This document shows positions 1-61,598 of a stretch of DNA of 61,598 nucleotides, one piece after another. Location of the stretch: positions 1 to 61,598 of the forward strand of contig JAWANJ010000002.1 in the NCBI GenBank assembly GCA_038895395.1, in the 5' to 3' direction. The notes under the pieces were generated by a model. It did no database searches, had not been told where the DNA came from, and saw only the letters and a program-made list of their open reading frames with translations. This DNA is from Candidatus Iainarchaeum sp. (GTDB lineage: Archaea; Iainarchaeota; Iainarchaeia; Iainarchaeales; DTGL01). Positions within the stretch are counted from its first letter, which is position 1. Every line of letters starts with the position of its first letter. The position numbers and the translations under genes were made by a program.

Positions 1-259
1 TACTCTAATAAACCCTCCAGAATCCCTCTAATGACCACAGAAGTGTAAAAGTAAAAAAACCATAAATATAAAGGCATCTTTACATTTTCGATATGATTTA
101 CAAAATCAGCTATTTTTTATAATAGATGCAGTACAGCCCATACAAAATTGCCATATATATGTTAATTTATGCTTTTGCTGGCTTTTTAGATATTTAGATA
201 TTGTTTTTTAGATATTGTTTTAAATATTTCTGCTTATTAACAGTTGAAAAGGTGTCCAA

Positions 260-796
260 ATGAAAAAACACATTAAACTCATTCTGCTCGGCATCTTGAC
301 CTTTATTGTTTTCTTTGTAGTTATCCTTATGTCAACAGGCATTTTTTCAGCATTTCAGCCAACATACAAAGAAGGCGAATATTATAAGGCTCCAGATGGC
401 ACATCAATAGAGAAAAGAATCACAATTGAAAACGGATCTTTTGATACAAATGAAGTTTCAATACCAAAGGGTAAACTTGTTGGTTTTAGAATATATAACA
501 ATGACAAAGTTTCATACCGAGTGCTTTTCATGAAAAAACAAAATAACGAGGTAAAAGCCCTTCATGAAAGTTTCATAAAGCCAGGTGAAGAAAAGCTGGA
601 ATATGGCTTTTACTATGACCTTTCCATGTATAGTGATATGCCTGAAAAAGTTAAGCAAGAAGAGGATCATGTTGTAATGACTGACAGATTCGAACTTATC
701 TACACAGCAGCTAGATGTCTCCCATCAGAAGAATGCATTTTGACATGTACAAATTGCCGCGGCAGCCAAGTTCAAATCAAGGCAAAAGTGGAATAA
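260..796 (+). CDS. hypothetical membrane-anchored or secreted protein
   Basis: 178-aa ORF. GGTG Shine-Dalgarno-like motif a few nt upstream of the ATG. N-terminal hydrophobic helix (ILLGILTFIVFFVVILM). C-terminal Cys cluster (CLPSEECILTCTNC). No family recognised. Confidence 0.5.
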   Translation: MKKHIKLILLGILTFIVFFVVILMSTGIFSAFQPTYKEGEYYKAPDGTSIEKRITIENGSFDTNEVSIPKGKLVGFRIYNNDKVSYRVLFMKKQNNEVKALHESFIKPGEEKLEYGFYYDLSMYSDMPEKVKQEEDHVVMTDRFELIYTAARCLPSEECILTCTNCRGSQVQIKAKVE

Positions 797-814
797 TGAG
801 CAGCAAAACATACT

Positions 815-1241
815 TCAAACATCCAAAACACACTGCGCTCTGTAAAATCCTTTCTTTTTTCGATTTTCAAACCGGAGTAAGTTGCACCTTTTACCTCTGT
901 CTTTAAGTTGTGTTTTTTATCATCCATTGCTTCACCAAAAGCAGACCCATCAAGGATAAACACTCTGCGATTCTTCTTTATTTTTACCTTAAACTCATTG
1001 AAAACTGCTTTCTCAAGTGCGCCTTGCTTAGAAGCCCATTAAGCCAGGAAGTAAAAAGTTCCTCCAAGCTTTCGGCCTCAATTTTTACCTTAACTTCACC
1101 GACTGCTTTTGCATCTTCAAGGTCAGCCATTACGCTGAACATCGCTATTGCAGCTTCACAAAAGGCCTCTTCAATCGTTTTTCCAATGTCTTTTATGCCA
1201 ACACCTGGCTTTGTGCGGAAAAACTTCGAACATTTTAGCAT
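815..1241 (-). pseudogene. archease (RtcB tRNA-ligase activator) pseudogene with at least 3 frame disruptions
   Basis: Three minus-strand frames together spell a full archease: MFEVFPHKA / GVGIKDIGKTIEEAFCEAAIAMFSVM...LEELFTSWLNGLL / LEKAVFNEFKVKIKKNRRVFILDGSAFGEAMDDKKHNLKTEVKGATYSGLKIEKRK / GFYRAQCVLDV*. Frame switches lie near nt ~1205, ~1030 and ~855 (an A-run). ORF-track pieces 984..1241 and 772..963 are fragments of it. Confidence 0.7.
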
Positions 1242-1358
1242 TAACTTTATAACTTCTGGTCAGCTCCAAAAAATACCAGTTGGAATAATCTTAAATCTTG
1301 TTTGGCTAAAAGTTACTCAAAATAATTTTAATTATTGCGTGCATTAAAAATTTAGCTT

Positions 1359-1979
1359 ATGCCAATTGCTGAAGCAAAGAAAGTCTGATTTAACGGAAAG
1401 CTTGTCAATTGGAATGAAGCAAAAATACATGTTCTTACGCATGCTTTGCATTATGGCTCTGGTGTTTTTGACGGTATTGGGTGCTACGGAACCGAGGAAG
1501 GACCTGCAGTTTTCAGGTTAAAGGTTGCCCATCAAATGCAAAGACAACAGGCCAACACATTAATTCAATCCTTGCAAAGATTGAAGCTTTGCGCTGTGGT
1601 TGCAAAGAGGCAATAATGCTCGACTCTCGTGGTTTATATCAGAAGGAACTGGAGAAAATATCTTTATTGTAAAGGATTCAGTGCTCTACACACCACCCTT
1701 TACATGCAAGCATTTTGCCTGGCATAACCAGCGATAGAATCATTAAGATTGCAAGAGAACTCAGCTATGAAGTCAGAGAGGAAGATCACAAGAGGGCTGC
1801 TTTATTCAGCAGATGAGGCCTTTGCAACTGGCACAGCAGCCGAGATAACGTCCATAAGAGAAGTTGATGGTATTGAATAGGCGGTCCAAGGGAAATAACA
1901 AAAAAACTTCAGAAGAAATACTTTGATATCGTGCATGGAAAGTAAAAGAAATACTTGGGGGTGGCTCGACTTTCTGTAA
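1359..1979 (+). pseudogene. branched-chain amino acid aminotransferase (IlvE-like) pseudogene
   Basis: IlvE signature segments are scattered over all three plus frames: [47 protein letters not shown]; [29 protein letters not shown]; GENIFIVKDSVLYTPP; [22 protein letters not shown]; [21 protein letters not shown]; KKLQKKYFDIVHGK; WGWLDFL*. There is an in-frame TGA at the conserved Trp, about 6 frameshifts, and roughly 100 codons missing between FRL and AK..G. Confidence 0.75.
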
Positions 1980-2077
1980 AGTCCTTGCTATCTGTAAAAT
2001 ATTACATTCTCTTTTCTTCAATTGCCATTATCTTACGGTTAATCAAAAATATAAAATAAGGCTATCACTCTTAATGA

Positions 2078-2386
2078 TTACCCCATTAACTCTATTTCCA
2101 TATGCACTTTATCTGGGATTTCGATGTGCATTATTCTGCGCAAGGTACGTTCATCTGACTGTATGTCAATAAGCCTTTTATGAATCCGCATCTGCCATCT
2201 TTCATATGTTTTAGAGCCACCTGCTGACATGCCTCTGCGCGTTGCAATTTCAATTTGCTTTGTTGGTAAAGGCACTGGTCCAGAGTATTTTGCACCCATG
2301 CGTTTAGCGATGTCTACTATGTTACTGCTAACTTCTTCCAAGACCTTGTAATCAGGGCTTGAAAGCCTTATGCGAGCTTTTTGCAT
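2078..2386 (-). CDS. rps10: 30S ribosomal protein S10
   Basis: MQKARIRLSS...YSGPVPLPTK...WQMRIHKRLIDI match the S10 family. Conserved position after tuf. The ORF-track N-terminal extension (to 2458) is hydrophobic read-through of the intergenic region, so the internal ATG at 2384-2386 is preferred. Confidence 0.9.
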   Translation of the reverse strand: MQKARIRLSSPDYKVLEEVSSNIVDIAKRMGAKYSGPVPLPTKQIEIATRRGMSAGGSKTYERWQMRIHKRLIDIQSDERTLRRIMHIEIPDKVHMEIELMG

Positions 2387-2390
2387 TTTT

Positions 2391-2430
2391 ATCACTAAAT
2401 ATAAAAAAATATCACTAAATATAAAAAAAT
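2391..2430. repeat. perfect tandem duplication of a 20-bp unit (atcactaaatataaaaaaat x2) between tuf and rps10
   Basis: Read directly: 2391-2410 equals 2411-2430. On the coding (minus) strand each unit carries TTTATATTT, which is TATA-box-like. The proximal copy ends 4 nt from the rps10 ATG. Confidence 0.9.
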
Positions 2431-2466
2431 AAAAAAATAATAAAAGAACGAAACTCATACAATAAC

Positions 2467-3738
2467 TTAAACTGCCTTTGGTGTTACTTTCATCACTATT
2501 CCAGCTGCAACTGTTTGACCCATGTCTCTAATTGCAAATCTACCAAGCTGTGGGAACTTGCTGTACTCTTCTACAACCACTGGTTTCAATGGCTTTACTT
2601 TTATAATTGCAGCATCACCGGTTTTTAAAAACTTTGGATTTTCTTCAATTACCTGACCAGTTTTAGGATCAAGTTTTTTCTGAATTTCCACAATCCTACA
2701 GGACAATTGCGCTGTATGAATGTGGAAAACCGGCGTATAGTTCACAGGTATTGCTGTTGGGTGATTCAAAACAACAATCTGTGCTATAAATTCGTCAGCC
2801 ACAGTTGGTGGATTTGTTGTGTGACCAACAACATCGCCCCTTTTGACATCCTCTTTTCCAATGCCCCTTATGTTGAAGCCGATATTGTCTCCAGGTACTG
2901 CTTGTGGCAAAGCTTGGTGATGCATTTCTATAGATTTCACTTCCCCAACTTTTCCAGATGGCATCACAATTACTTTGTCGTTTGGTTTTAATATTCCAGT
3001 TTCAACCTTACCGACAGGCACCGTACCAATTCCTTTAATGTTGTATACATCTTGTATTGGGATTCTCAGGGGTTTGTCAACCGGCAATGGGGGCGCCTCA
3101 AGAGAATCCAAAACATCTATAAGCAATGGCCCATTCCACCATTCAAGTGCCCCTTTCCCCTTTACTATATTATCTCCCTTCCATGCAGATATGGGAACAA
3201 ACTTCAATTGCTCTGGTTTATAACCTATAGTAGTAAGAAGCTTGTTCAAATCTTTTTGTAGAGTTTCGTATCTACCTTTATCATAATTAACTTCATCCAT
3301 CTTGTTTATTGCCACAACCATCTGCTTGATACCCATAACTTGTGCCAAGAAAGCATGCTCTTTAGTTTGCGGCTGAATTCCTTCTTTTGCAGATACAACT
3401 AGCACAGCAGCATCAGCTTGGCTAGTTCCAGTTATCATGTTCTTTACAAAGTCTTTATGTCCCGGAGCATCGATTATAGTAAAAGTATTCTTTTTACCCT
3501 CAAATTTCTTATAAGCAAGGTCTATTGTAACACCACGCTTTCTTTCTTCCTTTAGTCTATCCATCACAAAGGCAAATACAAAAGATGCTTTTCCAAGTTC
3601 TTTGGCCTCTGCTTCAATTTTTCTTAGCTCTTGCTCCGATATAGCACCAGAGTCGTAGAGTAACCTACCGATAGTTGTAGACTTTCCATGGTCAACATGT
3701 CCTATAAATATTAGATTTATATGTTTTTTCTCCGCCAT
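2467..3738 (-). CDS. tuf: translation elongation factor EF-1 alpha
   Basis: [17 protein letters not shown] and NKMD GTPase motifs, with full-length similarity to aEF-1alpha. Start chosen at MAEKKHINL; the ORF track starts 7 codons earlier at 3759. Confidence 0.95.
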
Positions 3739-3867
3739 ACTTATACCTCCAAAAGACACGAATATTTACGAATTTCCAATAAACTATATAGTTATACCAT
3801 TAAATTTAAATATCATAACCTTTAAACTTTGGATGACCAAAAATGTACGCATTGGTTTTACATTTGG

Positions 3868-6057
3868 TTAACTTAGGAAATACTCTGCTGGTTTTGGTTC
3901 AGGCTCAAGCCCTTTCCTTGTTCTTAAGCTTTTTATAACGTCCTTTTGCATTGTTTCTGGCAGTGCTTTATAGTCATAAAACTCAGCAGTCCATATAGCT
4001 TTGCCTTGTGTTGCAGACCTTATTGCTGAGCTAAATCCAATAAGCTCTTTTACAGGTGCAATTGCAATTATTATTGTGAGCTCCCCTTCAGTGCGCATTT
4101 CTTCTATTGTGGCTCTTCTTTGTTGTAGCTCCTTTAGCACAGCACCCATGTACTCTTGTGGTATGTTAATGAAAAGTTTTTGTCTTGGCTCTAGAAGCAA
4201 AGGTTTAGAGCTAAGGATACAAGCATAGATTGTTCTAGTTATAGCTGGTAGAACTTGTGCTGGGCCTCTGTGAATTGCATCTTCATGAAGTCTTGCATCA
4301 ATAAGCCTTACTATTATGCCCAAACATTTTTCTTTGGCAAGAGGCCCTTCGTTTATCGCGTCCACAAATCCTTGACATACAAGCTCTTGTATTTCTTGTA
4401 TTGCTTCTATTCCACGAGTGTTGTCGATTAGTATACAATTGTTATGTACCCACCAAACCCTTTTTGCATCATCAGAGCTTAGACCAATGCTTTCAAGTTT
4501 TGCGATTTTGTCTGCGTCTTTCTTTCTTATCTTACCTTCAAGCTTTGCCTCTATAAGTTTTTCAAGCATTTCTTCACTCATCGGCTCCACAACTAAAGTA
4601 AAGTCATTGTGTTTGTTTGGACTTCTTCCTGTAAGTTCTTTACTTTTAGTTCTTATCGTCTCCCTATATACAACTATTGGGTTACTCATCTCTATAGGTA
4701 TGCCATTGTCAACCTCTATCCTATATCTTGTAACTTCAAGGTGAAGTTCACCCATACCACTTATGAGGTGTTCCCCTGTTTCTTGATTTATAGTAACAAC
4801 TACGTTTGGATCTTCTTTTGTTATCTTCTTCAAAACCTCAATGAGTTTTGGTAAATCTGTGGGCTTTTTAACCTCCACACTTACAGTTATAACAGGTTCA
4901 AAAGAACTCTTAAAGGATTCAAATGGCTGCATGTCTATACTGCTAATAGTTTCACCCACACGTACGTCTTTCATTCCAACTATTGCACCAATGTTTCCAG
5001 CTGGTACACATTCAACATTTACGCGCTCTGGACCCATAAATAGACAAACTTGCTGCACATTTGAGTCCCTTTTTCCATCTATTCTAACCTTTAAACCAGG
5101 CAGCAATTTACCTGAAAATATTCGCCCCGTTGCTATTTCCCCTGCGTGTGGATCTACAGTTACGTCTGTTATCATCATTGATAGTGGTCCATTTTCATCA
5201 CAGTTTAGCATAGCTTTTCCGGTTTCACTTTCTAGGTCACCACTCCAGATTATTGGTATTCTATACTTTTGAGCCTCAATAGGGCTTGGTAGATGTTTTA
5301 TTACCATGTCCATAACAGCCCTATAAAGTGGGCTTTTTTTTGAAAGCTCAGCCTGGGTGCCACTTTTACAGTGAGCAAACACATCTTTAAATCCAATACC
5401 TGTTTTTTTCATTATTGGAACTGAAACAGCCCACTTATGTAATGCAGAACCAAAAGTTACGCTGCCATCATCTACTTTTACTTGCCATTTCTCTTTAAAT
5501 TCTTCAGCAGCAAATTTCTTGATAAGACTGTTAACCTTTGAGATAACTTTTACCAGCCTATCTTGCATATCTTTTTCATCAACTTTGAGTTCATTTATTA
5601 AACGATCTACTTTATTTATGAAAAGAACCGGTTTACAGTTTTCTCTAAGGGCTTGCCTTAAAACAGTTTCTGTTTGCGGCATCACACCCTCTACAGCATC
5701 TACTACAACTATAACTCCATCCACGGCACGCATCGCTCTTATTACCTCTCCACCAAAATCAACGTGGCCTGGGGTATCAATTAAGTTTACCAAATATCCT
5801 TCGTCTTCATACTTATAAACTAGTGATATGTTAGCAGCATTTATAGTTATGCCACGTTCCTGTTCTAACTCATAAAAATCCATGACTAATTGCTGACCTG
5901 CAAGTTCTTCGCTCATCAAACCAACTGCTGCTATAAGTGAGTCACTCATCGTTGTCTTGCCGTGATCAATATGCGCAATTATACCCATGTTTCTTATATT
6001 CTTCTTGTTAAGCATCATTTTTTCTGCTAATTTAACCATCTCTTCTCGTCTTCCCAC
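3868..6057 (-). CDS. fusA: translation elongation factor EF-2
   Basis: AHIDHGKTT, DTPGHVDF and NKVDR motifs. Diphthamide-loop HEDAIHRGPAQ. 729 aa. Conserved operon position. Confidence 0.95.
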   Translation of the reverse strand: MGRREEMVKLAEKMMLNKKNIRNMGIIAHIDHGKTTMSDSLIAAVGLMSEELAGQQLVMDFYELEQERGITINAANISLVYKYEDEGYLVNLIDTPGHVDFGGEVIRAMRAVDGVIVVVDAVEGVMPQTETVLRQALRENCKPVLFINKVDRLINELKVDEKDMQDRLVKVISKVNSLIKKFAAEEFKEKWQVKVDDGSVTFGSALHKWAVSVPIMKKTGIGFKDVFAHCKSGTQAELSKKSPLYRAVMDMVIKHLPSPIEAQKYRIPIIWSGDLESETGKAMLNCDENGPLSMMITDVTVDPHAGEIATGRIFSGKLLPGLKVRIDGKRDSNVQQVCLFMGPERVNVECVPAGNIGAIVGMKDVRVGETISSIDMQPFESFKSSFEPVITVSVEVKKPTDLPKLIEVLKKITKEDPNVVVTINQETGEHLISGMGELHLEVTRYRIEVDNGIPIEMSNPIVVYRETIRTKSKELTGRSPNKHNDFTLVVEPMSEEMLEKLIEAKLEGKIRKKDADKIAKLESIGLSSDDAKRVWWVHNNCILIDNTRGIEAIQEIQELVCQGFVDAINEGPLAKEKCLGIIVRLIDARLHEDAIHRGPAQVLPAITRTIYACILSSKPLLLEPRQKLFINIPQEYMGAVLKELQQRRATIEEMRTEGELTIIIAIAPVKELIGFSSAIRSATQGKAIWTAEFYDYKALPETMQKDVIKSLRTRKGLEPEPKPAEYFLS

Positions 6058-6065
6058 ACTATCAC

Positions 6066-6668
6066 CTACCTACTGCTAGCAGCAATTCTTTCAATTTCAT
6101 TCCTGCGCTTTATGGCATAACTTTTTACATCGCCCTGGCTAGCAAGTATTATTTCTTCCGCAAGTGCTTCGGCAGCTGTCTTTTTAGATTTGTGGGAATT
6201 CGCAAAACCAGCAATAGCTATGTTTTTTAGAGCTTCATCTAAACGTCTCATTGGAGCTACATCAACACTCTGCGAATATATCAGTCCACCTTTTCTGAAC
6301 CTTGTTACATCTTCCCTTGGTGCAGCATTTTCAACGGCTCTTATTAGGGCTTCAATTGGGTTTTTGTTTGTTTTTTTTTCTACAATCTCCAAAGCCTCTT
6401 CAACGATCTTCATGGCTTGAAGTTTTTTTCCTGTAGACCCTCTACCACGAATGAACTTTCCACTAAGTTTCCTTTTTCCTTGCCCGCTTCTCATTATTTT
6501 GTTTATTAACCTTTCAACAATAAAAATATTTGATTTTCCAAACTTTTTTCTTGACTTAATCCCAAAAGAATGTGGTATTATCTTTGCCTCTTTGTTTATA
6601 TAGTCTGCTAGTCCAATGTCCTTAATTTCTATATTTTCAGTGCCCCATCTTCCAAAAGCCTTTGTCAT
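6066..6668 (-). CDS. rps7: 30S ribosomal protein S7
   Basis: 200-aa archaeal S7-like sequence in the conserved rps12-rps7-fusA order. Confidence 0.9.
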   Translation of the reverse strand: MTKAFGRWGTENIEIKDIGLADYINKEAKIIPHSFGIKSRKKFGKSNIFIVERLINKIMRSGQGKRKLSGKFIRGRGSTGKKLQAMKIVEEALEIVEKKTNKNPIEALIRAVENAAPREDVTRFRKGGLIYSQSVDVAPMRRLDEALKNIAIAGFANSHKSKKTAAEALAEEIILASQGDVKSYAIKRRNEIERIAASSR

Positions 6669-6672
6669 AAGA

Positions 6673-7104
6673 TTACCTCTTTATCTTCTCCACCCGACCC
6701 GTTCTTAGCATTTCTAGACTTTGGTTGTTAACAGCAATCACTTTGTACTTAACGCCCCAAAGGTCTCCCTTTGCACCATGTTTTCTACCACCCAGGCCTT
6801 CAATTATTACTTCGTCATGTTCATCAATGTATTTTATAGCCCCATCCCTTGGAGCAAATGCAGTAACCTGCCTACCATTCTTTATTAGTTGCACGCGAAC
6901 ACACTTTCTTATAGCAGAGTTTGGTTGTCTTGCTTCTACACCACGCTTTTCTAATACAATAGCACGACCTTGTGGAGCTCCCTCCAGAGGATCTATTATC
7001 TCACCAACCTTTCTCATCATTCTTTTCTTGTATTTGGCTTGTTTCCAGCGCCATTTTTTTCTATTTTTTTCTAACTTCCTTGCAGCAAATTCACCTAAAG
7101 CCAT
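6673..7104 (-). CDS. rps12: 30S ribosomal protein S12
   Basis: [26 protein letters not shown] and the C-terminal GVKYKV segment are typical of archaeal S12 (eukaryotic S23 type). Confidence 0.95.
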
Positions 7105-7112
7105 ATTTTCAC

Positions 7113-7511
7113 CTAAAATTTTATTTCATCAATATTATAATCCCTCTCAGCAAAAGTTTTTATTCTTTTAAACCTGCCCATATTTTGTATTATTTTTATT
7201 TTTTCATTACTTTCCATCCTAGTAAATACACTTTTATTTTTTCTTTCTATAGATATGAAATGTATTTGTGGAAATGCATTAGCTATAAAATCCTCGACCT
7301 TTTCATGCATTGCAAAGACCTCAACCCTTTTTCCCAAATGTTTTGCAAGAGCTTTAATCTTCAAACCATCTGGACCAAGACTTTTTTCAAGATCTTCTGG
7401 TGTCACAAGAAATGCTACAACTTTGCCATCAATAATACAGTCTTTTGCAGGTACTCCAGTAATAGCATCAAATTTGTTCATATAAAAGATCTCCTGCTGT
7501 GTCAACTTCAT
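7113..7511 (-). CDS. nusA: archaeal NusA-like transcription factor (two KH domains)
   Basis: 132 aa. [12 protein letters not shown]...AFLV pattern of archaeal NusA. Conserved location between rpl30e and rps12. Confidence 0.8.
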
Positions 7512-7584
7512 TTTTTCACACTCTTAAAGCTTCTTTGTACAAAAGAAAGTACAAAATGCAATGCTTGCATCACTTAGCATTACT

Positions 7585-7899
7585 TTACTTCTTTTTTTCA
7601 CCCCTCTTTACAGCTTCCATAATCTTACTTTTACCAGCATCAAGCACTAAAATTGTTGACACAGCATATGGTTTCCCACAAATTGCACCTAGTTCCATAG
7701 GGCTGCGATCAAAACTAAGAAAAGGTATTTTAGCAACTTCAGCAATGTGTTCTAGCTTTTCAACCTTTTTCTTTTCAAAGCGTTTGCTTACTATTAATAA
7801 TCTGCCAATACCTTTTAAAACATTTTTTTCACATTCTCGATATCCAAGCACAACTTTTCCTGATTCAATAGCTCTTCTAATTTCATTTTCTATTTCCAA
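7585..7899 (-). CDS. rpl30e: 50S ribosomal protein L30e
   Basis: 104 aa. ESGKVVLGYRECEKNVLKG...LLIVS and ELGAICGKPYAVS are typical of the L30e/L7Ae fold. Conserved position after rpoA. Confidence 0.85.
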   Translation of the reverse strand: MEIENEIRRAIESGKVVLGYRECEKNVLKGIGRLLIVSKRFEKKKVEKLEHIAEVAKIPFLSFDRSPMELGAICGKPYAVSTILVLDAGKSKIMEAVKRGEKKK

Positions 7900-7913
7900 A
7901 TAATCACCACCTA

Positions 7914-10900
7914 CTACTCCTTCATAACTAGTTCAACCTTGCCTGAGCCAACCCTTATTGGTATGCCTACTATTATATTCTCAACTATGCCCTTCAAAGG
8001 TTCAGTTTCACCATAAAGTGCAGCATCAAAGAGATGCTTAACAGTTTCTTCAAAAGCAGCCCTTGCAAATGGAGATGTTTTAAACCTCATTACTCCGGTA
8101 CGTACAGTACCCCTAATCTCACCTGTGTAAGTTAACATGTCTGCAATTAGTAACATGTGCCTTGGATCCACTTTTATATTGTTTTCTTTCAATACTCTTT
8201 GTAGTTCATTTGCGATAGCACTACGACTAGCCTCAATTCCTAAAACTTTTGCAATTTCAACAATATCGTTGGTTGTTGTTCTGTAAGGATCCACCTCAGG
8301 TCTTTTCAAAACAGCTTTTAAGTTTGTGCCTAGCGTTTTTATGATATATTCTCCCTTATCTTCAACAACTATGGTCTTTTCGATTCCCGGAATTCCTTGA
8401 AGTCTTTTTTTCATAAGTTTTAAAATCTCGCTTCTTATTTTCAAATATGAGAGTTTTTGTCCTTCAAAAGATATTATTACTTTATTCTCTCTTTTAAAAG
8501 CTTTTCCTTTTTTCACAGATTCTTTTATTTTCTGTAAGATTGAATCTTTGTCTAGATTTCTCTCTTGAACCCATTCATCAACTAATTCTATTTCAGCAAT
8601 TTCTTTTTCTAGGTTTTCCTTGACTTTCGCAATATCTTGAACTTTAACTTCAATTATATCTCTTGCAAACTCTTCCGCCTTTTTCTTACTCCCCCTAATT
8701 TCTTCGTTTAGGTAAATTGTCATGCTCGAATACTTTGTTTTGCTACGTCCATCAACAACTTCTTCAATTCTCTGTATACCTGAGCCTACGCTAACCTCTG
8801 CTGCCCCAGCATAGTGCTTTGTTCTTAGAGTAAGCTGTGTTCCAGGCTCACCCATTGACTGTGCAGCTATGATTCCAACAGCTTCACACGGTTCAACAAT
8901 TGCTCTTTCATACTCCTCTTTAACTTTTGCAATCAACTCCTTTGAAGCCTCTTCATTAAGCTTCTTTTCAACAATATTTTCCAATATTTCGTTCCAGATC
9001 TTGTCTGGAAGGTCGCCTTTTTCGGGGGCATATTTTTCCCTGACCTTATCAATTGAAAGCTCAGCTTTTGTTGTCTTTTCCTGTTTGCCTGACTTTAGTA
9101 TTTCAGATACAATTTCTTCAACATTTACAGCCTTACCAAGCCTTGTGTTTTTTGGAAACACCCTGTCATCTCCATAAACAAACTGAACTATTTGTTTTGA
9201 ACTTGTTCTAACAGTGCCATCGTATTCAACAAGCAGGTCTTTCAAAGAGTTTGCAAGCCTTCTATACAAATAACCCGAAACCTTCGTACTTACACCAGTG
9301 TCAACCTCTCCTTGTCTACCACCAATTGAGTGGAAAAAGTATTCTTCAGCATCCATGCCATTAAGGAAATTCTGAGTTATAAAACCCCTTGCTTTGATAC
9401 CATGATCTCCTTCCTTTTCAAGAGACAATACTCTATCAAGATATCCGCGTTTTGGTCTACCTTCTCTTACAGAAGCTTGACCCCAAAACCCACTTATGTT
9501 CACAAGATTTATACTTCCTCCTCTAGAACCAGATACTATCATAACTATTGAATTGTATCTGGGGTTTTCAAGTAGTTCTTCTACTTTCTCTTTAAGTATT
9601 AAAGCTTCGATCTTTTGCTTTGCTTCTGAGGCAACTTTCATCATATATAATTCAAAGCTTTCCTCAAAGTTTCTGCCTGGGATAAGTGGCAACGTTTTTT
9701 CCTTATACTTTTTAACTATTTGGTCACCTTTTTGTATACATTCTTTTATAGTATCACTAATCTCTTGTTTTACTCGATTACTTATTTCATACTCTTTCAA
9801 TCCAACACTCATCCCTTTTGTTGTTATAATATCAGCATAAATCCTAGAAAATTTGTCGTAGAATTCCCTTATGACATGCGGTGGATATTTCCTTGCAAGT
9901 GTATCAACAAGGGCACCCCTAATTTCTCCCACGGAATTTTGATCAATAACACCTTTCTCTAAAACACCATCCTTGATTGTTACACAGTAAGGGCAGTCAT
10001 CTCCTTTGCATTTATAAGAAGAATGAACCCTGCTCATTATTTCGCACACTCTTGACTTATAATGCAAATTGAGATCCTTTGGCAAAAGCTGGCTGAATAT
10101 AAGTTTGCCAGAATACTTGTCTCCCCTATCTGGTTTTGGAATTTCTGTTAGGCCCATTTCATAGAAATACTGATAAGCTTTTTCAGCTTCAAATTCTGTG
10201 TTGTCAAGTGTCAGTATAAATCCACCACTTATACCATCTTCTTCAGGAACTATTATTGGACCACCGTGTCTTGGGCTTATTATGTGCTTTTCAGCAAGCA
10301 TGAGCTCTCTTGCTTCTGCTTGACCTTCTGGTGTCTGAGGCACATGCAAGTTCATTTCGTCTCCATCAAAGTCAGCATTATATGGTTTGCATATCACTGG
10401 GTTCATCCTTAATGTTTTTCCAGGTACAATCCTAGCGTAATGACCCATCATAGAAATTCTGTGCAGGGATGGTTGTCTGTTAAAAATTATTATATCTCCA
10501 TTTTGGAGTGTTCTTTCAACAGTATAACCAACATCTATTTCTTTCATTATTTCTTGCTTGTTTTCTTCAATAACCCTTTTTCTTACCCCATCGGGTCTTG
10601 TTACAGATACAACCTTTCCTTCTTCAATAAGAGCTTTTATGTTTGAAATGTTCCAAGACGTAACTGTTTCTTGAACAGTAAGTTCTTCAGCAAGTTCTTC
10701 TGAAACACCAACCTCGTTCATTGAAAGATATGGATCTGGAGTTATAGTTGATCTTGCTGCAAAATTAACACGTTTACCAGTAAGATTGTACCTAAAGCGA
10801 CCTTTTTTGCCTTTGAGTCTATCGCTTAGTGCTTGTAAAGGCCTGCCAGAGCGATGCTTAGTTGGTGAAACACCTGCTGTCTGATTGTCAAAATATGTTG

Positions 10901-11702
10901 TTATATGATACTGAAGTAGGTCCCACAAGTCTTCTATTATCAGTTGAGGTGCTCCAGCTTCAATGTTTTCGCGTAGTCGATCATTTATCCTTATTATTTC
11001 TGCAAGCTTGTGTGTAAGATCATCTTCAGATTTAAGTCCGCTTTCTAGTGTTATTGATGGTCTTATGTTGATGGGAGGTACTGGTAACACAGTAAGAACA
11101 AACCACTCAGGCCTTACATTTTCTGGATTTAAACCAAAATATTTAAGATCCTCGTTTCTTACTTTTTCAAGCCACTCTCTTATTTCTGTTGGGTATATCC
11201 TTTTAAGTGGATTTACATCAAAGAAGAAATTTGTTGGTTTGTCCACAGTTATTTTTATTCTGGCTGCACCGCAATGCGGACACTTTGAAACCTTTTTCGC
11301 TTTAGCCTTGATTTTTTTATATCTCTCTTCCCAATTTTTGAATTCTTTTTCCAAACTTTCAAGAACATCATCAGTTAGAAGCATCCGGCCACACTTGTTA
11401 CAAGTAACTTCAAGTATCTCTTCTATTTTTTTGGCAAATTTCACATGTATAACTGGCCTCACAAGTTCAAGAGAACCGAAATGTCCTGGGCAGTGCTTCA
11501 TTGTTTGGCCACATGTTTTACATCTTAAACCGGGATTTATTACACCTAAATGTGGATCCATTAGGCCTTCTTCCATCGGGTAACCGTCTTTATCATACGT
11601 TTCAGCAGTTTTGATCTCTATAGCACTCATTTTTCTTATAATTTCTGGGCTAAGAACCTTGAAATCAATAGAACCAATCTTTTTGTAGAGCATCATAACC
11701 AC
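7914..11702 (-). CDS. rpoA: DNA-directed RNA polymerase subunit A, with A' and A'' encoded as one continuous 1262-aa ORF
   Basis: Zn-ribbon CKTCGQTMKHCPGHFG. Catalytic YNADFDGDEMNLH. The A''-type segment AAQSMGEPGTQLTLRTKHYAG lies downstream in the same frame. The expected A'/A'' junction (around nt 9050-9110) has no stop and no restart. Confidence 0.95.
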   Translation of the reverse strand: MVMMLYKKIGSIDFKVLSPEIIRKMSAIEIKTAETYDKDGYPMEEGLMDPHLGVINPGLRCKTCGQTMKHCPGHFGSLELVRPVIHVKFAKKIEEILEVTCNKCGRMLLTDDVLESLEKEFKNWEERYKKIKAKAKKVSKCPHCGAARIKITVDKPTNFFFDVNPLKRIYPTEIREWLEKVRNEDLKYFGLNPENVRPEWFVLTVLPVPPINIRPSITLESGLKSEDDLTHKLAEIIRINDRLRENIEAGAPQLIIEDLWDLLQYHITTYFDNQTAGVSPTKHRSGRPLQALSDRLKGKKGRFRYNLTGKRVNFAARSTITPDPYLSMNEVGVSEELAEELTVQETVTSWNISNIKALIEEGKVVSVTRPDGVRKRVIEENKQEIMKEIDVGYTVERTLQNGDIIIFNRQPSLHRISMMGHYARIVPGKTLRMNPVICKPYNADFDGDEMNLHVPQTPEGQAEARELMLAEKHIISPRHGGPIIVPEEDGISGGFILTLDNTEFEAEKAYQYFYEMGLTEIPKPDRGDKYSGKLIFSQLLPKDLNLHYKSRVCEIMSRVHSSYKCKGDDCPYCVTIKDGVLEKGVIDQNSVGEIRGALVDTLARKYPPHVIREFYDKFSRIYADIITTKGMSVGLKEYEISNRVKQEISDTIKECIQKGDQIVKKYKEKTLPLIPGRNFEESFELYMMKVASEAKQKIEALILKEKVEELLENPRYNSIVMIVSGSRGGSINLVNISGFWGQASVREGRPKRGYLDRVLSLEKEGDHGIKARGFITQNFLNGMDAEEYFFHSIGGRQGEVDTGVSTKVSGYLYRRLANSLKDLLVEYDGTVRTSSKQIVQFVYGDDRVFPKNTRLGKAVNVEEIVSEILKSGKQEKTTKAELSIDKVREKYAPEKGDLPDKIWNEILENIVEKKLNEEASKELIAKVKEEYERAIVEPCEAVGIIAAQSMGEPGTQLTLRTKHYAGAAEVSVGSGIQRIEEVVDGRSKTKYSSMTIYLNEEIRGSKKKAEEFARDIIEVKVQDIAKVKENLEKEIAEIELVDEWVQERNLDKDSILQKIKESVKKGKAFKRENKVIISFEGQKLSYLKIRSEILKLMKKRLQGIPGIEKTIVVEDKGEYIIKTLGTNLKAVLKRPEVDPYRTTTNDIVEIAKVLGIEASRSAIANELQRVLKENNIKVDPRHMLLIADMLTYTGEIRGTVRTGVMRFKTSPFARAAFEETVKHLFDAALYGETEPLKGIVENIIVGIPIRVGSGKVELVMKE

Positions 11703-11708
11703 CTAAAG

Positions 11709-13535
11709 TCATGCTTTGTTTACCAGATTTAACTTTGGATAAATACCAAGAGCTTTCAATTCATCAAGCATAAGCTTAAACGCATAACTCATTTCTACAG
11801 CATAAACCTTCGAATTCTTACATATCGGGCAATATTTCTTGTTTCTAATACGATCATTCACGGCTATTATACCACATTTTTCGCAAACATATTCAGTTAC
11901 CTTGTCAGAATCTTCCACTATCTTCTCTTGAAGCAACATACTTGCCCCATGTCCAATTAGAGTTTCTCCCTCCATTTCACCAAATCTTAGGCCACCTTCC
12001 TTTTCTTTACCTTCGGTTGGCTGTCTTGTGAGTATCTGCACAGGTCCTCTTGACCTTGCTTGCATCTTATGAGCTACAAGATGGTATAGTCGCCTATATG
12101 CAATCACACCAGTAAATATCCTACCTTCAATTCTTTCTCCACTTATGCCATCATAAAAGGTTTCCATTCCACTTGGGCTTAGGCCATTTTCTATCAGTAT
12201 TTTTTCTATTTCGTCTTGTTCTATATCATTGAAAGGTGTTCCGTCCATTATTTCAGCCTTCATACACCCAGCTTTACCTGCAAGCATCTCAAGCAGGTGT
12301 CCAATAGTCATCCTGCTTGGTATTGAGTGTGGATTTAGTATCAAGTCTGGTTTTATGCCTTGTGGTGTAAAAGGCATATCCTCTTCAGGAACTATGGCTC
12401 CAACAACACCTTTTTGACCATGCCTAGAAGCAAATTTGTCTCCAACCTCGGGGATTCTTTCTGATCGGACTTTTACCTTTGCCAGTATATCTCCTTGTGG
12501 ACCTTCAGTGAGAAATACGCTGTCAACGTAGCCACTCATATTTTTTCTTATACCAACAGAGGCTTCTCTGCGACGTTCTTTAACAACACCAAACTCTGCA
12601 ATTTCTTCTAAGAACCTCGGTGGTGATGTCTTACCAATTACAACTTGTTTTTCCCCAACAAACGCCTCTACTTCTGCTAAACCGTCTTCACCAAGAGCCT
12701 TATATGCCTCAGCACCCTGATATCCAACAATATCCTCGGTCGGTATTTCGAATTTATCTCTTTGACCGCCAGGATAACGCGTTTGAGTTGATTCATAGGT
12801 TCTAAAATAGGATGATCTACCTAAACATCTGTCAATAGCACCTTTGTTTATCACAACCGCATCCAACATGTTAAATCCATAGTATGGCATTATAGCAACC
12901 ACAAAGTTTTGTACCTGTGGTCTTTCACTTACCTTCAAAAGGTCCATAATTCTCGTTTTCACTATGGCTTTTTGAGGATAATGCAAAAGGAAACCTTCAG
13001 TATCTGTTCTGATCTTTATATTAGCCTGTCCAAAGCCTATTGCTTGTTTAAACATCTTTGCACCATGCAAAGCTTTTCCACTTAAGTTATGGCTTACAAA
13101 TGGGATCATACCGGTTATTATACTAAGGATACCAACAGGGTTTATTTCAAGGTGTGTATGCTCTGGTGTCAAATCTTCAATCTTCTCTGCAACTAAAGCA
13201 TTTTGTTCTTCTTCAGCGTCCAGATACTCTATTACTCCTTCCTTTACAAGGTCTTCCCATTTTAGTATGCCTTTCTTAACTTTTTCGATATGTTCTTCAG
13301 TGAGCTTTGGTTTTCCATTTTCAACAACAATTAGAGGTCTTTGAACTCGGCCAGCATCACTGCTTATGGTGATCTCATTAGTATACTTATTGTATGAAAA
13401 GTTTACACCTGGTGATATGATTCCACTTCGTCTTGCCTTTAAAAGCTCTTTAATGAGTTTTTCAGGTTCTTGGTGAAAGCCAATTAGTTTTCCATTAATA
13501 TAAACCTTTGTTCTCATGTCTACCATAAAAATCAT
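11709..13535 (-). CDS. rpoB1: DNA-directed RNA polymerase subunit B' (C-terminal half of B)
   Basis: GDKFASRHGQKGV and LRFGEMEGE motifs. C-terminal Zn motif CEKCG...CPICK. 608 aa. Confidence 0.95.
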   Translation of the reverse strand: MIFMVDMRTKVYINGKLIGFHQEPEKLIKELLKARRSGIISPGVNFSYNKYTNEITISSDAGRVQRPLIVVENGKPKLTEEHIEKVKKGILKWEDLVKEGVIEYLDAEEEQNALVAEKIEDLTPEHTHLEINPVGILSIITGMIPFVSHNLSGKALHGAKMFKQAIGFGQANIKIRTDTEGFLLHYPQKAIVKTRIMDLLKVSERPQVQNFVVAIMPYYGFNMLDAVVINKGAIDRCLGRSSYFRTYESTQTRYPGGQRDKFEIPTEDIVGYQGAEAYKALGEDGLAEVEAFVGEKQVVIGKTSPPRFLEEIAEFGVVKERRREASVGIRKNMSGYVDSVFLTEGPQGDILAKVKVRSERIPEVGDKFASRHGQKGVVGAIVPEEDMPFTPQGIKPDLILNPHSIPSRMTIGHLLEMLAGKAGCMKAEIMDGTPFNDIEQDEIEKILIENGLSPSGMETFYDGISGERIEGRIFTGVIAYRRLYHLVAHKMQARSRGPVQILTRQPTEGKEKEGGLRFGEMEGETLIGHGASMLLQEKIVEDSDKVTEYVCEKCGIIAVNDRIRNKKYCPICKNSKVYAVEMSYAFKLMLDELKALGIYPKLNLVNKA

Positions 13536-13540
13536 CTCTC

Positions 13541-15016
13541 TTAGAGCTTAACCCCCATTTCTTTTAGCAACTTTTCAATTGTTTGCGTTTCTTCATCAGT
13601 TGTAACATTAACTAAAAGAGCAAGGTTCTTTACAAGACCACATTGTGGGCCATCGGGTGTTTCAATAGGGCAAAATCTTCCCCAATGCGTACCATGAACA
13701 TCTCGAGCTTCATAAAGCTCTCTATTTTTGTTTAGAGGGCTTTTTACCTTTCTTATGTCAGTGAGAGGGCTCAAATAATTTACTCTATCCATAAATTTAC
13801 TTACGCCCGTGGTTCTACCAATCCAGTTACCAGTTGCCATGGCAAATCTAATCCTTTCAGTTATCGCATCTGGTCTGACAATAGTATTTATGTTAAGTTT
13901 TCTCCTTCTGGTAACAGTACGATCAATCTGGAATTTAAGGTCTTTAACAAAGTACTTAAATGCGTATCTAAACAAATGCTCCATAAGTTTTCCTGATAAC
14001 TCAAGACGTTTGTTGGCATAGTGGTCTTTGTCGTCTTCCAAGCGCAAATTATAAGCGCTTTCAATTGCTTTTGAAGCCATCATTCCTAGATAAAATGCTT
14101 TTGCCAGCCTATCTGCTTTGCTTTGCCCAATGTGAGGCAACAAAAAGCCATCTATGACCTCTTGTGCTCTTCTGAGCCTATAGTCCAATATTTGTCCAGG
14201 TGCAACGCTTTTTCCAATTTTGTCAAGTGCCTCTTTTTCATCCATTTTTTCTGTGTTTTCCCAATTGAGCAAAATATCATTTTCAACTTCTTGCTCTCCA
14301 AAGGTAAAAACAGACTTAATCTCTTTAAATGTATCAAGCCCTAATGCCTTAAGCAAGGTAAAAAGTTTTAGTTTTTTTGGAGAGCTTGGAAAAGTTACGT
14401 AAAGCATTCCATTAGCCTTTCTAGTTATTCTAACACGCCCCTTAAAAGCACCACTGGTGCTTATTACTTCGACAGTAACATCCCCAGCAGCTGTTTTTTC
14501 AGATACCATAACCCTATCAGAGCAAAGTACTTCCTGTGTCATAAGCGCCTTTTCAGAACCATTTATTATAAAGTAACCTCCAAAATCATACGGATCCTCA
14601 CCAGCTTCTATTAGCTCTTCCTCGCTTTTTCCATAAAGCCAGCATTTTTTGGACTTGAGAAGTATGGGCAAATCACCTATATAAACAGTTCTAGAGTCTT
14701 GTTCTATATCACGCCTAAAAAGCTTCATTTCAACATAAATTGGCCCAGCATAAGTCATATTTCTTAAACGTGCTTCCATTGGTAAAAACTCGCCCCTTGG
14801 TGATCCATCAGCTTCAATTATTCTTGGTTTGAGAACCTGAATGTTGCCAAGTTCTACGCGCACTTCTTCAATTTTTGGTACTATTACTTGATTTTCTTTT
14901 ACTATTTCATCTAACTTTTCATCTACAAACTGGTTAAAACTTTGGATTTCTAATTCAGCTATGCTTTTATTCCTAAAATAGGCTTCTATGAGAGGCCAAG
15001 TATCCATACGGCTCAC
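13541..15016 (-). CDS. rpoB2: DNA-directed RNA polymerase subunit B'' (N-terminal half of B)
   Basis: 491 aa. N-terminal RNAP B/Rpb2-like segments (QSFNQFV, GGYFIINGSEK, CPIETPDGPQCGLVKNLAL). A separate ORF 5 nt upstream of B'. Confidence 0.95.
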   Translation of the reverse strand: MSRMDTWPLIEAYFRNKSIAELEIQSFNQFVDEKLDEIVKENQVIVPKIEEVRVELGNIQVLKPRIIEADGSPRGEFLPMEARLRNMTYAGPIYVEMKLFRRDIEQDSRTVYIGDLPILLKSKKCWLYGKSEEELIEAGEDPYDFGGYFIINGSEKALMTQEVLCSDRVMVSEKTAAGDVTVEVISTSGAFKGRVRITRKANGMLYVTFPSSPKKLKLFTLLKALGLDTFKEIKSVFTFGEQEVENDILLNWENTEKMDEKEALDKIGKSVAPGQILDYRLRRAQEVIDGFLLPHIGQSKADRLAKAFYLGMMASKAIESAYNLRLEDDKDHYANKRLELSGKLMEHLFRYAFKYFVKDLKFQIDRTVTRRRKLNINTIVRPDAITERIRFAMATGNWIGRTTGVSKFMDRVNYLSPLTDIRKVKSPLNKNRELYEARDVHGTHWGRFCPIETPDGPQCGLVKNLALLVNVTTDEETQTIEKLLKEMGVKL

Positions 15017-15028
15017 CAGGACAATAAA

Positions 15029-15286
15029 CTATCTTACTACCCTATAATAGTAACTTTTGCCAGCTATGGGCGAATCACGCTCTATTTCAATTATATCCCC
15101 TATTTTGGCCTTTAGCTTCTTAACCATTGGATCTGAAAGAAGTATCGTAGGTAGCTCATCCTTAGTTGCATGAAATTTCTTTAAAATTTCTTCTTCTCTT
15201 TCTTTTGGTACAATTGAATGCTTTGGCACAAGAAAATGTCTTTTCTCTTCCACAATATCGCCCAAATTTTCAGAATTTTTTACCAA
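15029..15286 (-). CDS. rpoH: DNA-directed RNA polymerase subunit H (Rpb5-like)
   Basis: HFLVPKHSIV...ELPTILLSDPMVKKLKAKIGDIIEIER is typical RpoH. It is the first gene of the rpo cluster. The apparent start is TTG. Confidence 0.9.
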   Translation of the reverse strand: MVKNSENLGDIVEEKRHFLVPKHSIVPKEREEEILKKFHATKDELPTILLSDPMVKKLKAKIGDIIEIERDSPIAGKSYYYRVVR

Positions 15287-15447
15287 AAATCGGCCAAACC
15301 CACAGCTAACAAAAACACTTTTTTTGTTCTAAAATTTTATATTGAGAAAGCATTTTAAATATTATCTCATACACGCAACCAACACCAAATGTCAGAATCT
15401 AAGGTCATTTAACAATATTTAATATTTTTCACAACTTTTTCTGAAGC

Positions 15448-15690
15448 TCACTTCTTAAAGCGGTTTTCTCTGCGTTCCTTTTCCCAAACCTCTTTGAACT
15501 CCGCTAAGTCCTGGTCGTCAAAGCCCAGCGATCTAAGTTTCTCTTCATGATCTTCAAATGTCATATTCTCATAATTCTTTCTCCAAATTTTCATTTCTTC
15601 TGTGTCAGGAAGAGGCCTACCTTCTCTCAGTCTTCCAATAGCCATGCAAAATAAAAAAAGCAAAAAGTTATTAAAAATTATCTCAAGCAA
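15448..15690 (-). CDS. hypothetical small protein
   Basis: 80-aa ORF downstream of cdc48. The charged C-terminal part looks protein-like. The real start may be the internal Met (MAIGRL, nt 15642). No family recognised. Confidence 0.35.
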   Translation of the reverse strand: MLEIIFNNFLLFLFCMAIGRLREGRPLPDTEEMKIWRKNYENMTFEDHEEKLRSLGFDDQDLAEFKEVWEKERRENRFKK

Positions 15691-15713
15691 GTTGTTTTAA
15701 GTTGTTTTTTTAC

Positions 15714-17891
15714 TTATGTTGCACCCTTTTGGAATTGATTTTCCGTTGCAGATCCTTTTGACTCCTTTATCTTTGCCAGTGCACTTTTGAAGTGCTCCTT
15801 TTTGACTATGATGTCCTGCTGATTTTTTTGTACAGCCTCTCTTATGGCTTCCATTCCGGCCTCTCGGCATACTGCTGCGATGTCAGCACCACTGAATTCT
15901 TCAGTTTCTGCTGCAAGTTCTTTTATGGAAACATCCTTTGCTAAAGGCATGTTTCTGGTGTGGACTTTAAATATTTCAATCCTTTCTTTTTCATTGGGCA
16001 TGGGTATCTCAATATGTACATCTATACGTCCCGGCCTTAATAGAGCCTTGTCAATCAGATCAGGTCTGTTAGTTGCTGCAATAACAACAACCTTTTCAAG
16101 TTCTTCAATGCCATCAAGCTCTGTGAGAAGTTGGTTTATCACACGTTCAGTTGCATCAGTCATGCTCGCGCCTCTCACTTGACTTATTGCATCAAATTCA
16201 TCAAAGAATATAATGGATGGTGCAACTTGCCTTGCTTTTTTAAATATCTTTCTAACGTTGCGCTCGCTTTCTCCAACCCACTTACTTATTAGCTCAGGCC
16301 CTTTTATTGCAATGAAGTTTGCCTCGCTTTCAGTGGCCACTGCCTTAGCTAACAATGTTTTTCCACAACCCGGAGGTCCATAAAGCAGTATTCCTTTTGC
16401 TGGTTTTATGCCAGCCTTCTTAAATAGGTCTGGTTTCTTAAGTGGCCATTCGATTATCTCTCGTAACCTGTTTTTTACACTTTCAAGCCCACCTATGTCA
16501 CTCCATTTTACGTTTGGTTTCTGTATCATGACCTCGCGCATAGCACTTGGCTCTATTTTCTTATATGCTTCAATAAAATCGCGCATTTTCACCTCCATTT
16601 TTTCTAAAATTTCAGTTGGTACGCGCTCCTCATATTTCTTAAGCTCAGGAATGTATTTTCTCAAAGCTTTCATTGCAGCTTCTTTACACAGTATTTCTAG
16701 GTCAGCACCCGTATATCCTATAGTGATTTCAGCAAGCTTTTCTAGGTCAACATCTTTAGCAAGAGGCATACCCCTAGTGTGAATCTGTAGTATTTCTTTT
16801 CTAGCCTTTTGATCAGGTACATTAATTGCGATTTCTCTATCAAATCTTCCAGGCCTACGCAGTGCTTCATCTATAGCATCTGGTCTGTTAGTTGCAGCTA
16901 TTACAACAACATTGCCCCTTGATTTTAAACCATCCATCAATGTAAGCAACTGTGCAACTACGCGCCTTTCAACTTCTCCAGTAACTTCTTCCCTTTTTGG
17001 TGCAATCGCATCAATCTCATCAATGAATATTATGCTTGGTGCGTTCTTTTCTGCTTCTTCAAATATATCTCTTAGGCGTTTTTCACTTTCTCCGTACCAT
17101 TTGCTCATTACTTCAGGTCCATTTATTGCGTAAAAGTTTGCTTCGCTTTCATTTGCAACTGCTTTCGCTAGCAGAGTTTTTCCACATCCGGGGGGCCCAG
17201 TTAAAAGCACACCTTTTGGTGCACTTATTCCTAGGCGCTCAAAAACTTCAGGGTGTTTCATTGGCAATTCAACCATTTCTCTAATCATTGATATCTCTTC
17301 CTTAAGTCCACCTATGTTTTCATAAGTTATGGCTGGTATTTTCATAGCTTCAGCTTTAACCCTTTTTTCAGATACAATTAGTTTTGTGTTTGGAGTTATC
17401 TTTGCAAATCCTTTGGGCTGTAAATTGGTGACTATGTAGTGAAGGGTTGTGCCCATCACATCTATGGCTAACATCGCGTTTTTCATTACAGCTCTTTCTA
17501 AAAGCTTCTCATGAAAGTAATGTGTTGGGTTTCCAGAAAAACGAACTTCTTCTAATGGTGCAATTGTTACACTTTTAGCCTCCTCTAATTCAACTTTTTT
17601 TACTATGACTTTATCACCTACGGAGACCTTTGCATTGCGCCTCAATACATTATCCATTCTTATTATTTCTTTTTCCTCAGCGTCGTTGTGTGATCTCCAA
17701 ACAATGGCCAGCGCATCTTCATTACCTTTAATTAGTATTGCATCACCCGCTACTAATCCAAGCGAATTCATAGCAGTAGTGCTAAGCCTAGCAATACCAC
17801 GGCCAACATCCATCTTGTATGCTTCTCCAACTATGAGTTCCAATTCATTGCTTTTATCTTGGCTTTTTTCTTTTTTAACCATAGGCATCAC
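15714..17891 (-). CDS. cdc48: CDC48/VCP-type AAA+ ATPase (two AAA domains)
   Basis: N-domain DVGRGIARL. Two Walker A motifs GPPGCGKT(L) with IIFIDEIDA / IIFFDEFDA Walker B. 725 aa. Confidence 0.95.
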
Positions 17892-17892
17892 C

Positions 17893-18273
17893 TTATCTTA
17901 CTTCAATTCTTTGCCTTTCTCCATTGGCTTTCTCAAAAATTAGCTCTAAGACCCCGTTTTTGAATGTTTTGCTTATTGGTTTTTCTTTAACCCAATAGGG
18001 TAGCCTTATCGTTTTGTAGTAACCTTCCTGTACATCAGAAGAGCCTTTTCTTCTATAAGACCTTATGAGGAGTCTGTTGCCTGAAATCTGCAATTCAATA
18101 TCTTTCTCTTCTACACCAGGCAGCTCAACTGTAACAAATATTTTTCCGTTTTCTTCCCAAACATCATATGTAAGCTGATAATTACTTATCTCCACATCCT
18201 CTTGTGGCTCACGGCTTCCAAAAAACCATCTTTCAAAATCATCGAAAAAGTCATCATCAAACATTTGCACCAC
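17893..18273 (-). CDS. hsp20: small heat-shock protein (Hsp20/alpha-crystallin)
   Basis: Alpha-crystallin pattern: [17 protein letters not shown]...[10 protein letters not shown]. Stops 1 nt before the cdc48 start. Confidence 0.85.
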
Positions 18274-18324
18274 CTACAAAAAGTAAAACATAAAAAAATG
18301 TAAAAAGGGATGCATCGGAAGGCA

Positions 18325-18756
18325 TCACTTGATTTCAATGATTCTTTTCGATGGGTGCTTCTCTTTGCTTTTTGGTACTTTGATTTCCAGTATTCCATTT
18401 TCGTATTTTGCGTCGGCTTTTTCTAGCTCTGCGTTTTCTGGCAGAGTTATGAACCTGTAAAACCCTGTATAGTTACGCTCTATTCTGTAAAAGTTCTTTG
18501 ATTTCTCTTCGTATTTTTCTTTTCTTTTTGCAGTTATCTCTAGACCATTGTCAACTATGTTTATGTTTATATCCTGCTTTTGCACCCCAGGAATTTCAAT
18601 GCTCAAGTGATATGCGTCATCGGTTTCCCACATGTCCACTGGCGGCTGTCTAACGCTTCTTGTTTCTGCAGGTAAGTCTTCAAATTCAAAGTCATACAAG
18701 CCAGAGAGCATTCTGCGCATTTCCTCAAAAGGATCAAAAAACCTCCTTATGCGCAT
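18325..18756 (-). CDS. hsp20: small heat-shock protein (Hsp20/alpha-crystallin)
   Basis: PPVDMWETDDAYHLSIEIPGVQKQDINI...YENGILEIKVPK is a classical alpha-crystallin domain. GGAGGTGA Shine-Dalgarno motif upstream. Confidence 0.9.
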   Translation of the reverse strand: MRIRRFFDPFEEMRRMLSGLYDFEFEDLPAETRSVRQPPVDMWETDDAYHLSIEIPGVQKQDININIVDNGLEITAKRKEKYEEKSKNFYRIERNYTGFYRFITLPENAELEKADAKYENGILEIKVPKSKEKHPSKRIIEIK

Positions 18757-18769
18757 AATCTCACCTCCT

Positions 18770-18804
18770 TTTGTCCAAGTTTTTTATTTTTTTGTCCAAG
18801 TTTT
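18770..18804. promoter_or_regulatory. two direct copies of TTTGTCCAAGTTTT, 21 bp apart, between a TATA-like element and the hsp20 start (candidate operator)
   Basis: Read directly: 18770-18783 and 18791-18804. On the hsp20 strand the layout is TTAAATAT ... AAAACTTGGACAAA x2 ... GGAGGTGA ... ATG. Confidence 0.5.
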
Positions 18805-18846
18805 GCTGAACATATTTAATGTTTAATAGACAAACAGTTTAAAAAG

Positions 18847-18860
18847 GTTTCGCACGAAAC
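18847..18860. promoter_or_regulatory. perfect inverted repeat GTTTCG-CA-CGAAAC immediately upstream of the wHTH regulator gene (candidate autoregulatory site)
   Basis: Read directly. It lies between a TTTAAAAAG TATA-like element and the ATG at 18868. Confidence 0.4.
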
Positions 18861-18867
18861 GTATCAT

Positions 18868-19263
18868 ATGTCTAGCGCATCTTTTACCATACGTTTAAGG
18901 CGTGTTGAAAGGCTAACTGATGCAGATTTTGACAAAGCCATAGAATATCTTTGTAAAGCACTTTGCTTAGAGGCTTATGACACAGATACTGCAAAGCAGA
19001 TACTGCTGGAGCTAATAAAAGAAAAAAAGGGCCTAAGCTCAACAGAACTAGCTGAACGCATAAATAAGTCCAGGGGTGCAACAATAAACCAGCTTAATCG
19101 TCTAATGGCAACAGGCCTAATTATAAAGGATCGCAGACGCTATCGTTTGCGTGCAAGTACACTTTTTAACACCTTTATTGAGATGCGTGATGACATAGAG
19201 CGCATAATGAATAATATGCTTGAAATAGCGCGTTTACTAGATAAGCTTACTGAACTTGAATAG
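18868..19263 (+). CDS. winged-helix transcriptional regulator (candidate heat-shock regulator)
   Basis: 131 aa. HTH-like LSSTELAERINKSRGATINQLNRLMATGLIIKD..RYRL. Divergent from the hsp20-hsp20-cdc48 unit. Confidence 0.6.
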   Translation: MSSASFTIRLRRVERLTDADFDKAIEYLCKALCLEAYDTDTAKQILLELIKEKKGLSSTELAERINKSRGATINQLNRLMATGLIIKDRRRYRLRASTLFNTFIEMRDDIERIMNNMLEIARLLDKLTELE

Positions 19264-19282
19264 GCTAGTTATTTAAAAACAT

Positions 19283-19681
19283 TTATTCCACAATGTCAAC
19301 AAATTGAAGCCTTATCTTAAGTCCTTCGGTAGCTCTTGCTTTTGTTAGAGTTGCGCTAACTGGTTTTCCCGCAATTTTAGCAACAATATGCAAGTTCCCA
19401 TAAAGCTGGTCTTGATTTTTTCCCTTCAGCTCATATTTTCCATAAGTCTTTAAAACCTCAAGATTTTTTAATTCATCAAAAACATATTTTGAGCCACTCA
19501 TGTAGTTTATAGAAGCATTGGACAGCTTTCCCTCTATTGCCTTCACATGCGCCTCCTTTATGTTGTTTTGTATCATGCCAAGTCGTATGCACTCAAAAAT
19601 ATCTTCACCTTCGGAAAGCTCAAGTATGAGCTCCTTCTTAATTCCTTTTCCAGTAAAAAGCTGTGAACTCGACATTGTCAT
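19283..19681 (-). CDS. PPC/DUF296-like protein (tentative)
   Basis: 132 aa. The pattern L.L..GEDI.ECI......I..A.V..I.G.L..A ... LH.. resembles PPC (DUF296) domains. By-eye call only. Confidence 0.45.
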   Translation of the reverse strand: MTMSSSQLFTGKGIKKELILELSEGEDIFECIRLGMIQNNIKEAHVKAIEGKLSNASINYMSGSKYVFDELKNLEVLKTYGKYELKGKNQDQLYGNLHIVAKIAGKPVSATLTKARATEGLKIRLQFVDIVE

Positions 19682-19752
19682 GTCTCCACCTTAAAAAATT
19701 GCTTATTAGCAAGAACTATTTAAAAAAAGAACTTTTTCCCAGCGTTGCAGGG

Positions 19753-20937
19753 CTATGGCCTTTTTTCAAATACAATGATACTTTCTCTTGTTTTTCCCAC
19801 CAATTTTGTACGATCGCGCATGCAGGGTACTTTTCTAGCAATTATCCTATCAATTTTTGCAAAACCAATATCTTTAGCAATTCGCTCAATAATTTCATCT
19901 GACTCAATAACAGCATCTGGCAAACAACCGCCAGCAACAACAATAAAGGCCAAACCACCTTTTTGTAAGGAAGCATACATTTTGTCAATGGCTTTTTCCA
20001 TATCCAAAAAATATGCTTGGGCCTCGACAGGTAGACCACCATATTTTCCATTTTTTGGTATTTCTTTGATTTCACCCAAGTATGTTTGCAGCTTAGGTGC
20101 TTGCTCTAAGAAAAGACCAAGCTCAAGTTTGTAAACCTTTGTATATTCATCTTTTCCCAGATATGGTGGAGACGTTATTATAGCATTTGCTTTTCTTTCC
20201 AAGACAAAGTGGCGCGCGTCACCTTCAATTACTGTTGGTTCAGGACCCATAGAAATGCAATTGCTTAAGTCACTTATCATCTTTTCTACTTTTTCTAAAA
20301 AAATTTTTCTGAAAGACATTGGTCTTCTCTTTATCCTGCGCAAGCTTCTTCCTTGCTTTTTAACCAATGCTACTTTTGAAGCAGAATCCATTAGCGCAAG
20401 CATAAAAAAATCTCGCGCCTTTTCGTCAGGTAGCTCCTTAATGTTTTGTTTAATCATGCAAATATCCGCAATGTTTTCTTTGTTAAAGTATTTCTTGAAA
20501 ATTTTCTTGTTTGGAATTTCTATGCTTGGTGGGGTTTTTGTACAGGCTGTCAAATAATGTTTTAGCTTTTTGATATCATAATTTCTTGTTTTAACTTTGC
20601 TTACAAAAACAGCCAAAGGTGAAATATCCAAGCCATATGACTCAATATTTCTTTGCTTCGCGGTCAAAAGAGTAGTGCCACAGCCACAAAATGGATCATA
20701 TATAGGCCCTTTTAGCCCGTAACTGTCTATGATCCAATCTACAAGCTCCTTTGAAAAACCTTCTTTAAAATAAAACCAGTCATGTATGGGGTGATCAAAA
20801 TTTTTCCTGAATGTTACCCAATCAGCGATTTCCTTTGGGGCGTATCCAATCTTCTTTATCATAAAAAATATTTGTTTAGTCAGTGTTAAAATTGTTCCTA
20901 ATAAGATCAAAAGATAAATGAAATCAGCGAAAGTCAA
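19753..20937 (-). CDS. SAM-dependent DNA methyltransferase (SPPY motif; N4-C or N6-A type), apparently orphan
   Basis: Motif I DPFCGCGTT (about aa 80) and motif IV ITSPPY (about aa 255). The likely true start is the internal ATG at 20862 (MIKKIGY), because the upstream 25 codons are purely hydrophobic. Confidence 0.7.
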   Translation of the reverse strand: MTFADFIYLLILLGTILTLTKQIFFMIKKIGYAPKEIADWVTFRKNFDHPIHDWFYFKEGFSKELVDWIIDSYGLKGPIYDPFCGCGTTLLTAKQRNIESYGLDISPLAVFVSKVKTRNYDIKKLKHYLTACTKTPPSIEIPNKKIFKKYFNKENIADICMIKQNIKELPDEKARDFFMLALMDSASKVALVKKQGRSLRRIKRRPMSFRKIFLEKVEKMISDLSNCISMGPEPTVIEGDARHFVLERKANAIITSPPYLGKDEYTKVYKLELGLFLEQAPKLQTYLGEIKEIPKNGKYGGLPVEAQAYFLDMEKAIDKMYASLQKGGLAFIVVAGGCLPDAVIESDEIIERIAKDIGFAKIDRIIARKVPCMRDRTKLVGKTRESIIVFEKRP

Positions 20938-20983
20938 TAAAATTTTTATTTATTCTCTTGCTAAATGTAATTTTGGTGATTTG

Positions 20984-21889
20984 ATGAAAACAAAGCTTTT
21001 TTCGTTACCATTGTTACTGTTAATTTTCATTACGCTGCTTACTAATGTTGCCTCAGAGCCGCAAAAGGTAGAGGTTGGCATTTATGTTCTCAATATTGGC
21101 AAATTTGAGGTTAGCACAGGATCTTATACAGTTGATTTCTATCTTTCAATGAAATGCGACAAACCTTGTGATCCAAGCAATTTTGAATTCATGAACGGGC
21201 GTGCAACCTCTGTTGACAAAATTATTGACGAGCCAAACGAAAAGTTTTATCGCATTCAGGCATCCCTTGCAGAAAATATTGACCTTAAAAAGTATCCATT
21301 TGATGAGCATTTTTTAACAATACAAATTGAGGATAAAAGGAACACATCTGAAAAACTATTCTATGTTCCAGACGAAAAATCTGCAGGTATTGATCCCTCA
21401 GTTGTAATTGTTGGCTGGGATCTTATCGGCTATGAGCAAGAGGTAACCGATCACTTCTATGAGCCATATGGTGAGACCTATTCTAGGTTTATATTCAAGA
21501 TTCACATAAGGAGAATATTGCTCGCCGCAATCCTAAAAACATTCGTGCCTGTGATATTCATTGTAATTGCGGGGCTATTGGCTTTACTCATACAAGAACA
21601 AGACAAACTTTGGACAAGAATTGGGATAAACACCTCTTCGCTAATTGCTTCAGTAATGTTCCACCTTAATGTTACTTCGAGCATACCACCTGTTGGCTAC
21701 CTCACATTTGCTGACAAATTTATGATATCCACTTATTCCATATTGCTGCTAAGCTTATTTAGCACAGTGATGATGATGCGCCATGCAAAGCGCAAAGATG
21801 AAGTAATGTACAATAGAATATACCACATTGCTTTGTATTGCATACCGGCCATGGCTGTGTTTCTATATGGCATTGTAATAGTTATATAG
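20984..21889 (+). CDS. prokaryotic pentameric ligand-gated ion channel (GLIC/ELIC-like)
   Basis: Signal peptide, then a beta-rich ectodomain (VGIYVLNIGKFEVSTGSYTVDFYL; YPFDEHFLTIQIE, compare GLIC YPFDSQTLHIYLI; VGWDL). Four TM helices follow with an M2-like NTSSLIASVMFHLNVTSSIP and an M3-like YLTFADKFMISTY. Start moved to the ATG at 20984. Confidence 0.85.
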   Translation: MKTKLFSLPLLLLIFITLLTNVASEPQKVEVGIYVLNIGKFEVSTGSYTVDFYLSMKCDKPCDPSNFEFMNGRATSVDKIIDEPNEKFYRIQASLAENIDLKKYPFDEHFLTIQIEDKRNTSEKLFYVPDEKSAGIDPSVVIVGWDLIGYEQEVTDHFYEPYGETYSRFIFKIHIRRILLAAILKTFVPVIFIVIAGLLALLIQEQDKLWTRIGINTSSLIASVMFHLNVTSSIPPVGYLTFADKFMISTYSILLLSLFSTVMMMRHAKRKDEVMYNRIYHIALYCIPAMAVFLYGIVIVI

Positions 21890-21928
21890 AAAAAAATAGC
21901 AACACAATAAGCCCATTGAATAACGCCA

Positions 21929-22768
21929 TTACTCGAGAAGCTTCTTGGCAATGTCGACAAACTTTACATTTATCTGTCTTAAAAGTTCAGAAGGTACTGT
22001 GTAAACCACTGTTTTGCTTTTCTCAGTGCTTAATGAATGTATTACCTGCAAGGTTCTTAAGTGCATTCCACCCTTTACACTGACTAAATGCACAGCAGCT
22101 TTACTTAGATTTTGAGCTGCTTCAAGTTCACCTTGTGCCCTAAGCAATATTGCTCTTTTTTCTCTTTCTGCTTCTGCCTCTTTAGAAATAACCCTTACTA
22201 GGCTTTCAGGCAAAATTATTTCTTTCAGATCAACAGATTCAACTTTTATTCCCCAAGGGTCTGTAACCCTATCTAATATTTCCCTGATCCTTTTAGCAAT
22301 TTTTTCCCTCTGTGAGAGAAGCTCGTCAAGGTTTACTTCGCCAATAACTTCGCGCATTGTTGTCTGTGCAAGTTGGCTCACAGCATACCTATAATTTTCA
22401 ACCTCAAGTATTGCTTTGTCCGCTTGATCTTTTCTGATTCTATAGTACAAAACAGCATCAACGCTTATCGAAACGTTGTCTTTTGTTATTGGTGTTTGCT
22501 CCGGAACATCAACAACATCAACACGAAGGTCAACTGTTGTTGTCCATTGTATTATTGGAATTATTATATTGAAGCCAGGCTGCAAAAGGCCAGAGTATTT
22601 TCCGAGTGTGAAAAGCACAGCTCGCTGATATTCGTAAACAATCCTTACTGACATAACAAGCAAAATTAGTAGCACAAAGCCCATGAAAAAGAAAAGATGT
22701 GGCGCAAGGAACAAGCTCAAAAAGGTTAAGAAAGCATAAAACAATAGAACCCAGCCCCAAAATCGCAT
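21929..22768 (-). CDS. SPFH/band-7 (stomatin/prohibitin-like) membrane protein
   Basis: N-terminal TM plus EYQRAVLFTLGKY...VDLRV...TKDNV...AEAEREKRA coiled-coil tail, typical of the SPFH family. Confidence 0.85.
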   Translation of the reverse strand: MRFWGWVLLFYAFLTFLSLFLAPHLFFFMGFVLLILLVMSVRIVYEYQRAVLFTLGKYSGLLQPGFNIIIPIIQWTTTVDLRVDVVDVPEQTPITKDNVSISVDAVLYYRIRKDQADKAILEVENYRYAVSQLAQTTMREVIGEVNLDELLSQREKIAKRIREILDRVTDPWGIKVESVDLKEIILPESLVRVISKEAEAEREKRAILLRAQGELEAAQNLSKAAVHLVSVKGGMHLRTLQVIHSLSTEKSKTVVYTVPSELLRQINVKFVDIAKKLLE

Positions 22769-22849
22769 ATTAAAAAAACAACATAAAACTATTTAAACAT
22801 TTAGTTTTAACTACAAGCAACAAAAATTAAACAAAGAAAATTAGTATAA

Positions 22850-22963
22850 ATCCCGCCTCCCGGAGTTGCACCGGGGATCTTCCGGTAACAGCCTTGCCAT
22901 AACAAGGCAAGCTGTTGTTGCTAAGTCTACAGCCGGACGCATTAGCTACTATGCAAAGGCGGG
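22850..22963 (-). tRNA. tRNA-Tyr(GUA) with a 41-nt intron at the canonical 37/38 position
   Basis: Hand-folded cloverleaf: acceptor CCCGCCT/AGGCGGG, D stem GCAT/ATGC, anticodon stem TCCGG/CCGGA, loop CTGTAGA, T arm CCCGG-TGCAACT-CCGGG. The intron (22886-22926) contains its own hairpin (AACAGCCTTGCC/GGCAAGCTGTT). Confidence 0.8.
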
Positions 22964-22988
22964 ATAAAATAATTATTGCACAGACAAA

Positions 22989-23423
22989 CTATTTAACCTT
23001 TTTGCTAAGTTTTTTGGCAAGCTTAAGTGATGGAAGCTCAGCTTCGTAGTAGTCAATTTTTATTCCTGATTTCTTGAGAAGATATCTAGTGGCAAATATG
23101 CTTGCAATCTCTTCCATTGTTTTTACAACGTTGCTTTCCAAAGATTCTCTGTTTTTTATAGATTCTTTTATAGCTCTCTTAACAGAATTGCTCTCAAGAA
23201 CATTTTGCGGTTTAAGGTCCTCTGAATCAACAGCCTTTTTTATAATTTCAAAATCTATATCTTTGCTAAGAAAATCTTCAGCTTTTTTGTTTGCACTAAA
23301 GCACAATGAAATCAAAAATTCAGCAATCTCTCTTGATTCCATGCCTTTTTCAACTTTAAGCTTTTTTACACATTTCCAATCATCAAGATTTGCAAATAGC
23401 TGTACACCATGAGTTTCGTCCAT
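22989..23423 (-). CDS. hypothetical protein
   Basis: 144-aa ORF, 9 nt downstream of the DUF116 gene on the same strand. No family recognised. Confidence 0.45.
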   Translation of the reverse strand: MDETHGVQLFANLDDWKCVKKLKVEKGMESREIAEFLISLCFSANKKAEDFLSKDIDFEIIKKAVDSEDLKPQNVLESNSVKRAIKESIKNRESLESNVVKTMEEIASIFATRYLLKKSGIKIDYYEAELPSLKLAKKLSKKVK

Positions 23424-23432
23424 TTTTTCACC

Positions 23433-24002
23433 TCACTCTTTCAATGTAAGTTTTTCAAAAACTTCTTCTAAGTTTACATCAGTATCTATGCAACCTTTTC
23501 TTGTAAGCAACACTGCCTGCGGTGCCACTTTTATATCTTTCAAATCCTTAAGACTGTCAAACGCCAATATTGCTTCTTTATAACAGCACACACCAAGTAT
23601 TGCTTTTGGCTTGTATCTATTGACAATCTCAAGCACTATGCTACCTCCCGGACACACAAAAACCCCTTTGTAGCCAAGTTCTTCGGCTTTTGACACTATT
23701 ATGCCAATCTTACAACTGCCACATTTTAGGCACTTTAAACCCTCAGATCCATATTGTGCTTTGCACTTTTCTGAATTTTTCATGCAATGTGGTAAGAAAA
23801 GTATTCGATCATTATATGGTGTTTTTTTGTACGCAATCTCATGCATCTTGTTTCTAAACTCTATGTGTGTATATTCTATCCATTGCTCGTTTAAGCCAAG
23901 TTTCTTGGCAATTTTTTCAGTAGCACTGGCTATGTTTATATGCGTTCCAGTGTCAACCGCTTGTGCTACCGCTTCTTTTATTTTATCTATCGTTACATCC
24001 AC
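23433..24002 (-). CDS. DUF116-family Cys-rich protein
   Basis: LPHCMKNSEKCKA...LKCLKCGSCKIG...GVFVCPGGSIV...ILGVCCYKE matches the conserved Cys pattern I associate with DUF116. Confidence 0.6.
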   Translation of the reverse strand: MDVTIDKIKEAVAQAVDTGTHINIASATEKIAKKLGLNEQWIEYTHIEFRNKMHEIAYKKTPYNDRILFLPHCMKNSEKCKAQYGSEGLKCLKCGSCKIGIIVSKAEELGYKGVFVCPGGSIVLEIVNRYKPKAILGVCCYKEAILAFDSLKDLKDIKVAPQAVLLTRKGCIDTDVNLEEVFEKLTLKE

Positions 24003-24021
24003 ATAAAGCCCTTCTTTTGTA

Positions 24022-24093
24022 AGCCTCGGGTGGGATTCGAACCCACGATCTGCTGATTACAAGTCAGCTGCATTGCCACTATGCTACCGAGGC
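24022..24093 (-). tRNA. tRNA-Thr(UGU)
   Basis: Hand-folded 72-nt cloverleaf: GCCTCGG/CCGAGGC acceptor, anticodon arm GCTGA-CTTGTAA-TCAGC, T arm GTGGG-TTCGAAT-CCCAC. Confidence 0.9.
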
Positions 24094-24149
24094 GTGCGCG
24101 CATATGTTCCTAATAGTAGTATTCTAAAAGTGTTAATAAATTTTGCCTT

Positions 24150-24905
24150 TCAAGGACTTGCTAGATTTGTAATCTTCACTGACTCAATATACGCCTTTTC
24201 CAAGTTATCTGCTAATTTTGCACGATTAATCCTTTTGCTTAATTCTCCGAGATATTCTGAAAACAGTTCCTGGACATTGCGTTCTATTTTATCAATTTTA
24301 AGTCCAAAATCTTCCTTAAAACTTTCAAGAAACTCTTCACTTATTTTGATCTCATTGCTTTTCTTTAGGATTGAATCTGCAAGCTCTAAATAAGCATTTT
24401 GACGATCTTGGAAAGACGTTTCACTTATTTGGTCAGCTACATTAATATTCAGCAACAAAATGTAATGCAAAAGCACATAGCACGCAATCTCTTTTTTTGT
24501 AAGTTCTTTTATTTCAATTTCATATTTATTTCCCAAAATCTTTTCATAGTTTTTATTTTCTATCTCAGCTAGCCAAATAATGTCTTCTGTCATAGAAATA
24601 TATAGATTGAACTGCAAAACTTCTTCTACATCTTCAAAATTTACATCAGACTCATTAGGCAACCCTTTCTTCGATTCTTCCAGCAACTGTTGGATTTCGT
24701 TGTGAATTTGCTTGCTTATATTTTTGTAGTAACCAACATCGTCTGAGTTACCAGTCTTGAAAGGCCCATGTACTAAAAAAAGCATTGCAAAAAAAAGAAG
24801 AAACAAAAAAGCAATAATAGAAAATAAAAATATAAAAAAAAGTTTTTTTTCACAGGGGCTTTTTTTCAATCTTTTGGCCATATAGTCCACGTTTTTTCTT
24901 ATCAC
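24150..24905 (-). CDS. hypothetical membrane-anchored protein
   Basis: 251 aa with one N-terminal TM helix (FFIFLFSIIAFLFLLFFAMLFLV) followed by an acidic helical domain. Confidence 0.5.
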   Translation of the reverse strand: MIRKNVDYMAKRLKKSPCEKKLFFIFLFSIIAFLFLLFFAMLFLVHGPFKTGNSDDVGYYKNISKQIHNEIQQLLEESKKGLPNESDVNFEDVEEVLQFNLYISMTEDIIWLAEIENKNYEKILGNKYEIEIKELTKKEIACYVLLHYILLLNINVADQISETSFQDRQNAYLELADSILKKSNEIKISEEFLESFKEDFGLKIDKIERNVQELFSEYLGELSKRINRAKLADNLEKAYIESVKITNLASP

Positions 24906-24992
24906 TAAAGGATTAAATTATAAACCAACAACATATACAAAAAACAAAAATAAATAAAAAAATAAATAAAAAACAAAAAATAGGAATGGAAA

Positions 24993-25385
24993 TCATTTGC
25001 CTTTTGTGGTTTTTAACCCTTCTGAAGTACTTGCAATCTTGTAAACTTCAGTCAAGGCCACTATTAGTGCCGCTGGAGCTACAAACACTGCTATGTGACT
25101 AGTTATGCTTGCAATTATACTTCCTAAATTCGGAAGTAGTTTGTTAAGACTTTCCTTTATAACTTCTGAGGATACGCTGTTTATTGATAGTAGCGCAATG
25201 GCTGCAATCAAGAAAGCGGTTATCTCTTTATCACTGACATTCAAAATACCAACAACAAAGCCAATTAACACTAGCAATACAAGGATTAGTCCAGGCTCAG
25301 AGTAGCCAAAACCACTTATGAGACCTCCAAGAAGTGCTATAAGCACACCTGCTATAAAAGCAAAGCCGCCAATTCTCTGGTCCAA
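24993..25385 (-). CDS. small integral membrane protein (about 4 TM)
   Basis: 130 aa, Gly/Ala/Leu/Ile-rich hydrophobic segments throughout. Confidence 0.5.
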   Translation of the reverse strand: MDQRIGGFAFIAGVLIALLGGLISGFGYSEPGLILVLLVLIGFVVGILNVSDKEITAFLIAAIALLSINSVSSEVIKESLNKLLPNLGSIIASITSHIAVFVAPAALIVALTEVYKIASTSEGLKTTKGK

Positions 25386-25468
25386 AATTTCACCCCCTTA
25401 AAATTACAGATACATGATGTTAATTGTATCCAATCTACTTTATAAATATTGTGTTTTTTTCATTTTTA

Positions 25469-25957
25469 ATGAAAATTCCAATTTCAAAGCTTTACAAGGT
25501 TGGAAAAGCATTTGTTCATCCACTTGCTTTCATAGAAGGCGAAATTTCTCTTGGGGTCAACTCTAGTGTATGGCCATTTGCTGTGCTTAGGGCAGATGAA
25601 GGAAAAATAACGATAGGCAAAAACACAAGCATACAAGACAACTGTGTTTTGCATGGAACAGTAAAAATAGGCTCAAACGTGACAGTCGGCCATGCTGCTG
25701 TAATCCACAATGCAAAAATCGGCTCTAATGTGCTTATAGGTATGAACAGCACAATACTTGATAACGCAAAGATTGGTTCTTGGGTCATAGTTGCTGCTGG
25801 GTCTTTAGTTAAGCCTAATTCAGTGCTAAAAAGTGGCTTTCTTTATGCGGGAGTTCCAGCTGAGAAAAAAAGGTCACTTACGCTACAAGATAAAAAATTG
25901 ATTGTAGATTCATACAAAGAATACCTTAAAAAAATAAAGGAAAGAACAAAGAAGTAG
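25469..25957 (+). CDS. gamma-carbonic-anhydrase-like hexapeptide-repeat (LbH) protein
   Basis: [30 protein letters not shown]...[28 protein letters not shown]...AGVPA is typical of the gamma-CA/YrdA family. Start moved to the ATG at 25469. Confidence 0.85.
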
Positions 25958-26193
25958 CTTTAGAGGCTTTTTGCTTTTTTAGTACTCTGAGCTTTAAAGA
26001 TTTCTTTTTAAACGCTAAGAATATGCTTATCAATATTTACACCTGCATTTTTATCCCTTTTTAAAGAGGCTCCTAAATTAGTTCTACAAAAAGATACAAA
26101 ACCTCAATTTAGTCAAAATCTTTTAGTCAAAACACTTCTTTTAGTTTCAGCTTTGCGTCATTGGCTTGCATCAGTCTAAGACTTATCCAAAAA

Positions 26194-26266
26194 TGCCCCG
26201 GCCGGGATTTGAACCCGGGTTGCCAGCTTGAGAGGCTGGAGTGCTTAACCCCTACACCACCGGGGC
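26194..26266 (-). tRNA. tRNA-Glu(CUC)
   Basis: Hand-folded 73-nt cloverleaf: GCCCCGG/CCGGGGC acceptor, anticodon arm CCAGC-CTCTCAA-GCTGG, T arm CCGGG-TTCAAAT-CCCGG. Confidence 0.9.
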
Positions 26267-26330
26267 TTACAGCTTACTACTTATTTTGCGCATTATACTT
26301 TTAAAAATGCTTTTGAGCAATCCTATATTG

Positions 26331-26398
26331 AAAACCGATGAAGAGACCGCTGAGCACTGACTTTGTTGAATGATGTCAAAATTGAGTGCTGAGGTTTT
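26331..26398 (+). ncRNA. candidate archaeal C/D-box sRNA
   Basis: Layout: AAAACC-g-[ATGAAGA C box]-12 nt-[CTGA D']-9 nt-[ATGATGT C']-12 nt-[CTGA D]-GGTTTT. Both guide spacers are exactly 12 nt and the termini AAAACC/GGTTTT are perfectly complementary. Each C-type box has one deviation from RUGAUGA. Confidence 0.45.
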
Positions 26399-26404
26399 CA
26401 ACAG

Positions 26405-26734
26405 CTAAGATTTGCCTTTGTCTTTTATTTTTGGTTTTTTCGTTTCTTCGTTTGGTGCTATTTCCTTGAACGCCTCTGATGCACCTGTTGCAATGCAAAA
26501 AACGCCTATTATTGTCTTTGCAATGCCATAAAATACAGCAAGCATAAATAGCATGCTAAGCATCCTTACAAATTCTGGATCTGCATCTTCGTCAAAAAAT
26601 TCTTTTTCTTTTTCTATAAGAGCCGCAATATTGCTAAATTCCGAGGAGAGAGAATAGCCAAAATAGCTTACTAAAACACCTTCAATACCAAAAACAATAC
26701 CAATTAGAATCAAAGCAATGTTTTTTTTATCCAC
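26405..26734 (-). CDS. small membrane protein (2-3 TM)
   Basis: 109 aa. Hydrophobic N- and C-terminal segments with a lysine-rich tail. Confidence 0.45.
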   Translation of the reverse strand: MDKKNIALILIGIVFGIEGVLVSYFGYSLSSEFSNIAALIEKEKEFFDEDADPEFVRMLSMLFMLAVFYGIAKTIIGVFCIATGASEAFKEIAPNEETKKPKIKDKGKS

Positions 26735-26763
26735 ACAAACACCTTCCTACGCAATTTTTGCAT

Positions 26764-26836
26764 TGCCAGAGGCGGGGATCGAACCCGCGACCTTTCGATT
26801 ATGAGTCGAACGCTCTAACCGCTGAGCTACTCTGGC
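26764..26836 (-). tRNA. tRNA with CAU anticodon (elongator Met or Ile2; not initiator-like)
   Basis: Hand-folded 73-nt cloverleaf: GCCAGAG/CTCTGGC acceptor, anticodon arm TTCGA-CTCATAA-TCGAA. It lacks the A1:U72 pair and GGG/CCC anticodon stem of archaeal initiators. Confidence 0.85.
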
Positions 26837-27388
26837 TTTTTTATTTAAATAAGCCAAGAAAAAGGTTTAATATCTATACTTCTTTTGGCTTTATCTAGCG
26901 AAATCTTTTCGCAAAAAAAGTAAAAGATCTCTCATTCCCCCTTGCTTGAGCATAATCCCTTAACCAAATTCCATGTTCTTTAGTAAGGCCTTTTTCAAAG
27001 AAAGTTTAGTTAGCTTTATAAAGGTGTGTCCTATCTCTTTACCCCTTTTGTCTATGCGACCAATTACAAGTGTAGTTACATCATGAGGCTCAGAGTTTCT
27101 CAAAAAAGAGTCCATGTCCACAGAGCTAAGCAATGCCCCATGCGTGCTGTGCGAGGCTCTTAAACCTTTTTCTGCATGTGTTTACTTCCGTTCTTTCGTA
27201 TTTAAATGGTTTTCTATAAGTACCAAATTCTGTGTCTCTCACAAGAGCAGATTCTTGCAGTGGTCCTCTGGGCCTTTTATACCAGCAAATTTCCAATCTT
27301 GCAACATGAGGCGTGCTTTATACTTGTACATGGGTTGTTTTTCAAAGATTTTTTGGTTTTTTAGTAACAAATTCACACCAAAATTTTT

Positions 27389-28075
27389 CTACTCTATCTG
27401 CTCCTCGAGCTTTATTATTCTGCTCAGCATCTTTATCTTGTCGTTATGTAGTAGCACTCTATCCGCATATCCTAAAAATAGGCCGGTCTCTATAACTCCC
27501 GGAATATTTTTAGTACTATATTCAAGATCCTCCAAAGAGTATATCTGGTCGAAGTGAACATCTATTATGTTATTGCCGCTTTCAGTAAAGAGACGTTCCC
27601 CTTTTGGGCCCAGCCTAAAGCTTGCTTTACCATACTCGTCTAACTGTAGCAGACTTCTTTCAGCACCAAATGCATCAACCTCAAATGGTATAATTCCATG
27701 CAAGCGTTTAACGTATTTTGATTCTTCGCAAACTATAACTAGTTCAGCAGCGCTTTGTGCAATCATCTTGTCTCTTATAAGTGAAGTTGTTTCACGTTTT
27801 ATATAGTTGAACTGAGTGTCAACCATTGAAGCAAACTCTATTGCGAGGTCGATCTCATCCCTGTTTATAGAAGCAATTGGAAGCTTGAACGCAGTACAAG
27901 TAGTAGCAAGCTTTATAGAAGTGGGCACCACTCTAATCTTATAGTCGTTTTCTAATGCCTTTATGGCGATCTGTTTAAGAAACTTTTCCCCATGCTCACC
28001 AGTACCAACCGCAATTGTCATGTTATCTTTTAAAACCTTTGATACTAGGGCCTCTATTACCTCATCTTCAAGCAT
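27389..28075 (-). CDS. ribose-5-phosphate isomerase A-like protein (divergent active-site motifs)
   Basis: 228 aa, colinear with RpiA (VGTGEHG for GLGTGST; IDLAIEFASMVD for DLAIDGADEVD; IKRETTSLIRDKMIA for IKGGGGALLREKIVA; IPGVIETGLF conserved). Confidence 0.6.
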   Translation of the reverse strand: MLEDEVIEALVSKVLKDNMTIAVGTGEHGEKFLKQIAIKALENDYKIRVVPTSIKLATTCTAFKLPIASINRDEIDLAIEFASMVDTQFNYIKRETTSLIRDKMIAQSAAELVIVCEESKYVKRLHGIIPFEVDAFGAERSLLQLDEYGKASFRLGPKGERLFTESGNNIIDVHFDQIYSLEDLEYSTKNIPGVIETGLFLGYADRVLLHNDKIKMLSRIIKLEEQIE

Positions 28076-28184
28076 GCTCTCTGCATAGATATTCTTTAAT
28101 CTGTTTTTAATTCTTTACCTTTAGTTTTGTAAGTTAAAAATAAAAAGACGAACAAAAAACAAACCAATTTAAACAATTTTTCCC

Positions 28185-28805
28185 ATGATTTTCCTTATGG
28201 AAGAACAGGAATTGATTCTGAAAAGCAATCAGCTTAAAGCGCTTTCATCTGATACTCGCCAAGAAATACTTAAGCTGCTGCTTTCAAGGAATCATACTGT
28301 TTCTGAACTTGCAAGAAAACTTAACTGTTCAAAGTCAACAATTTATGAACATATAAAAAAGCTAGAAGAAGCTGGGCTAGTTGAGCGCATAGATAACGGT
28401 TTTGCGCATAAATGGGTTTATTATCGCGTTACTAGAAAAGGCACAATGTTTTTCGACAAAAGCAGGCGCATTTTGCTGGTTTTGGCAGGCATATTTTTAA
28501 TTTTAGCCTTAGTTCAGTTTGGAATTCTATTTTTCGGTGTTTCAGCACAACAAATGTCAAAATTAGAAAGTACCGTTGCCATAAGAAAGAGTGAAGAAAC
28601 TATTGTAACTGACTACGAAAAAGGTTTAGAAATCAAAAATGTGTACACACCAGATAGAACACAAATTACACAACAAAATTTACTTATATACTGTGCTTTA
28701 TTTTGCTTTTTGCTAGGCTTGGGTCTCTTGTTTTATTCTTTGGCAAAAAAACCAAAATTAGCAATAAAACTTTCAAAAAATACTGAATCAGATGAAAGAA
28801 ATTAA
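28185..28805 (+). CDS. ArsR-family wHTH regulator fused to two C-terminal TM helices
   Basis: LKALSSDTRQEILKLLLSRNHTVSELARKLNCSKSTIYEHIKKLEEAGLVER...YYRVT, followed by TM segments ILLVLAGIFLILALVQFGILFFGV and LLIYCALFCFLLGLGLLFYSL. Confidence 0.7.
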   Translation: MIFLMEEQELILKSNQLKALSSDTRQEILKLLLSRNHTVSELARKLNCSKSTIYEHIKKLEEAGLVERIDNGFAHKWVYYRVTRKGTMFFDKSRRILLVLAGIFLILALVQFGILFFGVSAQQMSKLESTVAIRKSEETIVTDYEKGLEIKNVYTPDRTQITQQNLLIYCALFCFLLGLGLLFYSLAKKPKLAIKLSKNTESDERN

Positions 28806-28811
28806 GAAATC

Positions 28812-29126
28812 TTAAAGCTTTGGTATCTTTTTTGTGGTGCTTAAAAATCTCTTGTTGCAGCGTTCCATGCCACATTTAGCCACAAAATAACTGCAATAAA
28901 GCTCATTGTCCTTGACTTTAAGGTACTCACAACTTTTCCAAGCTTCTGATCCGTCCTTAGCCATTATATTGACTGGATTTGTCTGTTCTGGAGACAAAAT
29001 CTTTGGTTCTACCTTTGGGGTATAAACTTCAGACGAGGCTCCACCATAGGTGGGCTTTTGAGCACTTTTTTGAGCCTTGACTACCTTAACGTAACTGTCA
29101 AGAGCCATAAAGATAAATTTACACAA
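28812..29126 (-). CDS. hypothetical Cys-containing protein
   Basis: 104-aa ORF with C-terminal CEYLKVKDNELYCSYFVAKCGMERC. No family recognised. Confidence 0.35.
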   Translation of the reverse strand: MCKFIFMALDSYVKVVKAQKSAQKPTYGGASSEVYTPKVEPKILSPEQTNPVNIMAKDGSEAWKSCEYLKVKDNELYCSYFVAKCGMERCNKRFLSTTKKIPKL

Positions 29127-29188
29127 TATATTTTTAAATCTGATTCAATCATTTTTAGGAGCTAAAAAAAAAAAACAAAAAAAAACGA

Positions 29189-29263
29189 AGCCCCGGGCGG
29201 GATTTGCACCCGCGACCTCCACATTACCAGTGTGGCGCTCTTGCTGACTAAAGCTACCGGGGC
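29189..29263 (-). tRNA. tRNA-Thr(GGU)
   Basis: Hand-folded 75-nt cloverleaf: GCCCCGG/CCGGGGC acceptor, anticodon arm CCACA-CTGGTAA-TGTGG, T arm GCGGG-TGCAAAT-CCCGC. Confidence 0.9.
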
Positions 29264-29297
29264 ATTTCAACATTAACTTTTTTGATGGAATTTATTT

Positions 29298-30560
29298 TTA
29301 TAATATTTCTTTCTTGATGGCATCAATTGAGCTGATATCTATAAGCTTCTCTTGACCTGTGACCATATTGCGTAGTTTAAGCTTGCCTTGGCTAAGTTCT
29401 TTGGGGCCTAATATTATGAAAAAAGGTATTCCTTTCTTTGATGCATATTCCAAATTTTTTGAAATTCCTCTTTGCATTAGATCAAGCTCAGTGCTTATGC
29501 CAGCCTTTCTAAGTTTTGAAACAATATCAAGTGCAACTTTTATATACTCATCTCCGAGAGTTGAAACAAAAATCTTTGTTTTAACTTTTTCAGCAATTAT
29601 TTTTTTCTCAATGGTGTCTAATATTCTGTCAACTCCGAAAGAGATTCCTGTTGCACAAAGCTTGCGGCCACCATATCTTTCTATAAGGTTGTCATATCTG
29701 CCGCCACCACCTATGCTTGGACCTTCAGAAGTCTTTAACTCCATTACAGTGTCTGTATAGTAGTCAAGACCCCTTGCGAGTGAAAGCTCCACATTGACAA
29801 AATCAGACAATCCTAAAATGTTGACATAATCTAAAAGCTCTTCTAATCTTTTTATCCCATCAATGCTTTGTTTTTTTTCAATTATAACTTCCTTGGCAGA
29901 GGCCAAATCGTTTTTCTGGATAACATCTAAGATTTCAGTATTTATTTCCTTTGATTCCAAGTCGCGCTCAACCTCGCTCCAACCAATCTTTTCCACTTTG
30001 TCTATTATTCTAAAACAATCACTAAGCTTTTCCTGCTTAATACCAAAGGCAATTGCTAAACTTTCTAGAATTTTCCTAGAGTTTAAAAAAAGCTTTGCAT
30101 CTGTGCCTAGTGCTTTCATTAGGTCATAACTCAGTGCTATGAGTTCAACTTCAGCCAATACGGAGCTTACACCAATTATGTCAGCATCCGCTTGTGTAAA
30201 CTCTCGATAACGCTTTGCCTGTGGCCTATCATAACGATAGACTCTGCCTATTTGATAACGCTTAAAAGGAATTGGGAGGTCTTTCGATGAAGCCACAAAT
30301 CTTGCTAAAGGCACAGTAAGATCAAATCTAAGGCCTAGTTTTCTACCACCTTTATCTTCAAAAGCATAAATCTCATCTTCTATTGAACTTCCGGCCCCGC
30401 CTTTTTTTGTAAGCAATTCAAGGGTCTCAACCACCGGTGTTTCAAGAGGTTCAAAACCATAAAGCTCAAATATCTCTCTGCATCTGTCTTCAATCCATTG
30501 CTTTTTCCTTGCAAGTTCAGGAGGAAAATCTCGCATGCCTCTAACTACATCAAAAGCCAT
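29298..30560 (-). CDS. hisS: histidyl-tRNA synthetase
   Basis: Class II motifs (RGMRDF, YRYDRPQAKRYREFTQ, GGGGRYDNL, GISFGVDR). 420 aa. Confidence 0.95.
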   Translation of the reverse strand: MAFDVVRGMRDFPPELARKKQWIEDRCREIFELYGFEPLETPVVETLELLTKKGGAGSSIEDEIYAFEDKGGRKLGLRFDLTVPLARFVASSKDLPIPFKRYQIGRVYRYDRPQAKRYREFTQADADIIGVSSVLAEVELIALSYDLMKALGTDAKLFLNSRKILESLAIAFGIKQEKLSDCFRIIDKVEKIGWSEVERDLESKEINTEILDVIQKNDLASAKEVIIEKKQSIDGIKRLEELLDYVNILGLSDFVNVELSLARGLDYYTDTVMELKTSEGPSIGGGGRYDNLIERYGGRKLCATGISFGVDRILDTIEKKIIAEKVKTKIFVSTLGDEYIKVALDIVSKLRKAGISTELDLMQRGISKNLEYASKKGIPFFIILGPKELSQGKLKLRNMVTGQEKLIDISSIDAIKKEIL

Positions 30561-30573
30561 TGAATCACCAAAA

Positions 30574-30645
30574 GGCCGCGGCTGGGATTCGAACCCAGGC
30601 CAAGGGCTCCACAGGCCCGTATGCTACCGTTACACCACCGCAGCC
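30574..30645 (-). tRNA. tRNA-His(GUG) with an encoded G-1
   Basis: G-1 plus GCTGCGG/CCGCGGC acceptor, C73 discriminator, anticodon loop CTGTGGA, T arm CTGGG-TTCGAAT-CCCAG. It ends 13 nt upstream of the hisS start codon on the same strand. Confidence 0.85.
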
Positions 30646-30862
30646 ATACAACAAAAATAAATAGATTTTGATGATTTCATTAAAAAAAACATGCTCAGTA
30701 CTAAATTTCCTTAAGCACATTTCCAAAAAGATTCGAGCAATGAAGTAAATCCCCTTTCTTTGCCATACAATAAAACTTCTGCCAAAGTTATTAAAAATTG
30801 TTTACATCTAAAGATAAGCAAGAAAGGCAAATTTTTAATATGTTTCTGACAAAAACCTTCTA

Positions 30863-31933
30863 ATGAACGAGCGTCTATTTCTCGAAACAAAGTCCGATGA
30901 AAGGATCGTAAAACAAGTTCTACAAATTTTGCTAAGGAAGAGCCAAACTTTTTATGATATAGTTCATAAGCAGGATGCGAGCATTCCCGAGCTATACTCC
31001 ATTCTAGAAAAACTAGAAAAAAGTTCAATCATCTCTAAGACTGGCGGAAAGATAAAATTAACAAAAGAAGGCAAAATGCTCTGCAAAGAGATGGGAATTA
31101 TTGCTGCATTGGATACCAAGTGCAAATTTTGTGACGGCACAGGTATAATGCTTGATAAGTACTTTAAAAAGCTTTTAATGGGCTATGAAAAATTGACAAA
31201 AGATAGACCAAAAGCATTGGCAAAGTATGATCAAGGCTATATAAGTGTGCAAGGCATAGTTACAAGGATTGCGTTCATGCATGAGCGTGGTGAGCTCTCT
31301 AACTCAAAGATTTTTGTTTGTGGTGATGACGACCTGATGAGCATAGCGCTAGGCCTTACCCAACTACCTAAAAAAATCGTAGCAATTGATATAGACAAAC
31401 GCTTAATAAATTTCATAAACAAAACCTCAGAAAAACTTGGTCTTAATGTAGAAGCCTTTGAGTATGATCTTAGAGAAAAGCCAGACAATAGGATAAGAAA
31501 AAGCTTCGATGTTTTTGTCACAGATCCTGTAGAAACAATACCTGGGATAAAAATCTTTTTGTCCAGATGCGCAGAGTCTCTTCAAGGAAAAGGTTGTTCT
31601 GGCTATTTTGGCCTCACTGCATTGGAAGCTTCCAGGAAAAAATGGTTTCACATAGAAGAGATGCTTCTAAAGATGGGCTTTGTAATAACTGATATAAAAA
31701 GAAAATTTAATGTTTATCCGTTTGAGGAAAGGAATCACAAAAGCTTTGAATCTAGCTTTAGAATCTCAAAAAAGTTGTCACAAAAGGGTAATTGTGACTG
31801 GTATCATTCTTCCTTTTTTAGGGTGGAAGCAATCTCTGAACCAAAACCTCTGATTAAAGGAAAAGTAAACCTCACTAAGGACTTTTACTTTGATGACGAA
31901 GCATGGGCAACCTCTGAAGAGCTTGGTAAATAA
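30863..31933 (+). CDS. DUF43/BpsA-like aminopropyltransferase (branched-chain polyamine synthase family) with an N-terminal wHTH-like domain
   Basis: YDQGYISVQ...RGELSNSKIFVCGDDDLMSIAL...IVAIDIDKRLINFI...FDVFVTDPVETIPGIKIFLSR match the conserved blocks I recall for the BpsA/DUF43 family. Confidence 0.65.
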   Translation: MNERLFLETKSDERIVKQVLQILLRKSQTFYDIVHKQDASIPELYSILEKLEKSSIISKTGGKIKLTKEGKMLCKEMGIIAALDTKCKFCDGTGIMLDKYFKKLLMGYEKLTKDRPKALAKYDQGYISVQGIVTRIAFMHERGELSNSKIFVCGDDDLMSIALGLTQLPKKIVAIDIDKRLINFINKTSEKLGLNVEAFEYDLREKPDNRIRKSFDVFVTDPVETIPGIKIFLSRCAESLQGKGCSGYFGLTALEASRKKWFHIEEMLLKMGFVITDIKRKFNVYPFEERNHKSFESSFRISKKLSQKGNCDWYHSSFFRVEAISEPKPLIKGKVNLTKDFYFDDEAWATSEELGK

Positions 31934-31980
31934 TCCTGATTAATGCTCCTTTTGATTATGGCATACATCCAAACTGCAAT

Positions 31981-32064
31981 TGCAGGAGGGCGGATTCGAA
32001 CCGCCGAAGGCACTAAGCCACAGCGCCCTGAACGCTGCCCCTTTGACCGCTCGGGCACTCCTGC
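31981..32064 (-). tRNA. tRNA-Leu(CAG), long variable arm
   Basis: Hand-folded 84-nt cloverleaf: GCAGGAG/CTCCTGC acceptor, anticodon arm CAGCG-TTCAGGG-CGCTG, variable arm TGGCTTAGTGCC, T arm GGCGG-TTCGAAT-CCGCC. Confidence 0.9.
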
Positions 32065-32096
32065 ATAAAACGCCACGTTCTTACTAAATTTATGCA

Positions 32097-32168
32097 TGAC
32101 CCTGCCGGGACTTGAACCCGGGTCAGCAGCTCCGCAGGCTGCTATGCTGTCCACTACACCACAGGGTC
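32097..32168 (-). tRNA. tRNA-Arg(GCG)
   Basis: Hand-folded 72-nt cloverleaf: GACCCTG/CAGGGTC acceptor, anticodon arm GCAGC-CTGCGGA-GCTGC, T arm CCGGG-TTCAAGT-CCCGG. Confidence 0.9.
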
Positions 32169-32218
32169 CTAAAGTATTATTTCAGTAGAAAGCAATTTAA
32201 TAGTGTCAATAGCAATTT

Positions 32219-33163
32219 CTACTCCCAGCGCATTTTTATAAAAATTGTAGAAAGCAAAGCACAAGGTATGTTGATAAATATTTGACCGAAGACATAAAAC
32301 AAAAAAGCGGTGTTAAAAGGTAAAATGAAATGGGTAAAACCTCTTGTTATAGCTTTAAGTGGCACATGTTCAGAAGCTTTCTCTAGGAACTTTTCGTCTT
32401 CAATGGTTTCAGCAACATCTTTTAACGCATCTTTACGGTATTTTTCCGAATGAATCTCCTGTGCCAAGTTTCTAAAATAAAGTGAGAACTTTCGGCTTTC
32501 TTCACAATCAGCGCTTTCCAATGCTTTGAATTCCTTGCTATCAAGTATTTCCCTCATAAGCTCTCTTTTTTCTTCAACAACCGCGTCACTCACGCTGTTC
32601 AGTGCAACCTTAATAAATGACTTTACAAAAGTCTTTTCAAACATTTCAGCATATAGCTCTTTTTCAGGCATTACTACTAGAAAACCTGAAACAAACAACC
32701 CCAAAGAAATTAACAAAATTAGTTTGCTAACTGCGGCACTTGTTGATCTTATTGTTTTAAACCTTTTAAGCTCACTTAGTTTTGTCTTTAAAATTTCTCC
32801 ACTGACTGCAAGGCCAATTATATAAAAAGGTATCAAAAAAACTAATTTTCTGAGCGGAGCAAAGAGAAAAAAGCTAAGTAAGAGTGAAAAAGAAACTGAA
32901 AAGATGCACAGTGCCAAAGAAATGACAGAATTTTTTGATTGCAAAAGGTAAATAAGAAGACTATTGGCTAATACGAAAAAAACAATAAAAAGCCAAAACA
33001 AAGGTGATAGCAAAACAGCAGTGATTGCATAAAGATCTGCTAAAAGAAACGATTCAAAATTGAATCCACTTAAGTTTAAAAAAAACATCGAGATAATAAG
33101 ACAAGCTGAAGATAAGCTAACTACGATAATTTCACCTTTATAGGCTTTCACCTTTTCCTTCAT
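32219..33163 (-). CDS. hypothetical polytopic membrane protein
   Basis: 314 aa. About 6 N-terminal TM helices, a charged helical soluble segment, and 1-2 C-terminal TM helices. Overlaps the map 3' end by 26 nt. Confidence 0.55.
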   Translation of the reverse strand: MKEKVKAYKGEIIVVSLSSACLIISMFFLNLSGFNFESFLLADLYAITAVLLSPLFWLFIVFFVLANSLLIYLLQSKNSVISLALCIFSVSFSLLLSFFLFAPLRKLVFLIPFYIIGLAVSGEILKTKLSELKRFKTIRSTSAAVSKLILLISLGLFVSGFLVVMPEKELYAEMFEKTFVKSFIKVALNSVSDAVVEEKRELMREILDSKEFKALESADCEESRKFSLYFRNLAQEIHSEKYRKDALKDVAETIEDEKFLEKASEHVPLKAITRGFTHFILPFNTAFLFYVFGQIFINIPCALLSTIFIKMRWE

Positions 33164-34064
33164 CTTCCATCACCAATGGAACTATTTGTTTTTCCGTCTT
33201 TATAAAACTATTTTCAGCTTGAGCAACATATGAACCTGGAACATCATGTAGCACTGGGTATGGCACCAACACCTTCTCACGCAGAAGCTGTCTAAGTCCA
33301 AGCTTCGTTTCAAACTCACTCATCTTAAGTTCTCTTATAACCCACCTTTCTGCAAATGGCAATGTTTTGTAGTTTTCAACTACAAAGCTTAGTATCCTCC
33401 TAGCGTATGAATTTCTAACAGGCTTTGGCTCATCAAGTCGGTATATATTTGCCTTTCCACTCTCTTTGACATATCCTTCGCCTGTACTAGCAAATGGTTC
33501 AATTGCGTAAGCTTTTCCATCCTTCAGTTTTATATTTGCTTTACTTTCTGTGTTAGGTATTACTGGTTGAGCATGTTGAACATATTGTTCAAGCCCGTGT
33601 CCTGTTAAGTTGCTGATTGGCCTAAAACCTTTTTCTCTTATTGTTTTTTCTATGCAAGAGCCAATTTCCCCAATTGTTGGATCTTCAGGTAAAAGTTCAA
33701 AGGCTTTTTGAAGTGCAGATTCTACAGCTTTTATTAAATCTGCGTGCTTTCCAGAGTGATTTATTGTAAAGGCACAATCAGCAATGTAGCCATCAATATG
33801 CACGCCAATATCCACTTTAAGCACATCTTCTTTGCGTAGCGTAATTTTTTCGTTCCAATCAGGCGTTTGATGTGCAGCATTTTCGTTAAAACTCAAATTT
33901 ACTGGAAAGGCTGGTTTACCCCCTTTTTTTATAATAAATTCTTCTATTTTTTCTGCACATTCAAACAGGTCTGCTCCAGGTACTAATAATTTTTTAGCAA
34001 AGCTCTTTGTTTTGGATAATATAAGGCCAGCAGTTACGTACTTCGCATGAATACTTTTGTCCAA
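33138..34064 (-). CDS. map: methionine aminopeptidase, type 2 (archaeal)
   Basis: FPVNLSFNENAAHQTP, DIGVHIDGYIADCAFT, GHGLEQYVQHA and AIEPFAS are metal-ligand blocks of M24A MetAP. Confidence 0.9.
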   Translation of the reverse strand: MDKSIHAKYVTAGLILSKTKSFAKKLLVPGADLFECAEKIEEFIIKKGGKPAFPVNLSFNENAAHQTPDWNEKITLRKEDVLKVDIGVHIDGYIADCAFTINHSGKHADLIKAVESALQKAFELLPEDPTIGEIGSCIEKTIREKGFRPISNLTGHGLEQYVQHAQPVIPNTESKANIKLKDGKAYAIEPFASTGEGYVKESGKANIYRLDEPKPVRNSYARRILSFVVENYKTLPFAERWVIRELKMSEFETKLGLRQLLREKVLVPYPVLHDVPGSYVAQAENSFIKTEKQIVPLVMEDEGKGESL

Positions 34065-34094
34065 TCACATCACCAGCTTATAGCCTTGATTTTT

Positions 34095-36524
34095 TCATGA
34101 GAATAACCCTAAATTTGACTGTTTACCTCCGGCTATTAAGTCTTCTTCACTATACCCAAACTCGCTAATTATTTTTATAACCGACGGTATGACCTGATTT
34201 TTTATATAGTACTCCGCATCATAGTTTCCTTCGTTTACGTATTCTGCAAGCTGAGCTTTATCACTTATGCTTTTTCCACATTTTGTGATTATATAACCAA
34301 TAACTGAGCTTTCACCAATATCACGACCCTTTGCTATTGCTTTTTTTGCTGCGGCTACATGAGGTCCAACACTTTCATAAGCATTTACGTCCTTCTTTAT
34401 TTGGGAATATATTATAAGATCATTTTTCTTTATCAAACCGTCACGTAGTTCTTTAATTTTTTGTTTCACGATTGCAACAGCCTTTTCAGGTGAGCCATCT
34501 TTTAGTATTGCTTCAATCACCATGCGCTGAGTTTCCTTTGCAATGTTTGCCCAATCTCTGCGTACATATTCAAAACCAACAATTTTTAGATTATTGTTTT
34601 CATCTATCAGCGCATACTTTTTCTTTGCAGCTTGTGTTATTTCAGCCTTTTTCGTGACAAATATGCCTCTTTTGTAAAACCCCTCAAGCTCTAAATTCAT
34701 AACACCTGGCAATTTTGAGTTTATATATTCTACAAAGGCCATTACGTCTTCTTTGCTTTTTTCTTTAGGAATCTTTATGAATGTGCTATCTGTGTCGCCG
34801 TATATTATCTGAAAACCTGCTTTTTTTGCTTCTTCGGCAACCATCCTGACATATTCCCGGCTCCATGCAGTGATTGCAGACGCACATTCTTTGCTGTACC
34901 ATCTGAATCTTGCATAGCCAAGTGATCCGTAAAATGAATTTAATATTATTTTTAGTGAGTGCTGTCTAGCATCCGCAAGCAAATACTCCTTGCTATCTTT
35001 TTTAAGGAGCTTTAAAGATTTTTTTATTGCAACGCGTTCTTCAAATAATCTGCGTATTACTTTTGGCACAAACCCAACCTTTTTAGTACAAAACCAATAT
35101 TTGATTGGGCTAGAATTTTTTTCAGAGCATTCTTTGTGGTTGCAGTTCAGTGAATCAGGGCTTACATTGTGGGATATTATAATTGTTGGATGCAAGCTTG
35201 TGAAGTCTAAAACAGCTATGTTTTCGTGAAGGCCTGGTAATGGCTCATATACAAACCCCCCTTGATAAGTTTGCATTGTTCTTTCTTTTACTTCTTGATC
35301 GCTTGGTTTATTTGGCACAAGAATATCGCTATTAGATGCTTCGCCTATAAGAAGGGCCTCAACAAGCTGGGAGCTTGAACTTCTACTAACATCAAAAAGA
35401 GTGTAGTGCACAAGTTTTCCAAGTTCTATAAAAAGAGGAAGATAGTTGCTAGCAATTCTATATGCAACGTCAGAGTCTAGAAGATTATAGTCTGCTAGCC
35501 TTTCTAATCCAACCTTGCTTTTCCATATGGCATTTATCTCATTGGCGGGTATTTTTTCTTTAGGTTCATTAAACAATGTTTTACTTACGCTTTCCAAATC
35601 CAACTTAATTAGATTTACCACACCAAATCGCATCAACATGCGCAAAATTTGGTAAGCATCAATATGTGGTCTACCACGAACTTTTACAGCAGATTCTCTT
35701 GTCTTTTTCACGCCTATGGGTTCTGAGTTATCTACGCCAATGTCAAATTTTGTTTTTAGCTTTGCAGCTCGTACTTTCAGATATGGCAAGTCAAAATTAT
35801 CACCGTTGTAAGTCACAAGAATATCCAAATCTTTATTTTTTATCTTTTCAACCAACTTTTCTATAAGTTCCTTTTCACTGTCCACTTTGATTGCATAACT
35901 GATATTTATTTTTTCTGTACAAAAAACCAGTTTTTCTTCATTGTCAACATATGAAGCCATTATTATTGGATCTTTCTCAGGATTGGAGAATCTTTCTGGG
36001 GAATATGTTTCAATGTCAATGGCCCCAATTCTCAAATCGAGAACAGGGTCAACGCTTTTTTCTATTTTTTTATAATTTTTAAGTTCTTTTGTTATTTCAT
36101 CATATTCTATCTCGTAGAAAGAAAAAGACTCTAAGCCTGTATCAAAAAGAAATCTCTTTACAAAAGGAATATCATATTCGCGCTTATGGGTCACAAATTC
36201 TTGTTCTCTTATCGCTTCGCGAGCATCTTTCAGGTCTTTGGTTGACTTGAAAAAAACTTTTATCACAGTTGTTTTTTCATCTGATCCAAACAAGTATTTC
36301 TCAACTGGTACTGCCTCGACAATCTTTACTCCATTAAATTCTCTTTCAAGCAGTTTCTTTATTGCTTCTTGAGCTGAAATGTTAACTGTTATGTATAAAT
36401 AAGGCCTGTAATTTGGCATATATAGCATTATTTTCCCATTCTTTGTCTTGAAGAATAAAACTATCTTTGACTCTTCACCTTTAAGGTGGTCTACATCCAG
36501 CAAAAGAGCTTCTTCTTTCTTCAT
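34095..36524 (-). CDS. polB: family B DNA polymerase
   Basis: Exo motifs (IGAIDIETYS; YNGDNFDLPYL), polymerase motifs A (LDFTSLHPTII), B (KIILNSFYGSLGY) and C (YGDTDS). 809 aa. Confidence 0.95.
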   Translation of the reverse strand: MKKEEALLLDVDHLKGEESKIVLFFKTKNGKIMLYMPNYRPYLYITVNISAQEAIKKLLEREFNGVKIVEAVPVEKYLFGSDEKTTVIKVFFKSTKDLKDAREAIREQEFVTHKREYDIPFVKRFLFDTGLESFSFYEIEYDEITKELKNYKKIEKSVDPVLDLRIGAIDIETYSPERFSNPEKDPIIMASYVDNEEKLVFCTEKINISYAIKVDSEKELIEKLVEKIKNKDLDILVTYNGDNFDLPYLKVRAAKLKTKFDIGVDNSEPIGVKKTRESAVKVRGRPHIDAYQILRMLMRFGVVNLIKLDLESVSKTLFNEPKEKIPANEINAIWKSKVGLERLADYNLLDSDVAYRIASNYLPLFIELGKLVHYTLFDVSRSSSSQLVEALLIGEASNSDILVPNKPSDQEVKERTMQTYQGGFVYEPLPGLHENIAVLDFTSLHPTIIISHNVSPDSLNCNHKECSEKNSSPIKYWFCTKKVGFVPKVIRRLFEERVAIKKSLKLLKKDSKEYLLADARQHSLKIILNSFYGSLGYARFRWYSKECASAITAWSREYVRMVAEEAKKAGFQIIYGDTDSTFIKIPKEKSKEDVMAFVEYINSKLPGVMNLELEGFYKRGIFVTKKAEITQAAKKKYALIDENNNLKIVGFEYVRRDWANIAKETQRMVIEAILKDGSPEKAVAIVKQKIKELRDGLIKKNDLIIYSQIKKDVNAYESVGPHVAAAKKAIAKGRDIGESSVIGYIITKCGKSISDKAQLAEYVNEGNYDAEYYIKNQVIPSVIKIISEFGYSEEDLIAGGKQSNLGLFS

Positions 36525-36662
36525 ATGCCTTATTAAAAAAATTAGAAGGTATTATTATATTACTTTGTGATTTTGCTTATCCGTTTTCTTCTCCTTGTGT
36601 GGCTGAAAAGCCATTATGGTTCAAAGAAAGGCTTTTATTGGTGAAGTGTCATCTATATTTTC

Positions 36663-36947
36663 ATGGATATGCTAGAAATACTTTTCGGCCGAAGCGATTT
36701 TGCCACAAATCTTTGGTTCGTGCTCTGCATAGTTTATTCGATATGGATCTTTGGCTGGCTTAAAAAGCAGCTTGGCTCTGCTAAAATATCCTTAGTACTC
36801 ACAGCCTTGATAGTGTACATCATATTTGTGCAATATCCTGAGCTTGTGCTTATTCCCGTAATCCTTTTTTTGATTCAGACATTCTTTAGTGGCATGTTTG
36901 AAAAGATACCTGCTGGTAGCAAGAAACCAGAATATCTAAAAGATTAG
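36663..36947 (+). CDS. small membrane protein (about 3 TM), member of the giant-protein locus neighbourhood
   Basis: 94 aa, hydrophobic. First of three tightly packed plus-strand small membrane ORFs. Confidence 0.5.
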   Translation: MDMLEILFGRSDFATNLWFVLCIVYSIWIFGWLKKQLGSAKISLVLTALIVYIIFVQYPELVLIPVILFLIQTFFSGMFEKIPAGSKKPEYLKD

Positions 36948-36955
36948 GTGATTAA

Positions 36956-37273
36956 ATGGACATCCTGATGCTAGCGGTTACAGTAGTACTGATGATGTTG
37001 TTCATGCAGTATAATCAGTTTTGGCTTGTTCTTGGAATTCTTTTAGTAATGGTTCTCACATCTAGATCTTTCTCAACAACTTTTGTTCTTTTGCTAGCTT
37101 TCTTTCTTATCTATCTAACAAAAGACTTTCTTAAAGAACTTTGGCTTGCCATAACAATTTTTGTCATAGTGTTGGCATTGTCCCTAAGCTTTAGGAAAGA
37201 AGAAAGACAAGAATATCCACCTGATATGGCTGGATTTGGAGGTCCCCTTGATCAAGGTGGCTTTGGCATGTGA
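36956..37273 (+). CDS. small membrane protein (3-4 TM) with a Gly-rich C-terminal tail
   Basis: 105 aa. TM segments followed by PPDMAGFGGPLDQGGFGM. 8 nt after the previous ORF. Confidence 0.5.
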   Translation: MDILMLAVTVVLMMLFMQYNQFWLVLGILLVMVLTSRSFSTTFVLLLAFFLIYLTKDFLKELWLAITIFVIVLALSLSFRKEERQEYPPDMAGFGGPLDQGGFGM

Positions 37274-37665
37274 TAAAAATGCTCGAAATTTTTTTCTTAT
37301 TGTTTTTTATAGCACTTTTCCTTTTTTTGATACGAGTAACCTTTTTTGCAATATTTTTCCTTATGGCTGCATTTCTTTATGTGCTTTTTTTCTTTTTTGG
37401 TAGGCTTTTAGCTAATATGCGCAAAGGAGTTGCAAAGTTGGAAAGCTCAACAAAGAAGGAGATCAACGCAATTGAAAAAGCAGGTACATCATATCCAGAA
37501 GGTGCCCTTTCTGAAATGCTAAAAGAAGCGGGGCGAAAGACTGGAGAACATATTTTTTATGAAGATGCACGTTGGTCAGCAGGTGAATCTTCAAAGGAGT
37601 TAAGAGCAAGGTTAGGGAAAACAGCTAAAAATATTTCGTCAAGGTTTCTTGGGCTTTTTAAGTAA
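37270..37665 (+). CDS. membrane protein (2 TM) with a soluble charged C-terminal domain
   Basis: 131 aa. The GTG start overlaps the previous stop; an alternative ATG lies at 37279. Confidence 0.5.
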   Translation: MIKMLEIFFLLFFIALFLFLIRVTFFAIFFLMAAFLYVLFFFFGRLLANMRKGVAKLESSTKKEINAIEKAGTSYPEGALSEMLKEAGRKTGEHIFYEDARWSAGESSKELRARLGKTAKNISSRFLGLFK

Positions 37666-37683
37666 ACTTTATTTTTTTAGTTC

Positions 37684-38352
37684 TTAAGAAATTCTCAAAA
37701 TAAGCTTTTTCGTTGATTCTAGGACTTTTTCCAAAAGTTCCTTTGTGGCCGCAATGTCGCCTTTCATACTATCTATGTCTTCCTTTATCTTTTCTATATC
37801 TGTTTGTATTTTTGCTACCTGTTCACTCATTGTTAATGGGCACTCTGGTTTTTGAGTAGCTGCTTTTTGAATGGTCTTATGCAAATCTTCCAAAACATTT
37901 GCCTGCTGTACTACTGCAGCTTGTAATGTTGTATGGTGCAAATCATGTTCAAGCTTTGTTTCATCTATGCGGTTTATAATCTTGTCTACAGGTCCAATCT
38001 TTTTTTCTTCAATTTCTATATACTCAGGTTCAGCAGACTCCAGGAAAGAACCAATCTCACCACCCAAATCGATGCTTTCTTCATCCTCTTTTAAATTTTC
38101 TTTTTTAGCTATTGTTGGTTCCGGTCTCAGCTCGGCCTTTTTTATTGTCATTTCGTTATCAACAGCTGCTTGCTTAACCTCTTGCTTCAGTGGCTCATTT
38201 TTAGAAGCTTTCTCAAGGAGGGTCTTGCCACGCTCTCTACTAATGCCTACATCTTCAAGTGTGTCTAAAATTATATCATCTTCTAGTCCAGAATCTTTCA
38301 TACGCTTTATAGTTTCAACTAGCACTGTCTCGTCCACCAAAAACACCGCCAT
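37684..38352 (-). CDS. acidic coiled-coil protein
   Basis: 222 aa, very Glu/Lys-rich, with heptad-like C-terminal segments (IQTDIEKIKEDIDSMKGDIAATKELLEKVLE). No TM helix. Confidence 0.5.
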   Translation of the reverse strand: MAVFLVDETVLVETIKRMKDSGLEDDIILDTLEDVGISRERGKTLLEKASKNEPLKQEVKQAAVDNEMTIKKAELRPEPTIAKKENLKEDEESIDLGGEIGSFLESAEPEYIEIEEKKIGPVDKIINRIDETKLEHDLHHTTLQAAVVQQANVLEDLHKTIQKAATQKPECPLTMSEQVAKIQTDIEKIKEDIDSMKGDIAATKELLEKVLESTKKLILRIS

Positions 38353-38480
38353 TATTTGCTAAAATATTAAGCATCCATTATTTAAAAAGCTAACTTTCTT
38401 TGTTAAATAAAAAATAACTCAACCAAGCGGCAAAAGATAGGTTTAAATGTTATAAATTTTTTATTTATAATGGTGAACCG

Positions 38481-39998
38481 ATGGAATTAAATGTCACTGG
38501 TGGTCCTTGGCACGACCTACTAATAGGGAGCATAGAAGGCTTCGATTACGAAGTAAAAATAAGCAAAGACAATACAATTATTTCAATGATTTATGAAAAA
38601 TCTGGAAAGACGATAAAAGCCGTTCTTTTAGAGGTTTTTCGTGTTCTTCATGCAAAAGGTGATGCAACGTCTTTTTTAAGGCACATCCCAAAACGAACCA
38701 TAGCACTAAACATACATTCTCAAGATGGTTCAAGCCAATTTATACTTATAGACTCTGGCATAGAATATATACCATATGATAAAAACAACATAATACAAAA
38801 AGTTGAAGAGATGATAAAAAGAATAGAATCACTTACAAACATTTTATTAAAGGTTAGTTTGGCCTATGATATAAAACTAACTGAGCTTAAGGACTGCGAT
38901 GAAGAAATAAAATCAACCTTTTTTTCAATGCCATTAGTAAATTTGCTTGTTGCACCATTGACAAAAAAATGTCACAGTCCAGATATTTTGGAAGTATCGC
39001 ATGGTGAAATTCATCTAGGTATAACTAAAACTGGTGCCATGGTAAAGGAACCGTTTGACTTTTTCGAAAGGACTGTAGTTTTTGGTGGTCAGGAAAAGGA
39101 TCGTATTCATGTTTTGCACATACTTGCAGAAAGCGCGATCATATCTGGATTCCCGTTGATAATAATTGATTGGACTGATTCTTTCAGAGGTCTAAATGTA
39201 GCAAACCAAAATATTGCTGAACTAACAAAATATAAGGTTGAGCTTGATCCAGTTGGTTTTCCAACAAAGGTTTTTACTGCTGGGGTTGATATTAAAGTCC
39301 AAGTGGAATATATTGATCCAGAGGTTTTAATAGAACTATTTGGGATTGGAAAAAACATTGCGGGACAAGTAATAATTGAAGCTTTTAAAAAAGGCAACTT
39401 CAAGACGATAGAAGAATTAAAAAAGAAAATTTCTGAGATTGAAGAAACACCAAAGATAACCCCTTTTGTAAAAAGAGAGGCACAGAGAATAATAGAGGTT
39501 ATAGAATGTATTTATCCAGACATATTCTCAAACACAACACCGGTTGAAGAGATTACAAAAAAGTGGGCGAGGGGGCTAAGCAGAGCAAACATCCTGTTGT
39601 TCAAAGGCGATGATTTTAGAAAAAGCATTTTAATTCTTCAAACTACGCTTGTTGCACTCAAAAATCACTTAAAAAGTCAAGGCGCTAGCAATAAAATGAG
39701 AGCCATCTTGTTTTTCACAGCAGGCAATATGACAATACCAAGATTTTCTGCAACGTATACAAACAAAAGGCTTGCATCTGATGTTTCAGAGATGACAAAA
39801 TATGGTTGTGGTCTTATCTTGGAAGCTAATGACAAGATTGACATAAACCCAGATGTTTCCAAACTTTTCTTTACTTCAATAGGGATAATTGCTGGCAATG
39901 ATGCTGCTGTAGTTATAGAAAACAGAAAAAACTACCGTGTTTTTATAAGGCCAGGCCTTAGCGACTGTTGTAGCAAAATTAGCTCAAAAATCTTTTGA
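38481..39998 (+). CDS. HerA/FtsK-superfamily (DUF87-like) protein with apparently degenerate Walker A/B motifs
   Basis: 505 aa. TVVFGGQEKDRIHVLHILAESAIISGFPLIIIDWTDSF aligns by eye with the HerA block i.G.tGSGKS....l.e....g.pvlifDphGEY. The C-terminal TKYGCGLILEANDKIDINPDVSKLFFTSIGIIAGND resembles the RKyG.glilvsQrPsdid...ls block. GKS/T is replaced by EKD, and the expected Walker B acidic pair by FFTAGN. Confidence 0.45.
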   Translation: MELNVTGGPWHDLLIGSIEGFDYEVKISKDNTIISMIYEKSGKTIKAVLLEVFRVLHAKGDATSFLRHIPKRTIALNIHSQDGSSQFILIDSGIEYIPYDKNNIIQKVEEMIKRIESLTNILLKVSLAYDIKLTELKDCDEEIKSTFFSMPLVNLLVAPLTKKCHSPDILEVSHGEIHLGITKTGAMVKEPFDFFERTVVFGGQEKDRIHVLHILAESAIISGFPLIIIDWTDSFRGLNVANQNIAELTKYKVELDPVGFPTKVFTAGVDIKVQVEYIDPEVLIELFGIGKNIAGQVIIEAFKKGNFKTIEELKKKISEIEETPKITPFVKREAQRIIEVIECIYPDIFSNTTPVEEITKKWARGLSRANILLFKGDDFRKSILILQTTLVALKNHLKSQGASNKMRAILFFTAGNMTIPRFSATYTNKRLASDVSEMTKYGCGLILEANDKIDINPDVSKLFFTSIGIIAGNDAAVVIENRKNYRVFIRPGLSDCCSKISSKIF

Positions 39999-40439
39999 AG
40001 TAATGTCTCTTCTCTGTGATTGACCAAGTATTTCCTTTAGCTGATCTATAGTAACAAGTTCCAACGGATTTATAGCTGAAACTATCTGCTTAAGTTCGTT
40101 AAACTCACCATGGCTAACGAATTCTTTTCTAAGGTGTGTTACAATTTCACTTAATTCTTCAATTTTTTTGTTTGTGTCTTCAATACTTCTTTCAATTTCG
40201 ATGAGCCGCCTGCTAAAATCTTCAGATAATTTTTCATTAGGCCCGCTCTCGGCTAATTCACGAACCTTTTTGTTTAATACAATAATATTTCTGCCCAAAA
40301 TCTTTTCGTTTCTTGCTATGTGCCGCATCTTTTGAGAAATAAGTGAAACCGCACTGTTCAAAGCTTTCACATCTTCCATTAGTTGCATAAGTATAGTTGA
40401 TGTTTTTATAGGTCTTGTTTCGGCTCTTTCTTCTACCAT
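39984..40439 (-). CDS. coiled-coil protein, last gene of the giant-protein transcription unit
   Basis: 151 aa, heptad-rich (RRLIEIERSIEDTNKKIEELSEIVTHLRKEF). Its 3' end overlaps the convergent 505-aa gene by 15 nt. Confidence 0.5.
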   Translation of the reverse strand: MVEERAETRPIKTSTILMQLMEDVKALNSAVSLISQKMRHIARNEKILGRNIIVLNKKVRELAESGPNEKLSEDFSRRLIEIERSIEDTNKKIEELSEIVTHLRKEFVSHGEFNELKQIVSAINPLELVTIDQLKEILGQSQRRDITSKDF

Positions 40440-40483
40440 CTTATTATAAGAAGACTCTTTAATATTTAAATGTTTTCTATGGT

Positions 40484-40804
40484 TTATCTTCTAATTTGTG
40501 CAAGTCCCCACATGACAGCCGCAATGAAGTTATATGCTAGAAGAACAAATAAAAATATGTAGAGGCTAGCGGTTATGTATGCATGTTTTATCACAAGTAT
40601 GTAAACTAGCACACCGCTTATAATTAGCGTAAGTGCGTTTGATCCAAGTATGCTTCTAACTGTTGCAAATATAAGTATTGTAAGTATAAGCCTTATCAAA
40701 AGGTCCGCTGGCTTAAAGAGGCTCATCACTATAGGTGGTAACAATAGAAGCACAATTAGAGCTATAAATATTAAAACCATTAAATGAATGCCTTTTTGCT
40801 TCAT
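40484..40804 (-). CDS. small membrane protein (3 TM)
   Basis: 106 aa. Its start ATG overlaps the stop of the upstream ORF (ATGA at 40801-40804), which suggests translational coupling. Confidence 0.55.
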   Translation of the reverse strand: MKQKGIHLMVLIFIALIVLLLLPPIVMSLFKPADLLIRLILTILIFATVRSILGSNALTLIISGVLVYILVIKHAYITASLYIFLFVLLAYNFIAAVMWGLAQIRR

Positions 40805-41226
40805 CTTGGCAAGCCTCCGCGTCTTTTTGCCATAGCATGTAAATTTCTAGCTGCTTGAAGCTTAGCTGTTCTTTGAGCTAGGTCCAAAGATGAGCTTACG
40901 GGGGAATTTTCATTTTCAGCCATGGCTGCGCGTCTGTCGCTGGTCATACCACCGATAAAGAAAAAGTCAACAAGCATGCCACTAATACCTAGGGTCAGAA
41001 GCACATAAAATAAATATATTCCACCAAAAAAAACCCAATACTCAAATATTATAAACCAAGATATGCCTAATATGAGCAAAACAGCAAGTTGCCTGTTTTC
41101 AACGTGATTTAAAACAAAAGAAATTATAGAGATAAGTGCAAATATCTTGAGCACAAGCATAAAGTCTTGTATAATCTCAGTAAAAAGCATTAGTTGTGAT
41201 AGGAGCAAAATTTGTATAATTTCCAT
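40801..41226 (-). CDS. small membrane protein (3-4 TM) with a basic C-terminal tail
   Basis: 141 aa, 51 nt downstream of giant gene G1. Tail: RRAAMAENENSPVSSSLDLAQRTAKLQAARNLHAMAKRRGGLPR. Confidence 0.55.
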   Translation of the reverse strand: MEIIQILLLSQLMLFTEIIQDFMLVLKIFALISIISFVLNHVENRQLAVLLILGISWFIIFEYWVFFGGIYLFYVLLTLGISGMLVDFFFIGGMTSDRRAAMAENENSPVSSSLDLAQRTAKLQAARNLHAMAKRRGGLPR

Positions 41227-41277
41227 AAAATAAATATATTTTTCGAGTTTAAATTAATTTCCATGTGGTTTTACTGT

Positions 41278-44200
41278 TCAATTACAACTCCTTCTAGTAA
41301 GGACATTGATCACTGAATTTTCTTTAAGAGCTTTTGGATTCCACCACAGTGACATGCTATTGTCATTAGCATCTACACACAATAGCCCTTCTTTCGCCTT
41401 TTCAATGAGCTCTTTTATAGATCCAACTTCTGGGTTTTCTGCACCTTTTAAGTTATGTGCGATATGCTCACTGAGCTGTTGATCTAAAAACTTAACATTT
41501 GGCGAAGCGGAAGTCAAAACATAGTTCTTACCTTGTGGAGAGAAAAACACTGAACTGAAAAAGTCGTTCCTTATTTCCATGCCTCTGTCAAATTCCAGGC
41601 CATAAGTTTCGGGTTCAAGCTTTTTATCTGGGTAATTCAAAATTTCACTTAAACTCTCGTTTTCTGATGACTTACAGCTTTCAATCCAATTCCAATAAGC
41701 TAAATTGTCTCCAACATCTGTTGTTTTTCCGTTTTCTAAAAGTTTGTAACTTGCTGTTAATTTTTCGTCTAATTTTTTTGAGGTTTGATCTGAGACCTTC
41801 ATAATTGCTATTGAAGCAGTGTTTGGTGAAAACCTCAATAGTAATTCGTTTTCCTTAATTGTGCCACTCAAGATGTTTCCACGCGTTTTTGGATCAACGT
41901 TTGTATATTTTATATCATCTATTATTTCTGTCCTAACCTTTACCAGTGGGGCGCCTTTGCTACCTTCAGTTCTAAGCTCTATTCCACCATAATTGCTAAT
42001 AGTAATTGGTTTGCTAGTATTCTCATAACCACTGCCATATCCAATTCTACCATTAGAGCTCTTTAGGCCCACTTCACCATCTATCGGCCAATAGTAGAAC
42101 AAAGATTCTGGCTCTGGTGGGGAGATTTTACTGTACTTGACCTTAACCAAAGCGTTTGGTTTGTTGTTTCTAAAGAAAGAAAAACTATTGTTAAAGTCAA
42201 TCTCAAGAAATACGTGATAGCGCCCAGGCCCAAGCAGCTTTCTTTCAGGGTTTCCAGTTTCAAATGCTAGGGCATTTTGACTGATAAAGTACTCCTTAAA
42301 GCCCCCGCTGTTTTTGAACCAAAATGGAACTTCAAAGAATGTTTGTGTTGTGTAGTACTCCGCAAAGTCACTCTTAAAATCTTCAGTGTAGCCGTCCATT
42401 ATCAATAACGCGTCAAACTCCAACAATTTTTTCAAAAATTGAATCTTTTCCTGCACAGTTGAACCAGGCCAACCACTGGGCCACTTAATTTCTTTTACAT
42501 TAACATATTCATTCCAATTACTTAAATTTCTGTCAATAAAGTAAAATAAAGCGGGAACACCCTCAATTTTCTTTGTGCTATAAGGTATCCAGCACTCGCC
42601 GTTATCTGCTGATATGGTGAACGCTACAGTAACTTCTTTGCTTGTGTTGCAGCCCCTACTACATTGAGTAATATATGCTAAACCAAAGTAAACATCATTT
42701 TTGCCTTTATCGAGATTGTCAAACAGGCACTCAACAGTGGTAACAGTATTCTTAACAACATTAATCTCTTTTTCACATTCTTTAGCATAGTCGCTACTCT
42801 TAAGTAAGAATTTAACTCTTAGCTTTTGATCTTCACTTGTTTTGTTTTCTATCGTGGCGCTCAGCGTAACTGCTGTTCTTGAAGCATTTAGTTTGTAATC
42901 TAAATTACTTATACCTACTTCATTGCTCCTAATGATGGCAGTTGATTTGCCATCCGTTGTGCTTTTAGAAATACCTTCACTCAAAACTGAACGTGGGTGT
43001 TTTGGACAGGCAAAGTAGTAATCATTCGCTTTGAAAAACTCTTCCAGCATGTAAAGCCTTTTTGTTAGAGCTATGCTATTTTGTACTGCATCGCAGTATA
43101 TGGCGCTTTCATTTTCAGCATCGCAAGAGTTCCAATCAATAGAATCCCATCTCCAATCAAGCTTTACTTTTGGGCTAACATCTTCTGCTAAATAACCTGT
43201 TTTTGTTCCCAAACTGCAACCTTTTAAACCACTGATGCTTTTTAGTTTGTCCCCAATATTTGAATTTGTTACAAATCTCAAATGGACTTTCTGTGAGTAT
43301 TCCCTTGTTTCAGTGTCTGGAACATTAAAAACACCAAAGTCAGCTTTGTCCCTTTCCATTTTGGGGTTTAAGTGTGTCGGGTCACCGTGTATGTGTTCAT
43401 TAACGACTATTTCTAATATTCCATACTCGCCCTTTTCTGCCGCGCGGTTTGTGTTGTTTTCAAAGTTTATTGTAACTATTTGTTCCTTCTTGCTATAATT
43501 GCTTTCTCCCTCTTCTTTGCTTAGTGCCACATCATAGGGTAGCTCTAAAACCTCAAGCCTTTTTATGTCGGAAGGTAGGTTTATTACGTAATCCATAAAA
43601 GCGTAAGTCGCCATTTGAACATCGCATTGTGCTCCAGAAATTGTAAAAAATGTAGTTATGGCAGCGCCTACAAAGCATAAAACACCCGCCCAAAAGCCAC
43701 CTTGTGTAGCGCAAGTAACGCCTGCGAGCAGTCCAGCACCCGCAGCTACTGCAACATTCACCCAAAACCCCGGTTTATCCAATGTTGCTCTCTGAAGGGC
43801 CTTATTCATCACACAATATTCAGGCAATTCTTCGCCTTCTCTGCATGCTGTGCATAGCTTTGCAGTTATGTTTACATCTTCAACCCACATCTTGTTGATC
43901 AAGTTTGCAGAATCCTTCCAATTGGTTTGTGCAGTTAGTATAAACTCATACCTATTCATGCTGAAATATTGTCCTTTTCCAGGTTCTATTATTGTGTCAA
44001 TAGTATCTATATACTGATATTCTGTTTCAGGTGCTTTCGCATACAATGTTATCCCATAAATTCCAGGTATTTGCTCTCTGTGTATTGTTATTGTTTTGGA
44101 GGTCTCATTCTTTGTAAATTTAAGTTCTTCGTATGGGACCAGAGTGATGCCACCTTCTTTTGTACCACCACGACATCTTGGGTCGTCCTTGCATAGCCAA

Positions 44201-47200
44201 ACCGAGATATTTATGTTGCATGAATTTGCATCTATAGTCATTGTGGTTTCATTTTGTTCTGGTTTTAAAACAATCTTTTTTGGATAGCGTATGCAATCCT
44301 TTAAATTCACAATCAGGATATTGGCATTTATTTTTGAATCAGCTCCAACAAAGACAAGCCCTTTGTCTGTTTTTATCTGACCATCGAACTCAATTGTAAA
44401 AATTGCGGTTTCGCCTTTGTATTCTTCTCCGGGTTTGAAAGTGATTATTGTAGAGTAAGTGCCAGAACGTAACTCGTTTTCAAATTTATCAAACAATTTT
44501 GTCCAAACACCACTTCTTAAAATCTTTGTAACTGTTGCTCCACCGGGGGAATTTATTGTGATTTCCACAGCCCCAGCTTTTTTTGAGTTTGATGCCCAAG
44601 TAAGCTTTGCTTGGAGATTTTCAAGATCTACGGGTTTGCCGTTGCTTACACACAAGTTAGATAACTTAACTTCTGTCTTTGCTAGGTTGTCTACAGTTGC
44701 TATGTTCCATTCTGGTACATTTGGGCCTGATAAAGATATACATGGGGCGTTTTCTGGCAAACCGCCTAAAGAGACATTTGCAGTAAAAGGAACAACAAAA
44801 GTATATGTCAAAGAGTGCTTTTGTACCAACACAATAATTTCTATGCTTCCAGATATTTGAGTGTTGCTCTGTAATAGTGACTCTGCATTTGGCGAAAGTA
44901 GCACTTTAAGTGCAAAGTCCAGCTGGTCTTTTGGTTTTACTTTTTGTCCAACAACCGTTGTTGCGTTTGCATTCATTGTTTTTTCATCCAATATATCATA
45001 AAAGTTTCCAACAAATCTTACACTCTTTAACAAAAGTTCTGAGCCGCTTTTATTCTCCAGACTCAAGACTATCTTTTCTTCTGTCTTTGAGGATGTGTTT
45101 AAGCTAACAGAAACACTTTCTGGTACAACGCGTGCAACATTAGAGTCGATAGTAATGACTTTTTTGAAAGGAGAATAACCCATTTTTTCAGCAGTTATTT
45201 CTACTCTGGTGTTTGGTAGTGATTCTACTAACTTAAAAACTGCAAGCCCATTGGCATCAGTAAGTTGCTGAACCACTTCATTAGTGCCATCATCATGTGT
45301 TCTGTGCATTGTTACGAGAACATCCTTAACCTTTTTCTTTTCCCCATCTCTTATATTAACCTTAAGCTCATATTCTGTGAATGGTGCCAATTTCTCTGGT
45401 TCAATGTTTACGTCGAGCTTTCCGACAGAGTAAACCTTTATTGGAACTACTTTGGAAAAAACTACAAATTTGTCAGCAATTATGTCTATTGCTATATTAG
45501 TTGTTGTTTCATCGTTTGTTTTGAACCTTATGTTTGTATTTAATGTCTTTCCATAATCAAATCCAACTAAGTTTTCTTTAAACTCATTGTCTTGTGGCAT
45601 ATACTCTTTTTGCTCGATATCAGCTGTTATCAACATCTTTTCAAAGACCAACGCTGAATCTGACTTTCCTTGTGTTTTGTTTTTTATTCTAATCTCTAAC
45701 GAACCATATTCTTTTTGTGAGTTGTTGAGCAAGTCTAAAATAAGATTGTAGTCTCCAAACAGCACTGTTGAGTAGGGTTCCTTTAAGAAGATATCCTCTT
45801 GTGCATCGTACATCCAAACGCCTGTAACACAAAAAAGCTCTTTGCAAACCCCTTCAGAGCCTTCATAAAATCTAATTTCATGCGTTTTAGCATATAGAGC
45901 ATCCTTTGTGGATGTTCTCTCTAGATCGCCAAGCTCTTCATCATAAGGTTCTCTTACATATGCAGTGTTGATAACCGCATAGCTTCTATAATGGAAAGTT
46001 ATGGGTGTTTTTGGTCTTGTAGAATCCTTGATTTTAATTTTTATTGGTACTGTGTATACAGAGGCTTTGGGGCTCAACCACTCTATGGATACCCATTTTC
46101 CGTCTGATCCAACAATTTCCTCTAGCGCTTCGGACTTTGGCGGATTATATGTTTTACCTATTCTAACCATGGTTCCTTTGATGTCAACGCCCTTTATAAA
46201 TGCTGGCTCCAAATTAACATCACTTTTTTCACCTATTCTAAAGTGGAATCCAACTTTTGAAGCACCCGGTGGGTAAAAAAGCATAAATTTGGCAACATAC
46301 TCTTTGCCTGCCTTGATGCTAGCAGAAGCTCCGCCATTTTGATCAAAGATACCTAAAAATTCAATCTTTGGTTTTGGAAGCTCACCTTCTTTGAGCAACA
46401 CTGCTTTTATTTCATATGTTTCGTTTGGCCATAATTGTATGGTTTCACTTTCATAGTTAAGAAAGCCATCTTTGCTTACCACAACATATATGCTTTGGGC
46501 TGCTTTAACCTCATATTCCTTTTCACCATCAACCATAACAATTTTGCCCTTTGTAAGAGAATTTCTATCTATGGAGGAAAAAACTTCAAAATAAGACTCC
46601 GGAATCTTAATACCGCGAGAATCAAATGCACTTACCTTAAGAATGCTCTTGCCAATCGTTATGGTAACCTCGAAATAATTGTTTTCGTCTGGTATTATTT
46701 TCTTAGCCTGCGCTGCAGAACCTCCAGATGCTGGATATTTTATAACAAAAGGATATACCTCTTCACTTAACCAGCCCAAAACAAATTCAGCTATGCCATT
46801 AGAGTCTGTAAGCTTATAGTTTTGACTCGAAGGAAGTTCAACAATAGAGTCAGTAGCTTTGTACTTAAACATTACCTTAGCATCTTTTACAGGTGCTCCG
46901 TCTTCATCAAGAACTTTTACAATAGTTCGCCCACTGTTAGCCTCAGTTATTCTTTCGAGCTCAACAGTTAAAGATTCCATTGAAGAGCTGATGTTTATGT
47001 CTAAAGTTTTTGGGAAATATCCTTCTTTTTTTGCAACAACAGTATATTTGCCAAAATCAAAAAAAGAAAATCTAACAACACCGCCTTCTTTTGTAATATC
47101 GCTTGCAATTGCTTTTTTATCAAATAGGACTTTGACTTCTACGTTCTCTACAGCACTTTGAGTTTCCATTTCAATTGTTCTAACTAATAAAACCGCACTT

Positions 47201-48165
47201 ATTTTTTTGCTAAGTTCCACATAAACCTCTGTTGTTTCTTTTGCTCTGACAACTGCAGTTATACAATTTCCTGAATAAGTTTGTTCCGGGTCTGTAGCGA
47301 AAACATTGTACAACCCAGGAAGCAGACCATCAAAATCAACTAACCCATAGCCTTGTGTATGAGCAACCTGTTTTGTGCCATCTTTTTCTATGTTTACGAC
47401 TATATTTTTTTTAAGTATCAACTCTTTTTTTTCATCAACAATTTTTACCCTTAGAGCGCCTTTAGGTATTTCAATCTCTTTGAAAATAACTAGAATTTCA
47501 GTCCCTTTCTGGATTGCTCTCTCAAATTCATGGTTTTCCAACTCCGCATTTTCAACCTTTAACTCTTTACAATCCAAAGGCAATGTAACTTCTATGTAAC
47601 CATCTTTGTCAATGTCAACTTCCTTCCAAGGGTTGATTGACTTATTCGAACAACTCAGCCAAACAGTTACAAATTTCCCTCTTGTTGAACCTTTGCTTGT
47701 TTCAAATCGTAATATTCTTTTTTCCAATGGTTTTTCTCTAAGTTTAAGAGTTAGTGTTTTATCTGTATCCTCTTTAATGGTAAAGTTCCATTCCTCATCT
47801 AAATATAAAGGATGCTTAACTACAATCCGTACCACTGCATTTTCGTCAACACTAAATGAAATTTTTCCTTTATCATCAGTCCTTCTAATTTTTGGTTCGT
47901 TTCCAATAACAAAATTTACATCAATTCCAGATATGGGCGCCCCTTTTTCATCTTTGAAATAAACTGTGAAAGTATAACGCTTTGGTGGTTTTGTTGGTTC
48001 TTGACTGAAAAAGAGCCAATATGCAAAAAAAGCTAAAATTATTAGTAGTATAAGCACAATTGGCAGGGCTTTTGGAATTCCTCGTCTTTCACAAAATGCA
48101 ATGTACCTTTCTTTTAGAGTTGGTGATGAATCTTCTTCTATAAAATCCATTATCCACACCAACAT
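41278..48165 (-). CDS. giant surface protein G1 (2295 aa)
   Basis: Uninterrupted 6.9-kb ORF. Architecture: N-terminal TM anchor (nt ~48005-48070), six beta-sandwich repeats, a conserved core, a two-helix hydrophobic hairpin (FWVNVAVAAGAGLLAGVTCA-TQG-GFWAGVLCFVGAAITTFFTI, nt 43639-43767), then a ~780-aa C-terminal region. Colinear with G2 and G3. The likely start is the second ATG (MDFIEE, nt 48150), which is preceded by GGTG. Confidence 0.85.
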   Translation of the reverse strand: MLVWIMDFIEEDSSPTLKERYIAFCERRGIPKALPIVLILLIILAFFAYWLFFSQEPTKPPKRYTFTVYFKDEKGAPISGIDVNFVIGNEPKIRRTDDKGKISFSVDENAVVRIVVKHPLYLDEEWNFTIKEDTDKTLTLKLREKPLEKRILRFETSKGSTRGKFVTVWLSCSNKSINPWKEVDIDKDGYIEVTLPLDCKELKVENAELENHEFERAIQKGTEILVIFKEIEIPKGALRVKIVDEKKELILKKNIVVNIEKDGTKQVAHTQGYGLVDFDGLLPGLYNVFATDPEQTYSGNCITAVVRAKETTEVYVELSKKISAVLLVRTIEMETQSAVENVEVKVLFDKKAIASDITKEGGVVRFSFFDFGKYTVVAKKEGYFPKTLDINISSSMESLTVELERITEANSGRTIVKVLDEDGAPVKDAKVMFKYKATDSIVELPSSQNYKLTDSNGIAEFVLGWLSEEVYPFVIKYPASGGSAAQAKKIIPDENNYFEVTITIGKSILKVSAFDSRGIKIPESYFEVFSSIDRNSLTKGKIVMVDGEKEYEVKAAQSIYVVVSKDGFLNYESETIQLWPNETYEIKAVLLKEGELPKPKIEFLGIFDQNGGASASIKAGKEYVAKFMLFYPPGASKVGFHFRIGEKSDVNLEPAFIKGVDIKGTMVRIGKTYNPPKSEALEEIVGSDGKWVSIEWLSPKASVYTVPIKIKIKDSTRPKTPITFHYRSYAVINTAYVREPYDEELGDLERTSTKDALYAKTHEIRFYEGSEGVCKELFCVTGVWMYDAQEDIFLKEPYSTVLFGDYNLILDLLNNSQKEYGSLEIRIKNKTQGKSDSALVFEKMLITADIEQKEYMPQDNEFKENLVGFDYGKTLNTNIRFKTNDETTTNIAIDIIADKFVVFSKVVPIKVYSVGKLDVNIEPEKLAPFTEYELKVNIRDGEKKKVKDVLVTMHRTHDDGTNEVVQQLTDANGLAVFKLVESLPNTRVEITAEKMGYSPFKKVITIDSNVARVVPESVSVSLNTSSKTEEKIVLSLENKSGSELLLKSVRFVGNFYDILDEKTMNANATTVVGQKVKPKDQLDFALKVLLSPNAESLLQSNTQISGSIEIIVLVQKHSLTYTFVVPFTANVSLGGLPENAPCISLSGPNVPEWNIATVDNLAKTEVKLSNLCVSNGKPVDLENLQAKLTWASNSKKAGAVEITINSPGGATVTKILRSGVWTKLFDKFENELRSGTYSTIITFKPGEEYKGETAIFTIEFDGQIKTDKGLVFVGADSKINANILIVNLKDCIRYPKKIVLKPEQNETTMTIDANSCNINISVWLCKDDPRCRGGTKEGGITLVPYEELKFTKNETSKTITIHREQIPGIYGITLYAKAPETEYQYIDTIDTIIEPGKGQYFSMNRYEFILTAQTNWKDSANLINKMWVEDVNITAKLCTACREGEELPEYCVMNKALQRATLDKPGFWVNVAVAAGAGLLAGVTCATQGGFWAGVLCFVGAAITTFFTISGAQCDVQMATYAFMDYVINLPSDIKRLEVLELPYDVALSKEEGESNYSKKEQIVTINFENNTNRAAEKGEYGILEIVVNEHIHGDPTHLNPKMERDKADFGVFNVPDTETREYSQKVHLRFVTNSNIGDKLKSISGLKGCSLGTKTGYLAEDVSPKVKLDWRWDSIDWNSCDAENESAIYCDAVQNSIALTKRLYMLEEFFKANDYYFACPKHPRSVLSEGISKSTTDGKSTAIIRSNEVGISNLDYKLNASRTAVTLSATIENKTSEDQKLRVKFLLKSSDYAKECEKEINVVKNTVTTVECLFDNLDKGKNDVYFGLAYITQCSRGCNTSKEVTVAFTISADNGECWIPYSTKKIEGVPALFYFIDRNLSNWNEYVNVKEIKWPSGWPGSTVQEKIQFLKKLLEFDALLIMDGYTEDFKSDFAEYYTTQTFFEVPFWFKNSGGFKEYFISQNALAFETGNPERKLLGPGRYHVFLEIDFNNSFSFFRNNKPNALVKVKYSKISPPEPESLFYYWPIDGEVGLKSSNGRIGYGSGYENTSKPITISNYGGIELRTEGSKGAPLVKVRTEIIDDIKYTNVDPKTRGNILSGTIKENELLLRFSPNTASIAIMKVSDQTSKKLDEKLTASYKLLENGKTTDVGDNLAYWNWIESCKSSENESLSEILNYPDKKLEPETYGLEFDRGMEIRNDFFSSVFFSPQGKNYVLTSASPNVKFLDQQLSEHIAHNLKGAENPEVGSIKELIEKAKEGLLCVDANDNSMSLWWNPKALKENSVINVLTRRSCN

Positions 48166-48179
48166 TTACCTATTTTGCT

Positions 48180-51100
48180 TTAGTCTTTTATACACTGTGA
48201 AGGTATGCTTTCTATAGTGTTCTTTAATGACGAATTGATGATCTCTTGCTGATTCCAGAAAAATATCGCTCTTGAGTCACTTCCAGCACCGGCGATGCAA
48301 ATTTTCTTTTCTTCCACTAACCTAAGTATCTTTTCTATTGAGGTTATTATTGTCTCTTCTAAGCCACCAGCCTCTACACGATTTCCAGTACCTTTTGGAG
48401 TTATAAAGCTTGCACTGTCCATAGCACTCACAATCTCGAGTAAAGCTGTACTTTCCTGTGGAGTATACAAGACAGTCTTAAGGAATGTATCCCCTTTTCT
48501 TATCACGTTGCACCATTCAATACCATATTGGTGTGTATCAAAACTTCCAGCACATTGGGTTCTACCAACACCTCCACGAATGTCTCTTTTGTAGTTAAAA
48601 GCTTCTGTCACATCAACATCACTGAAGTCTTTACAGCCTTTTGTAACACCAGCCCATGTGAAAAGATTACTAGACGCTTCCTGAGGTTTACCATTTATCG
48701 TAAGCTGGTAGAACACATACGCTTTTGTTCTTTCACCTCCGCTTACCTTGAGTATTATTGGTGTGACAACGCTTGGGCTATAAATCATACTTATACCACT
48801 GGCCGCTTTTTCAAGTTCTAAAACAACCCCTGGAGCATCATTGTGCAAAGTTTTAAAGTCTTTTACAACGCGGGCCTCTATCCACCCGCCAGGTATTGGC
48901 ACCGAGTTTGCAATTGTGGTTGTTCTTACTGGTTGTCTTATGTCCTCATTTATTTTTACAGTTTCTTCTGATTTTTGCCTGTAGTTTACTCCATACCCTT
49001 GTCGGCCGTTTTGGCTGTCGACACCTATAAGTCCGTCAAAGGGCATGTAATAGAACACAGAGTCTGGCTTTGGTGTGTCAAGGCGCTCAAATATCACTTC
49101 TATTTTCGCATCAGGCGTGGTGTTTTCAAACAAACACCAACAATTGTTGTTATAATCAATATTTATTTTGATATTATATTTTCCTGCTGGCAGATAGCCA
49201 GCTTCAGGCCTTAAGAATGATGACTTAAACTCAAACAGTTCTGGGTTTGAAAAGAATTTTCCAAGCCCAGTTTCTCCCTTATACCAAGATGGAGTGCTAA
49301 AGAAGTCTTTTGTTTCAGAGAACTCATGGAAGTCTCTTCTAAAGTCTAGCGTATAGCCATCTTGGATAAGATATGCATTAAAATTCACCAGTGATAATGC
49401 TTCTTTTAGGTTTGCGTTTGTTGGGTTGGCAGCAGCAAACTCTGCTAAGCGTTCAGTGGTATAAGGCTCACATTTTTCAAAGATTCCGGTTGGAGCACCA
49501 ACTGAGAATCTTGTGCTCAAAATATCATTGCCAAGGTTTTCATTTTTACAAGTTCCCGGACATGTGCTAAGCTGTGGACTAACTCTAATTGTGGCTTCAT
49601 ACAAACCTTCTGCAAGCTCATTAAATGTGCAACTAACCTCGCTATCGTCAATCACTTTTATTGCTTTTTCACCTTCTGGACAGCTCAAAGTTGATCCATC
49701 TTTTACAACATTTATAGATACGTTAACAGTTAGCTCTTTTTTGTTGTTGCTTGAGATTATGCCAATTACTTTGGCATTAGCTCCACTTTTTTCAATCTTT
49801 ATTTTTGTTACAGCAACGTCAAGCTTTAATGAGTCTAATTCCTGACTTCTTTCGTTCAGAATCCCTTCAGCTGAAGGACATTTCAGTTTTTGGCCTCTTA
49901 GCAATTCATCAATCCTTCTTATTTTTTTAAGCAACTCAATACTTAACTGAGTTGCATCGCAATAGTATCCTAAACCACCTTCATCACATTCATTTATAGC
50001 AATATCTTTCCAATTCCAAGCAAGCTTTATCTTAGGTAGAGCTTCCTTGCCAGTTGAGCCCACAAGAGCACCAACCTTACAACTAACCTCGGGCTTAATT
50101 GTAATCTCGGTGGGTTTTGACCTATGGGAGTTGAACTGTAGATGGAACTTTTGCAAATATCTTTCACCACCAATTACTGTTGGCTCCATCTTTTTCATAG
50201 CTTCAGCATCTTTCTTCATTCTAGTGTCATAGTTGGTGTCATACTCTAAACGATTTCCATCAACCCTAAGTACGCGATATATTGGTTTGTATATGTCTTC
50301 TTGTTGTATGCCATTGTTTTTGAATATAATTTCAATCTTCTCGAAACCTAGTGGTTTATCGGGTGTGGTTTCGACTTTACTATCGCCTTTTTGAACACTA
50401 ATCAGAGTTTCAATTTCCTCTTCTAAACCTTTTTGTATTACAAGTTGTAAGTCTGTTATGTTCAAATCCCTTACTGCAGCAACCACCTCAAGTACGCCAA
50501 CGTTTTGGCTTTGCTGCCAGTAGGTATATAAAGTGCCGGCTATGAAACCTATCAATGCCCCAGTCCAGGGGTCGTCTATGTTTATTATATTGCTAAAGAC
50601 ATTAAGACCGCCTTGTAAAAGACTTCCTATACTTTCTAATGAAAAGAACCCGACAGGTGCTGAGGTTACCATAACAGTTTGGTTGGGTTTCAATTTTGTG
50701 CTTACAACCGTGCTTGTTTTTCCAGCACTACTTAGATTGCAAAAGCTATTGTTGCAACTCTTAAACTTGTAGCAAGGCCCACTTTTTGAACACTCTACAT
50801 CATATTCACATGTAACCGCAAGTTCGCAATCACAAACCTTGCTCAAACCTGAGCCATAAGCTTTTTGACATTTGGCTAGTGTATCATAGCATCCGAAGCA
50901 CAAATTGCTGCTAGGTGCTATATCAGCACTAACACACTGGCCATTGTAGCACTTTGCACCAGTTGCGCCACAATCCATAAAAATGCCTCTTTTACCACAA
51001 CTGTCTTTCCAATAAAGCTTGTCATCCTCGCAATAGTATCCTTCAACAATACATTCTTCTCCAGACATAGCGCCAGAAGATCCACATCTGCTATTATTAC

Positions 51101-54100
51101 AATATCCAAATCTGTAGCATTTACCAAACTCATCATATATGCAGGTTATTGCAGCATAGCAATCGCATCCGCCTGTTGAAATCGTGGGGTTATTCCAAGC
51201 TTTCGCAGCGCATTCAATCTCAGTACTGTAACAACCTGGGATTTTTGGTCCAACAGCTGAAATAAGGCCACTTCCAGTTGTCGGCTGTTCTGGTCCAGCA
51301 CAATCGTTTTTGCAGCATAGCACAAACCTTTCGGCTGTTTGCATCGAAAATGTGCAATCTGGATAGCACTCCTCATAAGACTGTATCCTTCTTGAATTCA
51401 AGTAGTATGTTTTGCACATTTCTTCATCTGTTGCAGGCGATGTTACAATTGGAGATGTTGTAACAGTGGGCCTTGTGGTGCCAGTGGGTGGTTTTGTGCT
51501 CTCTTTTACACACTGTTTGCTACAACAAGTAACATTACCAACTACTGCATAGGCAGCATCAGGGCATAACTCATCTTCTTTACAAAAATATTTTCCAGCA
51601 GATGTGCAGACCTTTTCAGGGGTTTCAATTTTCGTGTCTTTGCACTTACCAGTGCAGCATACAACCCCTTCAACTACAACCTCTTTGCCTTGACTTAAAT
51701 CACAGTTTCCAGGCCCGCAGTAAGTGTAACCCTTCTTTTTACACCATTCTTTATCCAAACGAGCTTCTTCTGTTATGCACTCTGAAGCACAGCAAGTTAT
51801 ATTGTCAACTACTACTATCTTCTCATCTTTACAAAGATTTTTGGTACCACAATATTTGTATCCAGCCTTGTTGCAAACATTTGAAGGGATGGGTGTGCCA
51901 AAGAATGTTTTGCCAGCAGCAAGTGATCTTACGCCCCCATAAACAAAACCAACAAGCCCCCAGATAGCGCCTGTTTTTATCGCTTCCCACCAATCACGTT
52001 CATCATAGCTTATCGTAATTGTTTCTGTCCTTTTATAGCAGTCATTTATGAGCAATGCTGTATCAAATCCATCATATGGATTATTTTCGTCGTCATATAT
52101 ATCAAACTCATATCGATTCAGTCTTAAGCAACCATCCGGCTCTATGATAACCCTTATTAGCTTCTTAAAAGAGTATTGACTTTCACCCATACTTTTGACC
52201 ATAACATAAATAGGATATTGTCCCGGTATGTCTTGTTGAGACGGCATTACAATTATTTCTTTTGAGTCATCTGGTTTCATGGTAAATTCTTTTTCTGATA
52301 CTGCAATCTTTGTATCAAGCATGAAATCAATGGGTACTTTACATTCTTTAGTTTCGATTTTTATTGTTGCTTCGTTGTAATCAACAATTCTAACTAATGT
52401 TTTGTCAAATCTTATGCAGTCTTCCAAGCTTATTATTTCTATTTCAGTATCTATGCTCGCGCTTAGGACTTGCTTGCCTGCATTTGTATAATGTTCTCCA
52501 GTGATGATCACCTTTGCTTTTGCTGTTCCTGTAATGCCAGCATCTGGTAAGAATTTCAAAAGTGCTGAAATTTCTTCCTCTGCGCCAAATGTGCCTTTAA
52601 TAATTTTTGGATAAGAACCGCTAAGCTCTAATGCGACATCGCCAATGCTTACATAGTAATCTCCAACACGATTGCTCTGCCACTCTATCCTTGCGCTTAG
52701 GTTTTTAAGATCTATTGGCTTGCCGTCAACTGTACAATTGTTCTTAACTGAAAAGTCAGTGCTCACTTCATTGCTTTTTGTCTTTGTTTTCCACTCCTTT
52801 ATGCTAACCACTAAACATGACGGATCTTCAACTTCACCACCAAGACCTATTGAAATTTTGACCTTTGTTTCAGAGTTCCAAACATGTCCAAAGGCCTTTA
52901 CCGAAGAAACGCTTGCTGTCAAGATACCTTCTAAGGTTTTGGCCTGTGTCAAAGTTTTTCCAAAATCGCTCAAGGATACCTTAAGAGCAATGTCAAGTTT
53001 GTCATGTGGCTTTATTTCTTTACCAACATATTCGCCTACAAGCCAGTCCCTTACTTTTCTTTCATCAATTGCTCCATAAAAGTCTCCAGAAAGCTTAATT
53101 CCATAAACCTTCAGTGGCATTGCAGTCTTATTTACTAATCTTACTACGGCACTATCTTCAGTCTTAGAAACAACATTTAATTGCAGGCCTATTTCAGATG
53201 GCTCTATGCCAAGCACATTACCATCAGCAAATATTTCCTTCTTAGCTTCCTCGTAATCTGGCTTCTCTGCAGTTAGTACTAATTTTTCTCCAGGCATCAA
53301 TGCTGGTAGCTTGACTTCAGCCAAGCCCAAAGAGGTTGTAGTTGTTTGAAGCATTGTGTTGCCATTTGGATCCTTTATTTTAACCAAAACATCTGAAACT
53401 TCCAAGTTTGTTTGCTTGTCTCTTATCCTTGCTATTATTTTATTTTCTACACCACTGGTTAGTATTGGCGCTTCAGATTGGAAAGTATCTCCAACTTTAA
53501 AGTCTATAATGAAGCTCTTGGCTGCAATTATATCAACAAAGATTGTTTCTTCAAATACGTGTGCAAACCTTGTTGGATCATGTAACCTAATGGTTATACC
53601 TCCAAACTTTCCAGTGGTTGGTGAAAAGTTTATATAGCCGTGAATCTCAGTGTTTGGTTTAACGTCACCAATCTCTATATAAGATGTCTCACTTGCATTT
53701 GCAGTTCCTTTCACAACTGTTTCGCCATAGATTTCATAATTGCTAAAAACAATGTTCTTTTCACTGTTGAATATCTTAAGCTTTACCTTGCTGTAGCTGT
53801 CAGTCTCAAATTTGCTATTGTTTGTAATACTGAATATTAACCTATATTGTTTTCCAACTTTGGCACTATAGCTTCTATCTATATAAACAGCAACATTTTC
53901 TTCAATGTCTAAAGCTTTAAAGACAGTACACCACTTTTCTGTGCATAACCTCTCTTCACCTACGCTATAGACACGCTCATAGGTTTTTGCATACAGCTCC
54001 CTATCACTTAAAGCATTTCCAAGAGTTATGTCTTCTGGATCCCTAACCAAAATACCTTTTCTTAAACCCCACGCACGCCACATAATGCTAAGCTCTTCAG

Positions 54101-56327
54101 CAGCTGCCGACTCTTTGACCTTTACTTTAACATATACATATATTATTCCATCGCTTTGCTTGCTCCACTCAAGGTTTATCCACTTAGAGCTTTCTGCACT
54201 TAAAGAGGCAAGGTCATATGTCGTGCCTTCTTCTGGATTATAAGAAGTTCCTCTTATCATTTTTGGGTTTCCACCTGCATAGACCTCCTTTATGAAAATA
54301 AAGTCTTTTTCCATAATGTTATATTTACCTACCCTTACGTGAGCACCAAAGCGGTCATATTGAGCAGACCTGGGTACAGAAATTTTAAACTTTGCAATAT
54401 ATTCTTTGCCTGCAGCCAAAACCATTACATTCTTTTCGTCCTTGAAAAGACCTAAAAACTCGATCTTTATTTCACCACTAATCCTTTCAGCTTCAAGCCT
54501 TATGTTCATGCTCCTTTGTTCATTTGGCGCAAGCACAATCCTCTGGCTTATGTAAGTAGCATACTCTGGGTGACTAACAAAAAGATAAAATGAAAGGCCC
54601 GCATCTATGTTTATATCAAGTTCACCACTTATTTTTTCTACCTTTAATGGACCTTTTATAACCTTATCCGTGTAAGCGTCTTTTACTATAACATCACTAA
54701 AAGGTAGAGCTTCGTCATCAGTGTTTGTTACCTTTAGCTTTAAAGTTGCTTTTGGTATATCAAGCACAATAATTGCTTCTTGTTCAATGCCAAGCCTAGG
54801 TATAAACTCAATTACATCGCTCCAGTTGCTACCAAATCCTTTATAAGCAAAGAATTTGTATTTTCCAGCGTACAAACCTTTAAATTCTGCTCTTCCATTC
54901 ATATCAGTAATCATTTCCTTTAACCCAAGAGCATTTCCATTACTGTCATAGGCAGCTACCTTTGCGTTTGGTATTGATATGCCCTGAGAATCAACTACTT
55001 TCACAATAACTAAGCCCCCACAGTCATTCGCATAAGGCTGTAGTTCTAATTTTATGATGCCCTCTGATTTTCTCACATCAGTAAGCCTATGCACGCAATA
55101 GTCTGGGTGATTTATCACTAATAAGAAGTTTATATCTTCACAAAGGTGAAAATCAACCCTGCCTTCTGAATTAGTGTCAGCAGAAGCATATTGTTTGTTA
55201 CCTACAAAAAGCGTTGCCTTTGCTCCTTCGAGTGGTTTTGAGGTTGTTTTATCAACTACTTGGATTTTTATACTTCCAATATACCTTGGTGTAAGCTCTA
55301 GGCTAACAGTTCTATATTCGTTAGCTCCAATAGTTATAAACTGAGATTCAGCAGATGTATACGTAGTAGTGGCTTTTGTTTTAACCCTATAACTTCCGGG
55401 CAAAACCTCAAATAATACTTGACCACCACTCGTAACTCCAGATTCAACGAAAACAGGTGTTGCACCAGTGTCTTTTTCAAGGTCAACTATGATGTTTTCA
55501 GATGGTGCCTGACCTTTGAATGTTACATTTACTATTATTTTTCCTTTTTGTTCTGGGGGTTTCATCTCAACAATCTTTTTTAGTAAAATAGTCGACCCAT
55601 CTGTAACGCGAACACCTTCTTTAGCTTCATAGCCTCTGGTGCTTAAAGTTACAATCAGTGGAAGGCAGTCAATTTCAACATCATCTATTTGTACTTCCCC
55701 ACCGTGTGTTGTATATTTCTCAGCATCTGCGGGCGGATTTGCTTTTTTGTTAGAGCACTCAAAAGAAAGCGAAATCCTTTGGACGATGGGCTCTTTATTG
55801 TTTTCGTCTAAAATCCTAAAGCTTACTGTTTGCGTACGGATAATTTCGGTAAGTAAAAAGTTAATAACTACATTTTCATCTTCTTCAATTAAAACACTTT
55901 TTTCAATGGGATTCGGCTTGAATCCTTCTTTAGAAACACGCAAAGTTATTGAGTCACCCTTTTTAACAGCAATCGCTTCTGATAGAGTCCCAGCAGTATT
56001 AGTGGCACTCCTATAAACCTTTTCACCCAAGAGCATTTCAACATTTGCCCCTTCTAAAGGCCTTTTTGCACCAAACCTGTCTTGATACTGAACAAACACG
56101 TTAACGTAAACATCTTTTTTGAATACACTTATTGGCAGAAAGAAAATTACTAACGCTGCTATTAATACTAGTGCCAATATTATTAGCAAAAGGAATGAGG
56201 GAAATACCTTATCAATAGCGTCAGTTATCTTATTTATAGGTATCTTTGTGCTAATCCTGTCTATAATTTCGTAGTATCTGTCCTCAAGATGCAAATAAAG
56301 TTCACGCAATGCACTTATTACGCCCAT
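48180..56327 (-). CDS. giant surface protein G2 (2715 aa), paralog of G1 with a 448-aa Cys-rich insertion
   Basis: Uninterrupted 8.1-kb ORF ending 14 nt upstream of G1. Same architecture as G1: TM anchor (nt ~56130-56205), six CarboxypepD_reg-like repeats (e.g. VIVKVVDSQGISIPNAKVAAYDSNGN...TDMNGRAEFKGLYAGKYKFFA), then shared motifs in the same order. Confidence 0.85.
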   Translation of the reverse strand: MGVISALRELYLHLEDRYYEIIDRISTKIPINKITDAIDKVFPSFLLLIILALVLIAALVIFFLPISVFKKDVYVNVFVQYQDRFGAKRPLEGANVEMLLGEKVYRSATNTAGTLSEAIAVKKGDSITLRVSKEGFKPNPIEKSVLIEEDENVVINFLLTEIIRTQTVSFRILDENNKEPIVQRISLSFECSNKKANPPADAEKYTTHGGEVQIDDVEIDCLPLIVTLSTRGYEAKEGVRVTDGSTILLKKIVEMKPPEQKGKIIVNVTFKGQAPSENIIVDLEKDTGATPVFVESGVTSGGQVLFEVLPGSYRVKTKATTTYTSAESQFITIGANEYRTVSLELTPRYIGSIKIQVVDKTTSKPLEGAKATLFVGNKQYASADTNSEGRVDFHLCEDINFLLVINHPDYCVHRLTDVRKSEGIIKLELQPYANDCGGLVIVKVVDSQGISIPNAKVAAYDSNGNALGLKEMITDMNGRAEFKGLYAGKYKFFAYKGFGSNWSDVIEFIPRLGIEQEAIIVLDIPKATLKLKVTNTDDEALPFSDVIVKDAYTDKVIKGPLKVEKISGELDINIDAGLSFYLFVSHPEYATYISQRIVLAPNEQRSMNIRLEAERISGEIKIEFLGLFKDEKNVMVLAAGKEYIAKFKISVPRSAQYDRFGAHVRVGKYNIMEKDFIFIKEVYAGGNPKMIRGTSYNPEEGTTYDLASLSAESSKWINLEWSKQSDGIIYVYVKVKVKESAAAEELSIMWRAWGLRKGILVRDPEDITLGNALSDRELYAKTYERVYSVGEERLCTEKWCTVFKALDIEENVAVYIDRSYSAKVGKQYRLIFSITNNSKFETDSYSKVKLKIFNSEKNIVFSNYEIYGETVVKGTANASETSYIEIGDVKPNTEIHGYINFSPTTGKFGGITIRLHDPTRFAHVFEETIFVDIIAAKSFIIDFKVGDTFQSEAPILTSGVENKIIARIRDKQTNLEVSDVLVKIKDPNGNTMLQTTTTSLGLAEVKLPALMPGEKLVLTAEKPDYEEAKKEIFADGNVLGIEPSEIGLQLNVVSKTEDSAVVRLVNKTAMPLKVYGIKLSGDFYGAIDERKVRDWLVGEYVGKEIKPHDKLDIALKVSLSDFGKTLTQAKTLEGILTASVSSVKAFGHVWNSETKVKISIGLGGEVEDPSCLVVSIKEWKTKTKSNEVSTDFSVKNNCTVDGKPIDLKNLSARIEWQSNRVGDYYVSIGDVALELSGSYPKIIKGTFGAEEEISALLKFLPDAGITGTAKAKVIITGEHYTNAGKQVLSASIDTEIEIISLEDCIRFDKTLVRIVDYNEATIKIETKECKVPIDFMLDTKIAVSEKEFTMKPDDSKEIIVMPSQQDIPGQYPIYVMVKSMGESQYSFKKLIRVIIEPDGCLRLNRYEFDIYDDENNPYDGFDTALLINDCYKRTETITISYDERDWWEAIKTGAIWGLVGFVYGGVRSLAAGKTFFGTPIPSNVCNKAGYKYCGTKNLCKDEKIVVVDNITCCASECITEEARLDKEWCKKKGYTYCGPGNCDLSQGKEVVVEGVVCCTGKCKDTKIETPEKVCTSAGKYFCKEDELCPDAAYAVVGNVTCCSKQCVKESTKPPTGTTRPTVTTSPIVTSPATDEEMCKTYYLNSRRIQSYEECYPDCTFSMQTAERFVLCCKNDCAGPEQPTTGSGLISAVGPKIPGCYSTEIECAAKAWNNPTISTGGCDCYAAITCIYDEFGKCYRFGYCNNSRCGSSGAMSGEECIVEGYYCEDDKLYWKDSCGKRGIFMDCGATGAKCYNGQCVSADIAPSSNLCFGCYDTLAKCQKAYGSGLSKVCDCELAVTCEYDVECSKSGPCYKFKSCNNSFCNLSSAGKTSTVVSTKLKPNQTVMVTSAPVGFFSLESIGSLLQGGLNVFSNIINIDDPWTGALIGFIAGTLYTYWQQSQNVGVLEVVAAVRDLNITDLQLVIQKGLEEEIETLISVQKGDSKVETTPDKPLGFEKIEIIFKNNGIQQEDIYKPIYRVLRVDGNRLEYDTNYDTRMKKDAEAMKKMEPTVIGGERYLQKFHLQFNSHRSKPTEITIKPEVSCKVGALVGSTGKEALPKIKLAWNWKDIAINECDEGGLGYYCDATQLSIELLKKIRRIDELLRGQKLKCPSAEGILNERSQELDSLKLDVAVTKIKIEKSGANAKVIGIISSNNKKELTVNVSINVVKDGSTLSCPEGEKAIKVIDDSEVSCTFNELAEGLYEATIRVSPQLSTCPGTCKNENLGNDILSTRFSVGAPTGIFEKCEPYTTERLAEFAAANPTNANLKEALSLVNFNAYLIQDGYTLDFRRDFHEFSETKDFFSTPSWYKGETGLGKFFSNPELFEFKSSFLRPEAGYLPAGKYNIKINIDYNNNCWCLFENTTPDAKIEVIFERLDTPKPDSVFYYMPFDGLIGVDSQNGRQGYGVNYRQKSEETVKINEDIRQPVRTTTIANSVPIPGGWIEARVVKDFKTLHNDAPGVVLELEKAASGISMIYSPSVVTPIILKVSGGERTKAYVFYQLTINGKPQEASSNLFTWAGVTKGCKDFSDVDVTEAFNYKRDIRGGVGRTQCAGSFDTHQYGIEWCNVIRKGDTFLKTVLYTPQESTALLEIVSAMDSASFITPKGTGNRVEAGGLEETIITSIEKILRLVEEKKICIAGAGSDSRAIFFWNQQEIINSSLKNTIESIPSQCIKD
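50568..51911 (-). other. Cys-rich insertion of G2 placed between the two hairpin helices (helix a 51912-51974, helix b 50517-50567)
   Basis: Contents, in order:
- Three ~40-aa 6-Cys repeats (C.K.GY.YCG...C.....VVV....CC...C; nt ~51510-51875).
- A Thr/Pro linker (TKPPTGTTRPTVTTSPIVTSPAT, nt ~51425-51500).
- Two ~55-aa 8-Cys repeats (GCY.T...C.KA......CDC....TC.YD....C.KF..CNNS.C; nt ~51072-51236 and ~50725-50894).
- Other Cys-rich modules. Confidence 0.8.
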
Positions 56328-56435
56328 ATTATCATCAAATTTAATGTTTTTAACTTTAATATATTTTTTGTTTATTATATTATTTTGCTTTTTATTTATC
56401 TAATATCCATTTGCTGCCCAGATTTGTTGTCCAGT

Positions 56436-59400
56436 TTACTGCCCAAACAAAGTTGGATTCCATCTTAACCTAAGTTGAGCTCTATTTATGTTATCTATAC
56501 ATATCTCCCCTGAAGCTATTCTTTCAATGTACTCCTTAAGTGATGGTTGTCTTATTGCTTCTATGATCCTCACAGCGCCGCCTTCAATTCCACGCGTTTC
56601 CGGTGTGCTATACTCTTGACCTTCATATGTTAAAGTGCTCAAAACTATTGGGTTTTTGGCACAAAGAACCTCAAGTTTTAAGTATTCATCAGCTGCTTTT
56701 GCAGGTACATAGCTTACAGAAACCCATAAACCTTGTCCTAATATTAGCTTTGATGCTTCAATGCTTTGTGACCAGCCACTGCAAAAGCTATCTGGTTTTT
56801 GTAAGCCAAATCTGTCAACACTAAACTGAACTTTTTCTTCGCCTTCAGAGCCCGCTCCTTGCTCATTGGGCACTAAAGAACCAACTTTGTGCCATACAAA
56901 TAACTCTTTTATATCTCCATAATATTTGTCATCACTTAGTTTGTAGTAAATCACATTTTGGCCCTCAGTTGGTGAAATTATCCTTAAAAGCACCGGGTAG
57001 CTTGGCACATATTCAATTTTTCTAGACTTAAGATCTATATTCAAAACAGTGCCGGTGCGACTTTTCTCAAATCTGCTATTATAATTGAGTGTAATTGTAC
57101 CAATGCCCGGCTTTCTTGGATAGATGCGCTCACCATGTTCATTGTATAAAAGCTCTGAAGGTACGGCACCAGCAAGTGTTAACCCCAAGCCATAATTTGC
57201 ACCAGTACTTTCTTTGCCTATCTCGCCATCGAATGACATATACATTAATGGATTTTCAGAAAACTTTGTTTTTAAGCGCTTGTCTATAGCTTCTAGAGAT
57301 TCTACTAGGGCCAGCTTTACAATATACTTTGATACAATAATTTTAGGAGGTCTGCCTGCAAAGTCTATTGCTATTTTAGGTTCAATTCTGTAAGCATATC
57401 TGCCGGAAGCAATACTACATTCCGTGCTTTTTTGTACCATTTCTTCTGAAAAGTTAGCATCTTCATAGCGCTTGAACTCAAGCTGATCTACATTAAGGCC
57501 TATTTGCTTAAGTGTTTCATTTCCTTTATCTAGATCTTCTATTAAAGCTCTACTCAGATTATCAGCCTTAAGATAGCTCTCTGCCTTAGCTATGAGTGAT
57601 TCTTCACTAGGTGTGCTTAACACATCAAGTGCTCTAACCCTTATGTATTCTTCCATCGCCCCAGAAAGACCTGGTTTGTTAATTACTGCAAGCATAAATA
57701 CAGTCCTATTTGCAAATTCAGATAAAAATAGGGTCCATTCCTGTTCTTTTGCTGTAATGGTTACTTGACCTATGGTTGCTGTTATTGGTAAATTCCTGTC
57801 ACCAAACATGATGTTGTTTCTTACTCCAATTGAAAGCTGTTCATACAGGCTAATATACTCAGCAAAGGTTATAACATAAACACTTTGTCTTGGTAGTTTA
57901 ACCTCGTCCGCTACCTGTTTAAGTTTACTCCAAATTAATTGAGCATTGGCGCTATAGTCAATATCTTTAGAAACAATAGCCAGTGCATTTTCTATCTTTA
58001 TATCGTTTGCATAGCATTGCGCTAGTATGCTATCAAACTGGGCATGAGACATTTTCATGGAGTCTAATGCAGCCAACTCATTTTGTGGAGCTTTTATAAT
58101 ACTGTTCAAAGTAGCTTCAATTTGTGCTACATTACACTTTTCCAGTGGTACAGGTGGCTGCCCAAGAATAGTACCTTCTTTTGTAACAAACAAAAGAATC
58201 GGCTTATTTGAAAAATCATCTCTCACAACAATCTGTGCCTTTGAGAGTTTGTAAAGTTTTCCTTCCTGGGAGTTTATCTCACGCATTAATTCTTGGTCTT
58301 GGCCTATGATTGAAATTACACTTAAATACTCTGCCGGAGCACTCTTGTTTATCTCTTCAATCTTTTGATTTATTTTTCTTATTTTTGATGCAATTTGCAT
58401 TATAAATTGCGCTCCATCACAGAAGTACCCCTCTCCCGATGGTTCAGGTTCACACTTTCTACTTGTTATCTCATCAGGTCGCCATGTAAACAGCAATCTG
58501 TCAAATCCATATACAGAGTAACTTTCCTGACTGTTGCATGGCTTAAGCATACCCCAACTTGGCATAACATCTATTTTTGCAGCTCTATTTTCACAACCTT
58601 CAGATAACTGTGAAACACCCCTGTTCAAAGCATTTACCACTACTTTTAGCTTTGCATCTTGAGTACCTTTCTTGTAATAAACCCTGGTTACTTTTATTGG
58701 TAGGTCTATGTTTATCTTTGCACACTCAGTTATCATTTTACTTCTGTCAACTTTCATTACAATATGATGCCTGTTATGCGTAAGTTCGAAATAAAGCTTT
58801 ACACCCGACTTTGGATCTTCCCATGAAGATAAACCAATACTAGCTATATAGTCGTCTTTACCACAAAAAGCTCTAGCATTTGAATCACTTGAAGGATCAA
58901 CCTCTTCGTTGGATCTTGCGTAAGGCAGCACAAGCTCAGTCACAGGTGGGTTTTCATTCCAAACAAACATGTCATCTATGAAGTGACTATCAGTTAGCAC
59001 ATCTGGTACAATGAGAGCGTTGGGGTTTATACACTGTGCTGGTTCAAGATTCTTGGAGCCTTTGTTTAATAAGCTGCCAATAAGACCAAGCCATGCCAAT
59101 GGATTTTCAAATGTCACACCAACAGGGAAGTATTTATCTCCGAGGTATGGTACATACATTGGCACAGCTATGATGCCTGGAGAAACAGCAGCAAGATACT
59201 GTTCAGTTGCTATAAACCTTATGTTTCCAACAATTTCTTCTACCGAACCTTCAAAGCTGATTGGTGCTGTTTTTTTGATCTCTGGATCAAACCACAGATA
59301 TATTTCCATTATTTGCCACTCTTCTTTATCCGAAACTTTTTGCACCTCATTTTTTCCCATTACAATGTTTTTTATCATAGGGCATGGCCCTTCAAGCGAT

Positions 59401-61598
59401 GTGCCTCCTGTTGCTGGTGAATAGCAATGAATATTATTTAATGTTAAATGTTTTAGTACATAGCCAAGATGGTAACATTTATTGTAGATCCTTGCTACTG
59501 TTTTCTGCCACCCCAAAAAGTTTGCTTTTAGCACAGTTGGTTCTATCGTAGGTAAACATTCCTCTTGGATTTCGTCTCTTCTTACAACTTTGACAGAAAA
59601 GCTATCTATTTCTTCAGCCCTCTTGCTTGATGATGAAAACTTTGCAAGCATCTTTACGTTAAACTTTCCTTTGCTTGTTGATGGCTCAATTATGAAACTA
59701 GCTGATGAGCCAGACCCAACTTTTTTGCTCGATGGTTTGACCAATAAACCGGAATCAAACTGTATAGTTATATCTATGTCTTGGAGACATGTGTTGTCAA
59801 CAATTATTTCTGCAGTTTCCGATTGGCATTTCCATTGTGTGCTTTGCCCTGGTTGTGAAGTTTGCCATGGGGGAACATACTGCGCTGTTGGCCAAATAAG
59901 GTTTTGCTGTGTTTGTTGCTGTTGTGTAACATCATAAGGATCTCTATCAAAGTATTTGCTGTTTAGACCCCACCCAGTGTCAAAGCCACAACTTTTTAGT
60001 TCTATATCAGTTGCTCTCACAACGTGCACACACTTCAAAAGATTGTTTATTGTTATGCTCGTGCTTAAAGTTGCTTTTGGAATCTCAACGCCCTTTTCTG
60101 AGTAATGAGTTGCAGAAAATTCAATTCTTGGTTGTACACTTGCACTAGTAATTTGATCATTAGGCCTAAAAAACAAGATGAGTTCCTGCTCCGCGTTCTT
60201 TGAAAATGATTCGCTAAGCAATGTCCATTGAGGCAAAATTTCAGTTAGTTCGAGTTCTTCACTGCTTACCTCAAAAGTTCCGACTGGACTTTCGCCAAGC
60301 CATCTTATCCTCACACTAAAATCTTTGAGTTCTACTGGCATTCCTTGAACAGTACAGTTATTTTTTACTGTTAGCACAAGCTTCTTTTGTTCCCCATAAC
60401 TTTTTATTTCCCAAGATTTTGGTTCAATCAAAATACATGCGGTGGTATCAAGTGCACCTTCAAGAGTTATTCTTATTTTTAGTTCTACTGAAACAGCCCA
60501 ATCCTTTGCAAGCTGGTTGTTATCCACACTTATTGTTATTGAACCCGCTAGTTCTTGTATATTTTCTATTTCTCTACCTTTCTCAGTGAGTTTTGCCTTT
60601 AGTTTTATAGAGGTATTTGATGTTGGTTTAATCTCCTTTCCAACAGCCAAAGTGCTACCACTTATTGATACAAGATCTTCAAGACCTGAAAAGCTGATAT
60701 CTTTTATATAAAGAGAAAAAGGTGCTACATTTTCCAAGTTAAGGGTTATATCTGCTTCTTCTCTTGCGTTGGGTTGAAGCTCAATGTCTATGCTGGGTGG
60801 CGTAACCTTAAGTACACCAGACTCAACTTTAATCTCTTGTATCAAAGTTCTAAATCCCTCCCGCGAAAGCTTTCGATTTTCTGCAGTTGGGAAGGTACGG
60901 TTTGAGAGAAAAACATACACCAAATTGTTATCAGGGTCAGCCCACGCACAGGTGCCTGTGAATCCTGTATGTCCAAACACACTTTGAGGGCAATAATCTG
61001 AGGTTGGGCCATCGCCTGATTGAGGTTTCATGAGCGGCTTATCCCAACCTATACCCCTTCGGTTGTCGTACTTGGCGTTTGGGCGCGAGTTAAACTTTTG
61101 CATAGTGGCTTGTGAAAAAAAATCTTCTCCTCCGTATTTTCCGCCTTGTAGGTTCATTTGCAGAATGGTAGCTATATCGAGCGCATTTGAAAAAAGCCCT
61201 GCATGCCCTCCAACACCTCCTTGAAGCGAAGCCATGGGGTCATGAACATATCCCCTGACAATCTGTTTTCGGTACTGCAAATCGTATTCACTGGGAGCAA
61301 TCAGATTACAGTCTGCTTTGCGCAGTGGGTTGTATCCAATGTTTTGCAAACCAAGCCTATCAAAAAGATTGTTTTGCAGATACACATCAAGCGTATAGCC
61401 CGTAATGGTTTCTATGATTTTTTGCAGAAAAAAAAAACCTAAATCACTGTATAAATACCCGAAGCCGCCGTATTTGTTGCGAAGTTTGGTCAGGCGGCTG
61501 TTGAGTGCCATTTCAAAAATCAAGTCGGGCAAATCTGTTCGTGCGTGGATGTTTTCACAAACTTCAATATTGAAAGAGTCGCTTTTTTAAGTTGTGAG
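56436..61598 (-). CDS. giant protein G3 (at least 1720 aa; 5' end outside the window)
   Basis: The frame stays open from the TTG at 61532 to the window edge (...SFNIEVCENIHARTDLPDLIFEMAL...). From aa ~236 onward it is colinear with the C-terminal ~1300 aa of G1 and G2. The N-terminal part is a beta-lactamase-family serine hydrolase domain. I see no long hydrophobic helix in the visible part. Confidence 0.8.
60825..61598 (-). other. beta-lactamase/PBP-like (class C-type) serine hydrolase domain at the N-terminus of G3, truncated by the window edge
   Basis: YLYSDLGFFFL (Y-x-N/D motif), GGVGGHAGLFS, GHTGFTGT (KTG-box equivalent, nt 60951-60971) and VYVFLSNRTFP are typical of the family. The SxxK motif would lie beyond the window. 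The domain ends at ...LIQEIKV and the G-core begins at ESGVLKVTPPSIDIELQ (nt ~60824/60825). Confidence 0.75.

Follow-up and report, generated by a model that had tools for sequence, protein, structure and literature searches.

The crenarchaeal DNA-import systems Ced (CedA, CedA1, CedA2, CedB) and Ted (TedA, TedB, TedC) are domesticated type IV secretion systems (T4SS) whose ATPases, CedB and TedB, are active and are thought to power import (PMC9905601). To work, Ced requires three things: an active ATPase of the VirB4/HerA type (CedB), a polytopic VirB6-like channel protein that crosses the membrane 6-7 times (CedA; TedA in Ted), and a two-helix pilin resembling VirB2 (CedA1; TedC in Ted) (PMC9905601).

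The locus described here, in which an earlier note saw a possible parallel to Ced-like DNA transfer, lies in a window of 61,598 nucleotides (the whole stretch of DNA that was analysed) from a small, symbiont-type DPANN archaeon of the Iainarchaeota (Diapherotrites). As in Ced and Ted, a set of small archaeal membrane proteins, some of them apparently paralogous, is encoded together with a protein whose modelled structure is of the HerA/VirB4 type. This protein, p505, differs from the active CedB and TedB in being catalytically degenerate and in having no TM segment. The locus also encodes giant surface proteins with Ig repeats and two coiled-coil proteins, which are missing from Ced and Ted.

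In the scaffold of the archaellum motor, the KaiC-like protein ArlH/FlaH has a Walker B motif that is incomplete, and ArlX/FlaX is a TM-anchored coiled coil; the motor ATPase is ArlI. The nanohaloarchaeal SPEARE proteins are very large DPANN surface proteins with a presumed role in cell-cell contact. They can be likened to the giants of the present locus by description only, as giant surface proteins of reduced-genome DPANN archaea, and we are not aware of a comparable set of conserved accessory genes reported next to SPEARE-type giants.

Gene content and order across relatives

The window belongs to the core part of the chromosome and carries genes for RNA polymerase, EF-2, CDC48, tRNAs and a family-B DNA polymerase (PolB; 34095-36524, minus strand), the last being a persistent neighbour of a block of eight genes. 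On the plus strand are s94 (36663-36947), s105 (36956-37273) and s131 (37270-37665, with a GTG start), the ORFs of s105 and s131 overlapping by 4 nt. The minus-strand gene cc222 (37684-38352) is followed by p505 (38481-39998, plus strand), which is convergent with cc151 (39984-40439, minus strand) and overlaps it by 15 nt. M106 (40484-40804) and M141 (40801-41226), both on the minus strand, share an ATGA at 40801-40804 in which the start of M106 overlaps the stop of M141; the minus strand here reads AAGATGAAGC. M141 lies directly downstream of the gene for the giant G1 (41278-48165, minus strand), and the gene for the giant G2 occupies 48180-56327 on the same strand.

All eight ORFs, and the ATGA junction, are present as the earlier note had described them, and the ORFs are conserved in 26 related loci. 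Because they are conserved as proteins at syntenic positions in related loci (each with 25-80% identity, in up to 26 other loci), they stand far beyond chance. The small proteins had not been recognised at the outset, and they match no Pfam, NCBIfam, PADLOC or PHROG family; searches of the same four collections with all eight proteins placed none of them in a housekeeping family. For p505 and the small proteins there was no PADLOC match, and the PHROG matches amounted to weak coiled-coil noise only. An anti-phage HerA defence system (Sir2-HerA or DUF4297-HerA) or a viral packaging module was also considered and was rejected, given the lack of PADLOC or PHROG support and the core chromosomal setting.

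The synteny survey suggested in the earlier note gave a positive outcome. The gene neighbourhood is not freely variable: the full set occurs with a G1 homolog in at least 16 loci, the window included. The recurring set consists of one or more giants with M141, M106, s94, s105 and s131, plus cc222, p505 and cc151, and it recurs down to 32% p505 identity (20-25% in the alignment for L021) and, in rearranged form, in Micrarchaeota. In the commonest order, G..-M141-M106-s94-s105-s131, all five membrane genes follow the giants in the same orientation, with tight spacing or overlaps. After them come cc222 and p505, a divergent pair in 24 of the 26 related loci, and usually cc151, convergent on p505. 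Where matches of the p505, M141 and cc151 families carry labels, these indicate the same lineages.

In the lineage of the window and its closest relatives, the inversion being present in L007 and L008 too, a six-gene block has been inverted as one unit with its internal order intact. The arrangement G1-M141-M106-cc151 is therefore derived and specific to the sub-lineage of the window, and is not general. A single long transcription unit running from G3 through G2, G1, M141 and M106 to cc151 had been proposed, and the genes are indeed co-directional; cc151, however, has its own TATA-like element (TTTAAATA, about 30 nt upstream) and in relatives mostly does not lie downstream of M106.

The order is broken in several relatives. 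In the Micrarchaeota locus L025 the small TM genes, cc222, p505 and a gene for a 2018-aa giant are found together in rearranged order; this locus has no PolB, and ScpA is encoded next to p505. L022 has kept the giant, the five TM genes, cc222 and p505 and has lost cc151 and PolB, and in L028 and L030 a 2-TM tail-anchored protein stays together with cc222 and p505. L023 has the cc222-p505-cc151 trio with PolB and no adjacent giant, its s94-like genes lying 10 kb away, and in L024 p505 is solitary, again with no adjacent giant. Adjacency alone is weak evidence of linkage, because clade synteny also keeps the housekeeping genes PolB-M24-p314 in place.

The HerA-like protein p505

The AF2 model of p505 (monomer, pLDDT 79.9) has an N-terminal beta-barrel (residues 10-98) and then a RecA-like core with a helical insert, features that p505 would share with the HerA/YjgR (DUF87/DUF853) branch of the FtsK-HerA P-loop superfamily, whose HerA-type fold joins a HAS-like barrel to a RecA-like ATPase core. 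Foldseek matched the model to Sulfolobus solfataricus HerA (4d2i, E 8.5e-13), and the top PDB matches were all HerA proteins (4d2i, 9x1m, 7wrw, Sir2-HerA), followed by VirB4 (VirB4/TrwK at 9e-9). In BFVD the best match was a HerA_C-like protein of a phage, with an E of 2e-12 and an rmsd of 4.5 Å. As modelled, then, p505 has a HerA/VirB4-type fold, and the description of the 505-aa protein as HerA-like is upheld by fold, not by sequence families. The kinship is invisible to Pfam, NCBIfam and PDB sequence searches: p505 from the window has no Pfam match, and no family member among the 11 searched reached the Pfam gathering score. Sub-threshold matches were found to DUF87 in four of these 11 (best E 0.035) and to HerA_C in one (E 0.012). 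Helix-hairpin-helix (HhH) motifs at residues 279-315 were likewise matched weakly in 4/11 members (best E 0.005), and across the family the HhH-like motif has not kept its GhG hairpin, G290 being present in only 56 of 140 members.

The catalytic motifs could be located by an hhalign alignment of p505 with E. coli YjgR, an alignment whose significance is modest (probability 54%, E 1.3e-4). The "LAES" after the P-loop helix and the following hhhhD-x-x-G strand line up between the two proteins; the Walker A sequence GATGTGKT of YjgR lies opposite GGQEKDRI, and the Walker B sequence VFFFDEAH lies opposite ILFFTAGN, so that DE is replaced by TA. The p505 family differs from HerA/YjgR throughout in having GGxxx[DE]Rx for GxxGxGK[ST] and TA, PE and similar pairs for DE. 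The column of the Walker A lysine holds R (R208 in p505) in 114 of 140 members and K in only 4, with no S or T after it, and GK[ST] occurs at the Walker A site in none of the 140; four GxxxxGK[ST] strings in the family fall elsewhere. The first position of Walker B is P in 66, E in 29, T in 13 and D in 10 of the 140. Because both Walker motifs are degenerate, p505 is predicted from its sequence to be a pseudo-ATPase, and it may have a non-canonical nucleotide site involving R208 and the invariant E217. A further difference from HerA lies in the partners of p505, which are small membrane and coiled-coil proteins and not NurA/Mre11/Rad50, Sir2 or DUF4297.

Membrane, coiled-coil and giant surface proteins

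Hydropathy agrees with the view that the five small proteins each have multiple TM segments, and finds no TM segment in cc222, cc151 or p505. By this measure s94 (94 aa) has about 3 TM segments, s105 (105 aa) about 4 short ones and M106 (106 aa) about 4. M141 (141 aa) crosses the membrane with 4 helices and ends in a basic helix on the cytoplasmic side, and s131 (131 aa) has an N-terminal TM hairpin with a basic, helical cytoplasmic tail. Judged by profile comparison, M141 and M106 are paralogs (hhalign of the two families: probability 94.7%, E 6e-8, 69 columns). The protein s94, whose syntenic orthologs have 31-80% identity, is possibly a third (63%, E 7e-5 against the M141 family), and it has in common with M141/M106 the loop motif [RKH]xLGSxxL. 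The hhalign comparisons of s105 with the M141, M106 and s94 families gave nothing significant, and on this basis s105 is unrelated to the other small proteins; it has a conserved Gly-rich C-tail, and its profile finds a 113-aa protein in the Micrarchaeota locus L025 (E 1e-17). The M141 family comprises 83 clusters labelled solely Diapherotrites or Micrarchaeota. The AF2 model of M141, the only small protein modelled (pLDDT 82.4), gave no PDB match with Foldseek at E≤10, in a search for which short TM hairpins are hard and with a PDB copy in which Ced/Ted pilin entries were not confirmed.

The gene for s131 always lies directly before cc222 and is convergent with it. At the corresponding position in the Micrarchaeota loci L025, L028 and L030 is a protein with 2 TM segments and a charged tail, in which no sequence homology to s131 is detectable. 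The soluble protein cc222 begins with a small helical domain of some 45 aa and ends in a coiled coil, the two being joined by an acidic linker; its net charge of -16 and the heptad periodicity of both cc222 and cc151 agree with their earlier description. Its N-terminal domain looks UBA-like by eye, and the N-terminal motif is kept into Micrarchaeota. The other soluble coiled-coil protein, cc151, has the conserved motifs SQKMRxLxRNEKILGRNL and INPLE, and its family includes 542 clusters at 90% identity, of which the named ones are mostly Diapherotrites/Iainarchaeum or unclassified archaea. In the commonest Iainarchaeota order, and also in the Micrarchaeota-type loci L023 and L030, cc151 faces PolB divergently.

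In the giant G1 (2295 aa), a short conserved N-tail in the cytoplasm precedes a single TM anchor, and the protein carries Ig-like/CarboxypepD_reg repeats. The N-terminal architecture of G2 (2715 aa) is the same, and a C-terminal domain is common to G1, G2 and G3. The giants are anchored at the N-terminus without a classical cleaved signal peptide, and the cytoplasmic N-tail before the anchor is conserved from Iainarchaeota to Micrarchaeota.

Possible roles of the gene set

Our reading of the locus, to which we give a probability of roughly 0.4, is that its products belong to a membrane complex which is peculiar to Iainarchaeota and Micrarchaeota, has a non-catalytic HerA-like platform in the cytoplasm and is genetically tied to the giants. 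Because the HerA-like protein has lost its ATP-burning site, the set is probably a membrane-attached scaffold and not a DNA-pumping motor. The five small membrane proteins would form a base within the membrane. Beneath it, a putative p505 ring would make up the platform with both coiled-coil proteins and the part of s131 that extends into the cytoplasm, and this platform may in addition contact the conserved N-tails that the type-II-anchored giants have on the cytoplasmic side. Since canonical ATP hydrolysis should not be possible, p505 would act as an adaptor, a gate or a structural ring, and not as a motor for translocation. On the side of a membrane complex can be counted the co-occurrence, the retention in L022, L025, L028 and L030, the inversion of the block, the agreement in lineage labels, the HerA fold, the family-wide motif loss and the N-tails of the giants; on the other side are the retention of PolB-M24-p314, the trio with PolB in L023 and the solitary p505 of L024.

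DNA transfer of the Ced/Ted/T4SS kind, with the small TM proteins as pore and pilus and p505 as a motor of the VirB4/CedB type, is highly improbable. The composition is superficially similar, with several small TM proteins and a HerA/VirB4-fold protein, and the paralogy of the small TM proteins recalls the relationship between CedA and CedA1 (PMC9905601). The absence of Walker A and B at the equivalent positions in 140 of 140 p505 family members nevertheless argues strongly against such a system, and p505 has no TM segment, while the block encodes no other ATPase. Nor does the block contain a 6-7-TM protein like CedA or VirB6, its five small proteins having at most about 4 TM segments each (a 314-aa polytopic protein at 32219-33163, beyond PolB-M24, was left out of this count). 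The block proteins do not match the VirB2, VirB3, VirB4 or TrbC families of Pfam even at E≤1, and the PDB search with the M141 model detected no VirB2/CedA1-like fold; the Ced analogy drawn in the earlier note is not supported as a mechanism. A device for the insertion, secretion or quality control of the giants, with the TM proteins as insertase or chaperone and a p505 ring as cytoplasmic holdase for nascent giants, is unlikely. It would fit the co-directional, close or overlapping TM genes behind the giants and the mode of anchoring of the giants, with their conserved cytoplasmic tails and no cleaved signal peptide. However, the proteins do not resemble components of Sec, YidC/Oxa1 or Tat, and Sec is the usual route for type-II signal-anchor proteins. 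The block encodes nothing that would supply energy, and p505 is found without an adjacent giant in L024 and L023.

It is possible, though we doubt it, that two separate modules are merely adjacent, the giants and the five small membrane proteins forming a surface or envelope operon and cc222-p505-cc151 a DNA module with the replicative PolB, for example a non-catalytic HerA-like ring that holds or tethers DNA in replication, repair or segregation. Because PolB is persistently adjacent, a DNA-related role for the trio is a live rival. The orientation of cc151 towards PolB, the ScpA gene next to p505 in L025, the distant small TM genes of L023 and the weak HhH matches all favour it, as does the description of HerA relatives in the PDB as DNA translocases. 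Against it, the HhH hairpin is not conserved, p505 is without the motor motifs by which a DNA-translocating HerA is defined, and cc222 is always preceded by a TM-anchored protein. Moreover, where synteny breaks, p505 keeps company with the TM and giant genes no less often than with PolB, as in L022, in L025 and in the loci with the inverted block (the window, L007 and L008).

A bolder proposal, and a decidedly unlikely one, is a new envelope-spanning apparatus of Micrarchaeota and Iainarchaeota. The giants would stand on its outer face, small paralogous membrane proteins would form its base, and a non-catalytic HerA-like ring braced by coiled-coil struts would lie on the inner side; the whole would serve as the symbiont's docking structure or conduit to its host. 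Material would be exchanged with the host, possibly including DNA passed to the adjacent PolB, and the ring would be a passive gate, with energy coming from a host-side machine or the membrane potential. In the micrarchaeon ARM-1, an unidentified barrel-shaped complex lies beneath the S-layer where host nanotubes enter (PMC11329633). This complex is one candidate for such an apparatus.

For the membrane complex with a non-catalytic platform that we prefer, the archaellum scaffold offers a parallel by analogy, not homology, in its impaired RecA-fold ring, its TM-anchored helical cytoplasmic protein (compare s131) and its polytopic partners. The archaellum has a true motor ATPase in ArlI, whereas none is encoded in this block, and no sequence or fold relationship between the archaellum scaffold and the block proteins was found; the parallel illustrates that a ring may work as a scaffold without hydrolysis. 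Because p505 is predicted to lack canonical ATP hydrolysis, the task of the complex would be to keep the giant apparatus of the cell surface organised, anchored or regulated, and not to pump DNA; this apparatus is plausibly a structure for attachment or host contact.

Gene order and its conservation among relatives

An earlier note had placed beside the giant surface-protein genes G1, G2 and G3 (minus strand) a set of eight genes encoding five small multi-TM proteins (s94, s105, s131, M106 and M141), two coiled-coil proteins (cc222 and cc151) and a 505-aa HerA-like protein, p505. All eight reading frames are present exactly as described there, and the ATGA at 40801-40804, in which the stop codon of M141 overlaps the start codon of M106, was confirmed. 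A 4-nt overlap is also found between s105 and s131, and the convergent p505 and cc151 genes overlap at their 3' ends by 15 nt (39984-39998; range 4-33 nt in the relatives L004, L005, L007 and L021), so that their transcripts should overlap, possibly with antisense coupling. Each of cc151, cc222, p505 and M141 is preceded, at a distance of about 25-35 nt, by a TATA-like box (TTTAAAT), which in this AT-rich genome is only suggestive of a separate promoter. By hydropathy, each of the five small proteins has several TM segments, and none was found in cc222, cc151 or p505. The cc222 protein is acidic (net charge -16), and a simple heptad score marks it from about residue 165 almost to the C-terminal end, and cc151 from about residue 12 to 139. 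Searches with the eight proteins against Pfam, NCBIfam (E<=1), PADLOC and PHROGs (E<=0.1) returned only coiled-coil or hydrophobic noise. A 163-aa ORF on the plus strand (37871-38362) is an antisense shadow of cc222, and the 48-aa ORFs called beside the cc222 and p505 genes in L001, L024 and L025 are spurious, since they are mutually non-homologous and have no equivalent in the window.

The window has a G+C content of about 37%, and its genes belong to the archaeal core: RNA polymerase subunits, EF-2, EF-1alpha, CDC48, HisRS, seven tRNAs, the family-B DNA polymerase PolB and a branched-chain polyamine synthase. Homologs of the genes of the set, where they carry a name, bear the label Candidatus Diapherotrites/Iainarchaeum or unclassified archaeon, and a minority that of Micrarchaeota. 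Because of these core genes and labels, the locus is chromosomal DNA of an Iainarchaeota (DPANN) archaeon and not a mobile element. The tRNA genes (Thr x2, Glu, Met, His, Leu and Arg; 24022-32168, all minus strand) are mixed with housekeeping genes inside 8 kb, with tRNA-His directly downstream of the HisRS gene. Nearby, the gene for a polytopic 314-aa protein without a Pfam match, p314 (32219-33163, minus strand), overlaps the end of the M24 peptidase gene, and is kept behind PolB-M24 in most Iainarchaeota loci (24-58% identity).

Related loci were drawn from the neighbourhoods of p505 homologs and of one cc151 homolog, from a GTDB scan with one genome per species and from a metagenome scan, and 26 were left after removal of duplicates. 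In pattern-based scans for loci the broad family alignments were too divergent, and a narrower alignment gave only three metagenome loci. Orthologs of all eight proteins were found in syntenic positions by tblastn and profile searches of the related loci. The full set occurs with a G1 homolog in 16 loci, the window counted, and the neighbours therefore do not vary freely; free variation was the outcome that the earlier note had named as contrary to its proposal. Within the full-set loci, identity falls to 32% for p505 (20-25% in the alignment for L021) and to 44% for PolB.

The commonest order, found in at least 14 loci including the distant L021 and L027, a 719-kb marine contig, begins with the giant or giants followed by M141, M106, s94, s105 and s131 (all plus), and continues with cc222 (minus), p505 (plus), cc151 (minus), PolB, M24 peptidase and p314 (all plus). 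With this order as reference (L001, L003, L005, L009, L011-L017, L019-L021 and L027), the stretch from s94 through cc151 (36663-40439) is inverted as one intact six-gene block in the window and in its two closest relatives, L007 and L008, where M106 is followed by cc151 and s94 faces PolB. The block is oriented as in the window also in L004, in which the cc222 homolog has been relocated between cc151 and M106, on the plus strand. No inverted repeats were found at the window breakpoints (36525-36662 and 40440-40483), which argues for an evolutionary rearrangement rather than a programmed inversion of the block. It follows from the inversion that the long transcription unit proposed earlier, G3-G2-G1-M141-M106-CC151, could hold for the sub-lineage of the window and not elsewhere; the genes that run in one direction more generally are the giants together with the full five small membrane genes.

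Where synteny breaks, the divergent cc222/p505 pair tends to stay together: of the 26 related loci 24 have it, and it is missing from L024, with a solitary p505, and from L004, with cc222 shifted by two genes. The Micrarchaeota locus L025 has kept cc222 and p505 along with six small membrane genes and a giant of 2018 aa that contains a CarboxypepD_reg domain; ScpA separates p505 from the giant, and PolB is absent. Another locus, L022, retains the giant, five TM genes, cc222 and p505 and has lost cc151 and PolB, and a toxin-antitoxin insertion separates its giant from the TM genes. In L023 and L030, cc222, p505, cc151 and PolB are retained, with s94-like genes 10 kb away in L023. The insertions within the conserved cluster are selfish in L022 (MqsA-like, DUF2283 and HicB-like toxin-antitoxin genes at 6803-7505 and 11770-11997, in the gap between giant and TM genes and after p505) and in L023 (a HinfI-type restriction-modification pair at 18532-20536). 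The PolB genes beside the trio in the Micrarchaeota-type loci L023 (12199-16278) and L030 (6328-9990) contain inteins, with Intein_splicing and LAGLIDADG matches, unlike the 809-aa PolB of the window.

The fold and motifs of p505

The p505 family comprises 259 clusters at 50% identity, almost all of 470-520 aa, and consists of an Iainarchaeota group and a Micrarchaeota group, the latter 18-24% identical to the window protein. Sequence searches of the PDB with p505 alone and with its profile gave nothing significant. The AlphaFold2 model (pLDDT 79.9) has an N-terminal beta-barrel (residues 10-98), a long helix (101-129), a linker of low confidence that is yet conserved in sequence (157-188) and a RecA-like core with a helical insert. 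The PDB entries that Foldseek ranks highest against it are HerA proteins without exception (4d2i at E 8.5e-13, then 9x1m, 7wrw and the Sir2- and DUF4297-associated HerAs), and VirB4/TrwK ranks behind them at 9e-9. These matches bear out the label "HerA-like" at the level of the fold. A viral library yielded as its best match a phage protein of HerA_C-like type, which aligns over 392 columns with an rmsd of 4.5 A.

Alignment of the p505 profile to that of E. coli YjgR (probability 54%, E 1.3e-4, 257 columns) sets the YjgR Walker A motif GATGTGKT against GGQEKDRI in p505, with R208 in place of the lysine and I209 in place of the threonine, and the Walker B motif FFFDEAH against LFFTAGN, at residues 409-416. 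The LAES motif after the P-loop helix is common to both proteins, and VFMAD..G in the next strand corresponds to LIIIDW..F.G. The Walker B correspondence is identical in an independent HMM alignment; the sequence IIIDWTD (226-232) was rejected as Walker B, since the YjgR alignment puts it at the strand after the P-loop helix. Among 140 full-length family members, the P-loop lysine position is occupied by Arg in 114 and by Lys in four, Ser or Thr never comes next, and a conserved DE pair never occurs at Walker B; the four GxxxxGK[ST] strings in the family are all at other positions. We conclude from these alignments that p505 is a predicted pseudo-ATPase across the family, with at best a non-canonical site. 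E217 is invariant in the same 140 members, and conservation of the motif DRxHxLHxxAE suggests that the pocket still has some role.

Residues 279-315 of p505 (window 39315-39425), LIELFGIGKNIAGQVI, resemble a helix-hairpin-helix DNA-binding motif. Weak HHH_3 matches were obtained for 4 of 11 p505 members (best E 0.005), the second glycine is kept in 56 of 140, and the GhG hairpin is poorly conserved family-wide, which leaves a putative helix-hairpin-helix as a weak lead.

The small proteins and the giants

Comparison of independent ortholog profiles with hhalign (probability 94.7%, E 6e-8) shows M141 and M106 to be paralogs. Iterated HMM searches had merged s94 with them, and in the re-test with independent profiles, which was firm for M141-M106 only, s94 scored 63% against M141 and 27% against M106; it is a possible third member of the group. 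All three have in common a TM-loop-TM core with the loop [RKH]xLGSxxL; s105 and s131 lie outside this group. The M141 family (83 clusters at 90% identity) contains no Pfam domain, and its labelled members are all Diapherotrites, Micrarchaeota or unclassified archaeon. In an AF2 model of M141 (pLDDT 82.4), four helices lie in the membrane and one basic helix in the cytoplasm; the model found no match at all in the PDB. The s131 protein combines a TM hairpin with a helical, basic tail on the cytoplasmic side, and in the Micrarchaeota loci L025, L028 and L030 its slot just before cc222 is filled by a protein of the same architecture with undetectable homology. A small N-terminal helical domain of cc222, judged by eye a UBA-like candidate, has a sequence pattern that is kept into Micrarchaeota, and the cc151 family (542 clusters) has two strongly conserved motifs, SQKMRxLxRNEKILGRNL and INPLE.

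At the N-termini of the giants G1 (48165-47926) and G2 (56327-56088), directly before the single TM anchor, about 30-45 aa form a conserved tail on the cytoplasmic side, L.E[RK]Y..L....GIP, which recurs in the giants of L021 (1757-1996) and L025 (11708-11469) and so spans Iainarchaeota to Micrarchaeota. This conservation hints at a cytoplasmic partner, for which the tail could be a handle. A C-terminal domain with the signature C[IV]D...W(W)NP and without Pfam assignment is common to G1 (41278-41640), G2 (48180-48540) and G3 (56436-56800), all on the minus strand. The G3 ORF (56436-61532, minus strand) probably extends past the end of the window, since it opens partway through a beta-lactamase/transpeptidase-like domain, matching positions 139-320 of the 329 in the Pfam profile; it is unusual for a giant surface protein to carry a serine-hydrolase domain. 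The giants were rejected as S-layer protein, being unlike the Micrarchaeum S-layer protein of about 101 kDa with its PF05123-type domain.

Possible functions and significance

We prefer, at a probability of roughly 0.4, to read the set as encoding a membrane complex that is specific to the lineage and tied to the giant surface proteins. The small polytopic proteins would form its membrane part, and the s131 tail, cc222, cc151 and a ring of p505 would make up a cytoplasmic platform in which p505 would serve as scaffold or gate and not as a motor. The trio of cc222, p505 and cc151 is linked to the membrane and giant genes on one side and to PolB on the other, and PolB-M24-p314 is also preserved in the Iainarchaeota block; for these reasons the adjacency of the trio is real, yet is no proof of one single function. 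The main rival makes the trio a DNA- or PolB-associated module that merely neighbours the surface operon, which we consider possible if somewhat doubtful. A device dedicated to inserting or chaperoning the giants would suit the gene order, which is all the positive evidence for it, and is unlikely. Even less probable is an ATP-driven transfer machine like Ced, Ted or a T4SS. The earlier note had drawn an analogy with Ced DNA transfer, and the Ced and Ted systems are defined by an active ATPase, a 6-7-TM channel protein and a pilin (PMC9905601); the analogy fails on the first two, as no active ATPase is predicted and the block has no 6-7-TM channel protein, and a pilin-like fold was not detected for M141, the small protein modelled.

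Cryo-tomography of the micrarchaeon ARM-1 has revealed an unidentified barrel-shaped complex under the S-layer, where host nanotubes enter (PMC11329633). That this complex might be the product of the p505 cluster is pure speculation, of a testable kind. Literature searches found no description of a DPANN system of such composition or of an inactivated HerA family in DPANN, and we rate p505 as a new, predicted catalytically degenerate HerA-family ring protein in a gene set without a described counterpart.

Abundant as they are, DPANN archaea are for the most part uncultured and are thought to be host-dependent; to our knowledge, next to nothing is known of the molecules from which their contact structures are made. 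About eleven genes emerge here as a testable set that two DPANN lineages have conserved and in which no member is annotated. At its centre is a HerA-family protein that has lost its catalytic motifs; a ring-translocase fold repurposed as a non-motor part would be, as far as we know, an unusual case. For the few Micrarchaeota in cultivation, the set offers defined targets for pull-downs, tagging and subtomogram fitting. Should the giants be physically linked to the set, these genes would be prime candidates for the attachment or exchange apparatus known only as cryo-tomogram densities; should the trio act with PolB instead, DPANN archaea would have in it a new factor associated with replication or with the chromosome.

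Follow-up and report, generated by a model that had tools for sequence, protein, structure and literature searches.

Three colinear giant paralogues in an Iainarchaeota tandem array: a candidate cell-envelope or contact superstructure

What might a small archaeon build from three giant, related proteins encoded one behind the other, and is such an array real or an artefact of assembly? The question is raised by one end of a contig (JAWANJ010000002.1) of which 61,598 nucleotides, here called the window, were analysed. The closest relatives of the organism are 'Candidatus Iainarchaeum/Diapherotrites archaeon' MAGs, placing it in the Iainarchaeota (Diapherotrites, DPANN), in agreement with the DPANN origin proposed in an initial annotation made from the sequence alone.

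Paralogy and integrity of the array

The array and its parts at the contig end are:

41278..48165, minus strand: G1, a giant of 2295 aa, G1-type orthologue group (ORF)
48180..56327, minus strand: G2, a giant of 2715 aa, G2-type orthologue group (ORF)
56436..61532, minus strand: G3 ORF as found in the window, 1698 aa
56436..60863, minus strand: genuine archaeal part of G3 (ORF aa 224-1698), equal to residues 977-2439 of full-length orthologues
60821..61598, minus strand: tail of a Bacteroidota-like beta-lactamase-domain gene, in frame with G3 (Pfam, identity, GC)

Transcription would run from G3 through G2 to G1, across intergenic gaps of 14 and 108 bp. These gaps and the lengths of G1 and G2 stand as first annotated; the estimate of at least 1720 codons for G3 does not, owing to an in-frame TAA four codons from the window end, where bacterial homologues have a sense codon. 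Homology with the same order of shared blocks, initially seen by eye, holds far beyond chance: blastp aligns G1 with G2 at 27% identity across 1440 aa (E 2.5e-91) and 25% across 740 aa (E 5e-53), and G3 with G1 (E 3e-19) and G2 (E 2e-29), whilst hhalign matches the G3 family profile to those of G1 (1621 columns, E 9e-81) and G2 (1248 columns, E 7e-101). The head of G3 is homologous to those of G1 and G2, as the C-terminal ~570-620 aa taken alone match between the G1+G2 and G3 profiles with 96.9% probability (E 3e-10, 327 colinear columns, hhalign). Every motif quoted in the initial annotation recurs at, or no more than ~45 nt from, the position given for it, and a 20-sequence alignment of giants is colinear from end to end, interrupted by a single variable central hinge. 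G1 scores best with the HMM of its own group, and its orthologues (P0002-P0013) share 28-60% full-length identity; orthologues of G2 occur within L001-L003, together with P0014 and P0015. Judged from sequence, G1, G2 and G3 are colinear paralogues, long-diverged descendants of a single membrane-anchored, putative surface protein, and their three orthologue groups are older than the divergence of the lineages compared.

The N-terminus of G3 as originally read is a different matter. Residues 224-1697 align to residues 977-2439 of P0024, a 2439-aa Iainarchaeota orthologue, with 67% identity (57% to P0016), and true G3 orthologues are ~2440 aa long, with a TM anchor and Ig stalk as in G1 and G2. 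Residues 1-238, in contrast, share 75-76% identity with residues 742-979, the extreme C-terminus, of 981-aa Bacteroidota GH3+beta-lactamase proteins, and the tail covers positions 139-320 of the 329 in the Pfam Beta-lactamase profile. The two parts meet at a short shared stretch (..GFR.L.QE..), across which GC rises from ~0.36-0.40 to 0.44-0.48. A foreign gene tail makes up the initial ~238 aa of G3 and the final ~780 nt of the window, most likely joined through chimeric assembly at the contig end; of the real G3, just the C-terminal portion (~60%) lies in the window. The array itself is not an assembly artefact, since it is seen in independent assemblies and no long nucleotide repeats were found between the three genes, whose repeats have diverged strongly and are far from identical.

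From membrane anchor to C-terminal head

The following parts can be told apart within the giants:

48007..48069, minus strand: N-terminal TM anchor of G1 (aa 33-53), after a ~32-aa cytoplasmic peptide (Kyte-Doolittle)
56121..56195, minus strand: N-terminal TM anchor of G2 (aa 45-69), after a conserved ~40-aa cytoplasmic peptide (Kyte-Doolittle)
46399..47997, minus strand: G1 stalk (aa ~57-589), tandem prealbumin/Ig-like beta-sandwich repeats (Pfam)
43831..46398, minus strand: G1 mid-module (aa 590-1445), ~7 more beta-sandwich domains with conserved Cys pairs (AF2, Foldseek)
43630..43773, minus strand: G1 hinge, Gly/Ala-rich hydrophobic segment (aa 1465-1512) with conserved Cys on both sides (hydrophobicity scan, orthologue alignment)
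50739..51875, minus strand: G2-specific Cys-rich insert (aa 1485-1863; Cys positions, sequence)
41281..43488, minus strand: G1 C-terminal head (aa 1560-2295; AF2, profile search)
48183..50348, minus strand: G2 C-terminal head (aa 1994-2715; G1-only HMM)

The TM anchor and beta-sandwich repeats first proposed for G1 and G2 were recovered by Kyte-Doolittle analysis (19-aa mean up to 2.8-3.0 for the G1 anchor; mean 3.6 for G2) and by Pfam, which matches the stalk to Ig and prealbumin families: CarboxypepD_reg (1e-17), Big_1 (2e-12), MG4, bMG3, MG2, Ig_DR_A0283-like and SdrD_B. An N-terminal TM segment is present in 96 of 100 full-length family representatives (from the best 150 of 835 listed), and the N-peptide motif is kept across the family.

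Beyond the stalk, the initial annotation had described an unrecognised core, a description that now applies to less of the protein. Some 850 aa of it (G1 590-1445), without a Pfam match, form a string of MG/ASH-like beta-sandwiches: the AF2 model is all-beta (pLDDT 83.8) and its Foldseek matches are Ig-like arrays (E 1e-19 to 1e-13), namely chains of PDB 9ijj, A2ML1, C5, TEP1 and ECAM, with C3 and CD109 also among the best. As TMq is just 0.1-0.2 and RMSD exceeds 50 Å, only the type of bead is common to the mid-module and these matches. The best of them, the axonemal central-apparatus chains in 9ijj (E 1e-19 to 2e-18), which we take to be HYDIN-type ASH/PapD-like domain arrays, likewise form long Ig-like chains in an extended scaffold, but are eukaryotic, cytoplasmic and axoneme-bound, sharing 8-9% identity and the domain type alone with the giants. 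Throughout the ectodomain, cysteines are invariant and mostly paired, consistent with an extracellular location; N-glycosylation sequons show no clear enrichment.

What is without a match to known proteins is the hinge and the ~700-aa head. The G1 head carries the motifs W.W..C..YCDA.Q, FYY.P.DG..G and WWNP and eight invariant Cys; its AF2 model (pLDDT 77.8, pTM 0.68) is mostly beta and has no global match in Foldseek searches of PDB and BFVD (TMq <=0.15), nor does its sequence match PDB or Pfam at E<=5. An HMM built from G1-type sequences only nonetheless matches G2 1995-2703 (i-E 4e-129, 1e6-sequence database). For the core beyond the Ig repeats, Pfam, NCBIfam, PDB sequence and Foldseek searches (the last confined to PDB and BFVD) yielded generic beta-sandwich matches only, and no characterised S-layer or adhesin family was matched, as the initial annotation had supposed.

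The hinge is where the paralogues differ. Every G1-type orthologue examined has the Cys-flanked, Gly/Ala-rich hydrophobic segment, poorly conserved in length and sequence, and a strong central hydrophobic segment occurs in 41 of the 100 full-length representatives (again from the best 150 of 835 listed); its Pfam matches are insignificant and confined to 2TM or glycine-zipper families (E ~0.1). G2 has instead an insert of ~45-aa units with six Cys each, without a match in Pfam or PDB and gapped in G1 and G3, flanked by glycine-zipper-like (GxxxG-type) hydrophobic segments (aa 1447-1480 and 1893-1948). G3 has neither loop nor insert. Should the G1-type segment cross the membrane once as a TM helix, the head would come to lie in the cytoplasm, contradicting a simple fibre.

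Distribution and conserved neighbours

The genes beside the array are:

40801..41226, minus strand: p141, small polytopic membrane protein directly downstream of G1 (sequence, synteny)
40484..40804, minus strand: p106, small polytopic membrane protein, its gene sharing 4 nt with that of p141 (sequence, synteny)
39984..40439, minus strand: p151, coiled-coil-like protein (neighbourhood conservation)
38481..39998, plus strand: p505, conserved neighbour on the opposite strand, linked by synteny only

The G1 head profile finds 835 representatives of 50% identity clusters; of the 150 best-scoring ones listed, 100 reach 2100 aa or more, and in every listed match the head ends at, or within ~40 residues of, the C-terminus. 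In GTDB representative genomes there are 69 family loci, almost all from genomes bearing the name Iainarchaeum or Diapherotrites; one complete 1.05-Mb genome contributes a single locus. The array of G3-like, G2 and G1 genes recurs in dozens of independent MAGs and that complete genome, in this order in almost all loci with sufficient flank, with genes for two small membrane proteins next in line and PolB after them. Exceptions exist: L013, L018, L021 and L031 have an extra G1-like copy or G1-like copies alone, and L035, L039, L046, L052, L060 and L070 one additional G1-like copy, so that the stoichiometry is not fixed. In the 11 loci tested, p141 directly follows the last giant gene in all (identity 30-69%) and p106 is kept in all (34-79%), neither having a family match; p151 occurs in 9/11, with weak matches of coiled-coil type only, and p505 has no match in PDB, Pfam or NCBIfam. 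The multi-component apparatus initially suggested is made plausible by this triad order, kept phylum-wide along with a pair of small polytopic membrane proteins.

The giants evolve faster than PolB. Orthologue identity is nearly uniform across stalk, mid-module and head, indicating structural rather than arms-race behaviour, and reveals no hypervariable tip such as arms-race adhesins would be expected to have.

A proposed envelope or contact superstructure and its rivals

The reading we favour, at roughly even confidence, is of three ancient paralogues, belonging to an Iainarchaeota-specific, membrane-anchored family of ~2300-2800 aa, that form a superstructure of the envelope or for contact which is conserved and probably heteromeric. 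Each comprises a short conserved cytoplasmic N-peptide, one signal-anchor TM helix, ~13 beta-sandwich domains (~6 prealbumin/Big-type, then ~7 MG/ASH-like), the variable hinge and the ~700-aa Cys-containing head. G1, G2 and G3, probably with the co-oriented p141 and p106, would most likely build one structure of long fibres rooted in the membrane, or a canopy, spanning or overtopping the S-layer, whose heads may serve in self-assembly or bring the surface into contact with other cells or particles. Paralogy, the order of domains, a head without known relatives in the databases searched, and conservation and synteny throughout the phylum are established by the analysis, whereas we infer an extracellular location, co-transcription and a contact or structural function; co-conservation is what suggests a hetero-oligomer.

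The most serious competitor, a possible though less likely one, is a purely architectural scaffold or spacer, associated with or replacing the S-layer, that binds no other cells and whose beta-sandwich rods would determine how wide the pseudo-periplasm is or assemble into a lattice. Uniform conservation that includes the stalk, numerous conserved disulfide-type Cys pairs and a phylum-wide family, with one locus in the complete genome at a conserved site beside PolB, all fit such a role, as do weak NOMO1-like beta-sandwich matches in some family members. NOMO (BOS complex), a rod-like spacer protein, resembles the giants in its tandem prealbumin/CarboxypepD_reg domains and single TM helix, but that helix is C-terminal, there is no large head and the Pfam matches are sub-threshold (E 0.014-0.054). 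Archaeal S-layer proteins, too, are beta-sandwich-rich, cysteine- or glycan-bearing and conserved within lineages; the giants, however, are much larger, have three paralogues and contain no S-layer domain in Pfam. Moreover, a different, 1039-aa protein, A0A2G9N319, is the proposed Iainarchaeota S-layer protein (10.1101/2024.05.28.596244, preprint), and both evolution faster than PolB and three non-redundant paralogues with differing hinges point to a role beyond that of a spacer. Giant Ig-repeat surface proteins are commonly adhesins, and copy number varies (the six loci with an additional G1-like copy), as expected of independent, redundant adhesins arisen by tandem duplication, each with its own substrate or host ligand and forming no complex; retention of three orthologue groups and their gene order over deep divergence, highly diverged repeats and the lack of a hypervariable tip make this unlikely.

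About as improbable is a membrane-active contact machine, in which the G1-type hinge, as a disulfide-bracketed internal loop akin to a fusion loop or glycine-zipper pore, would insert in a partner membrane and the triad would connect the cell to a host through cytoplasmic bridges or pores. The Cys-flanked segment in G1-type orthologues and 41/100 representatives invites this idea, and the GxxxG-type segments around the extracellular-looking insert of G2 are difficult to square with a TM hairpin lodged in the membrane of the cell itself; according to the literature, intimate host contacts are made by other DPANN archaea. Nevertheless, no fusion protein or pore-forming toxin is among the Foldseek matches listed for mid-module and head, the hinge is poorly conserved with insignificant Pfam matches, G3 has no such segment, and Iainarchaeota have no known host. 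Very improbable are membrane-anchored protease traps like alpha-2-macroglobulin or TEP, to which the MG-like string (Foldseek E 1e-18 to 1e-13 for alpha-2-macroglobulin/complement/TEP and E. coli ECAM) and the MG4, bMG3 and MG2 stalk matches point: G1, G2 and G3 lack the C.EQ thioester motif, a bait region and CUB, Pfam finds no A2M, TED or receptor-binding domains, the mostly beta head model is unlike the alpha/alpha-toroid thioester domain, and the global arrangement differs (TMq 0.1-0.2).

In size and membrane or surface association, and in taking up a considerable part of a DPANN genome of ~1 Mb, the giants recall giant surface proteins of reduced-genome symbionts such as the SPEARE proteins of Nanohaloarchaeota, for which a surface role is presumed (background quoted in 10.1101/2025.05.02.651781). 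SPEAREs, however, belong to another phylum and have serine-protease or restriction-endonuclease domains, neither of which Pfam finds in the giants; these are half their size, begin with a signal-anchor, come as a conserved triad of paralogues and have no known host. Host attachment, put forward in the initial annotation on the premise of an episymbiotic life, is a candidate role, but Iainarchaeota have been cited as possibly free-living (PMC10936187), so that any contact partner is putative. Under the favoured reading of an envelope or contact superstructure, the paralogue-specific hinges would give its three subunits non-redundant roles, and, being conserved across the phylum Iainarchaeota, the trio is probably a core part of its cell surface.

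Layout and ancestry of the giant genes

Three neighbouring giant genes, G1, G2 and G3, are read in the order G3, G2, G1, with gaps of 108 bp and then 14 bp. The features of this region are:

41278-48165, minus strand: G1, ORF of 2295 aa
48180-56327, minus strand: G2, ORF of 2715 aa
56436-61532, minus strand: G3, ORF of 1698 aa from a TTG start
60821-61598, minus strand: foreign end of a GH3+beta-lactamase gene of Bacteroidota type, continuing in frame into archaeal G3
40801-41226, minus strand: p141, a small polytopic membrane protein of 141 aa, directly downstream of G1
40484-40804, minus strand: p106, a small polytopic membrane protein of 106 aa, overlapping p141 by 4 nt
38481-39998, plus strand: p505, a protein of 505 aa, syntenic in 9 of the 11 Iainarchaeota loci tested

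The homology of the three giants, which the initial annotation had proposed by eye, is confirmed by blastp, hhalign, HMMs and a colinear MAFFT alignment, and every motif it quoted was found either in place or at most about 45 nt away. Under blastp, G1 and G2 align at 27% identity over 1440 aa (E 2.5e-91) and at 25% over 740 aa (E 5e-53), with G3 matching G1 at E 3e-19 and G2 at E 2e-29; hhalign of family alignments (11 G1-type, 6 G2-type and 3 G3-type sequences) extended over 1621 columns for G1 versus G3 (E 9e-81) and 1248 columns for G2 versus G3 (E 7e-101). HMMs built from a single group detect the other groups at very low E-values, with the exception of the C-terminal half of G3, which was therefore compared separately by realigning the last ~570-620 aa of each group: hhalign of G1+G2 versus G3 gave a probability of 96.9% (E 3e-10), colinear over 327 columns and running to a common ..C....WNP terminus. 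A joint MAFFT alignment of 20 sequences is colinear throughout, with one variable centre. No long nucleotide repeats are shared between the giant genes, and tandem repeats are likewise absent, so the paralogues must be old and the array is not a collapsed or duplicated assembly. An artefactual origin is also rejected by the occurrence of the same array in loci from other genomes.

The initial annotation had G3 running off the window with at least 1720 codons, which is incorrect: a TAA lies four codons before the window end. The first ~238 aa of the G3 ORF form a partial beta-lactamase-type domain (Pfam profile positions 139-320 of 329) and are 75-76% identical to residues 742-979, the extreme tail, of bacterial GH3+beta-lactamase proteins of ~980 aa, with named matches from Bacteroidota (Cytophagales, Flammeovirgaceae, Flavobacteriales). 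From aa 224 on, G3 aligns at 67% identity with residues 977-2439 of P0024, a full-length orthologue of 2439 aa from a Diapherotrites MAG, recorded as an 'Ig-like domain-containing protein' and possessing an N-terminal TM helix and Ig repeats. The junction is a short stretch common to both parents, the bacterial side ending ...SREGFRTLIQDVIYEALK at its stop, the archaeal parent reading ...GRKTGFRKLVQEIKIESS... and the window reading ...SREGFRTLIQEIKVESG..., and across it GC content rises from 0.36-0.40 to 0.44-0.48. A complete class C beta-lactamase-like domain with catalytic SxxK is absent from the G3 ORF, where the catalytic N-terminal half is missing, and the beta-lactamase part upstream of the ORF start is interrupted by the TAA, which stands where bacterial homologues have a sense codon, and by the contig end. 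Judged from these sequence features, a chimera made during assembly at the contig end is the simplest and most probable explanation. That the bacterial tail came to G3 by a true horizontal fusion is unlikely: no evidence speaks in favour of this, and against this stand orthologues that start with a TM helix and Ig domains, the lost catalytic half, the origin of the fragment at the very end of a bacterial gene, the GC jump, the contig end and the premature stop. The true G3 is almost certainly ~2440 aa long, with an anchor and stalk as in G1 and G2, and a missed chimera would leave the contig end annotated, wrongly, as an archaeal beta-lactamase fusion.

The small membrane proteins p141 and p106, to which searches assigned no family, are kept in 11/11 related loci tested and are likely operon partners of the giants; co-transcription of the triad itself is something we infer. 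Beyond p106 lie further small membrane or coiled-coil proteins, then p505 on the other strand, PolB and an M24 peptidase, in a neighbourhood downstream of G1 that is conserved across related loci. p505 has no Pfam, NCBIfam or PDB match; its motif TVVFGGQEKDR...PLIIIDWTDSF looks like a degenerate Walker A/B pair. An identification of p505 as a degenerate HerA-like ATPase, read from its sequence only, is supported by no search and was set aside. The 108-bp spacer between G3 and G2 (56328-56435) is AT-rich and holds two plus-strand copies of a 16-nt direct repeat, TTTAATATATTATTTTG, with TATA-like runs ~30-40 nt ahead of the G2 ATG; a separate promoter may drive G2. Outside the giants the window is archaeal, with EF-2, EF-1alpha, family-B DNA polymerase, CDC48 and BpsA at a GC content of about 37%, and includes:

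7914-15016, minus strand: RpoA as a single fused 1262-aa ORF with Rpb1 domains 1-5; RpoB split into 491 + 608 aa
20918-21889, plus strand: 323-aa ORF with a sub-threshold Pfam match to a neurotransmitter-gated ion-channel ligand-binding domain (E 1.8e-4), which may be a relative of prokaryotic pentameric ligand-gated channels
24022-32168, minus strand: seven tRNA genes (Thr x2, Glu, Met, His, Leu, Arg) among small ORFs and HisRS

Domain anatomy of the giants

The triad consists of ancient, non-redundant, membrane-anchored giants rich in beta-sandwich domains, whose successive parts are laid out in G1 as follows:

G1 aa 1-32: N-terminal cytoplasmic peptide
G1 aa 33-53: TM helix of strong hydrophobicity
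G1 aa ~57-589: stalk of tandem prealbumin/Ig-like domains with Pfam matches
G1 aa 590-1445: mid-module of about seven beta-sandwich domains (confident all-beta AF2 model, pLDDT 83.8)
G1 aa ~1446-1559: variable hinge between mid-module and head
G1 aa 1560-2295: head with eight invariant cysteines and the signatures W.W..C..YCDA.Q, FYY.P.DG.VG and WWNP

A motif in the N-peptide of ~40 aa is common to the deeper G1-type and G2-type members. Searches of Pfam, NCBIfam and PDB sequences with proteins, alignments and tiles returned generic Ig/prealbumin matches in the stalk only (CarboxypepD_reg, Big_1, MG4, bMG3, SpaA and Ig_DR_A0283-like), with no match for the head, the Cys-rich insert of G2 or the neighbour proteins. 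The mid-module likewise has no Pfam match (G1 aa 590-1445), and in Foldseek it comes closest to arrays of Ig-like domains: chains of 9ijj (E 1e-19), which we take to be sperm central apparatus, followed by A2ML1, C3, C5, TEP1, CD109 and ECAM (E 1e-18 to 1e-13), and PrgB. With a TMq of 0.1-0.2 and an RMSD of 35-60 Å, the predicted model points to a common type of bead in a different assembly. At an assumed ~3.5-4 nm per domain, an extended row of thirteen beta-sandwich domains could reach 40-50 nm. Enrichment of N-glycosylation sequons in the giants was uninformative.

The head is new relative to every library searched. Its AF2 model is mostly beta (pLDDT 77.8, pTM 0.68) and has no global counterpart by Foldseek in PDB and BFVD (TMq <=0.15), the only matches being beta-sandwich sub-matches of 100-130 aa; a profile search of the head yielded neither a PDB nor a Pfam match at E<=5. 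Of the unrecognised core proposed in the initial annotation, the hinge and the head are without a relative in the libraries searched, and the mid-module is a string of beta-sandwich domains.

The hinge is the site of difference among the paralogues. In every G1-type orthologue examined the hinge includes a strongly hydrophobic segment of 20-60 aa, rich in Gly and Ala, which reads VAVAAGAGLLAGVTCATQGGFWAGVLCFVGAAITTFF in window G1. A conserved ..P.YC.. stands before it and a conserved GP.C[DE] marks its close, and such a hydrophobic segment occurs in 41/100 full-length family representatives. In the G2 hinge, a pair of weaker, glycine-zipper-like segments (aa 1447-1480 and 1893-1948) encloses a 379-aa insert built from ~45-aa units, each containing six cysteines; Pfam and PDB searches found no relatives of this insert. 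G3 lacks a comparable hydrophobic segment. These segments may be a TM hairpin, may lie buried in the protein or may insert into a membrane as a loop; the disulfide-rich insert within the segment pair of G2 speaks against a hairpin whose loop is cytoplasmic.

Distribution and conservation across Iainarchaeota

MAGs named Candidatus Diapherotrites or Iainarchaeum contain full-length orthologues of G1 at 28-60% identity. When the head profile was run in an exhaustive HMMER search, it recovered 835 cluster representatives (50% identity), 542 of them at E<=1e-30; among the best 150 of the 835, 100 are at least 2100 aa long (up to 3251), and in every one of these 150 matches the head module ends no more than ~40 residues from the C-terminus. 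GTDB species representatives contributed 69 loci, nearly all from Iainarchaeum/Diapherotrites or archaeal MAGs and including the complete 1.05-Mb genome CP064981.1; one Chloroflexi-named and one Thaumarchaeota-named bin with family loci are probably mis-binned. A scan of viral contigs found no relatives of the giants. Public records name them 'carboxypeptidase-like regulatory domain-containing', 'Ig-like domain-containing' or 'hypothetical', and full-text literature searches turned up no account of either the family or the triad.

Together with the two small membrane proteins, the triad is conserved across the phylum. When all ORFs of at least 500 aa were classified in 73 loci (the 69 from GTDB plus L001-L004), nearly all loci whose upstream flank was long enough showed the order G3-like, G2, G1. 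In some loci (L013, L018, L021, L031; L035, L039, L046, L052, L060, L070) only tandem G1-like genes are present, or an extra G1-like gene follows G1, so the paralogue complement differs between lineages. The giants diverge faster than PolB (59 versus 79%, 33 versus 59% and 28 versus 49% identity), yet retain their length and architecture. Identity among G1 orthologues is almost uniform along stalk, mid-module and head (e.g. 63/62/53% and 35/34/34%), and the hinge alone is markedly more variable.

Competing readings and what the triad may mean

Giant surface proteins are a known theme in reduced genomes, exemplified by SPEAREs and the large membrane proteins of Sukunaarchaeum (10.1101/2025.05.02.651781), and the triad is not categorically new in this respect. 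SPEAREs of Nanohaloarchaeota exceed 5000 aa and combine serine protease, adhesion and restriction-endonuclease domains, whereas the giants are 2295-2715 aa long and show no protease or nuclease domains in Pfam scans. Unlike adhesins of the Bap/LapA/RTX type, they have no near-identical tandem repeats and no RTX or LPXTG Pfam matches, and their anchor is an N-terminal TM helix, where such adhesins have a T1SS/RTX or sortase signal at the C-terminus. No S-layer domain (S_layer_N/C, MSTP/DUF1608-like or csg-type) came up when all family members were scanned with Pfam, nor did NCBIfam find an S-layer family in the G1 tile of aa 1156-2295, and a different protein of 1039 aa has been proposed as the Iainarchaeota S-layer protein (preprint 10.1101/2024.05.28.596244); both points weaken the S-layer hypothesis.

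Ig-type domains and paired invariant cysteines lead us to infer that the giants are extracellular, where they would assemble into one envelope structure. Even conservation over the full length, with no hypervariable tip, fits a structure with many fixed contacts, which would take the form of a heteromeric fibre, canopy or scaffold. For this reason we prefer to see in the triad a conserved heteromeric structure of the envelope or for contact, a reading whose chances we judge evenly balanced. Its main rival, a purely architectural scaffold, is a good deal less probable. The same even conservation and missing hypervariable tip count against a floppy spacer tipped by an arms-race adhesin, and we consider it unlikely that the giants act as independent adhesins. 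Nor do we think it probable that they form a membrane-active fusion or pore machine, in which the G1 loop would serve as a disulfide-bracketed fusion or pore element and the G2 glycine-zipper segments would surround a disulfide-rich knob. G1-type proteins do have a hydrophobic, Cys-bracketed loop, and the Foldseek matches listed for mid-module and head include no fusogen (class II fusexins/HAP2 or class I). If that improbable reading were true, Iainarchaeota would fuse with or perforate the membrane of a partner cell, and the triad would represent a novel class of archaeal machinery for cell-cell fusion or bridge formation. Least credible by far is a protease trap resembling alpha-2-macroglobulin/TEP proteins. 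The likeness lies in the array of MG beta-sandwiches, seen in the mid-module Foldseek matches and in Pfam MG4 and bMG3; however, the C.EQ thioester motif (CGEQ/CLEQ) is absent from G1, G2 and G3, so they are not alpha-2-macroglobulins, and the head model is mainly beta rather than the alpha/alpha-toroid of a TED, with no A2M/TED Pfam matches.

We know of no cultured member of the Iainarchaeota. Host attachment, put forward in the initial annotation as a candidate role on the assumption of an episymbiotic life, may apply; published work notes that the phylum may be free-living (PMC10936187). For a phylum that may be either free-living or host-dependent, the triad provides a defined and testable surface candidate. 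About 2% of a ~1-Mb genome is given to three conserved giant envelope proteins, in which the ~700-aa distal head and the hinge lack characterised relatives, and the hydrophobic hinge is a testable candidate for membrane activity. The family is a possible phylum marker and offers targets for metaproteomics, cryo-ET and structure prediction. The conservation of the triad throughout the Iainarchaeota, in which its two small membrane partners share, makes these proteins a candidate for the main surface structure of the phylum.

Follow-up and report, generated by a model that had tools for sequence, protein, structure and literature searches.

A glycine-zipper-like hydrophobic hairpin at the hypervariable junction of a giant archaeal surface protein family: a possible second membrane anchor

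Genes and features of the locus

The window, i.e. the whole stretch of DNA analysed (61,598 nucleotides of contig JAWANJ010000002.1, Candidatus Iainarchaeum sp.), carries on its minus strand the genes of three giant paralogous proteins in the order G3-G2-G1, followed by those of two small membrane proteins (Table 1). This order is kept in genomes with G1 orthologues at 35-60% identity, and the three paralogues, with their differing junctions, remain in tandem across genomes. The 141-aa small membrane protein, which matched no Pfam family, is a candidate membrane partner of G1. From the N- to the C-terminus, G1 consists of an anchor, an array of Ig-like/CarboxypepD_reg beta-sandwiches, a hairpin junction, and a beta-rich C-terminal region of 786 aa.

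Table 1. Features of the G1-G3 locus in window coordinates
Feature	Position	Strand	Basis or remarks
106-aa small membrane protein, several long hydrophobic stretches	40484..40804	-	start overlaps 141-aa ORF by 4 nt; kept in the same two genomes as the 141-aa ORF
141-aa small membrane protein, several long hydrophobic stretches	40801..41226	-	directly downstream of G1; kept in two related genomes
G1 giant surface protein, 2295 aa	41278..48165	-	intact ORF, translation, Pfam, AlphaFold of aa 1096-2295
G1 conserved C1514	43624..43626	-	shortly past helix B; in the family, (D/E)PC or (D/E)C followed by LPDYVINL
G1 hairpin, FWVNVAVAAGAGLLAGVTCATQGGFWAGVLCFVGAAITTFFTI, aa 1467-1509	43639-43767	-	translation
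G1 helix B, FWAGVLCFVGAAITTFFTI, aa 1491-1509	43639..43695	-	membrane-grade hydrophobicity
G1 turn TQGG, uncharged, aa 1487-1490	43696..43707	-	translation; inserts of G2-type relatives at same position
G1 helix A, FWVNVAVAAGAGLLAGVTCA, aa 1467-1486, Gly/Ala-rich	43708..43767	-	DSSP helix in AlphaFold model
G1 Cys cluster C1438, C1441, C1451 in LCTACREGEELPEYC	43813..43854	-	just upstream of hairpin
G1 signal-anchor helix at the N-terminus, rich in Leu, Ile and Phe, ALPIVLILLIILAFFAYWLFFS, aa 33-54	48004..48069	-	dG19 -4.7, KD 2.8
G2, 2715-aa paralogue of G1, 30% identity	48180..56327	-	ORF list, comparison with G1
G2 helix B equivalent, WTGALIGFIAGTLYTYW, GxxxGxxxG, aa 1921-1937	50517..50567	-	motif conserved; AlphaFold helix
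G2 insert, 448 aa between helices	50568..51911	-	repeated six- and eight-Cys modules and Pro/Thr linker
G2 helix A equivalent, TGAIWGLVGFVYGGVRSLAAG, aa 1452-1472	51912..51974	-	motif conserved, not membrane-grade; AlphaFold helix
G3 remnant, PLAWLGLIGSLL	59067-59102	-	matches helix B only

The hairpin lies about two-thirds along this 2,295-residue protein of a tiny DPANN archaeon, exactly where an earlier reading of the sequence alone (the sequence-only reading) had placed it, and distant from the N-terminal anchor, a counterpart of which is present in nearly all full-length relatives. It is surrounded by a run of 50 aa free of D, E, K and R, a length reached by none of 2000 shuffles of G1 (mean 22, maximum 43). 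Hydrophobicity was expressed as the Kyte-Doolittle (KD) mean and as dG19, a plain sum over 19 residues of approximate Hessa-type scale values. By these measures helix A is marginal (KD 1.71, dG19 +2.85), and helix B reaches a KD of 1.92 and a dG19 of -0.1. With four overlapping [GAS]xxx[GAS]xxx[GAS] motifs, the TQGG turn and two DSSP helices, the element has the make-up of a glycine-zipper helix pair. Of the cysteines that border it, C1438 corresponds in the alignment to the C[DA]W cysteine found throughout the family, and C1514 is possibly the disulfide partner that closes the base of the hairpin. A chance or frame artefact was rejected, given the intact ORF and the retention of the feature by the orthologues at 35-60% identity.

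The sequence of G2 is identical to that of database protein P0103. The sequence-only reading had described two equivalent helices in G2; their coordinates and the homologous junction were borne out, but the helices are 448 aa apart and not membrane-grade (KD 1.06 and 0.90; every 19-residue window at a dG of at least 5.5), and are therefore not equivalent transmembrane segments. The longest uncharged run of G2, 27 aa, was matched by 385 of 2000 shuffles. Thus G2 has a split pair of weak helices homologous to those of G1, not a hairpin. In the G2 subfamily these helices are kept as the motifs KDW..A.K.G... and NP...GF..GT..Y, and the number of Cys-module repeats in the insert differs in an Iainarchaeum orthologue. 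As for G3, only a short remnant had been noted, and comparison with G1 agreed, with no equivalent of helix A seen.

The protein family and its junction

G1 to G3 are members of a family, so far without a name, that comprises at least 547 protein clusters, an extent obtained from a full HMMER scan; a word-based homology search gave three relatives only. The named members belong to Diapherotrites/Iainarchaeota and Micrarchaeota, and a literature search found no paper describing the family. According to Pfam, the domains in the family are of the CarboxypepD_reg, Big_1 and MG types only, and protease and nuclease domains are absent. Pfam searches with G1 to G3, the isolated hairpin, the G2 insert and both flanks gave Ig-like N-terminal domains only, with none at the site, and the inserts of four insert-type relatives had no match.

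Among 103 relatives, 58 segments with a dG19 of 2 or less were found at the junction outside the N-terminal anchor, versus 0 elsewhere. Such a segment is carried at the junction by 51 of the 103, and the conservation of the Gly/Ala pattern, which the sequence-only reading had named as a check, is seen as a hydrophobic Gly/Ala element confined, the N-terminal anchor apart, to this one position. The hairpin is thus a recurrent cassette, and the topology, which had been thought unusual for an archaeal surface protein, is not rare inside the G1-G3 family. The junction itself is hypervariable, consisting of short loops, compact Gly/Ala hairpins (G1-like), or two weaker helices with inserts of 240-800 aa (G2-like). 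It is bordered by conserved cysteines and acidic flanks; a cysteine occurs upstream of it in 86 of the 103 relatives, and the cysteines on either side of the hairpin are invariant. In seven full-length relatives the flanking domains are the same but a hydrophobic hairpin between them is missing, and four of these seven have Trp-rich amphipathic loops at the junction.

The hairpins contain 18% Gly, 19% Ala and 5.1 [GAS]xxxGxxx[GAS] motifs per 100 aa; in the N-terminal anchors of these proteins, Gly accounts for 5% and Leu for 27% of the residues, and the motif is absent. In G1-type hairpins, which are charge-free over 45-65 and up to 150 residues, the hydrophobicity is conserved and the sequence is not. 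In several relatives helix B, with a dG of -3 to -4, equals the N-terminal anchors in hydrophobicity; weaker values are found in more distant G1-type relatives, e.g. +3.1 in P0007. The helices of insert-type relatives are much less hydrophobic (median dG19 4.1 versus 0.35, p = 1.6e-6, uncorrected for relatedness). Furthermore, the inserts found at the hairpin tip, with their Pro/Thr linkers, disulfide-type Cys modules and beta-rich domains, have an extracellular look. Because of these inserts and the weaker helices, the junction of the large-insert relatives is probably not membrane-spanning.

Structure models and topology

The AlphaFold model of G1 aa 1096-2295 (mean pLDDT 82) has the hairpin between beta-sandwich domains, with flanks at pLDDT 80-95. 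The hairpin is modelled as two helices at pLDDT 28-42, the sole long low-confidence stretch, detached from the fold. It is preceded by a short helix (aa 1452-1463), and an amphipathic helix bundle is absent. Since confident beta-sandwiches flank two low-confidence helices, the hairpin is, as modelled, no part of a buried core; the sequence-only reading had named burial as a core strand or helix as the outcome that would speak against a membrane hairpin, and AlphaFold places the hairpin outside the globular domains. The G2 helices, 23-25 residues long, have the highest local confidence of their model (pLDDT 76-86), and one Cys module of the G2 insert was modelled as a small beta-rich unit (pLDDT 82-83). 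A Foldseek search of the G1 model against PDB and BFVD returned generic beta-sandwich arrays only, with TM-scores near 0.1, and the C-terminal 786 aa, searched by sequence against PDB, gave no match.

Both large flanking regions lie on the same, outer side, because the seven hairpin-less relatives join the same domains directly and the cysteines are invariant on either side of the hairpin. This agrees with the same-side placement predicted in the sequence-only reading. In keeping with an ectodomain, the C-terminal region of G1 has at least 8 invariant cysteines, beta-sandwich folds and an N-glycosylation sequon density of ~1.1 per 100 aa. The raw density is 1.0-1.1 per 100 aa in the ectodomain versus 0.4 in the other window ORFs (mostly housekeeping and presumed cytoplasmic), but the observed/expected ratio is 1.21 in both and thus does not discriminate between them.

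Two cleavable or processed signals were considered and rejected. For a PGF-CTERM/archaeosortase signal, G1 does read KPGF just before helix A, but 786 residues follow it, and the orthologues read PDW or DPGK. Against cleavage of helix B as an internal signal peptide (ISGA|Q in G1) stand the lack of a basic n-region and a small-x-small site that is missing in most relatives.

The loop between the helices contains no K or R in G1, and in compact relatives, where it has a single charge, E or D outnumber K by about two to one. More K/R is found in the flanks than in the loop, which is the reverse of the positive-inside rule for a cytoplasmic loop. The G1 hairpin most likely dips into a membrane; since the charges defy this rule, it may do so either as a second staple in the cell's own membrane or by insertion from outside.

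Interpretation

The account that we favour, if tentatively, is that G1 aa 1467-1509 form a glycine-zipper membrane hairpin, which serves as a second anchor of G1 to the cell's own membrane, the two large regions being outside. In such a scheme, the Leu/Ile-rich N-terminal helix would anchor G1 N-in, and ~1400 aa of Ig-like domains would be exported; helix A, marginal by itself, and helix B, which is membrane-grade, would then be inserted jointly into the cell's own membrane, packed tightly into a Gly/Ala hairpin, and the final 786 aa would be exported in turn. G1 would thereby be tethered at two membrane points, perhaps along with the pair of small membrane proteins whose genes lie just downstream. 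In favour of this scheme are the non-random run with its membrane-grade hydrophobicity, the confinement of such segments to the junction, the modelled helices detached from the fold, the glycine-zipper composition and the conserved gene order; the loop and flank charges, the marginal helix A, the weaker distant relatives and the large-insert relatives speak against it. At the Sec translocon, a segment as hydrophobic as helix B at -3 to -4 is expected to partition into the membrane, and helix B of the relatives concerned should therefore be found there, as its hydrophobicity equals that of their N-terminal anchors.

This expectation also weighs against the idea, which we consider unlikely, that the hairpin is exported and, with its base closed by the conserved, putatively bonded Cys pair, is presented on the distal C-terminal part of the protein and inserts from outside into the outer leaflet of the cell's own membrane or into a partner or host membrane, acting like a fusion loop or a glycine-zipper pore-former: many relatives' helix B should already integrate during translocation. 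Many DPANN archaea do live attached to host cells, but no host is known for the Diapherotrites/Iainarchaeota lineage. Insertion from outside would suit the loop without positive charge and the acidic base, the hypervariability often seen in contact surfaces, and the Trp-rich amphipathic loops of the four hairpin-less relatives, which are of a kind that binds membrane interfaces. The flanking cysteines are comparable to those of disulfide-bonded internal fusion loops (PMC10831964), and the Gly-rich, moderately hydrophobic helices resemble the exported glycine-zipper elements of the SlyB and YfgH lipoproteins and of secreted glycine-zipper toxins (bioRxiv 10.64898/2026.06.08.730324, 10.64898/2025.12.22.696046, PMC12955049). 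On the other hand, the neighbours of the hairpin are beta-sandwiches, with no heptad-repeat or helical-bundle machinery seen, and tip inserts of 240-800 aa in many relatives are a poor fit to a loop tip that enters a bilayer. An extension of this idea, in which the junction is a modular membrane-attack or contact cassette of DPANN archaea, appears improbable to us; the Cys-stapled hairpin of G1-type proteins, on its long Ig-domain stalk, would enter a partner membrane as a fusion loop or pore-former and help to build cell-cell bridges supplying these reduced archaea with lipids and metabolites, and the G2- and G3-type paralogues of the same operon would show variable binding modules at the same site.

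A further idea keeps the helix pair outside any membrane, buried in a G1/G2/G3 oligomer or against partners, as a stalk that displays variable inserts. Very different kinds of insert do emerge between the helices, the helices of the G2 subfamily are motif-conserved, have the highest local confidence of their model and are not membrane-grade, and the tandem of three paralogues with differing junctions is kept across genomes. Even so, we regard this as quite unlikely, as so long a charge-free stretch with an anchor-like helix B would be hard to keep soluble or exported, G1-type hairpins conserve hydrophobicity only, which is typical of lipid-facing segments, and the AlphaFold monomer packs the hairpin against nothing. 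A single span, in which helix B is the only membrane-crossing segment and leaves the C-terminal 786 aa in the cytoplasm, could be read from the membrane-grade helix B and marginal helix A; it is very improbable, since the direct joining of both domains in the hairpin-less relatives implies a shared compartment, the C-terminal region resembles an ectodomain in its cysteines, beta-sandwiches and sequon density, and cysteines are found at both ends of the hairpin.

Much of archaeal diversity belongs to the DPANN archaea, and to our knowledge the way in which their surfaces touch their own or host membranes is little understood. The present analysis delimits a large family of giant surface proteins, as yet unnamed, with a conserved three-gene array and two small membrane proteins, and traces the exchange of membrane-active or displayed modules to a single Cys-framed junction. 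It also offers concrete targets, i.e. a ~60-residue peptide, three paralogues and two small partners. Should the hairpin enter foreign membranes, it could be considered a candidate for the DPANN-host contact machinery that has long been sought; if it is only the second anchor that we favour, it would be an ordinary, though unusual-looking, membrane tether.

Comparison with known systems

Whereas a classical transmembrane hairpin has a positively charged cytoplasmic loop, the TQGG turn of G1 is uncharged. A close likeness in form is to the Pfam glycine-zipper domains (PF13488 Gly-zipper_Omp, PF13441 Gly-zipper_YMGG and PF05433 'Glycine zipper 2TM domain'; SlyB, YfgH), which have the same uncharged Gly/Ala two-helix hairpin of 40-50 residues with small-xxx-small spacing. 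The G1 hairpin with its flanks matched no glycine-zipper family at E < 0.05, the best match being the DUF883_C glycine-zipper region (E = 0.057). The hairpin of relative P0047 exceeded the 25-bit cut-off of PF13488 with 28.3 bits, and that of P0054 scored 24.8 bits on PF13441 (E = 1.8e-5), below the 28.9-bit cut-off. These matches are largely compositional and do not imply common descent; moreover, the G1 hairpin lies mid-protein in a 2295-aa archaeal protein, whereas those of SlyB and YfgH lie by a lipoprotein anchor in the bacterial outer membrane.

Secreted glycine-zipper toxins (T7SS effector LXG-T2, PMC12955049; microcin V and class IIc bacteriocins) also have exported glycine-zipper helices, which act on the membrane from outside, and the hairpins of relatives gave weak Pfam matches to MccV and Bacteriocin_IIc. 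Unlike these, the G1 element is internal to a cell-anchored giant protein, and no toxin architecture, immunity gene or secretion-system context was seen. The Lassa GP2 fusion domain, a class I internal fusion loop, shares with G1 a Cys-flanked internal Gly/Ala-rich hydrophobic segment on an anchored surface protein (PMC10831964), but the G1 hairpin is longer, with 43 residues and two helices, and its flanks are beta-sandwiches without heptad repeats. A class I viral internal fusion loop was rejected for G1 because, despite the flanking cysteines, its neighbours are beta-sandwiches and Foldseek returned no fusion-protein fold, and a colicin-type pore-forming domain or buried hairpin was rejected in view of the beta-rich flanks and the absence of an amphipathic helix bundle. 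As a family, G1-G3, which differ in having no protease or nuclease domains, may be likened to the SPEARE proteins of Nanohaloarchaeota, which are reportedly also very large, lineage-specific and membrane-anchored, with adhesin-type domains and a suspected role in the interaction between cells.

The G1 hairpin and its predicted structure

The minus-strand translation of window positions 43639-43767 yields the 43-residue peptide that a sequence-only reading had described as a two-helix hydrophobic hairpin; it occupies aa 1467-1509 of the giant surface protein G1. The run free of D, E, K and R around it spans 50 residues, a length reached in 0/2000 shuffles of G1 (longest-run mean 22, max 43). 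Insertion free energy (dG19) was computed as a plain 19-residue sum of Hessa-type values without position weighting. Mean Kyte-Doolittle (KD) hydropathy is 1.71 in helix A and 1.92 in helix B, and the dG19 values are +2.85, -0.1 and -4.7 for helix A, helix B and the N-terminal anchor, respectively; thus helix B is membrane-grade by itself, and helix A is marginal.

An AlphaFold2 model of G1 aa 1096-2295, built from an alignment of 28 sequences, has a mean pLDDT of 82.4 and a pTM of 0.74. Both sides of the hairpin were modelled as confident beta-sandwiches, and the sole long low-confidence stretch, fragment residues 369-417 (G1 aa 1464-1512, pLDDT 28-42), contains DSSP helices at 373-386 and 399-409. 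The hairpin is therefore modelled as low-confidence helices between confident beta-sandwiches, not as the buried core strand or helix that the earlier reading had named as the outcome that would count against it. The matches that Foldseek gave for this model are all generic Ig-like arrays, namely those of alpha-2-macroglobulin, complement, cytokine receptors and phage tail proteins.

Table. Locations of the genes and segments discussed
Feature	Location	Strand	Remark
G1	41278-48165	-	ORF, 2295 aa
G1 N-terminal anchor	aa 33-54		Leu/Ile/Phe-rich
G1, G2 N-termini	48070-48165, 56208-56327	-
Two small membrane proteins (141, 106 aa)	40484-41226	-	directly after G1, same strand
Their counterparts	L001 13186-13919; L002 17020-17779		position conserved in two related genomes
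151-aa coiled-coil ORF	39984-40439	-	conserved beside giant-gene array, 3/3 genomes examined
505-aa ORF	38481-39998	+	conserved beside giant-gene array, 3/3 genomes examined
G2 insert	50568-51911	-
Iainarchaeum G2 orthologue	L001 3-6221
G3 remnant	59067-59102		matches helix B only
G3 visible 5' end	60867-61598	-

Family and genomic setting

As the query of a full HMMER scan, G1 aa 1096-2295 matched 547 clusters (50% identity) at E <= 1e-3 and 210 at E <= 1e-30, most of them 2300-2700 aa long. The few named members, from Diapherotrites and Micrarchaeota, are 'carboxypeptidase regulatory-like domain-containing' or hypothetical, and a literature search found no paper describing this family of giant proteins. 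The nearest relatives come from MAGs and bear the label Candidatus Diapherotrites, and the genes neighbouring G1-G3 are archaeal housekeeping genes (PolB, HisRS, BpsA, RpiA and RNA polymerase subunits). Nearly all full-length members carry an N-terminal anchor helix. The 30-40 residues ahead of it are conserved family-wide, with the motifs EDKYY..LD....IP.YKI.DPIDKV.PSF in the G2 subfamily and LKERYIAF in G1, a conservation that suggests a cytoplasmic motif for interaction or targeting.

The gene order is G3-G2-G1, followed by the 141-aa and 106-aa small membrane proteins, the 151-aa coiled-coil protein, a convergent ORF of ~505 aa and PolB. This order was found again in two other genomes, namely a Candidatus Iainarchaeum MAG with a syntenic locus (L001; G1 orthologue 60% identical) and a more distant JGI contig (35% identity). 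The two small membrane ORFs overlap by 4 nt at the start of the 106-aa ORF, and both contain several long hydrophobic stretches; in the related genome locus L002, three further small membrane ORFs lie beyond the conserved pair. Pfam contained no family for either protein and no significant one for the 505-aa and 151-aa ORFs. The small membrane proteins may act as partners of the giant proteins in the membrane, which mildly favours a complex in the membrane of the producing cell itself.

The junction across the family

The junction, i.e. the hairpin site, was placed in 103 relatives by anchoring each on the domains that precede it (G1 aa 1300-1445) and follow it (aa 1513-1720). Its common frame consists of C[DA]W.(E)A, Gly/Ala helix A, a turn or insert, Gly/Ala helix B, (D/E)PC and LPDYVINL; the upstream cysteine is present in 86/103 relatives, and the downstream one in 36 of the 38 in which the motif was located automatically. 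A segment with dG19 <= 2 lies between the anchors in 51/103 relatives (<= 0.5 in 36), and all 58 such segments beyond the first 90 residues are at the junction. The conservation check proposed for the hydrophobic Gly/Ala element thus finds one at this place in many homologues. Close orthologues of G1 keep the flanking sequence, and their hairpin sequence drifts with its hydrophobicity retained.

Three architectures were found. Seven proteins have a short loop without a hairpin, e.g. CDWGKKSSTRNLGDGWSAFWRLSWSKMFADKC; four of these (P0012, P0067, P0071 and P0087) carry Trp-rich amphipathic loops, with 4-6 Trp in 20-45 residues between the two conserved cysteines, which resemble membrane-interface-binding segments. 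Compact hairpins have 45-65 uncharged residues (up to ~150), with helix B often at a dG19 of -3 to -4. In the third type, the two helices are split by inserts of 240-800 aa: these include helical-looking stretches rich in Ala, Gln, Ser and Thr that contain a few paired cysteines, as well as Pro/Thr linkers, modules rich in Cys, beta-rich domains and coiled-coil-like stretches of Lys and Glu. Long inserts accompany weak helices, the median minimum dG19 being 4.12 with inserts of at least 150 aa versus 0.35 in compact junctions (Mann-Whitney p = 1.6e-6, uncorrected for relatedness). In a subset of the compact hairpins (P0013, P0022, P0034, P0037, P0043, P0070, P0076 and P0104), CPxC or CxxC stands right at the start of helix B, e.g. 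in WWCPPCIAAG and FCPVCGLI, and may form a metal or redox site at the turn of the hairpin; the cysteines of G1 are single ones, close to where helix A ends and within helix B.

The G2 subfamily keeps both helices as sequence motifs. The two G2 peptides previously noted as equivalent helices do lie where they had been placed (51912-51974 and 50517-50567, minus strand), but they are 448 residues apart and not membrane-grade (KD 1.06 and 0.90; dG19 at least 5.5 in every 19-residue window); the short G3 remnant was also located. The G2 junction was modelled at less depth (mean pLDDT 53); helices A and B have 25 and 23 residues in this model (pLDDT 76-86), and one six-Cys module forms a small unit rich in beta structure (pLDDT 82-83). 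We read the G2 version as a non-membrane helix pair displaying a Cys-rich module. The insert consists of repeated six- and eight-Cys modules: three to four copies of C-x6-C-x5-C-x12-CC-x3-C, two eight-Cys units as a pair, and an EGF-like C..EGY.C...W.DSCG unit. It also contains a Pro/Thr linker. The Iainarchaeum orthologue has three additional EGF-like copies, which points to fast evolution of repeat number.

At its visible 5' end, G3 consists of a fragment resembling a class-C beta-lactamase (E = 1.5e-20 to PF00144, profile positions 139-320) with an in-frame stop just upstream and a GC content of 0.45 vs ~0.38, fused directly onto a mid-part of G-family sequence. Since the L002 G3-like gene encodes a full 2391-aa protein with CarboxypepD_reg domains, the 5' end in the window looks as if it arose by chimeric assembly or by a recent rearrangement.

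Topology and the membrane concerned

The two large regions of G1 can be assigned to one compartment, because hairpin-less relatives join the same flanking domains directly, cysteines before and after the hairpin are invariant, and both regions are beta-sandwich-rich with similar sequon densities (~1.0-1.1 per 100 aa vs 0.4 in the window's other ORFs). The N-in anchor and the adhesin-type domains identify this compartment as the outside, in agreement with the sequence-only reading, and the hairpin must therefore cross the membrane either twice or not at all. Helix B is in many relatives as hydrophobic as true anchors, and the Sec translocon is expected to integrate such a segment, which favours two crossings in G1-type proteins; that the G1 hairpin would thus span the producer's own membrane is quite possible, if somewhat short of an even chance.

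A classical spanning hairpin is nevertheless disfavoured by the charges. K and R are absent from the G1 loop; where the loop of a compact relative carries a single charge, acidic residues are about twice as frequent as basic ones; and family-wide the 10 residues after helix B hold 61 K/R vs 265 D/E (144 vs 211 before helix A); in addition, the tip inserts of many relatives look extracellular. Insertion of the G1 hairpin from outside we consider rather unlikely, and its use as a host-membrane insertion or fusion device appears improbable. We take the junction to be a site that interacts with membranes at variable depth, and its G1 version to lie, most probably, within a membrane.

Comparison with known systems

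Compact hairpins contain 18% Gly, 19% Ala and 5.1 [GAS]xxxGxxx[GAS] motifs per 100 residues, whereas these proteins have N-terminal anchors with 5% Gly, 27% Leu, 14% Phe and none of these motifs; they are two distinct kinds of hydrophobic segment. The P0047 hairpin matched PF13488 (28.3 bits, cut-off 25) and that of P0054 matched PF13441 (E = 1.8e-5; 24.8 bits, under the cut-off of 28.9), with weaker matches of relatives to further glycine-zipper membrane elements, namely microcin V, the P22 ejection protein and the RTX N-terminal region; the Pfam glycine-zipper match of G1's own hairpin was below significance. By membership tests, the G1 element could not be demonstrated to belong to the bacterial glycine-zipper families, nor to be a PGF-CTERM signal, viral fusion loop or colicin pore domain. 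It works like a glycine-zipper two-helix membrane hairpin in a new setting. The giant surface proteins form a large, unnamed DPANN family in which the junction is framed by cysteines and resembles a cassette, and the three paralogues of an operon differ in the version that they carry.

What the first reader, a model, noticed from the sequence alone, without database searches (positions are those of the whole stretch)
50568..51911. 448-aa Cys-rich repeat module inserted exactly at the turn of the G2 hairpin
In G1 the loop between the two hairpin helices is about 3 residues. In G2 the same point holds 448 aa containing:
- Three ~40-aa six-Cys repeats: CNKAGYKYCGTKNLCKDEKIVVVDNITCCASEC / CKKKGYTYCGPGNCDLSQGKEVVVEGVVCCTGKC / CTSAGKYFCKEDELCPDAAYAVVGNVTCCSKQC.
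- A Thr/Pro-rich linker.
- Two ~55-aa eight-Cys repeats: GCYSTEIECAAKAWNNPTISTGGCDCYAAITCIYDEFGKCYRFGYCNNSRC / GCYDTLAKCQKAYGSGLSKVCDCELAVTCEYDVECSKSGPCYKFKSCNNSFC.
- Further Cys modules.

This creates a topological paradox. If the helices span the membrane and the flanking giant regions are outside, the insert is cytoplasmic, which would favour Zn-binding modules. Yet a Thr/Pro linker and dense Cys knots look extracellular and disulfide-bonded. Either way it is a lineage-specific decoration of one paralog at a structurally special site.
Basis: partly seen in the sequence, partly recalled or inferred. Interest (0 to 1): 0.7.

Follow-up and report, generated by a model that had tools for sequence, protein, structure and literature searches.

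The report
Cysteine-rich variable loop, archaeal surface giant
A giant cell-surface protein of a tiny uncultured archaeon (Iainarchaeota) carries a 440-residue stretch of small cysteine-rich modules between two glycine-rich helices; it is most likely an exposed, disulfide-bonded, fast-changing display arm rather than an internal zinc-binding region, so the supposed topology paradox probably does not exist.

Summary
G2 (48180-56327, minus strand, 2715 aa) has 48 of its 77 Cys in aa 1473-1920. They form seven modules of 6, 6, 6, 6, 8, 6 and 10 Cys, joined by Thr/Pro-rich linkers, between two Gly-rich helices that align by position with the G1 hairpin.

It is not a misassembly and not private to this genome. 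Every close G2 ortholog in independent Iainarchaeota MAGs has a Cys-rich insert at this site, 171-933 aa long. More distant homologs carry Cys-free Thr/Pro/Glu/Gly-rich inserts there, and one carries PKD domains.

The three proximal modules keep all 18 Cys invariant. The distal modules are swapped between lineages. The module type matches nothing in Pfam, PDB or 1.84 billion representative proteins outside G2 orthologs.

The paradox most likely dissolves:
- The G2 helices score like the most hydrophobic stretches of soluble proteins, not like membrane spans.
- Cys counts are even in every ortholog and usually not multiples of four.
- CxxC is almost absent, CC doublets are common and His is rare.
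- Both flanks are beta-sandwich ectodomains with conserved Cys pairs.

Best reading: an extracellular, disulfide-stabilised, hypervariable display arm. Its function (adhesion or recognition) is inferred, not shown.

The parts
48180..56327 (-). G2: 2715-aa giant surface protein. It has an N-terminal signal anchor, a beta-sandwich array, two helices with an insert between them, and a C-terminal beta-sandwich region.
   Evidence: ORF listing and translation. Pfam CarboxypepD_reg 78.9 bits and SpaA 34.6 bits. Orthologs P0002-P0009.
56130..56198 (-). N-terminal signal anchor (aa 44-66, SFLLLIILALVLIAALVIFFLPI). This is the only clearly membrane-competent segment of G2.
   Evidence: Kyte-Doolittle 3.57. 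Summed insertion energy -7.7.
51918..51992 (-). Helix A (aa 1446-1470, WWEAIKTGAIWGLVGFVYGGVRSLA). Gly-rich, conserved, and only weakly hydrophobic.
   Evidence: AF2 helix at model residues 55-79, pLDDT about 80. Insertion energy +5.5. 39-97% identity across orthologs.
51777..51875 (-). Module A1 (6 Cys, spacing C-x7-C-x5-C-x12-CC-x3-C).
   Evidence: All Cys are invariant in 9 orthologs.
51642..51743 (-). Module A2 (6 Cys).
51510..51608 (-). Module A3 (6 Cys).
51417..51509 (-). Thr/Pro-rich linker (VKESTKPPTGTTRPTVTTSPIVTSPATDEEM).
51300..51416 (-). Module D (6 Cys, ends in CC-x3-C like the A type).
51084..51233 (-). Module B1 (8 Cys, includes a CxC).
50934..51053 (-). Module C (6 Cys). It is present in three tandem copies in ortholog P0002.
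50739..50900 (-). Module B2 (10 Cys, that is the B1 pattern plus one extra pair).
50571..50738 (-). Ser/Thr-rich tail followed by a conserved Gly-rich amphipathic segment (GFFSLESIGSLLQGGLNVFSNIINIDD).
   Evidence: Short AF2 helices at model residues 506-509 and 517-524.
50508..50570 (-). Helix B (aa 1920-1940, PWTGALIGFIAGTLYTYWQQS), with a GxxxGxxxG motif.
   Evidence: AF2 helix at model residues 529-549, pLDDT 79-87. Insertion energy +7.9.
43630..43767 (-). G1 hairpin (aa 1467-1512), used for comparison. Two strongly hydrophobic Gly/Ala-rich helices joined by a 3-6 residue turn.
   Evidence: Kyte-Doolittle 1.7 and 1.9. Insertion energies +2.9 and -0.1.

Best explanation
The segment is an extracellular, disulfide-bonded, modular display arm of a giant surface protein.

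Proposed mechanism:
- G2 is held in the archaeon's own membrane only by its N-terminal signal anchor. Everything after residue about 67 lies outside the cell.
- Helix A and helix B are Gly-rich helices that pair with each other or pack on the beta-sandwich body. They form a stalk from which the loop projects.
- The three conserved proximal 6-Cys modules form a rigid base. Each has a short helix plus beta-hairpins and probably three disulfides.
- Thr/Pro-rich linkers space out the distal modules, which are gained, lost and duplicated between lineages.
- The distal end is the likely contact surface for a partner cell, matrix or particle.

Shown here: the anatomy, the conservation pattern, the weak hydrophobicity of the helices, the Cys arithmetic, and the orphan status of the module.

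Inferred: disulfide bonding, the outside location, and the binding role.
For: 1. Same site, many genomes. Orthologs P0002-P0009 and P0018, and GTDB loci L003-L013 and L022, all carry Cys-rich inserts of 171-933 aa between a conserved helix A and helix B.

2. Cys arithmetic.
- Counts are even in every ortholog protein: 48, 60, 34, 18, 62, 58, 72, 86, 78, 74.
- Counts are even in all 17 GTDB species-representative loci where both anchor helices could be placed.
- Most counts are not multiples of 4.
- Each insert has 0-2 CxxC, 3-11 CC doublets and 0-10 His.
- Every module in the window has an even count, and B2 equals B1 plus one pair.

3. The helices are not membrane-like.
- G2 helices score +5.5 and +7.9.
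- The best 19-mers of most soluble controls score +6 to +10.
- Membrane controls score -4.5 to +2.6, and N-terminal anchors -4 to -8.

4. What occupies the same site in relatives is extracellular in type.
- L021 has a PKD domain (PF22352, 29.6 bits against a cutoff of 27, E = 7e-7).
- Others have Thr/Pro/Glu/Gly/Asn-rich low-complexity stretches with small beta modules.

5. Both flanks look like ectodomains.
- Pfam finds CarboxypepD_reg, SpaA, Big_1 and MG4.
- Part of the C-terminal model resembles a CARDB domain (3idu, probability 1.0, TM-score 0.68 on the target).
- The flanks keep 12 and 14 invariant Cys in close pairs.

6. Conservation gradient. A1-A3 are 38-76% identical, like the rest of the protein. 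The distal modules are recognisable only in the two closest orthologs.

7. AF2 gives helix plus beta-hairpin modules at pLDDT 65-79.
Against: - There is no direct evidence of location or redox state.
- The insertion-energy scale was applied from memory as a simple sum, without position weighting. No dedicated topology predictor was available.
- Gly-rich helix pairs can insert cooperatively even when each helix scores poorly. G2 helix A is at the hydrophobic extreme of the soluble controls.
- Some source samples appear, from their names, to be hot springs. Thermophilic archaea can form cytoplasmic disulfides (own knowledge), so even Cys counts argue for disulfides but not, alone, for an outside location.
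- N-glycosylation sequons are not clearly enriched: 1.25 per 100 aa in the insert against 0.56 in the rest here, with no consistent trend across orthologs.
- AF2 confidence is low for the distal modules (below 50). Model coordinates could not be inspected, so Cys-Cys geometry was not checked.
- The binding role is pure inference.
Confidence: 0.72

Rival explanations
1. Cytoplasmic zinc-binding loop. Helix A and helix B are true membrane spans. The two giant arms are outside, and the Cys-rich modules sit in the cytoplasm as Zn-binding domains, for example for signalling or docking.
For: - G1 has a membrane-competent hairpin at the corresponding position.
- Helix A is followed by R and K residues.
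- High Cys content in an archaeal cytoplasm would usually mean metal binding (own knowledge).
Against: - The G2 helices score +5.5 and +7.9, outside the range of membrane controls.
- Helix B would have to act as an internal signal anchor for an 800-aa domain.
- Six-Cys modules and totals that are not multiples of four do not fit Cys4 sites. CxxC knuckles are nearly absent and His is rare.
- Thr/Pro-rich and Gly/Thr-rich linkers, and a PKD domain, occupy the same site in relatives.
- The segment just before helix B is acidic (IDDP), against the positive-inside rule.
- No zinc-finger family was hit in Pfam.
Confidence: 0.1
2. Inverted topology. The N-terminal anchor is N-out/C-in, so the giant arms are cytoplasmic. 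Only the Cys-rich loop is exposed outside, between two membrane spans.
For: - Charges flanking the N-terminal anchor do not fix its orientation (sequence).
- It would place the disulfide-rich, Thr/Pro-linked loop outside without contradiction.
Against: - Both arms consist of domain types typical of secreted or surface proteins: CarboxypepD_reg, Big_1, MG4, SpaA and a CARDB-like fold.
- The arms have conserved close Cys pairs.
- This reading still needs the two weak helices to span the membrane.
- G3-type paralogs share both arms but lack the helix pair.
Confidence: 0.05
3. Artefact. The insert is a misassembly or a chimeric join.
For: - The other end of the same contig does show a probable chimera: a beta-lactamase fragment fused to G3, with GC 0.44 against 0.38.
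- The insert has slightly higher GC (0.41 against 0.38).
Against: - The reading frame is continuous.
- Insert-bearing orthologs are present in data from NCBI, JGI, ENA and Logan and in at least 10 GTDB species genomes.
- There are no DNA repeats that could mislead an assembler.
- The higher GC is what Cys/Gly/Thr/Pro codons would give (inference).
Confidence: 0.01

Closest known systems
Giant membrane-anchored surface proteins of DPANN archaea (for example the nanohaloarchaeal SVXNc_0300 / 'SPEARE' proteins; PMC10266531)
   Same: - Very large and anchored in the membrane.
- Built mainly of Ig-like or beta-sandwich domains.
- Found in a small-genome archaeon of the same superphylum.
- Variable between close relatives.
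- Proposed to mediate cell-cell contact.
   Different: - No sequence relationship was found.
- No VirB4/TraG-like ATPase domain was detected in G1-G3.
- The Iainarchaeota proteins come as 3-4 tandem paralogs of 2200-3200 aa.
- They carry an internal Gly-rich helix pair with a variable loop.
Small disulfide-rich extracellular repeat modules (EGF-like, knottin-like, three-finger 'CC-x3-5-C' endings)
   Same: - 30-55 residue modules with 6-10 Cys.
- Even Cys counts and CC doublets.
- Tandem arrays separated by Thr/Pro linkers.
   Different: - The Cys spacing C-x7-C-x5-C-x12-14-CC-x3-C matches no Pfam model.
- No PDB sequence or fold match, and no protein outside G2 orthologs in 1.84 billion representatives.
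- The resemblance is in kind only, recalled from memory.
Zinc ribbons, zinc fingers and metallothioneins
   Same: High Cys content in short modules.
   Different: - No paired CxxC knuckles and almost no His.
- Six Cys per module.
- Rich in aromatic residues and in predicted beta structure.
Hydrophobic helical hairpins of pore-forming toxins and Gly-rich viral fusion peptides
   Same: - Gly/Ala-rich hydrophobic segments of intermediate hydrophobicity, with GxxxG spacing.
- They sit inside a large ectodomain, in G1 and in the helix B region of G2.
   Different: - No sequence or fold match.
- Membrane activity is untested.
- This is a lead recalled from memory, not a result.

Membership tests
Zinc-binding Cys modules (zinc ribbon / treble clef / Zn2Cys6) | Paired CxxC (or CxxH) knuckles supplying four ligands per metal. 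| tested here: not met
   0-2 CxxC per insert of 133-893 aa, and 0-10 His. No zinc-finger Pfam hit.
Zinc-binding Cys modules (zinc ribbon / treble clef / Zn2Cys6) | Cys number per module and per protein compatible with Cys4 sites. | tested here: not met
   Modules have 6, 8 or 10 Cys. Insert totals of 34, 18, 62, 58, 86, 78 and 74 are not multiples of 4.
Zinc-binding Cys modules (zinc ribbon / treble clef / Zn2Cys6) | Bound metal. | not testable with these tools
   Needs ICP-MS or a PAR assay on recombinant protein.
Extracellular disulfide-rich repeat domains | Even number of invariant Cys per module, and gains or losses in pairs. | tested here: met
   18 of 18 Cys invariant in A1-A3. All inserts have even counts. 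B2 equals B1 plus 2 Cys.
Extracellular disulfide-rich repeat domains | Location outside the cytoplasm. | tested here: inconclusive
   Supported indirectly by non-membrane-like flanking helices, a PKD domain at the same site in L021, ectodomain-type flanks and Thr/Pro linkers. There is no direct test.
Extracellular disulfide-rich repeat domains | Actual disulfide bonds. | not testable with these tools
Needs non-reducing/reducing mass spectrometry.
Transmembrane helical hairpin (for the G2 helices A and B) | Two segments of about 19 or more residues with favourable membrane insertion energy. | tested here: not met
   +5.5 and +7.9, against -8 to +2.6 for anchors and membrane controls. The hydrophobic cores are only 14-17 residues between charged or polar residues. 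The scale was applied from memory as a simple sum.
Transmembrane helical hairpin (for the G2 helices A and B) | Positive-inside charge distribution around the loop. | tested here: inconclusive
   R and K follow helix A, but the acidic IDDP precedes helix B. There is no consistent pattern in homologs.
Any curated Pfam / NCBIfam family for the insert | Score above the family's curated threshold. | tested here: not met
   Window insert: only DUF4907 at E = 0.09, 13 bits against a cutoff of 25. Four ortholog inserts gave nothing. NCBIfam gave nothing for G2.

The most novel reading that the evidence does not exclude
The Gly-rich helix pair and the Gly-rich amphipathic segment before helix B may be a membrane-active element, like a fusion peptide or a pore-forming hairpin. 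It would be carried on giant surface proteins of a DPANN archaeon. G1 would keep an insertion-competent hairpin. G2 would have split it with a hypervariable, disulfide-rich receptor-recognition arm. The tandem paralogs G1-G3, plus a fourth giant protein encoded upstream of G3 in related genomes, would act together to dock onto and breach or fuse with a partner cell's membrane.
Probability: 0.08. Interest if true: 0.85.

Novelty: new variant of a known kind. Interest (0 to 1): 0.42.

Why it matters
Iainarchaeota (Diapherotrites) are uncultured, and their lifestyle, free-living or host-associated, is unsettled (own knowledge).

A conserved cluster of three to four giant surface paralogs is a concrete candidate for the cell-contact machinery of this phylum. 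One of them carries a rapidly remodelled exposed arm at a fixed structural site.

The A-type module is an undescribed small Cys-rich domain, so far seen only in G2 orthologs. Together with the Cys-free inserts at the same site in sister lineages, it offers a natural series for studying how display loops are built and exchanged.

The finding also corrects a tempting misreading: Gly-rich helices in ectodomains are not automatically membrane spans.

Tried and rejected
Searches that found nothing:
- A word-index search with the 448-aa insert alone returned nothing, not even the window's own protein. This is a sensitivity limit of that tool, not evidence of absence. The full-length query found the orthologs.
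- Pfam on the window insert and on four ortholog inserts.
- NCBIfam on G1, G2 and neighbouring genes: only sub-threshold hits, none informative.
- PDB sequence searches with the insert, with full G2 and with the A1-A3 profile.
- A profile of A1-A3 against 1.84 billion representative proteins hit only P0001 and P0018, which are both G2 orthologs.
- A single-module HMM against 3264 ORFs from 1.2 Mb of Iainarchaeota loci hit only G2 orthologs.
- Foldseek of the hairpin-plus-insert model against PDB gave no match below E = 0.59.
- Foldseek of the C-terminal model gave only generic beta-sandwich matches: CARDB, integrin legs and complement MG domains.
- Literature searches found no description of this family. 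Two searches timed out.

Ideas rejected:
- Metallothionein-like: only 11% Cys, and rich in aromatics and predicted beta structure.
- Fe-S cluster motif: no CxxCxxC.
- A thioester motif in the C-terminal region: the conserved YCDAxQ has the wrong spacing for CGEQ. This comparison is from memory and was not pursued.
- N-glycosylation sequon enrichment as a location marker: no consistent signal.
- Sequence homology between the G1 and G2 helices: not significant, so only positional correspondence can be claimed.


Full report
**Context.** The window is a whole 61.6-kb contig of an archaeon. It encodes EF-1alpha, EF-2, RNA polymerase subunits, Cdc48 and PolB, and its GC content is about 37%. The closest relatives of its giant proteins come from 'Candidatus Iainarchaeum / Diapherotrites' MAGs. 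This is phylum Iainarchaeota in the DPANN group.

Three giant ORFs lie head to tail on the minus strand:
- G3: 56436-61532
- G2: 48180-56327, 2715 aa
- G1: 41278-48165, 2295 aa

G1 and G2 are paralogs. They are 27% identical over the first 1440 aa and 25% over the last 740 aa, and the alignment breaks exactly around the region in question.

**Observation check.** The given coordinates translate to G2 aa 1473-1920. This stretch holds 48 Cys in 448 aa; the remaining 2267 aa hold 29.

The Cys fall into seven modules:
- A1, A2, A3: 6 Cys each, spacing C-x7-C-x4/5-C-x12-14-CC-x3-C
- D: 6 Cys
- B1: 8 Cys
- C: 6 Cys
- B2: 10 Cys

A Thr/Pro-rich linker follows A3. The quoted repeats are far more alike than shuffled controls, with z = 11-14. 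There are no DNA-level repeats, so the duplications are old.

The insert lies between two segments that AF2 models as helices with pLDDT of about 80-87:
- helix A: aa 1446-1470, WWEAIKTGAIWGLVGFVYGGVRSLA
- helix B: aa 1920-1940, PWTGALIGFIAGTLYTYWQQS

With the insert removed, G2 aligns collinearly with G1, and the two helices fall on the two helices of the G1 hairpin. The helices themselves are not significantly similar. The correspondence is therefore positional.

**Not an artefact and not private to this genome.**
- A search with full-length G2 found orthologs at 39-66% identity from NCBI, JGI, ENA and Logan data.
- All of them keep a conserved helix A and helix B. Between these lies a Cys-rich region of 173 aa (P0004, only A1-A3) up to 933 aa (P0008).
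- A scan of GTDB species genomes with the C-terminal domain found 69 related loci. Most bins that carry a name are called Iainarchaeum or Diapherotrites; many are unnamed and a few carry other names.
- In 17 of these loci both anchor helices could be placed by HMM. Insert length there ranges from 70 to 737 aa.
- Gene order around G2 is conserved in two other genomes: a fourth giant protein, a ~563-aa protein with a hydrophobic N-terminus and 14-16 Cys, G3, G2, G1, then small proteins that are hydrophobic in L001.

**The site is a general variable loop.** The clade closest to the window (44% or more identity in the C-terminal domain) has Cys-rich inserts with 7-11% Cys. More distant homologs have inserts at the same place with 0-4 Cys. 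These are built from Thr/Pro/Glu/Gly/Ala/Asn-rich low-complexity sequence and small beta modules.

One homolog (L021) carries PKD-type domains there. PF22352 scores 29.6 bits, above its cutoff of 27, with E = 7e-7. PKD domains are known as extracellular domains (established knowledge).

The tight 3-6 residue turn of G1 is thus the unusual state. A long loop is the common one.

**Conservation pattern.** A1-A3 are about as conserved as the rest of the protein (38-76% identity), and all 18 of their Cys are invariant. The distal modules are recognisable only in the two nearest orthologs. Elsewhere they are replaced by other Cys modules. The C-terminal domain is 48-75% identical.

**Is it a known family?** No.
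- Pfam, NCBIfam and PDB sequence searches were negative.
- A profile of A1-A3 against 1.84 billion representative proteins hit only two G2 orthologs.
- A single-module HMM hit only G2 orthologs among 3264 ORFs from related loci, with 3-8 copies each.
- Foldseek of the AF2 model found nothing.

**Zinc or disulfide?**
- Cys counts are even in all ten ortholog proteins (48, 60, 34, 18, 62, 58, 72, 86, 78, 74) and in all 17 GTDB loci. Most are not multiples of four.
- CxxC occurs 0-2 times per insert, CC doublets 3-11 times, and His 0-10 times.
- Modules have 6, 8 or 10 Cys, and B2 equals B1 plus one pair.

This fits disulfide pairing and does not fit Cys4 zinc sites. I could not inspect model coordinates, so the geometry is untested.

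**Inside or outside?** I summed a biological hydrophobicity scale (Hessa et al., values from memory, simple 19-residue sums):

| Segment | Summed insertion energy |
|---|---|
| N-terminal anchors | -4 to -8 |
| Small membrane proteins in the window | -4.5 to +2.6 |
| G1 hairpin helices | -0.1 and +2.9 |
| G2 helices A and B | +5.5 and +7.9 |
| Most hydrophobic 19-mers of EF-2, RpoB, Cdc48 | about +6 |

The hydrophobic cores of the G2 helices are only 14-17 residues long. G3-type paralogs share both arms but lack the helix pair.

Both arms look extracellular:
- Pfam finds CarboxypepD_reg, SpaA, Big_1 and MG4.
- Part of the C-terminal model resembles a CARDB domain.
- The arms keep 12 and 14 invariant Cys in close pairs.

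The simplest topology is a single N-terminal anchor with everything else outside. On that reading the paradox disappears.

**Caveats.**
- No dedicated topology predictor was available.
- Gly-rich helix pairs can insert cooperatively.
- Some source samples appear, from their names, to be hot springs. Cytoplasmic disulfides occur in thermophilic archaea (own knowledge).

**Mechanism proposed.** The helix pair forms a stalk at the junction between the N-terminal and C-terminal beta-sandwich arrays. A1-A3 form a disulfide-braced base. Thr/Pro linkers and the exchangeable distal modules form an exposed tip that probably binds a partner surface. The turnover of distal modules fits pressure on an exposed surface. 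The binding role is inferred by analogy with other giant surface proteins of DPANN archaea (PMC10266531), not shown.

**Rivals.** I rate a cytoplasmic zinc loop at about 0.1, an inverted topology at about 0.05, and misassembly at about 0.01. The most novel reading not excluded is that the Gly-rich helix pair is membrane-active towards a partner cell, with G2's loop acting as its recognition arm. I rate that at about 0.08.

**Verdict.** This is an undescribed Cys-rich module type in an undescribed giant surface protein family, but the kind of feature, a variable disulfide-rich display region, is familiar. Interest is moderate.

Noticed in passing
window 56436-61598 (minus strand): G3 is truncated and chimeric. 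Its aa 224-1697 match aa 977-2439 of the full-length ortholog in L001 at 67% identity. Its first ~223 aa are the C-terminal part of a Beta-lactamase domain (PF00144, profile positions 139-320). That part has GC 0.44 against 0.38 for the rest, and an in-frame TAA lies three codons from the contig end. This is probably an assembly chimera or a rearrangement.
   Followed up: partly
window 36600-61598; L001, L002: The gene cluster is conserved in Iainarchaeota. Its order is: a fourth giant paralog, a ~563-aa protein with a hydrophobic N-terminus and 14-16 Cys, G3, G2, G1, small hydrophobic proteins (two in the window and L001), a 151-aa coiled-coil protein, and a ~500-aa protein on the other strand. 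The last two were checked only in the window and L001. No Pfam or NCBIfam family explains the small proteins or the 505-aa protein.
   Followed up: partly
window 7914-15016 (minus strand): RNA polymerase subunit A is one 1262-aa ORF containing Rpb1 domains 1-5, while subunit B is split into two ORFs. A is usually split in archaea (own knowledge).
   Followed up: no
window 20918-21889 (plus strand): A 323-aa ORF has a weak, sub-threshold hit to the ligand-binding domain of neurotransmitter-gated ion channels (PF02931, E = 1.8e-4, 21.4 bits against a cutoff of 26). It overlaps the start of the neighbouring methylase-like ORF.
   Followed up: no
L040, L042-L046 (includes Candidatus Forterrea multitransposorum CP045477.1): Short family members of about 970-1030 aa consist only of an N-terminal anchor plus the C-terminal domain, without the long N-terminal array or the helix pair.
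   Followed up: no
L002 18945-25956 (G1 ortholog); P0011; P0015: - The G1 ortholog in L002 has about 50 polar residues between its two hydrophobic helices.
- P0011 has different Cys modules after a Gly-rich segment at the same site.
- P0015 has a C-terminal array of CGDGxC...CPxDC-type repeats.

Cys-rich add-ons therefore recur in this family at more than one position.
   Followed up: partly
G2 aa 2099-2141; G1 and G3 equivalents: A motif W-x-W...C-D-x(3-8)-[YF]-C-D-[AG]-x-Q followed by a long helix is conserved in G1, G2, G3 and distant homologs. Its role is unknown.
   Followed up: no
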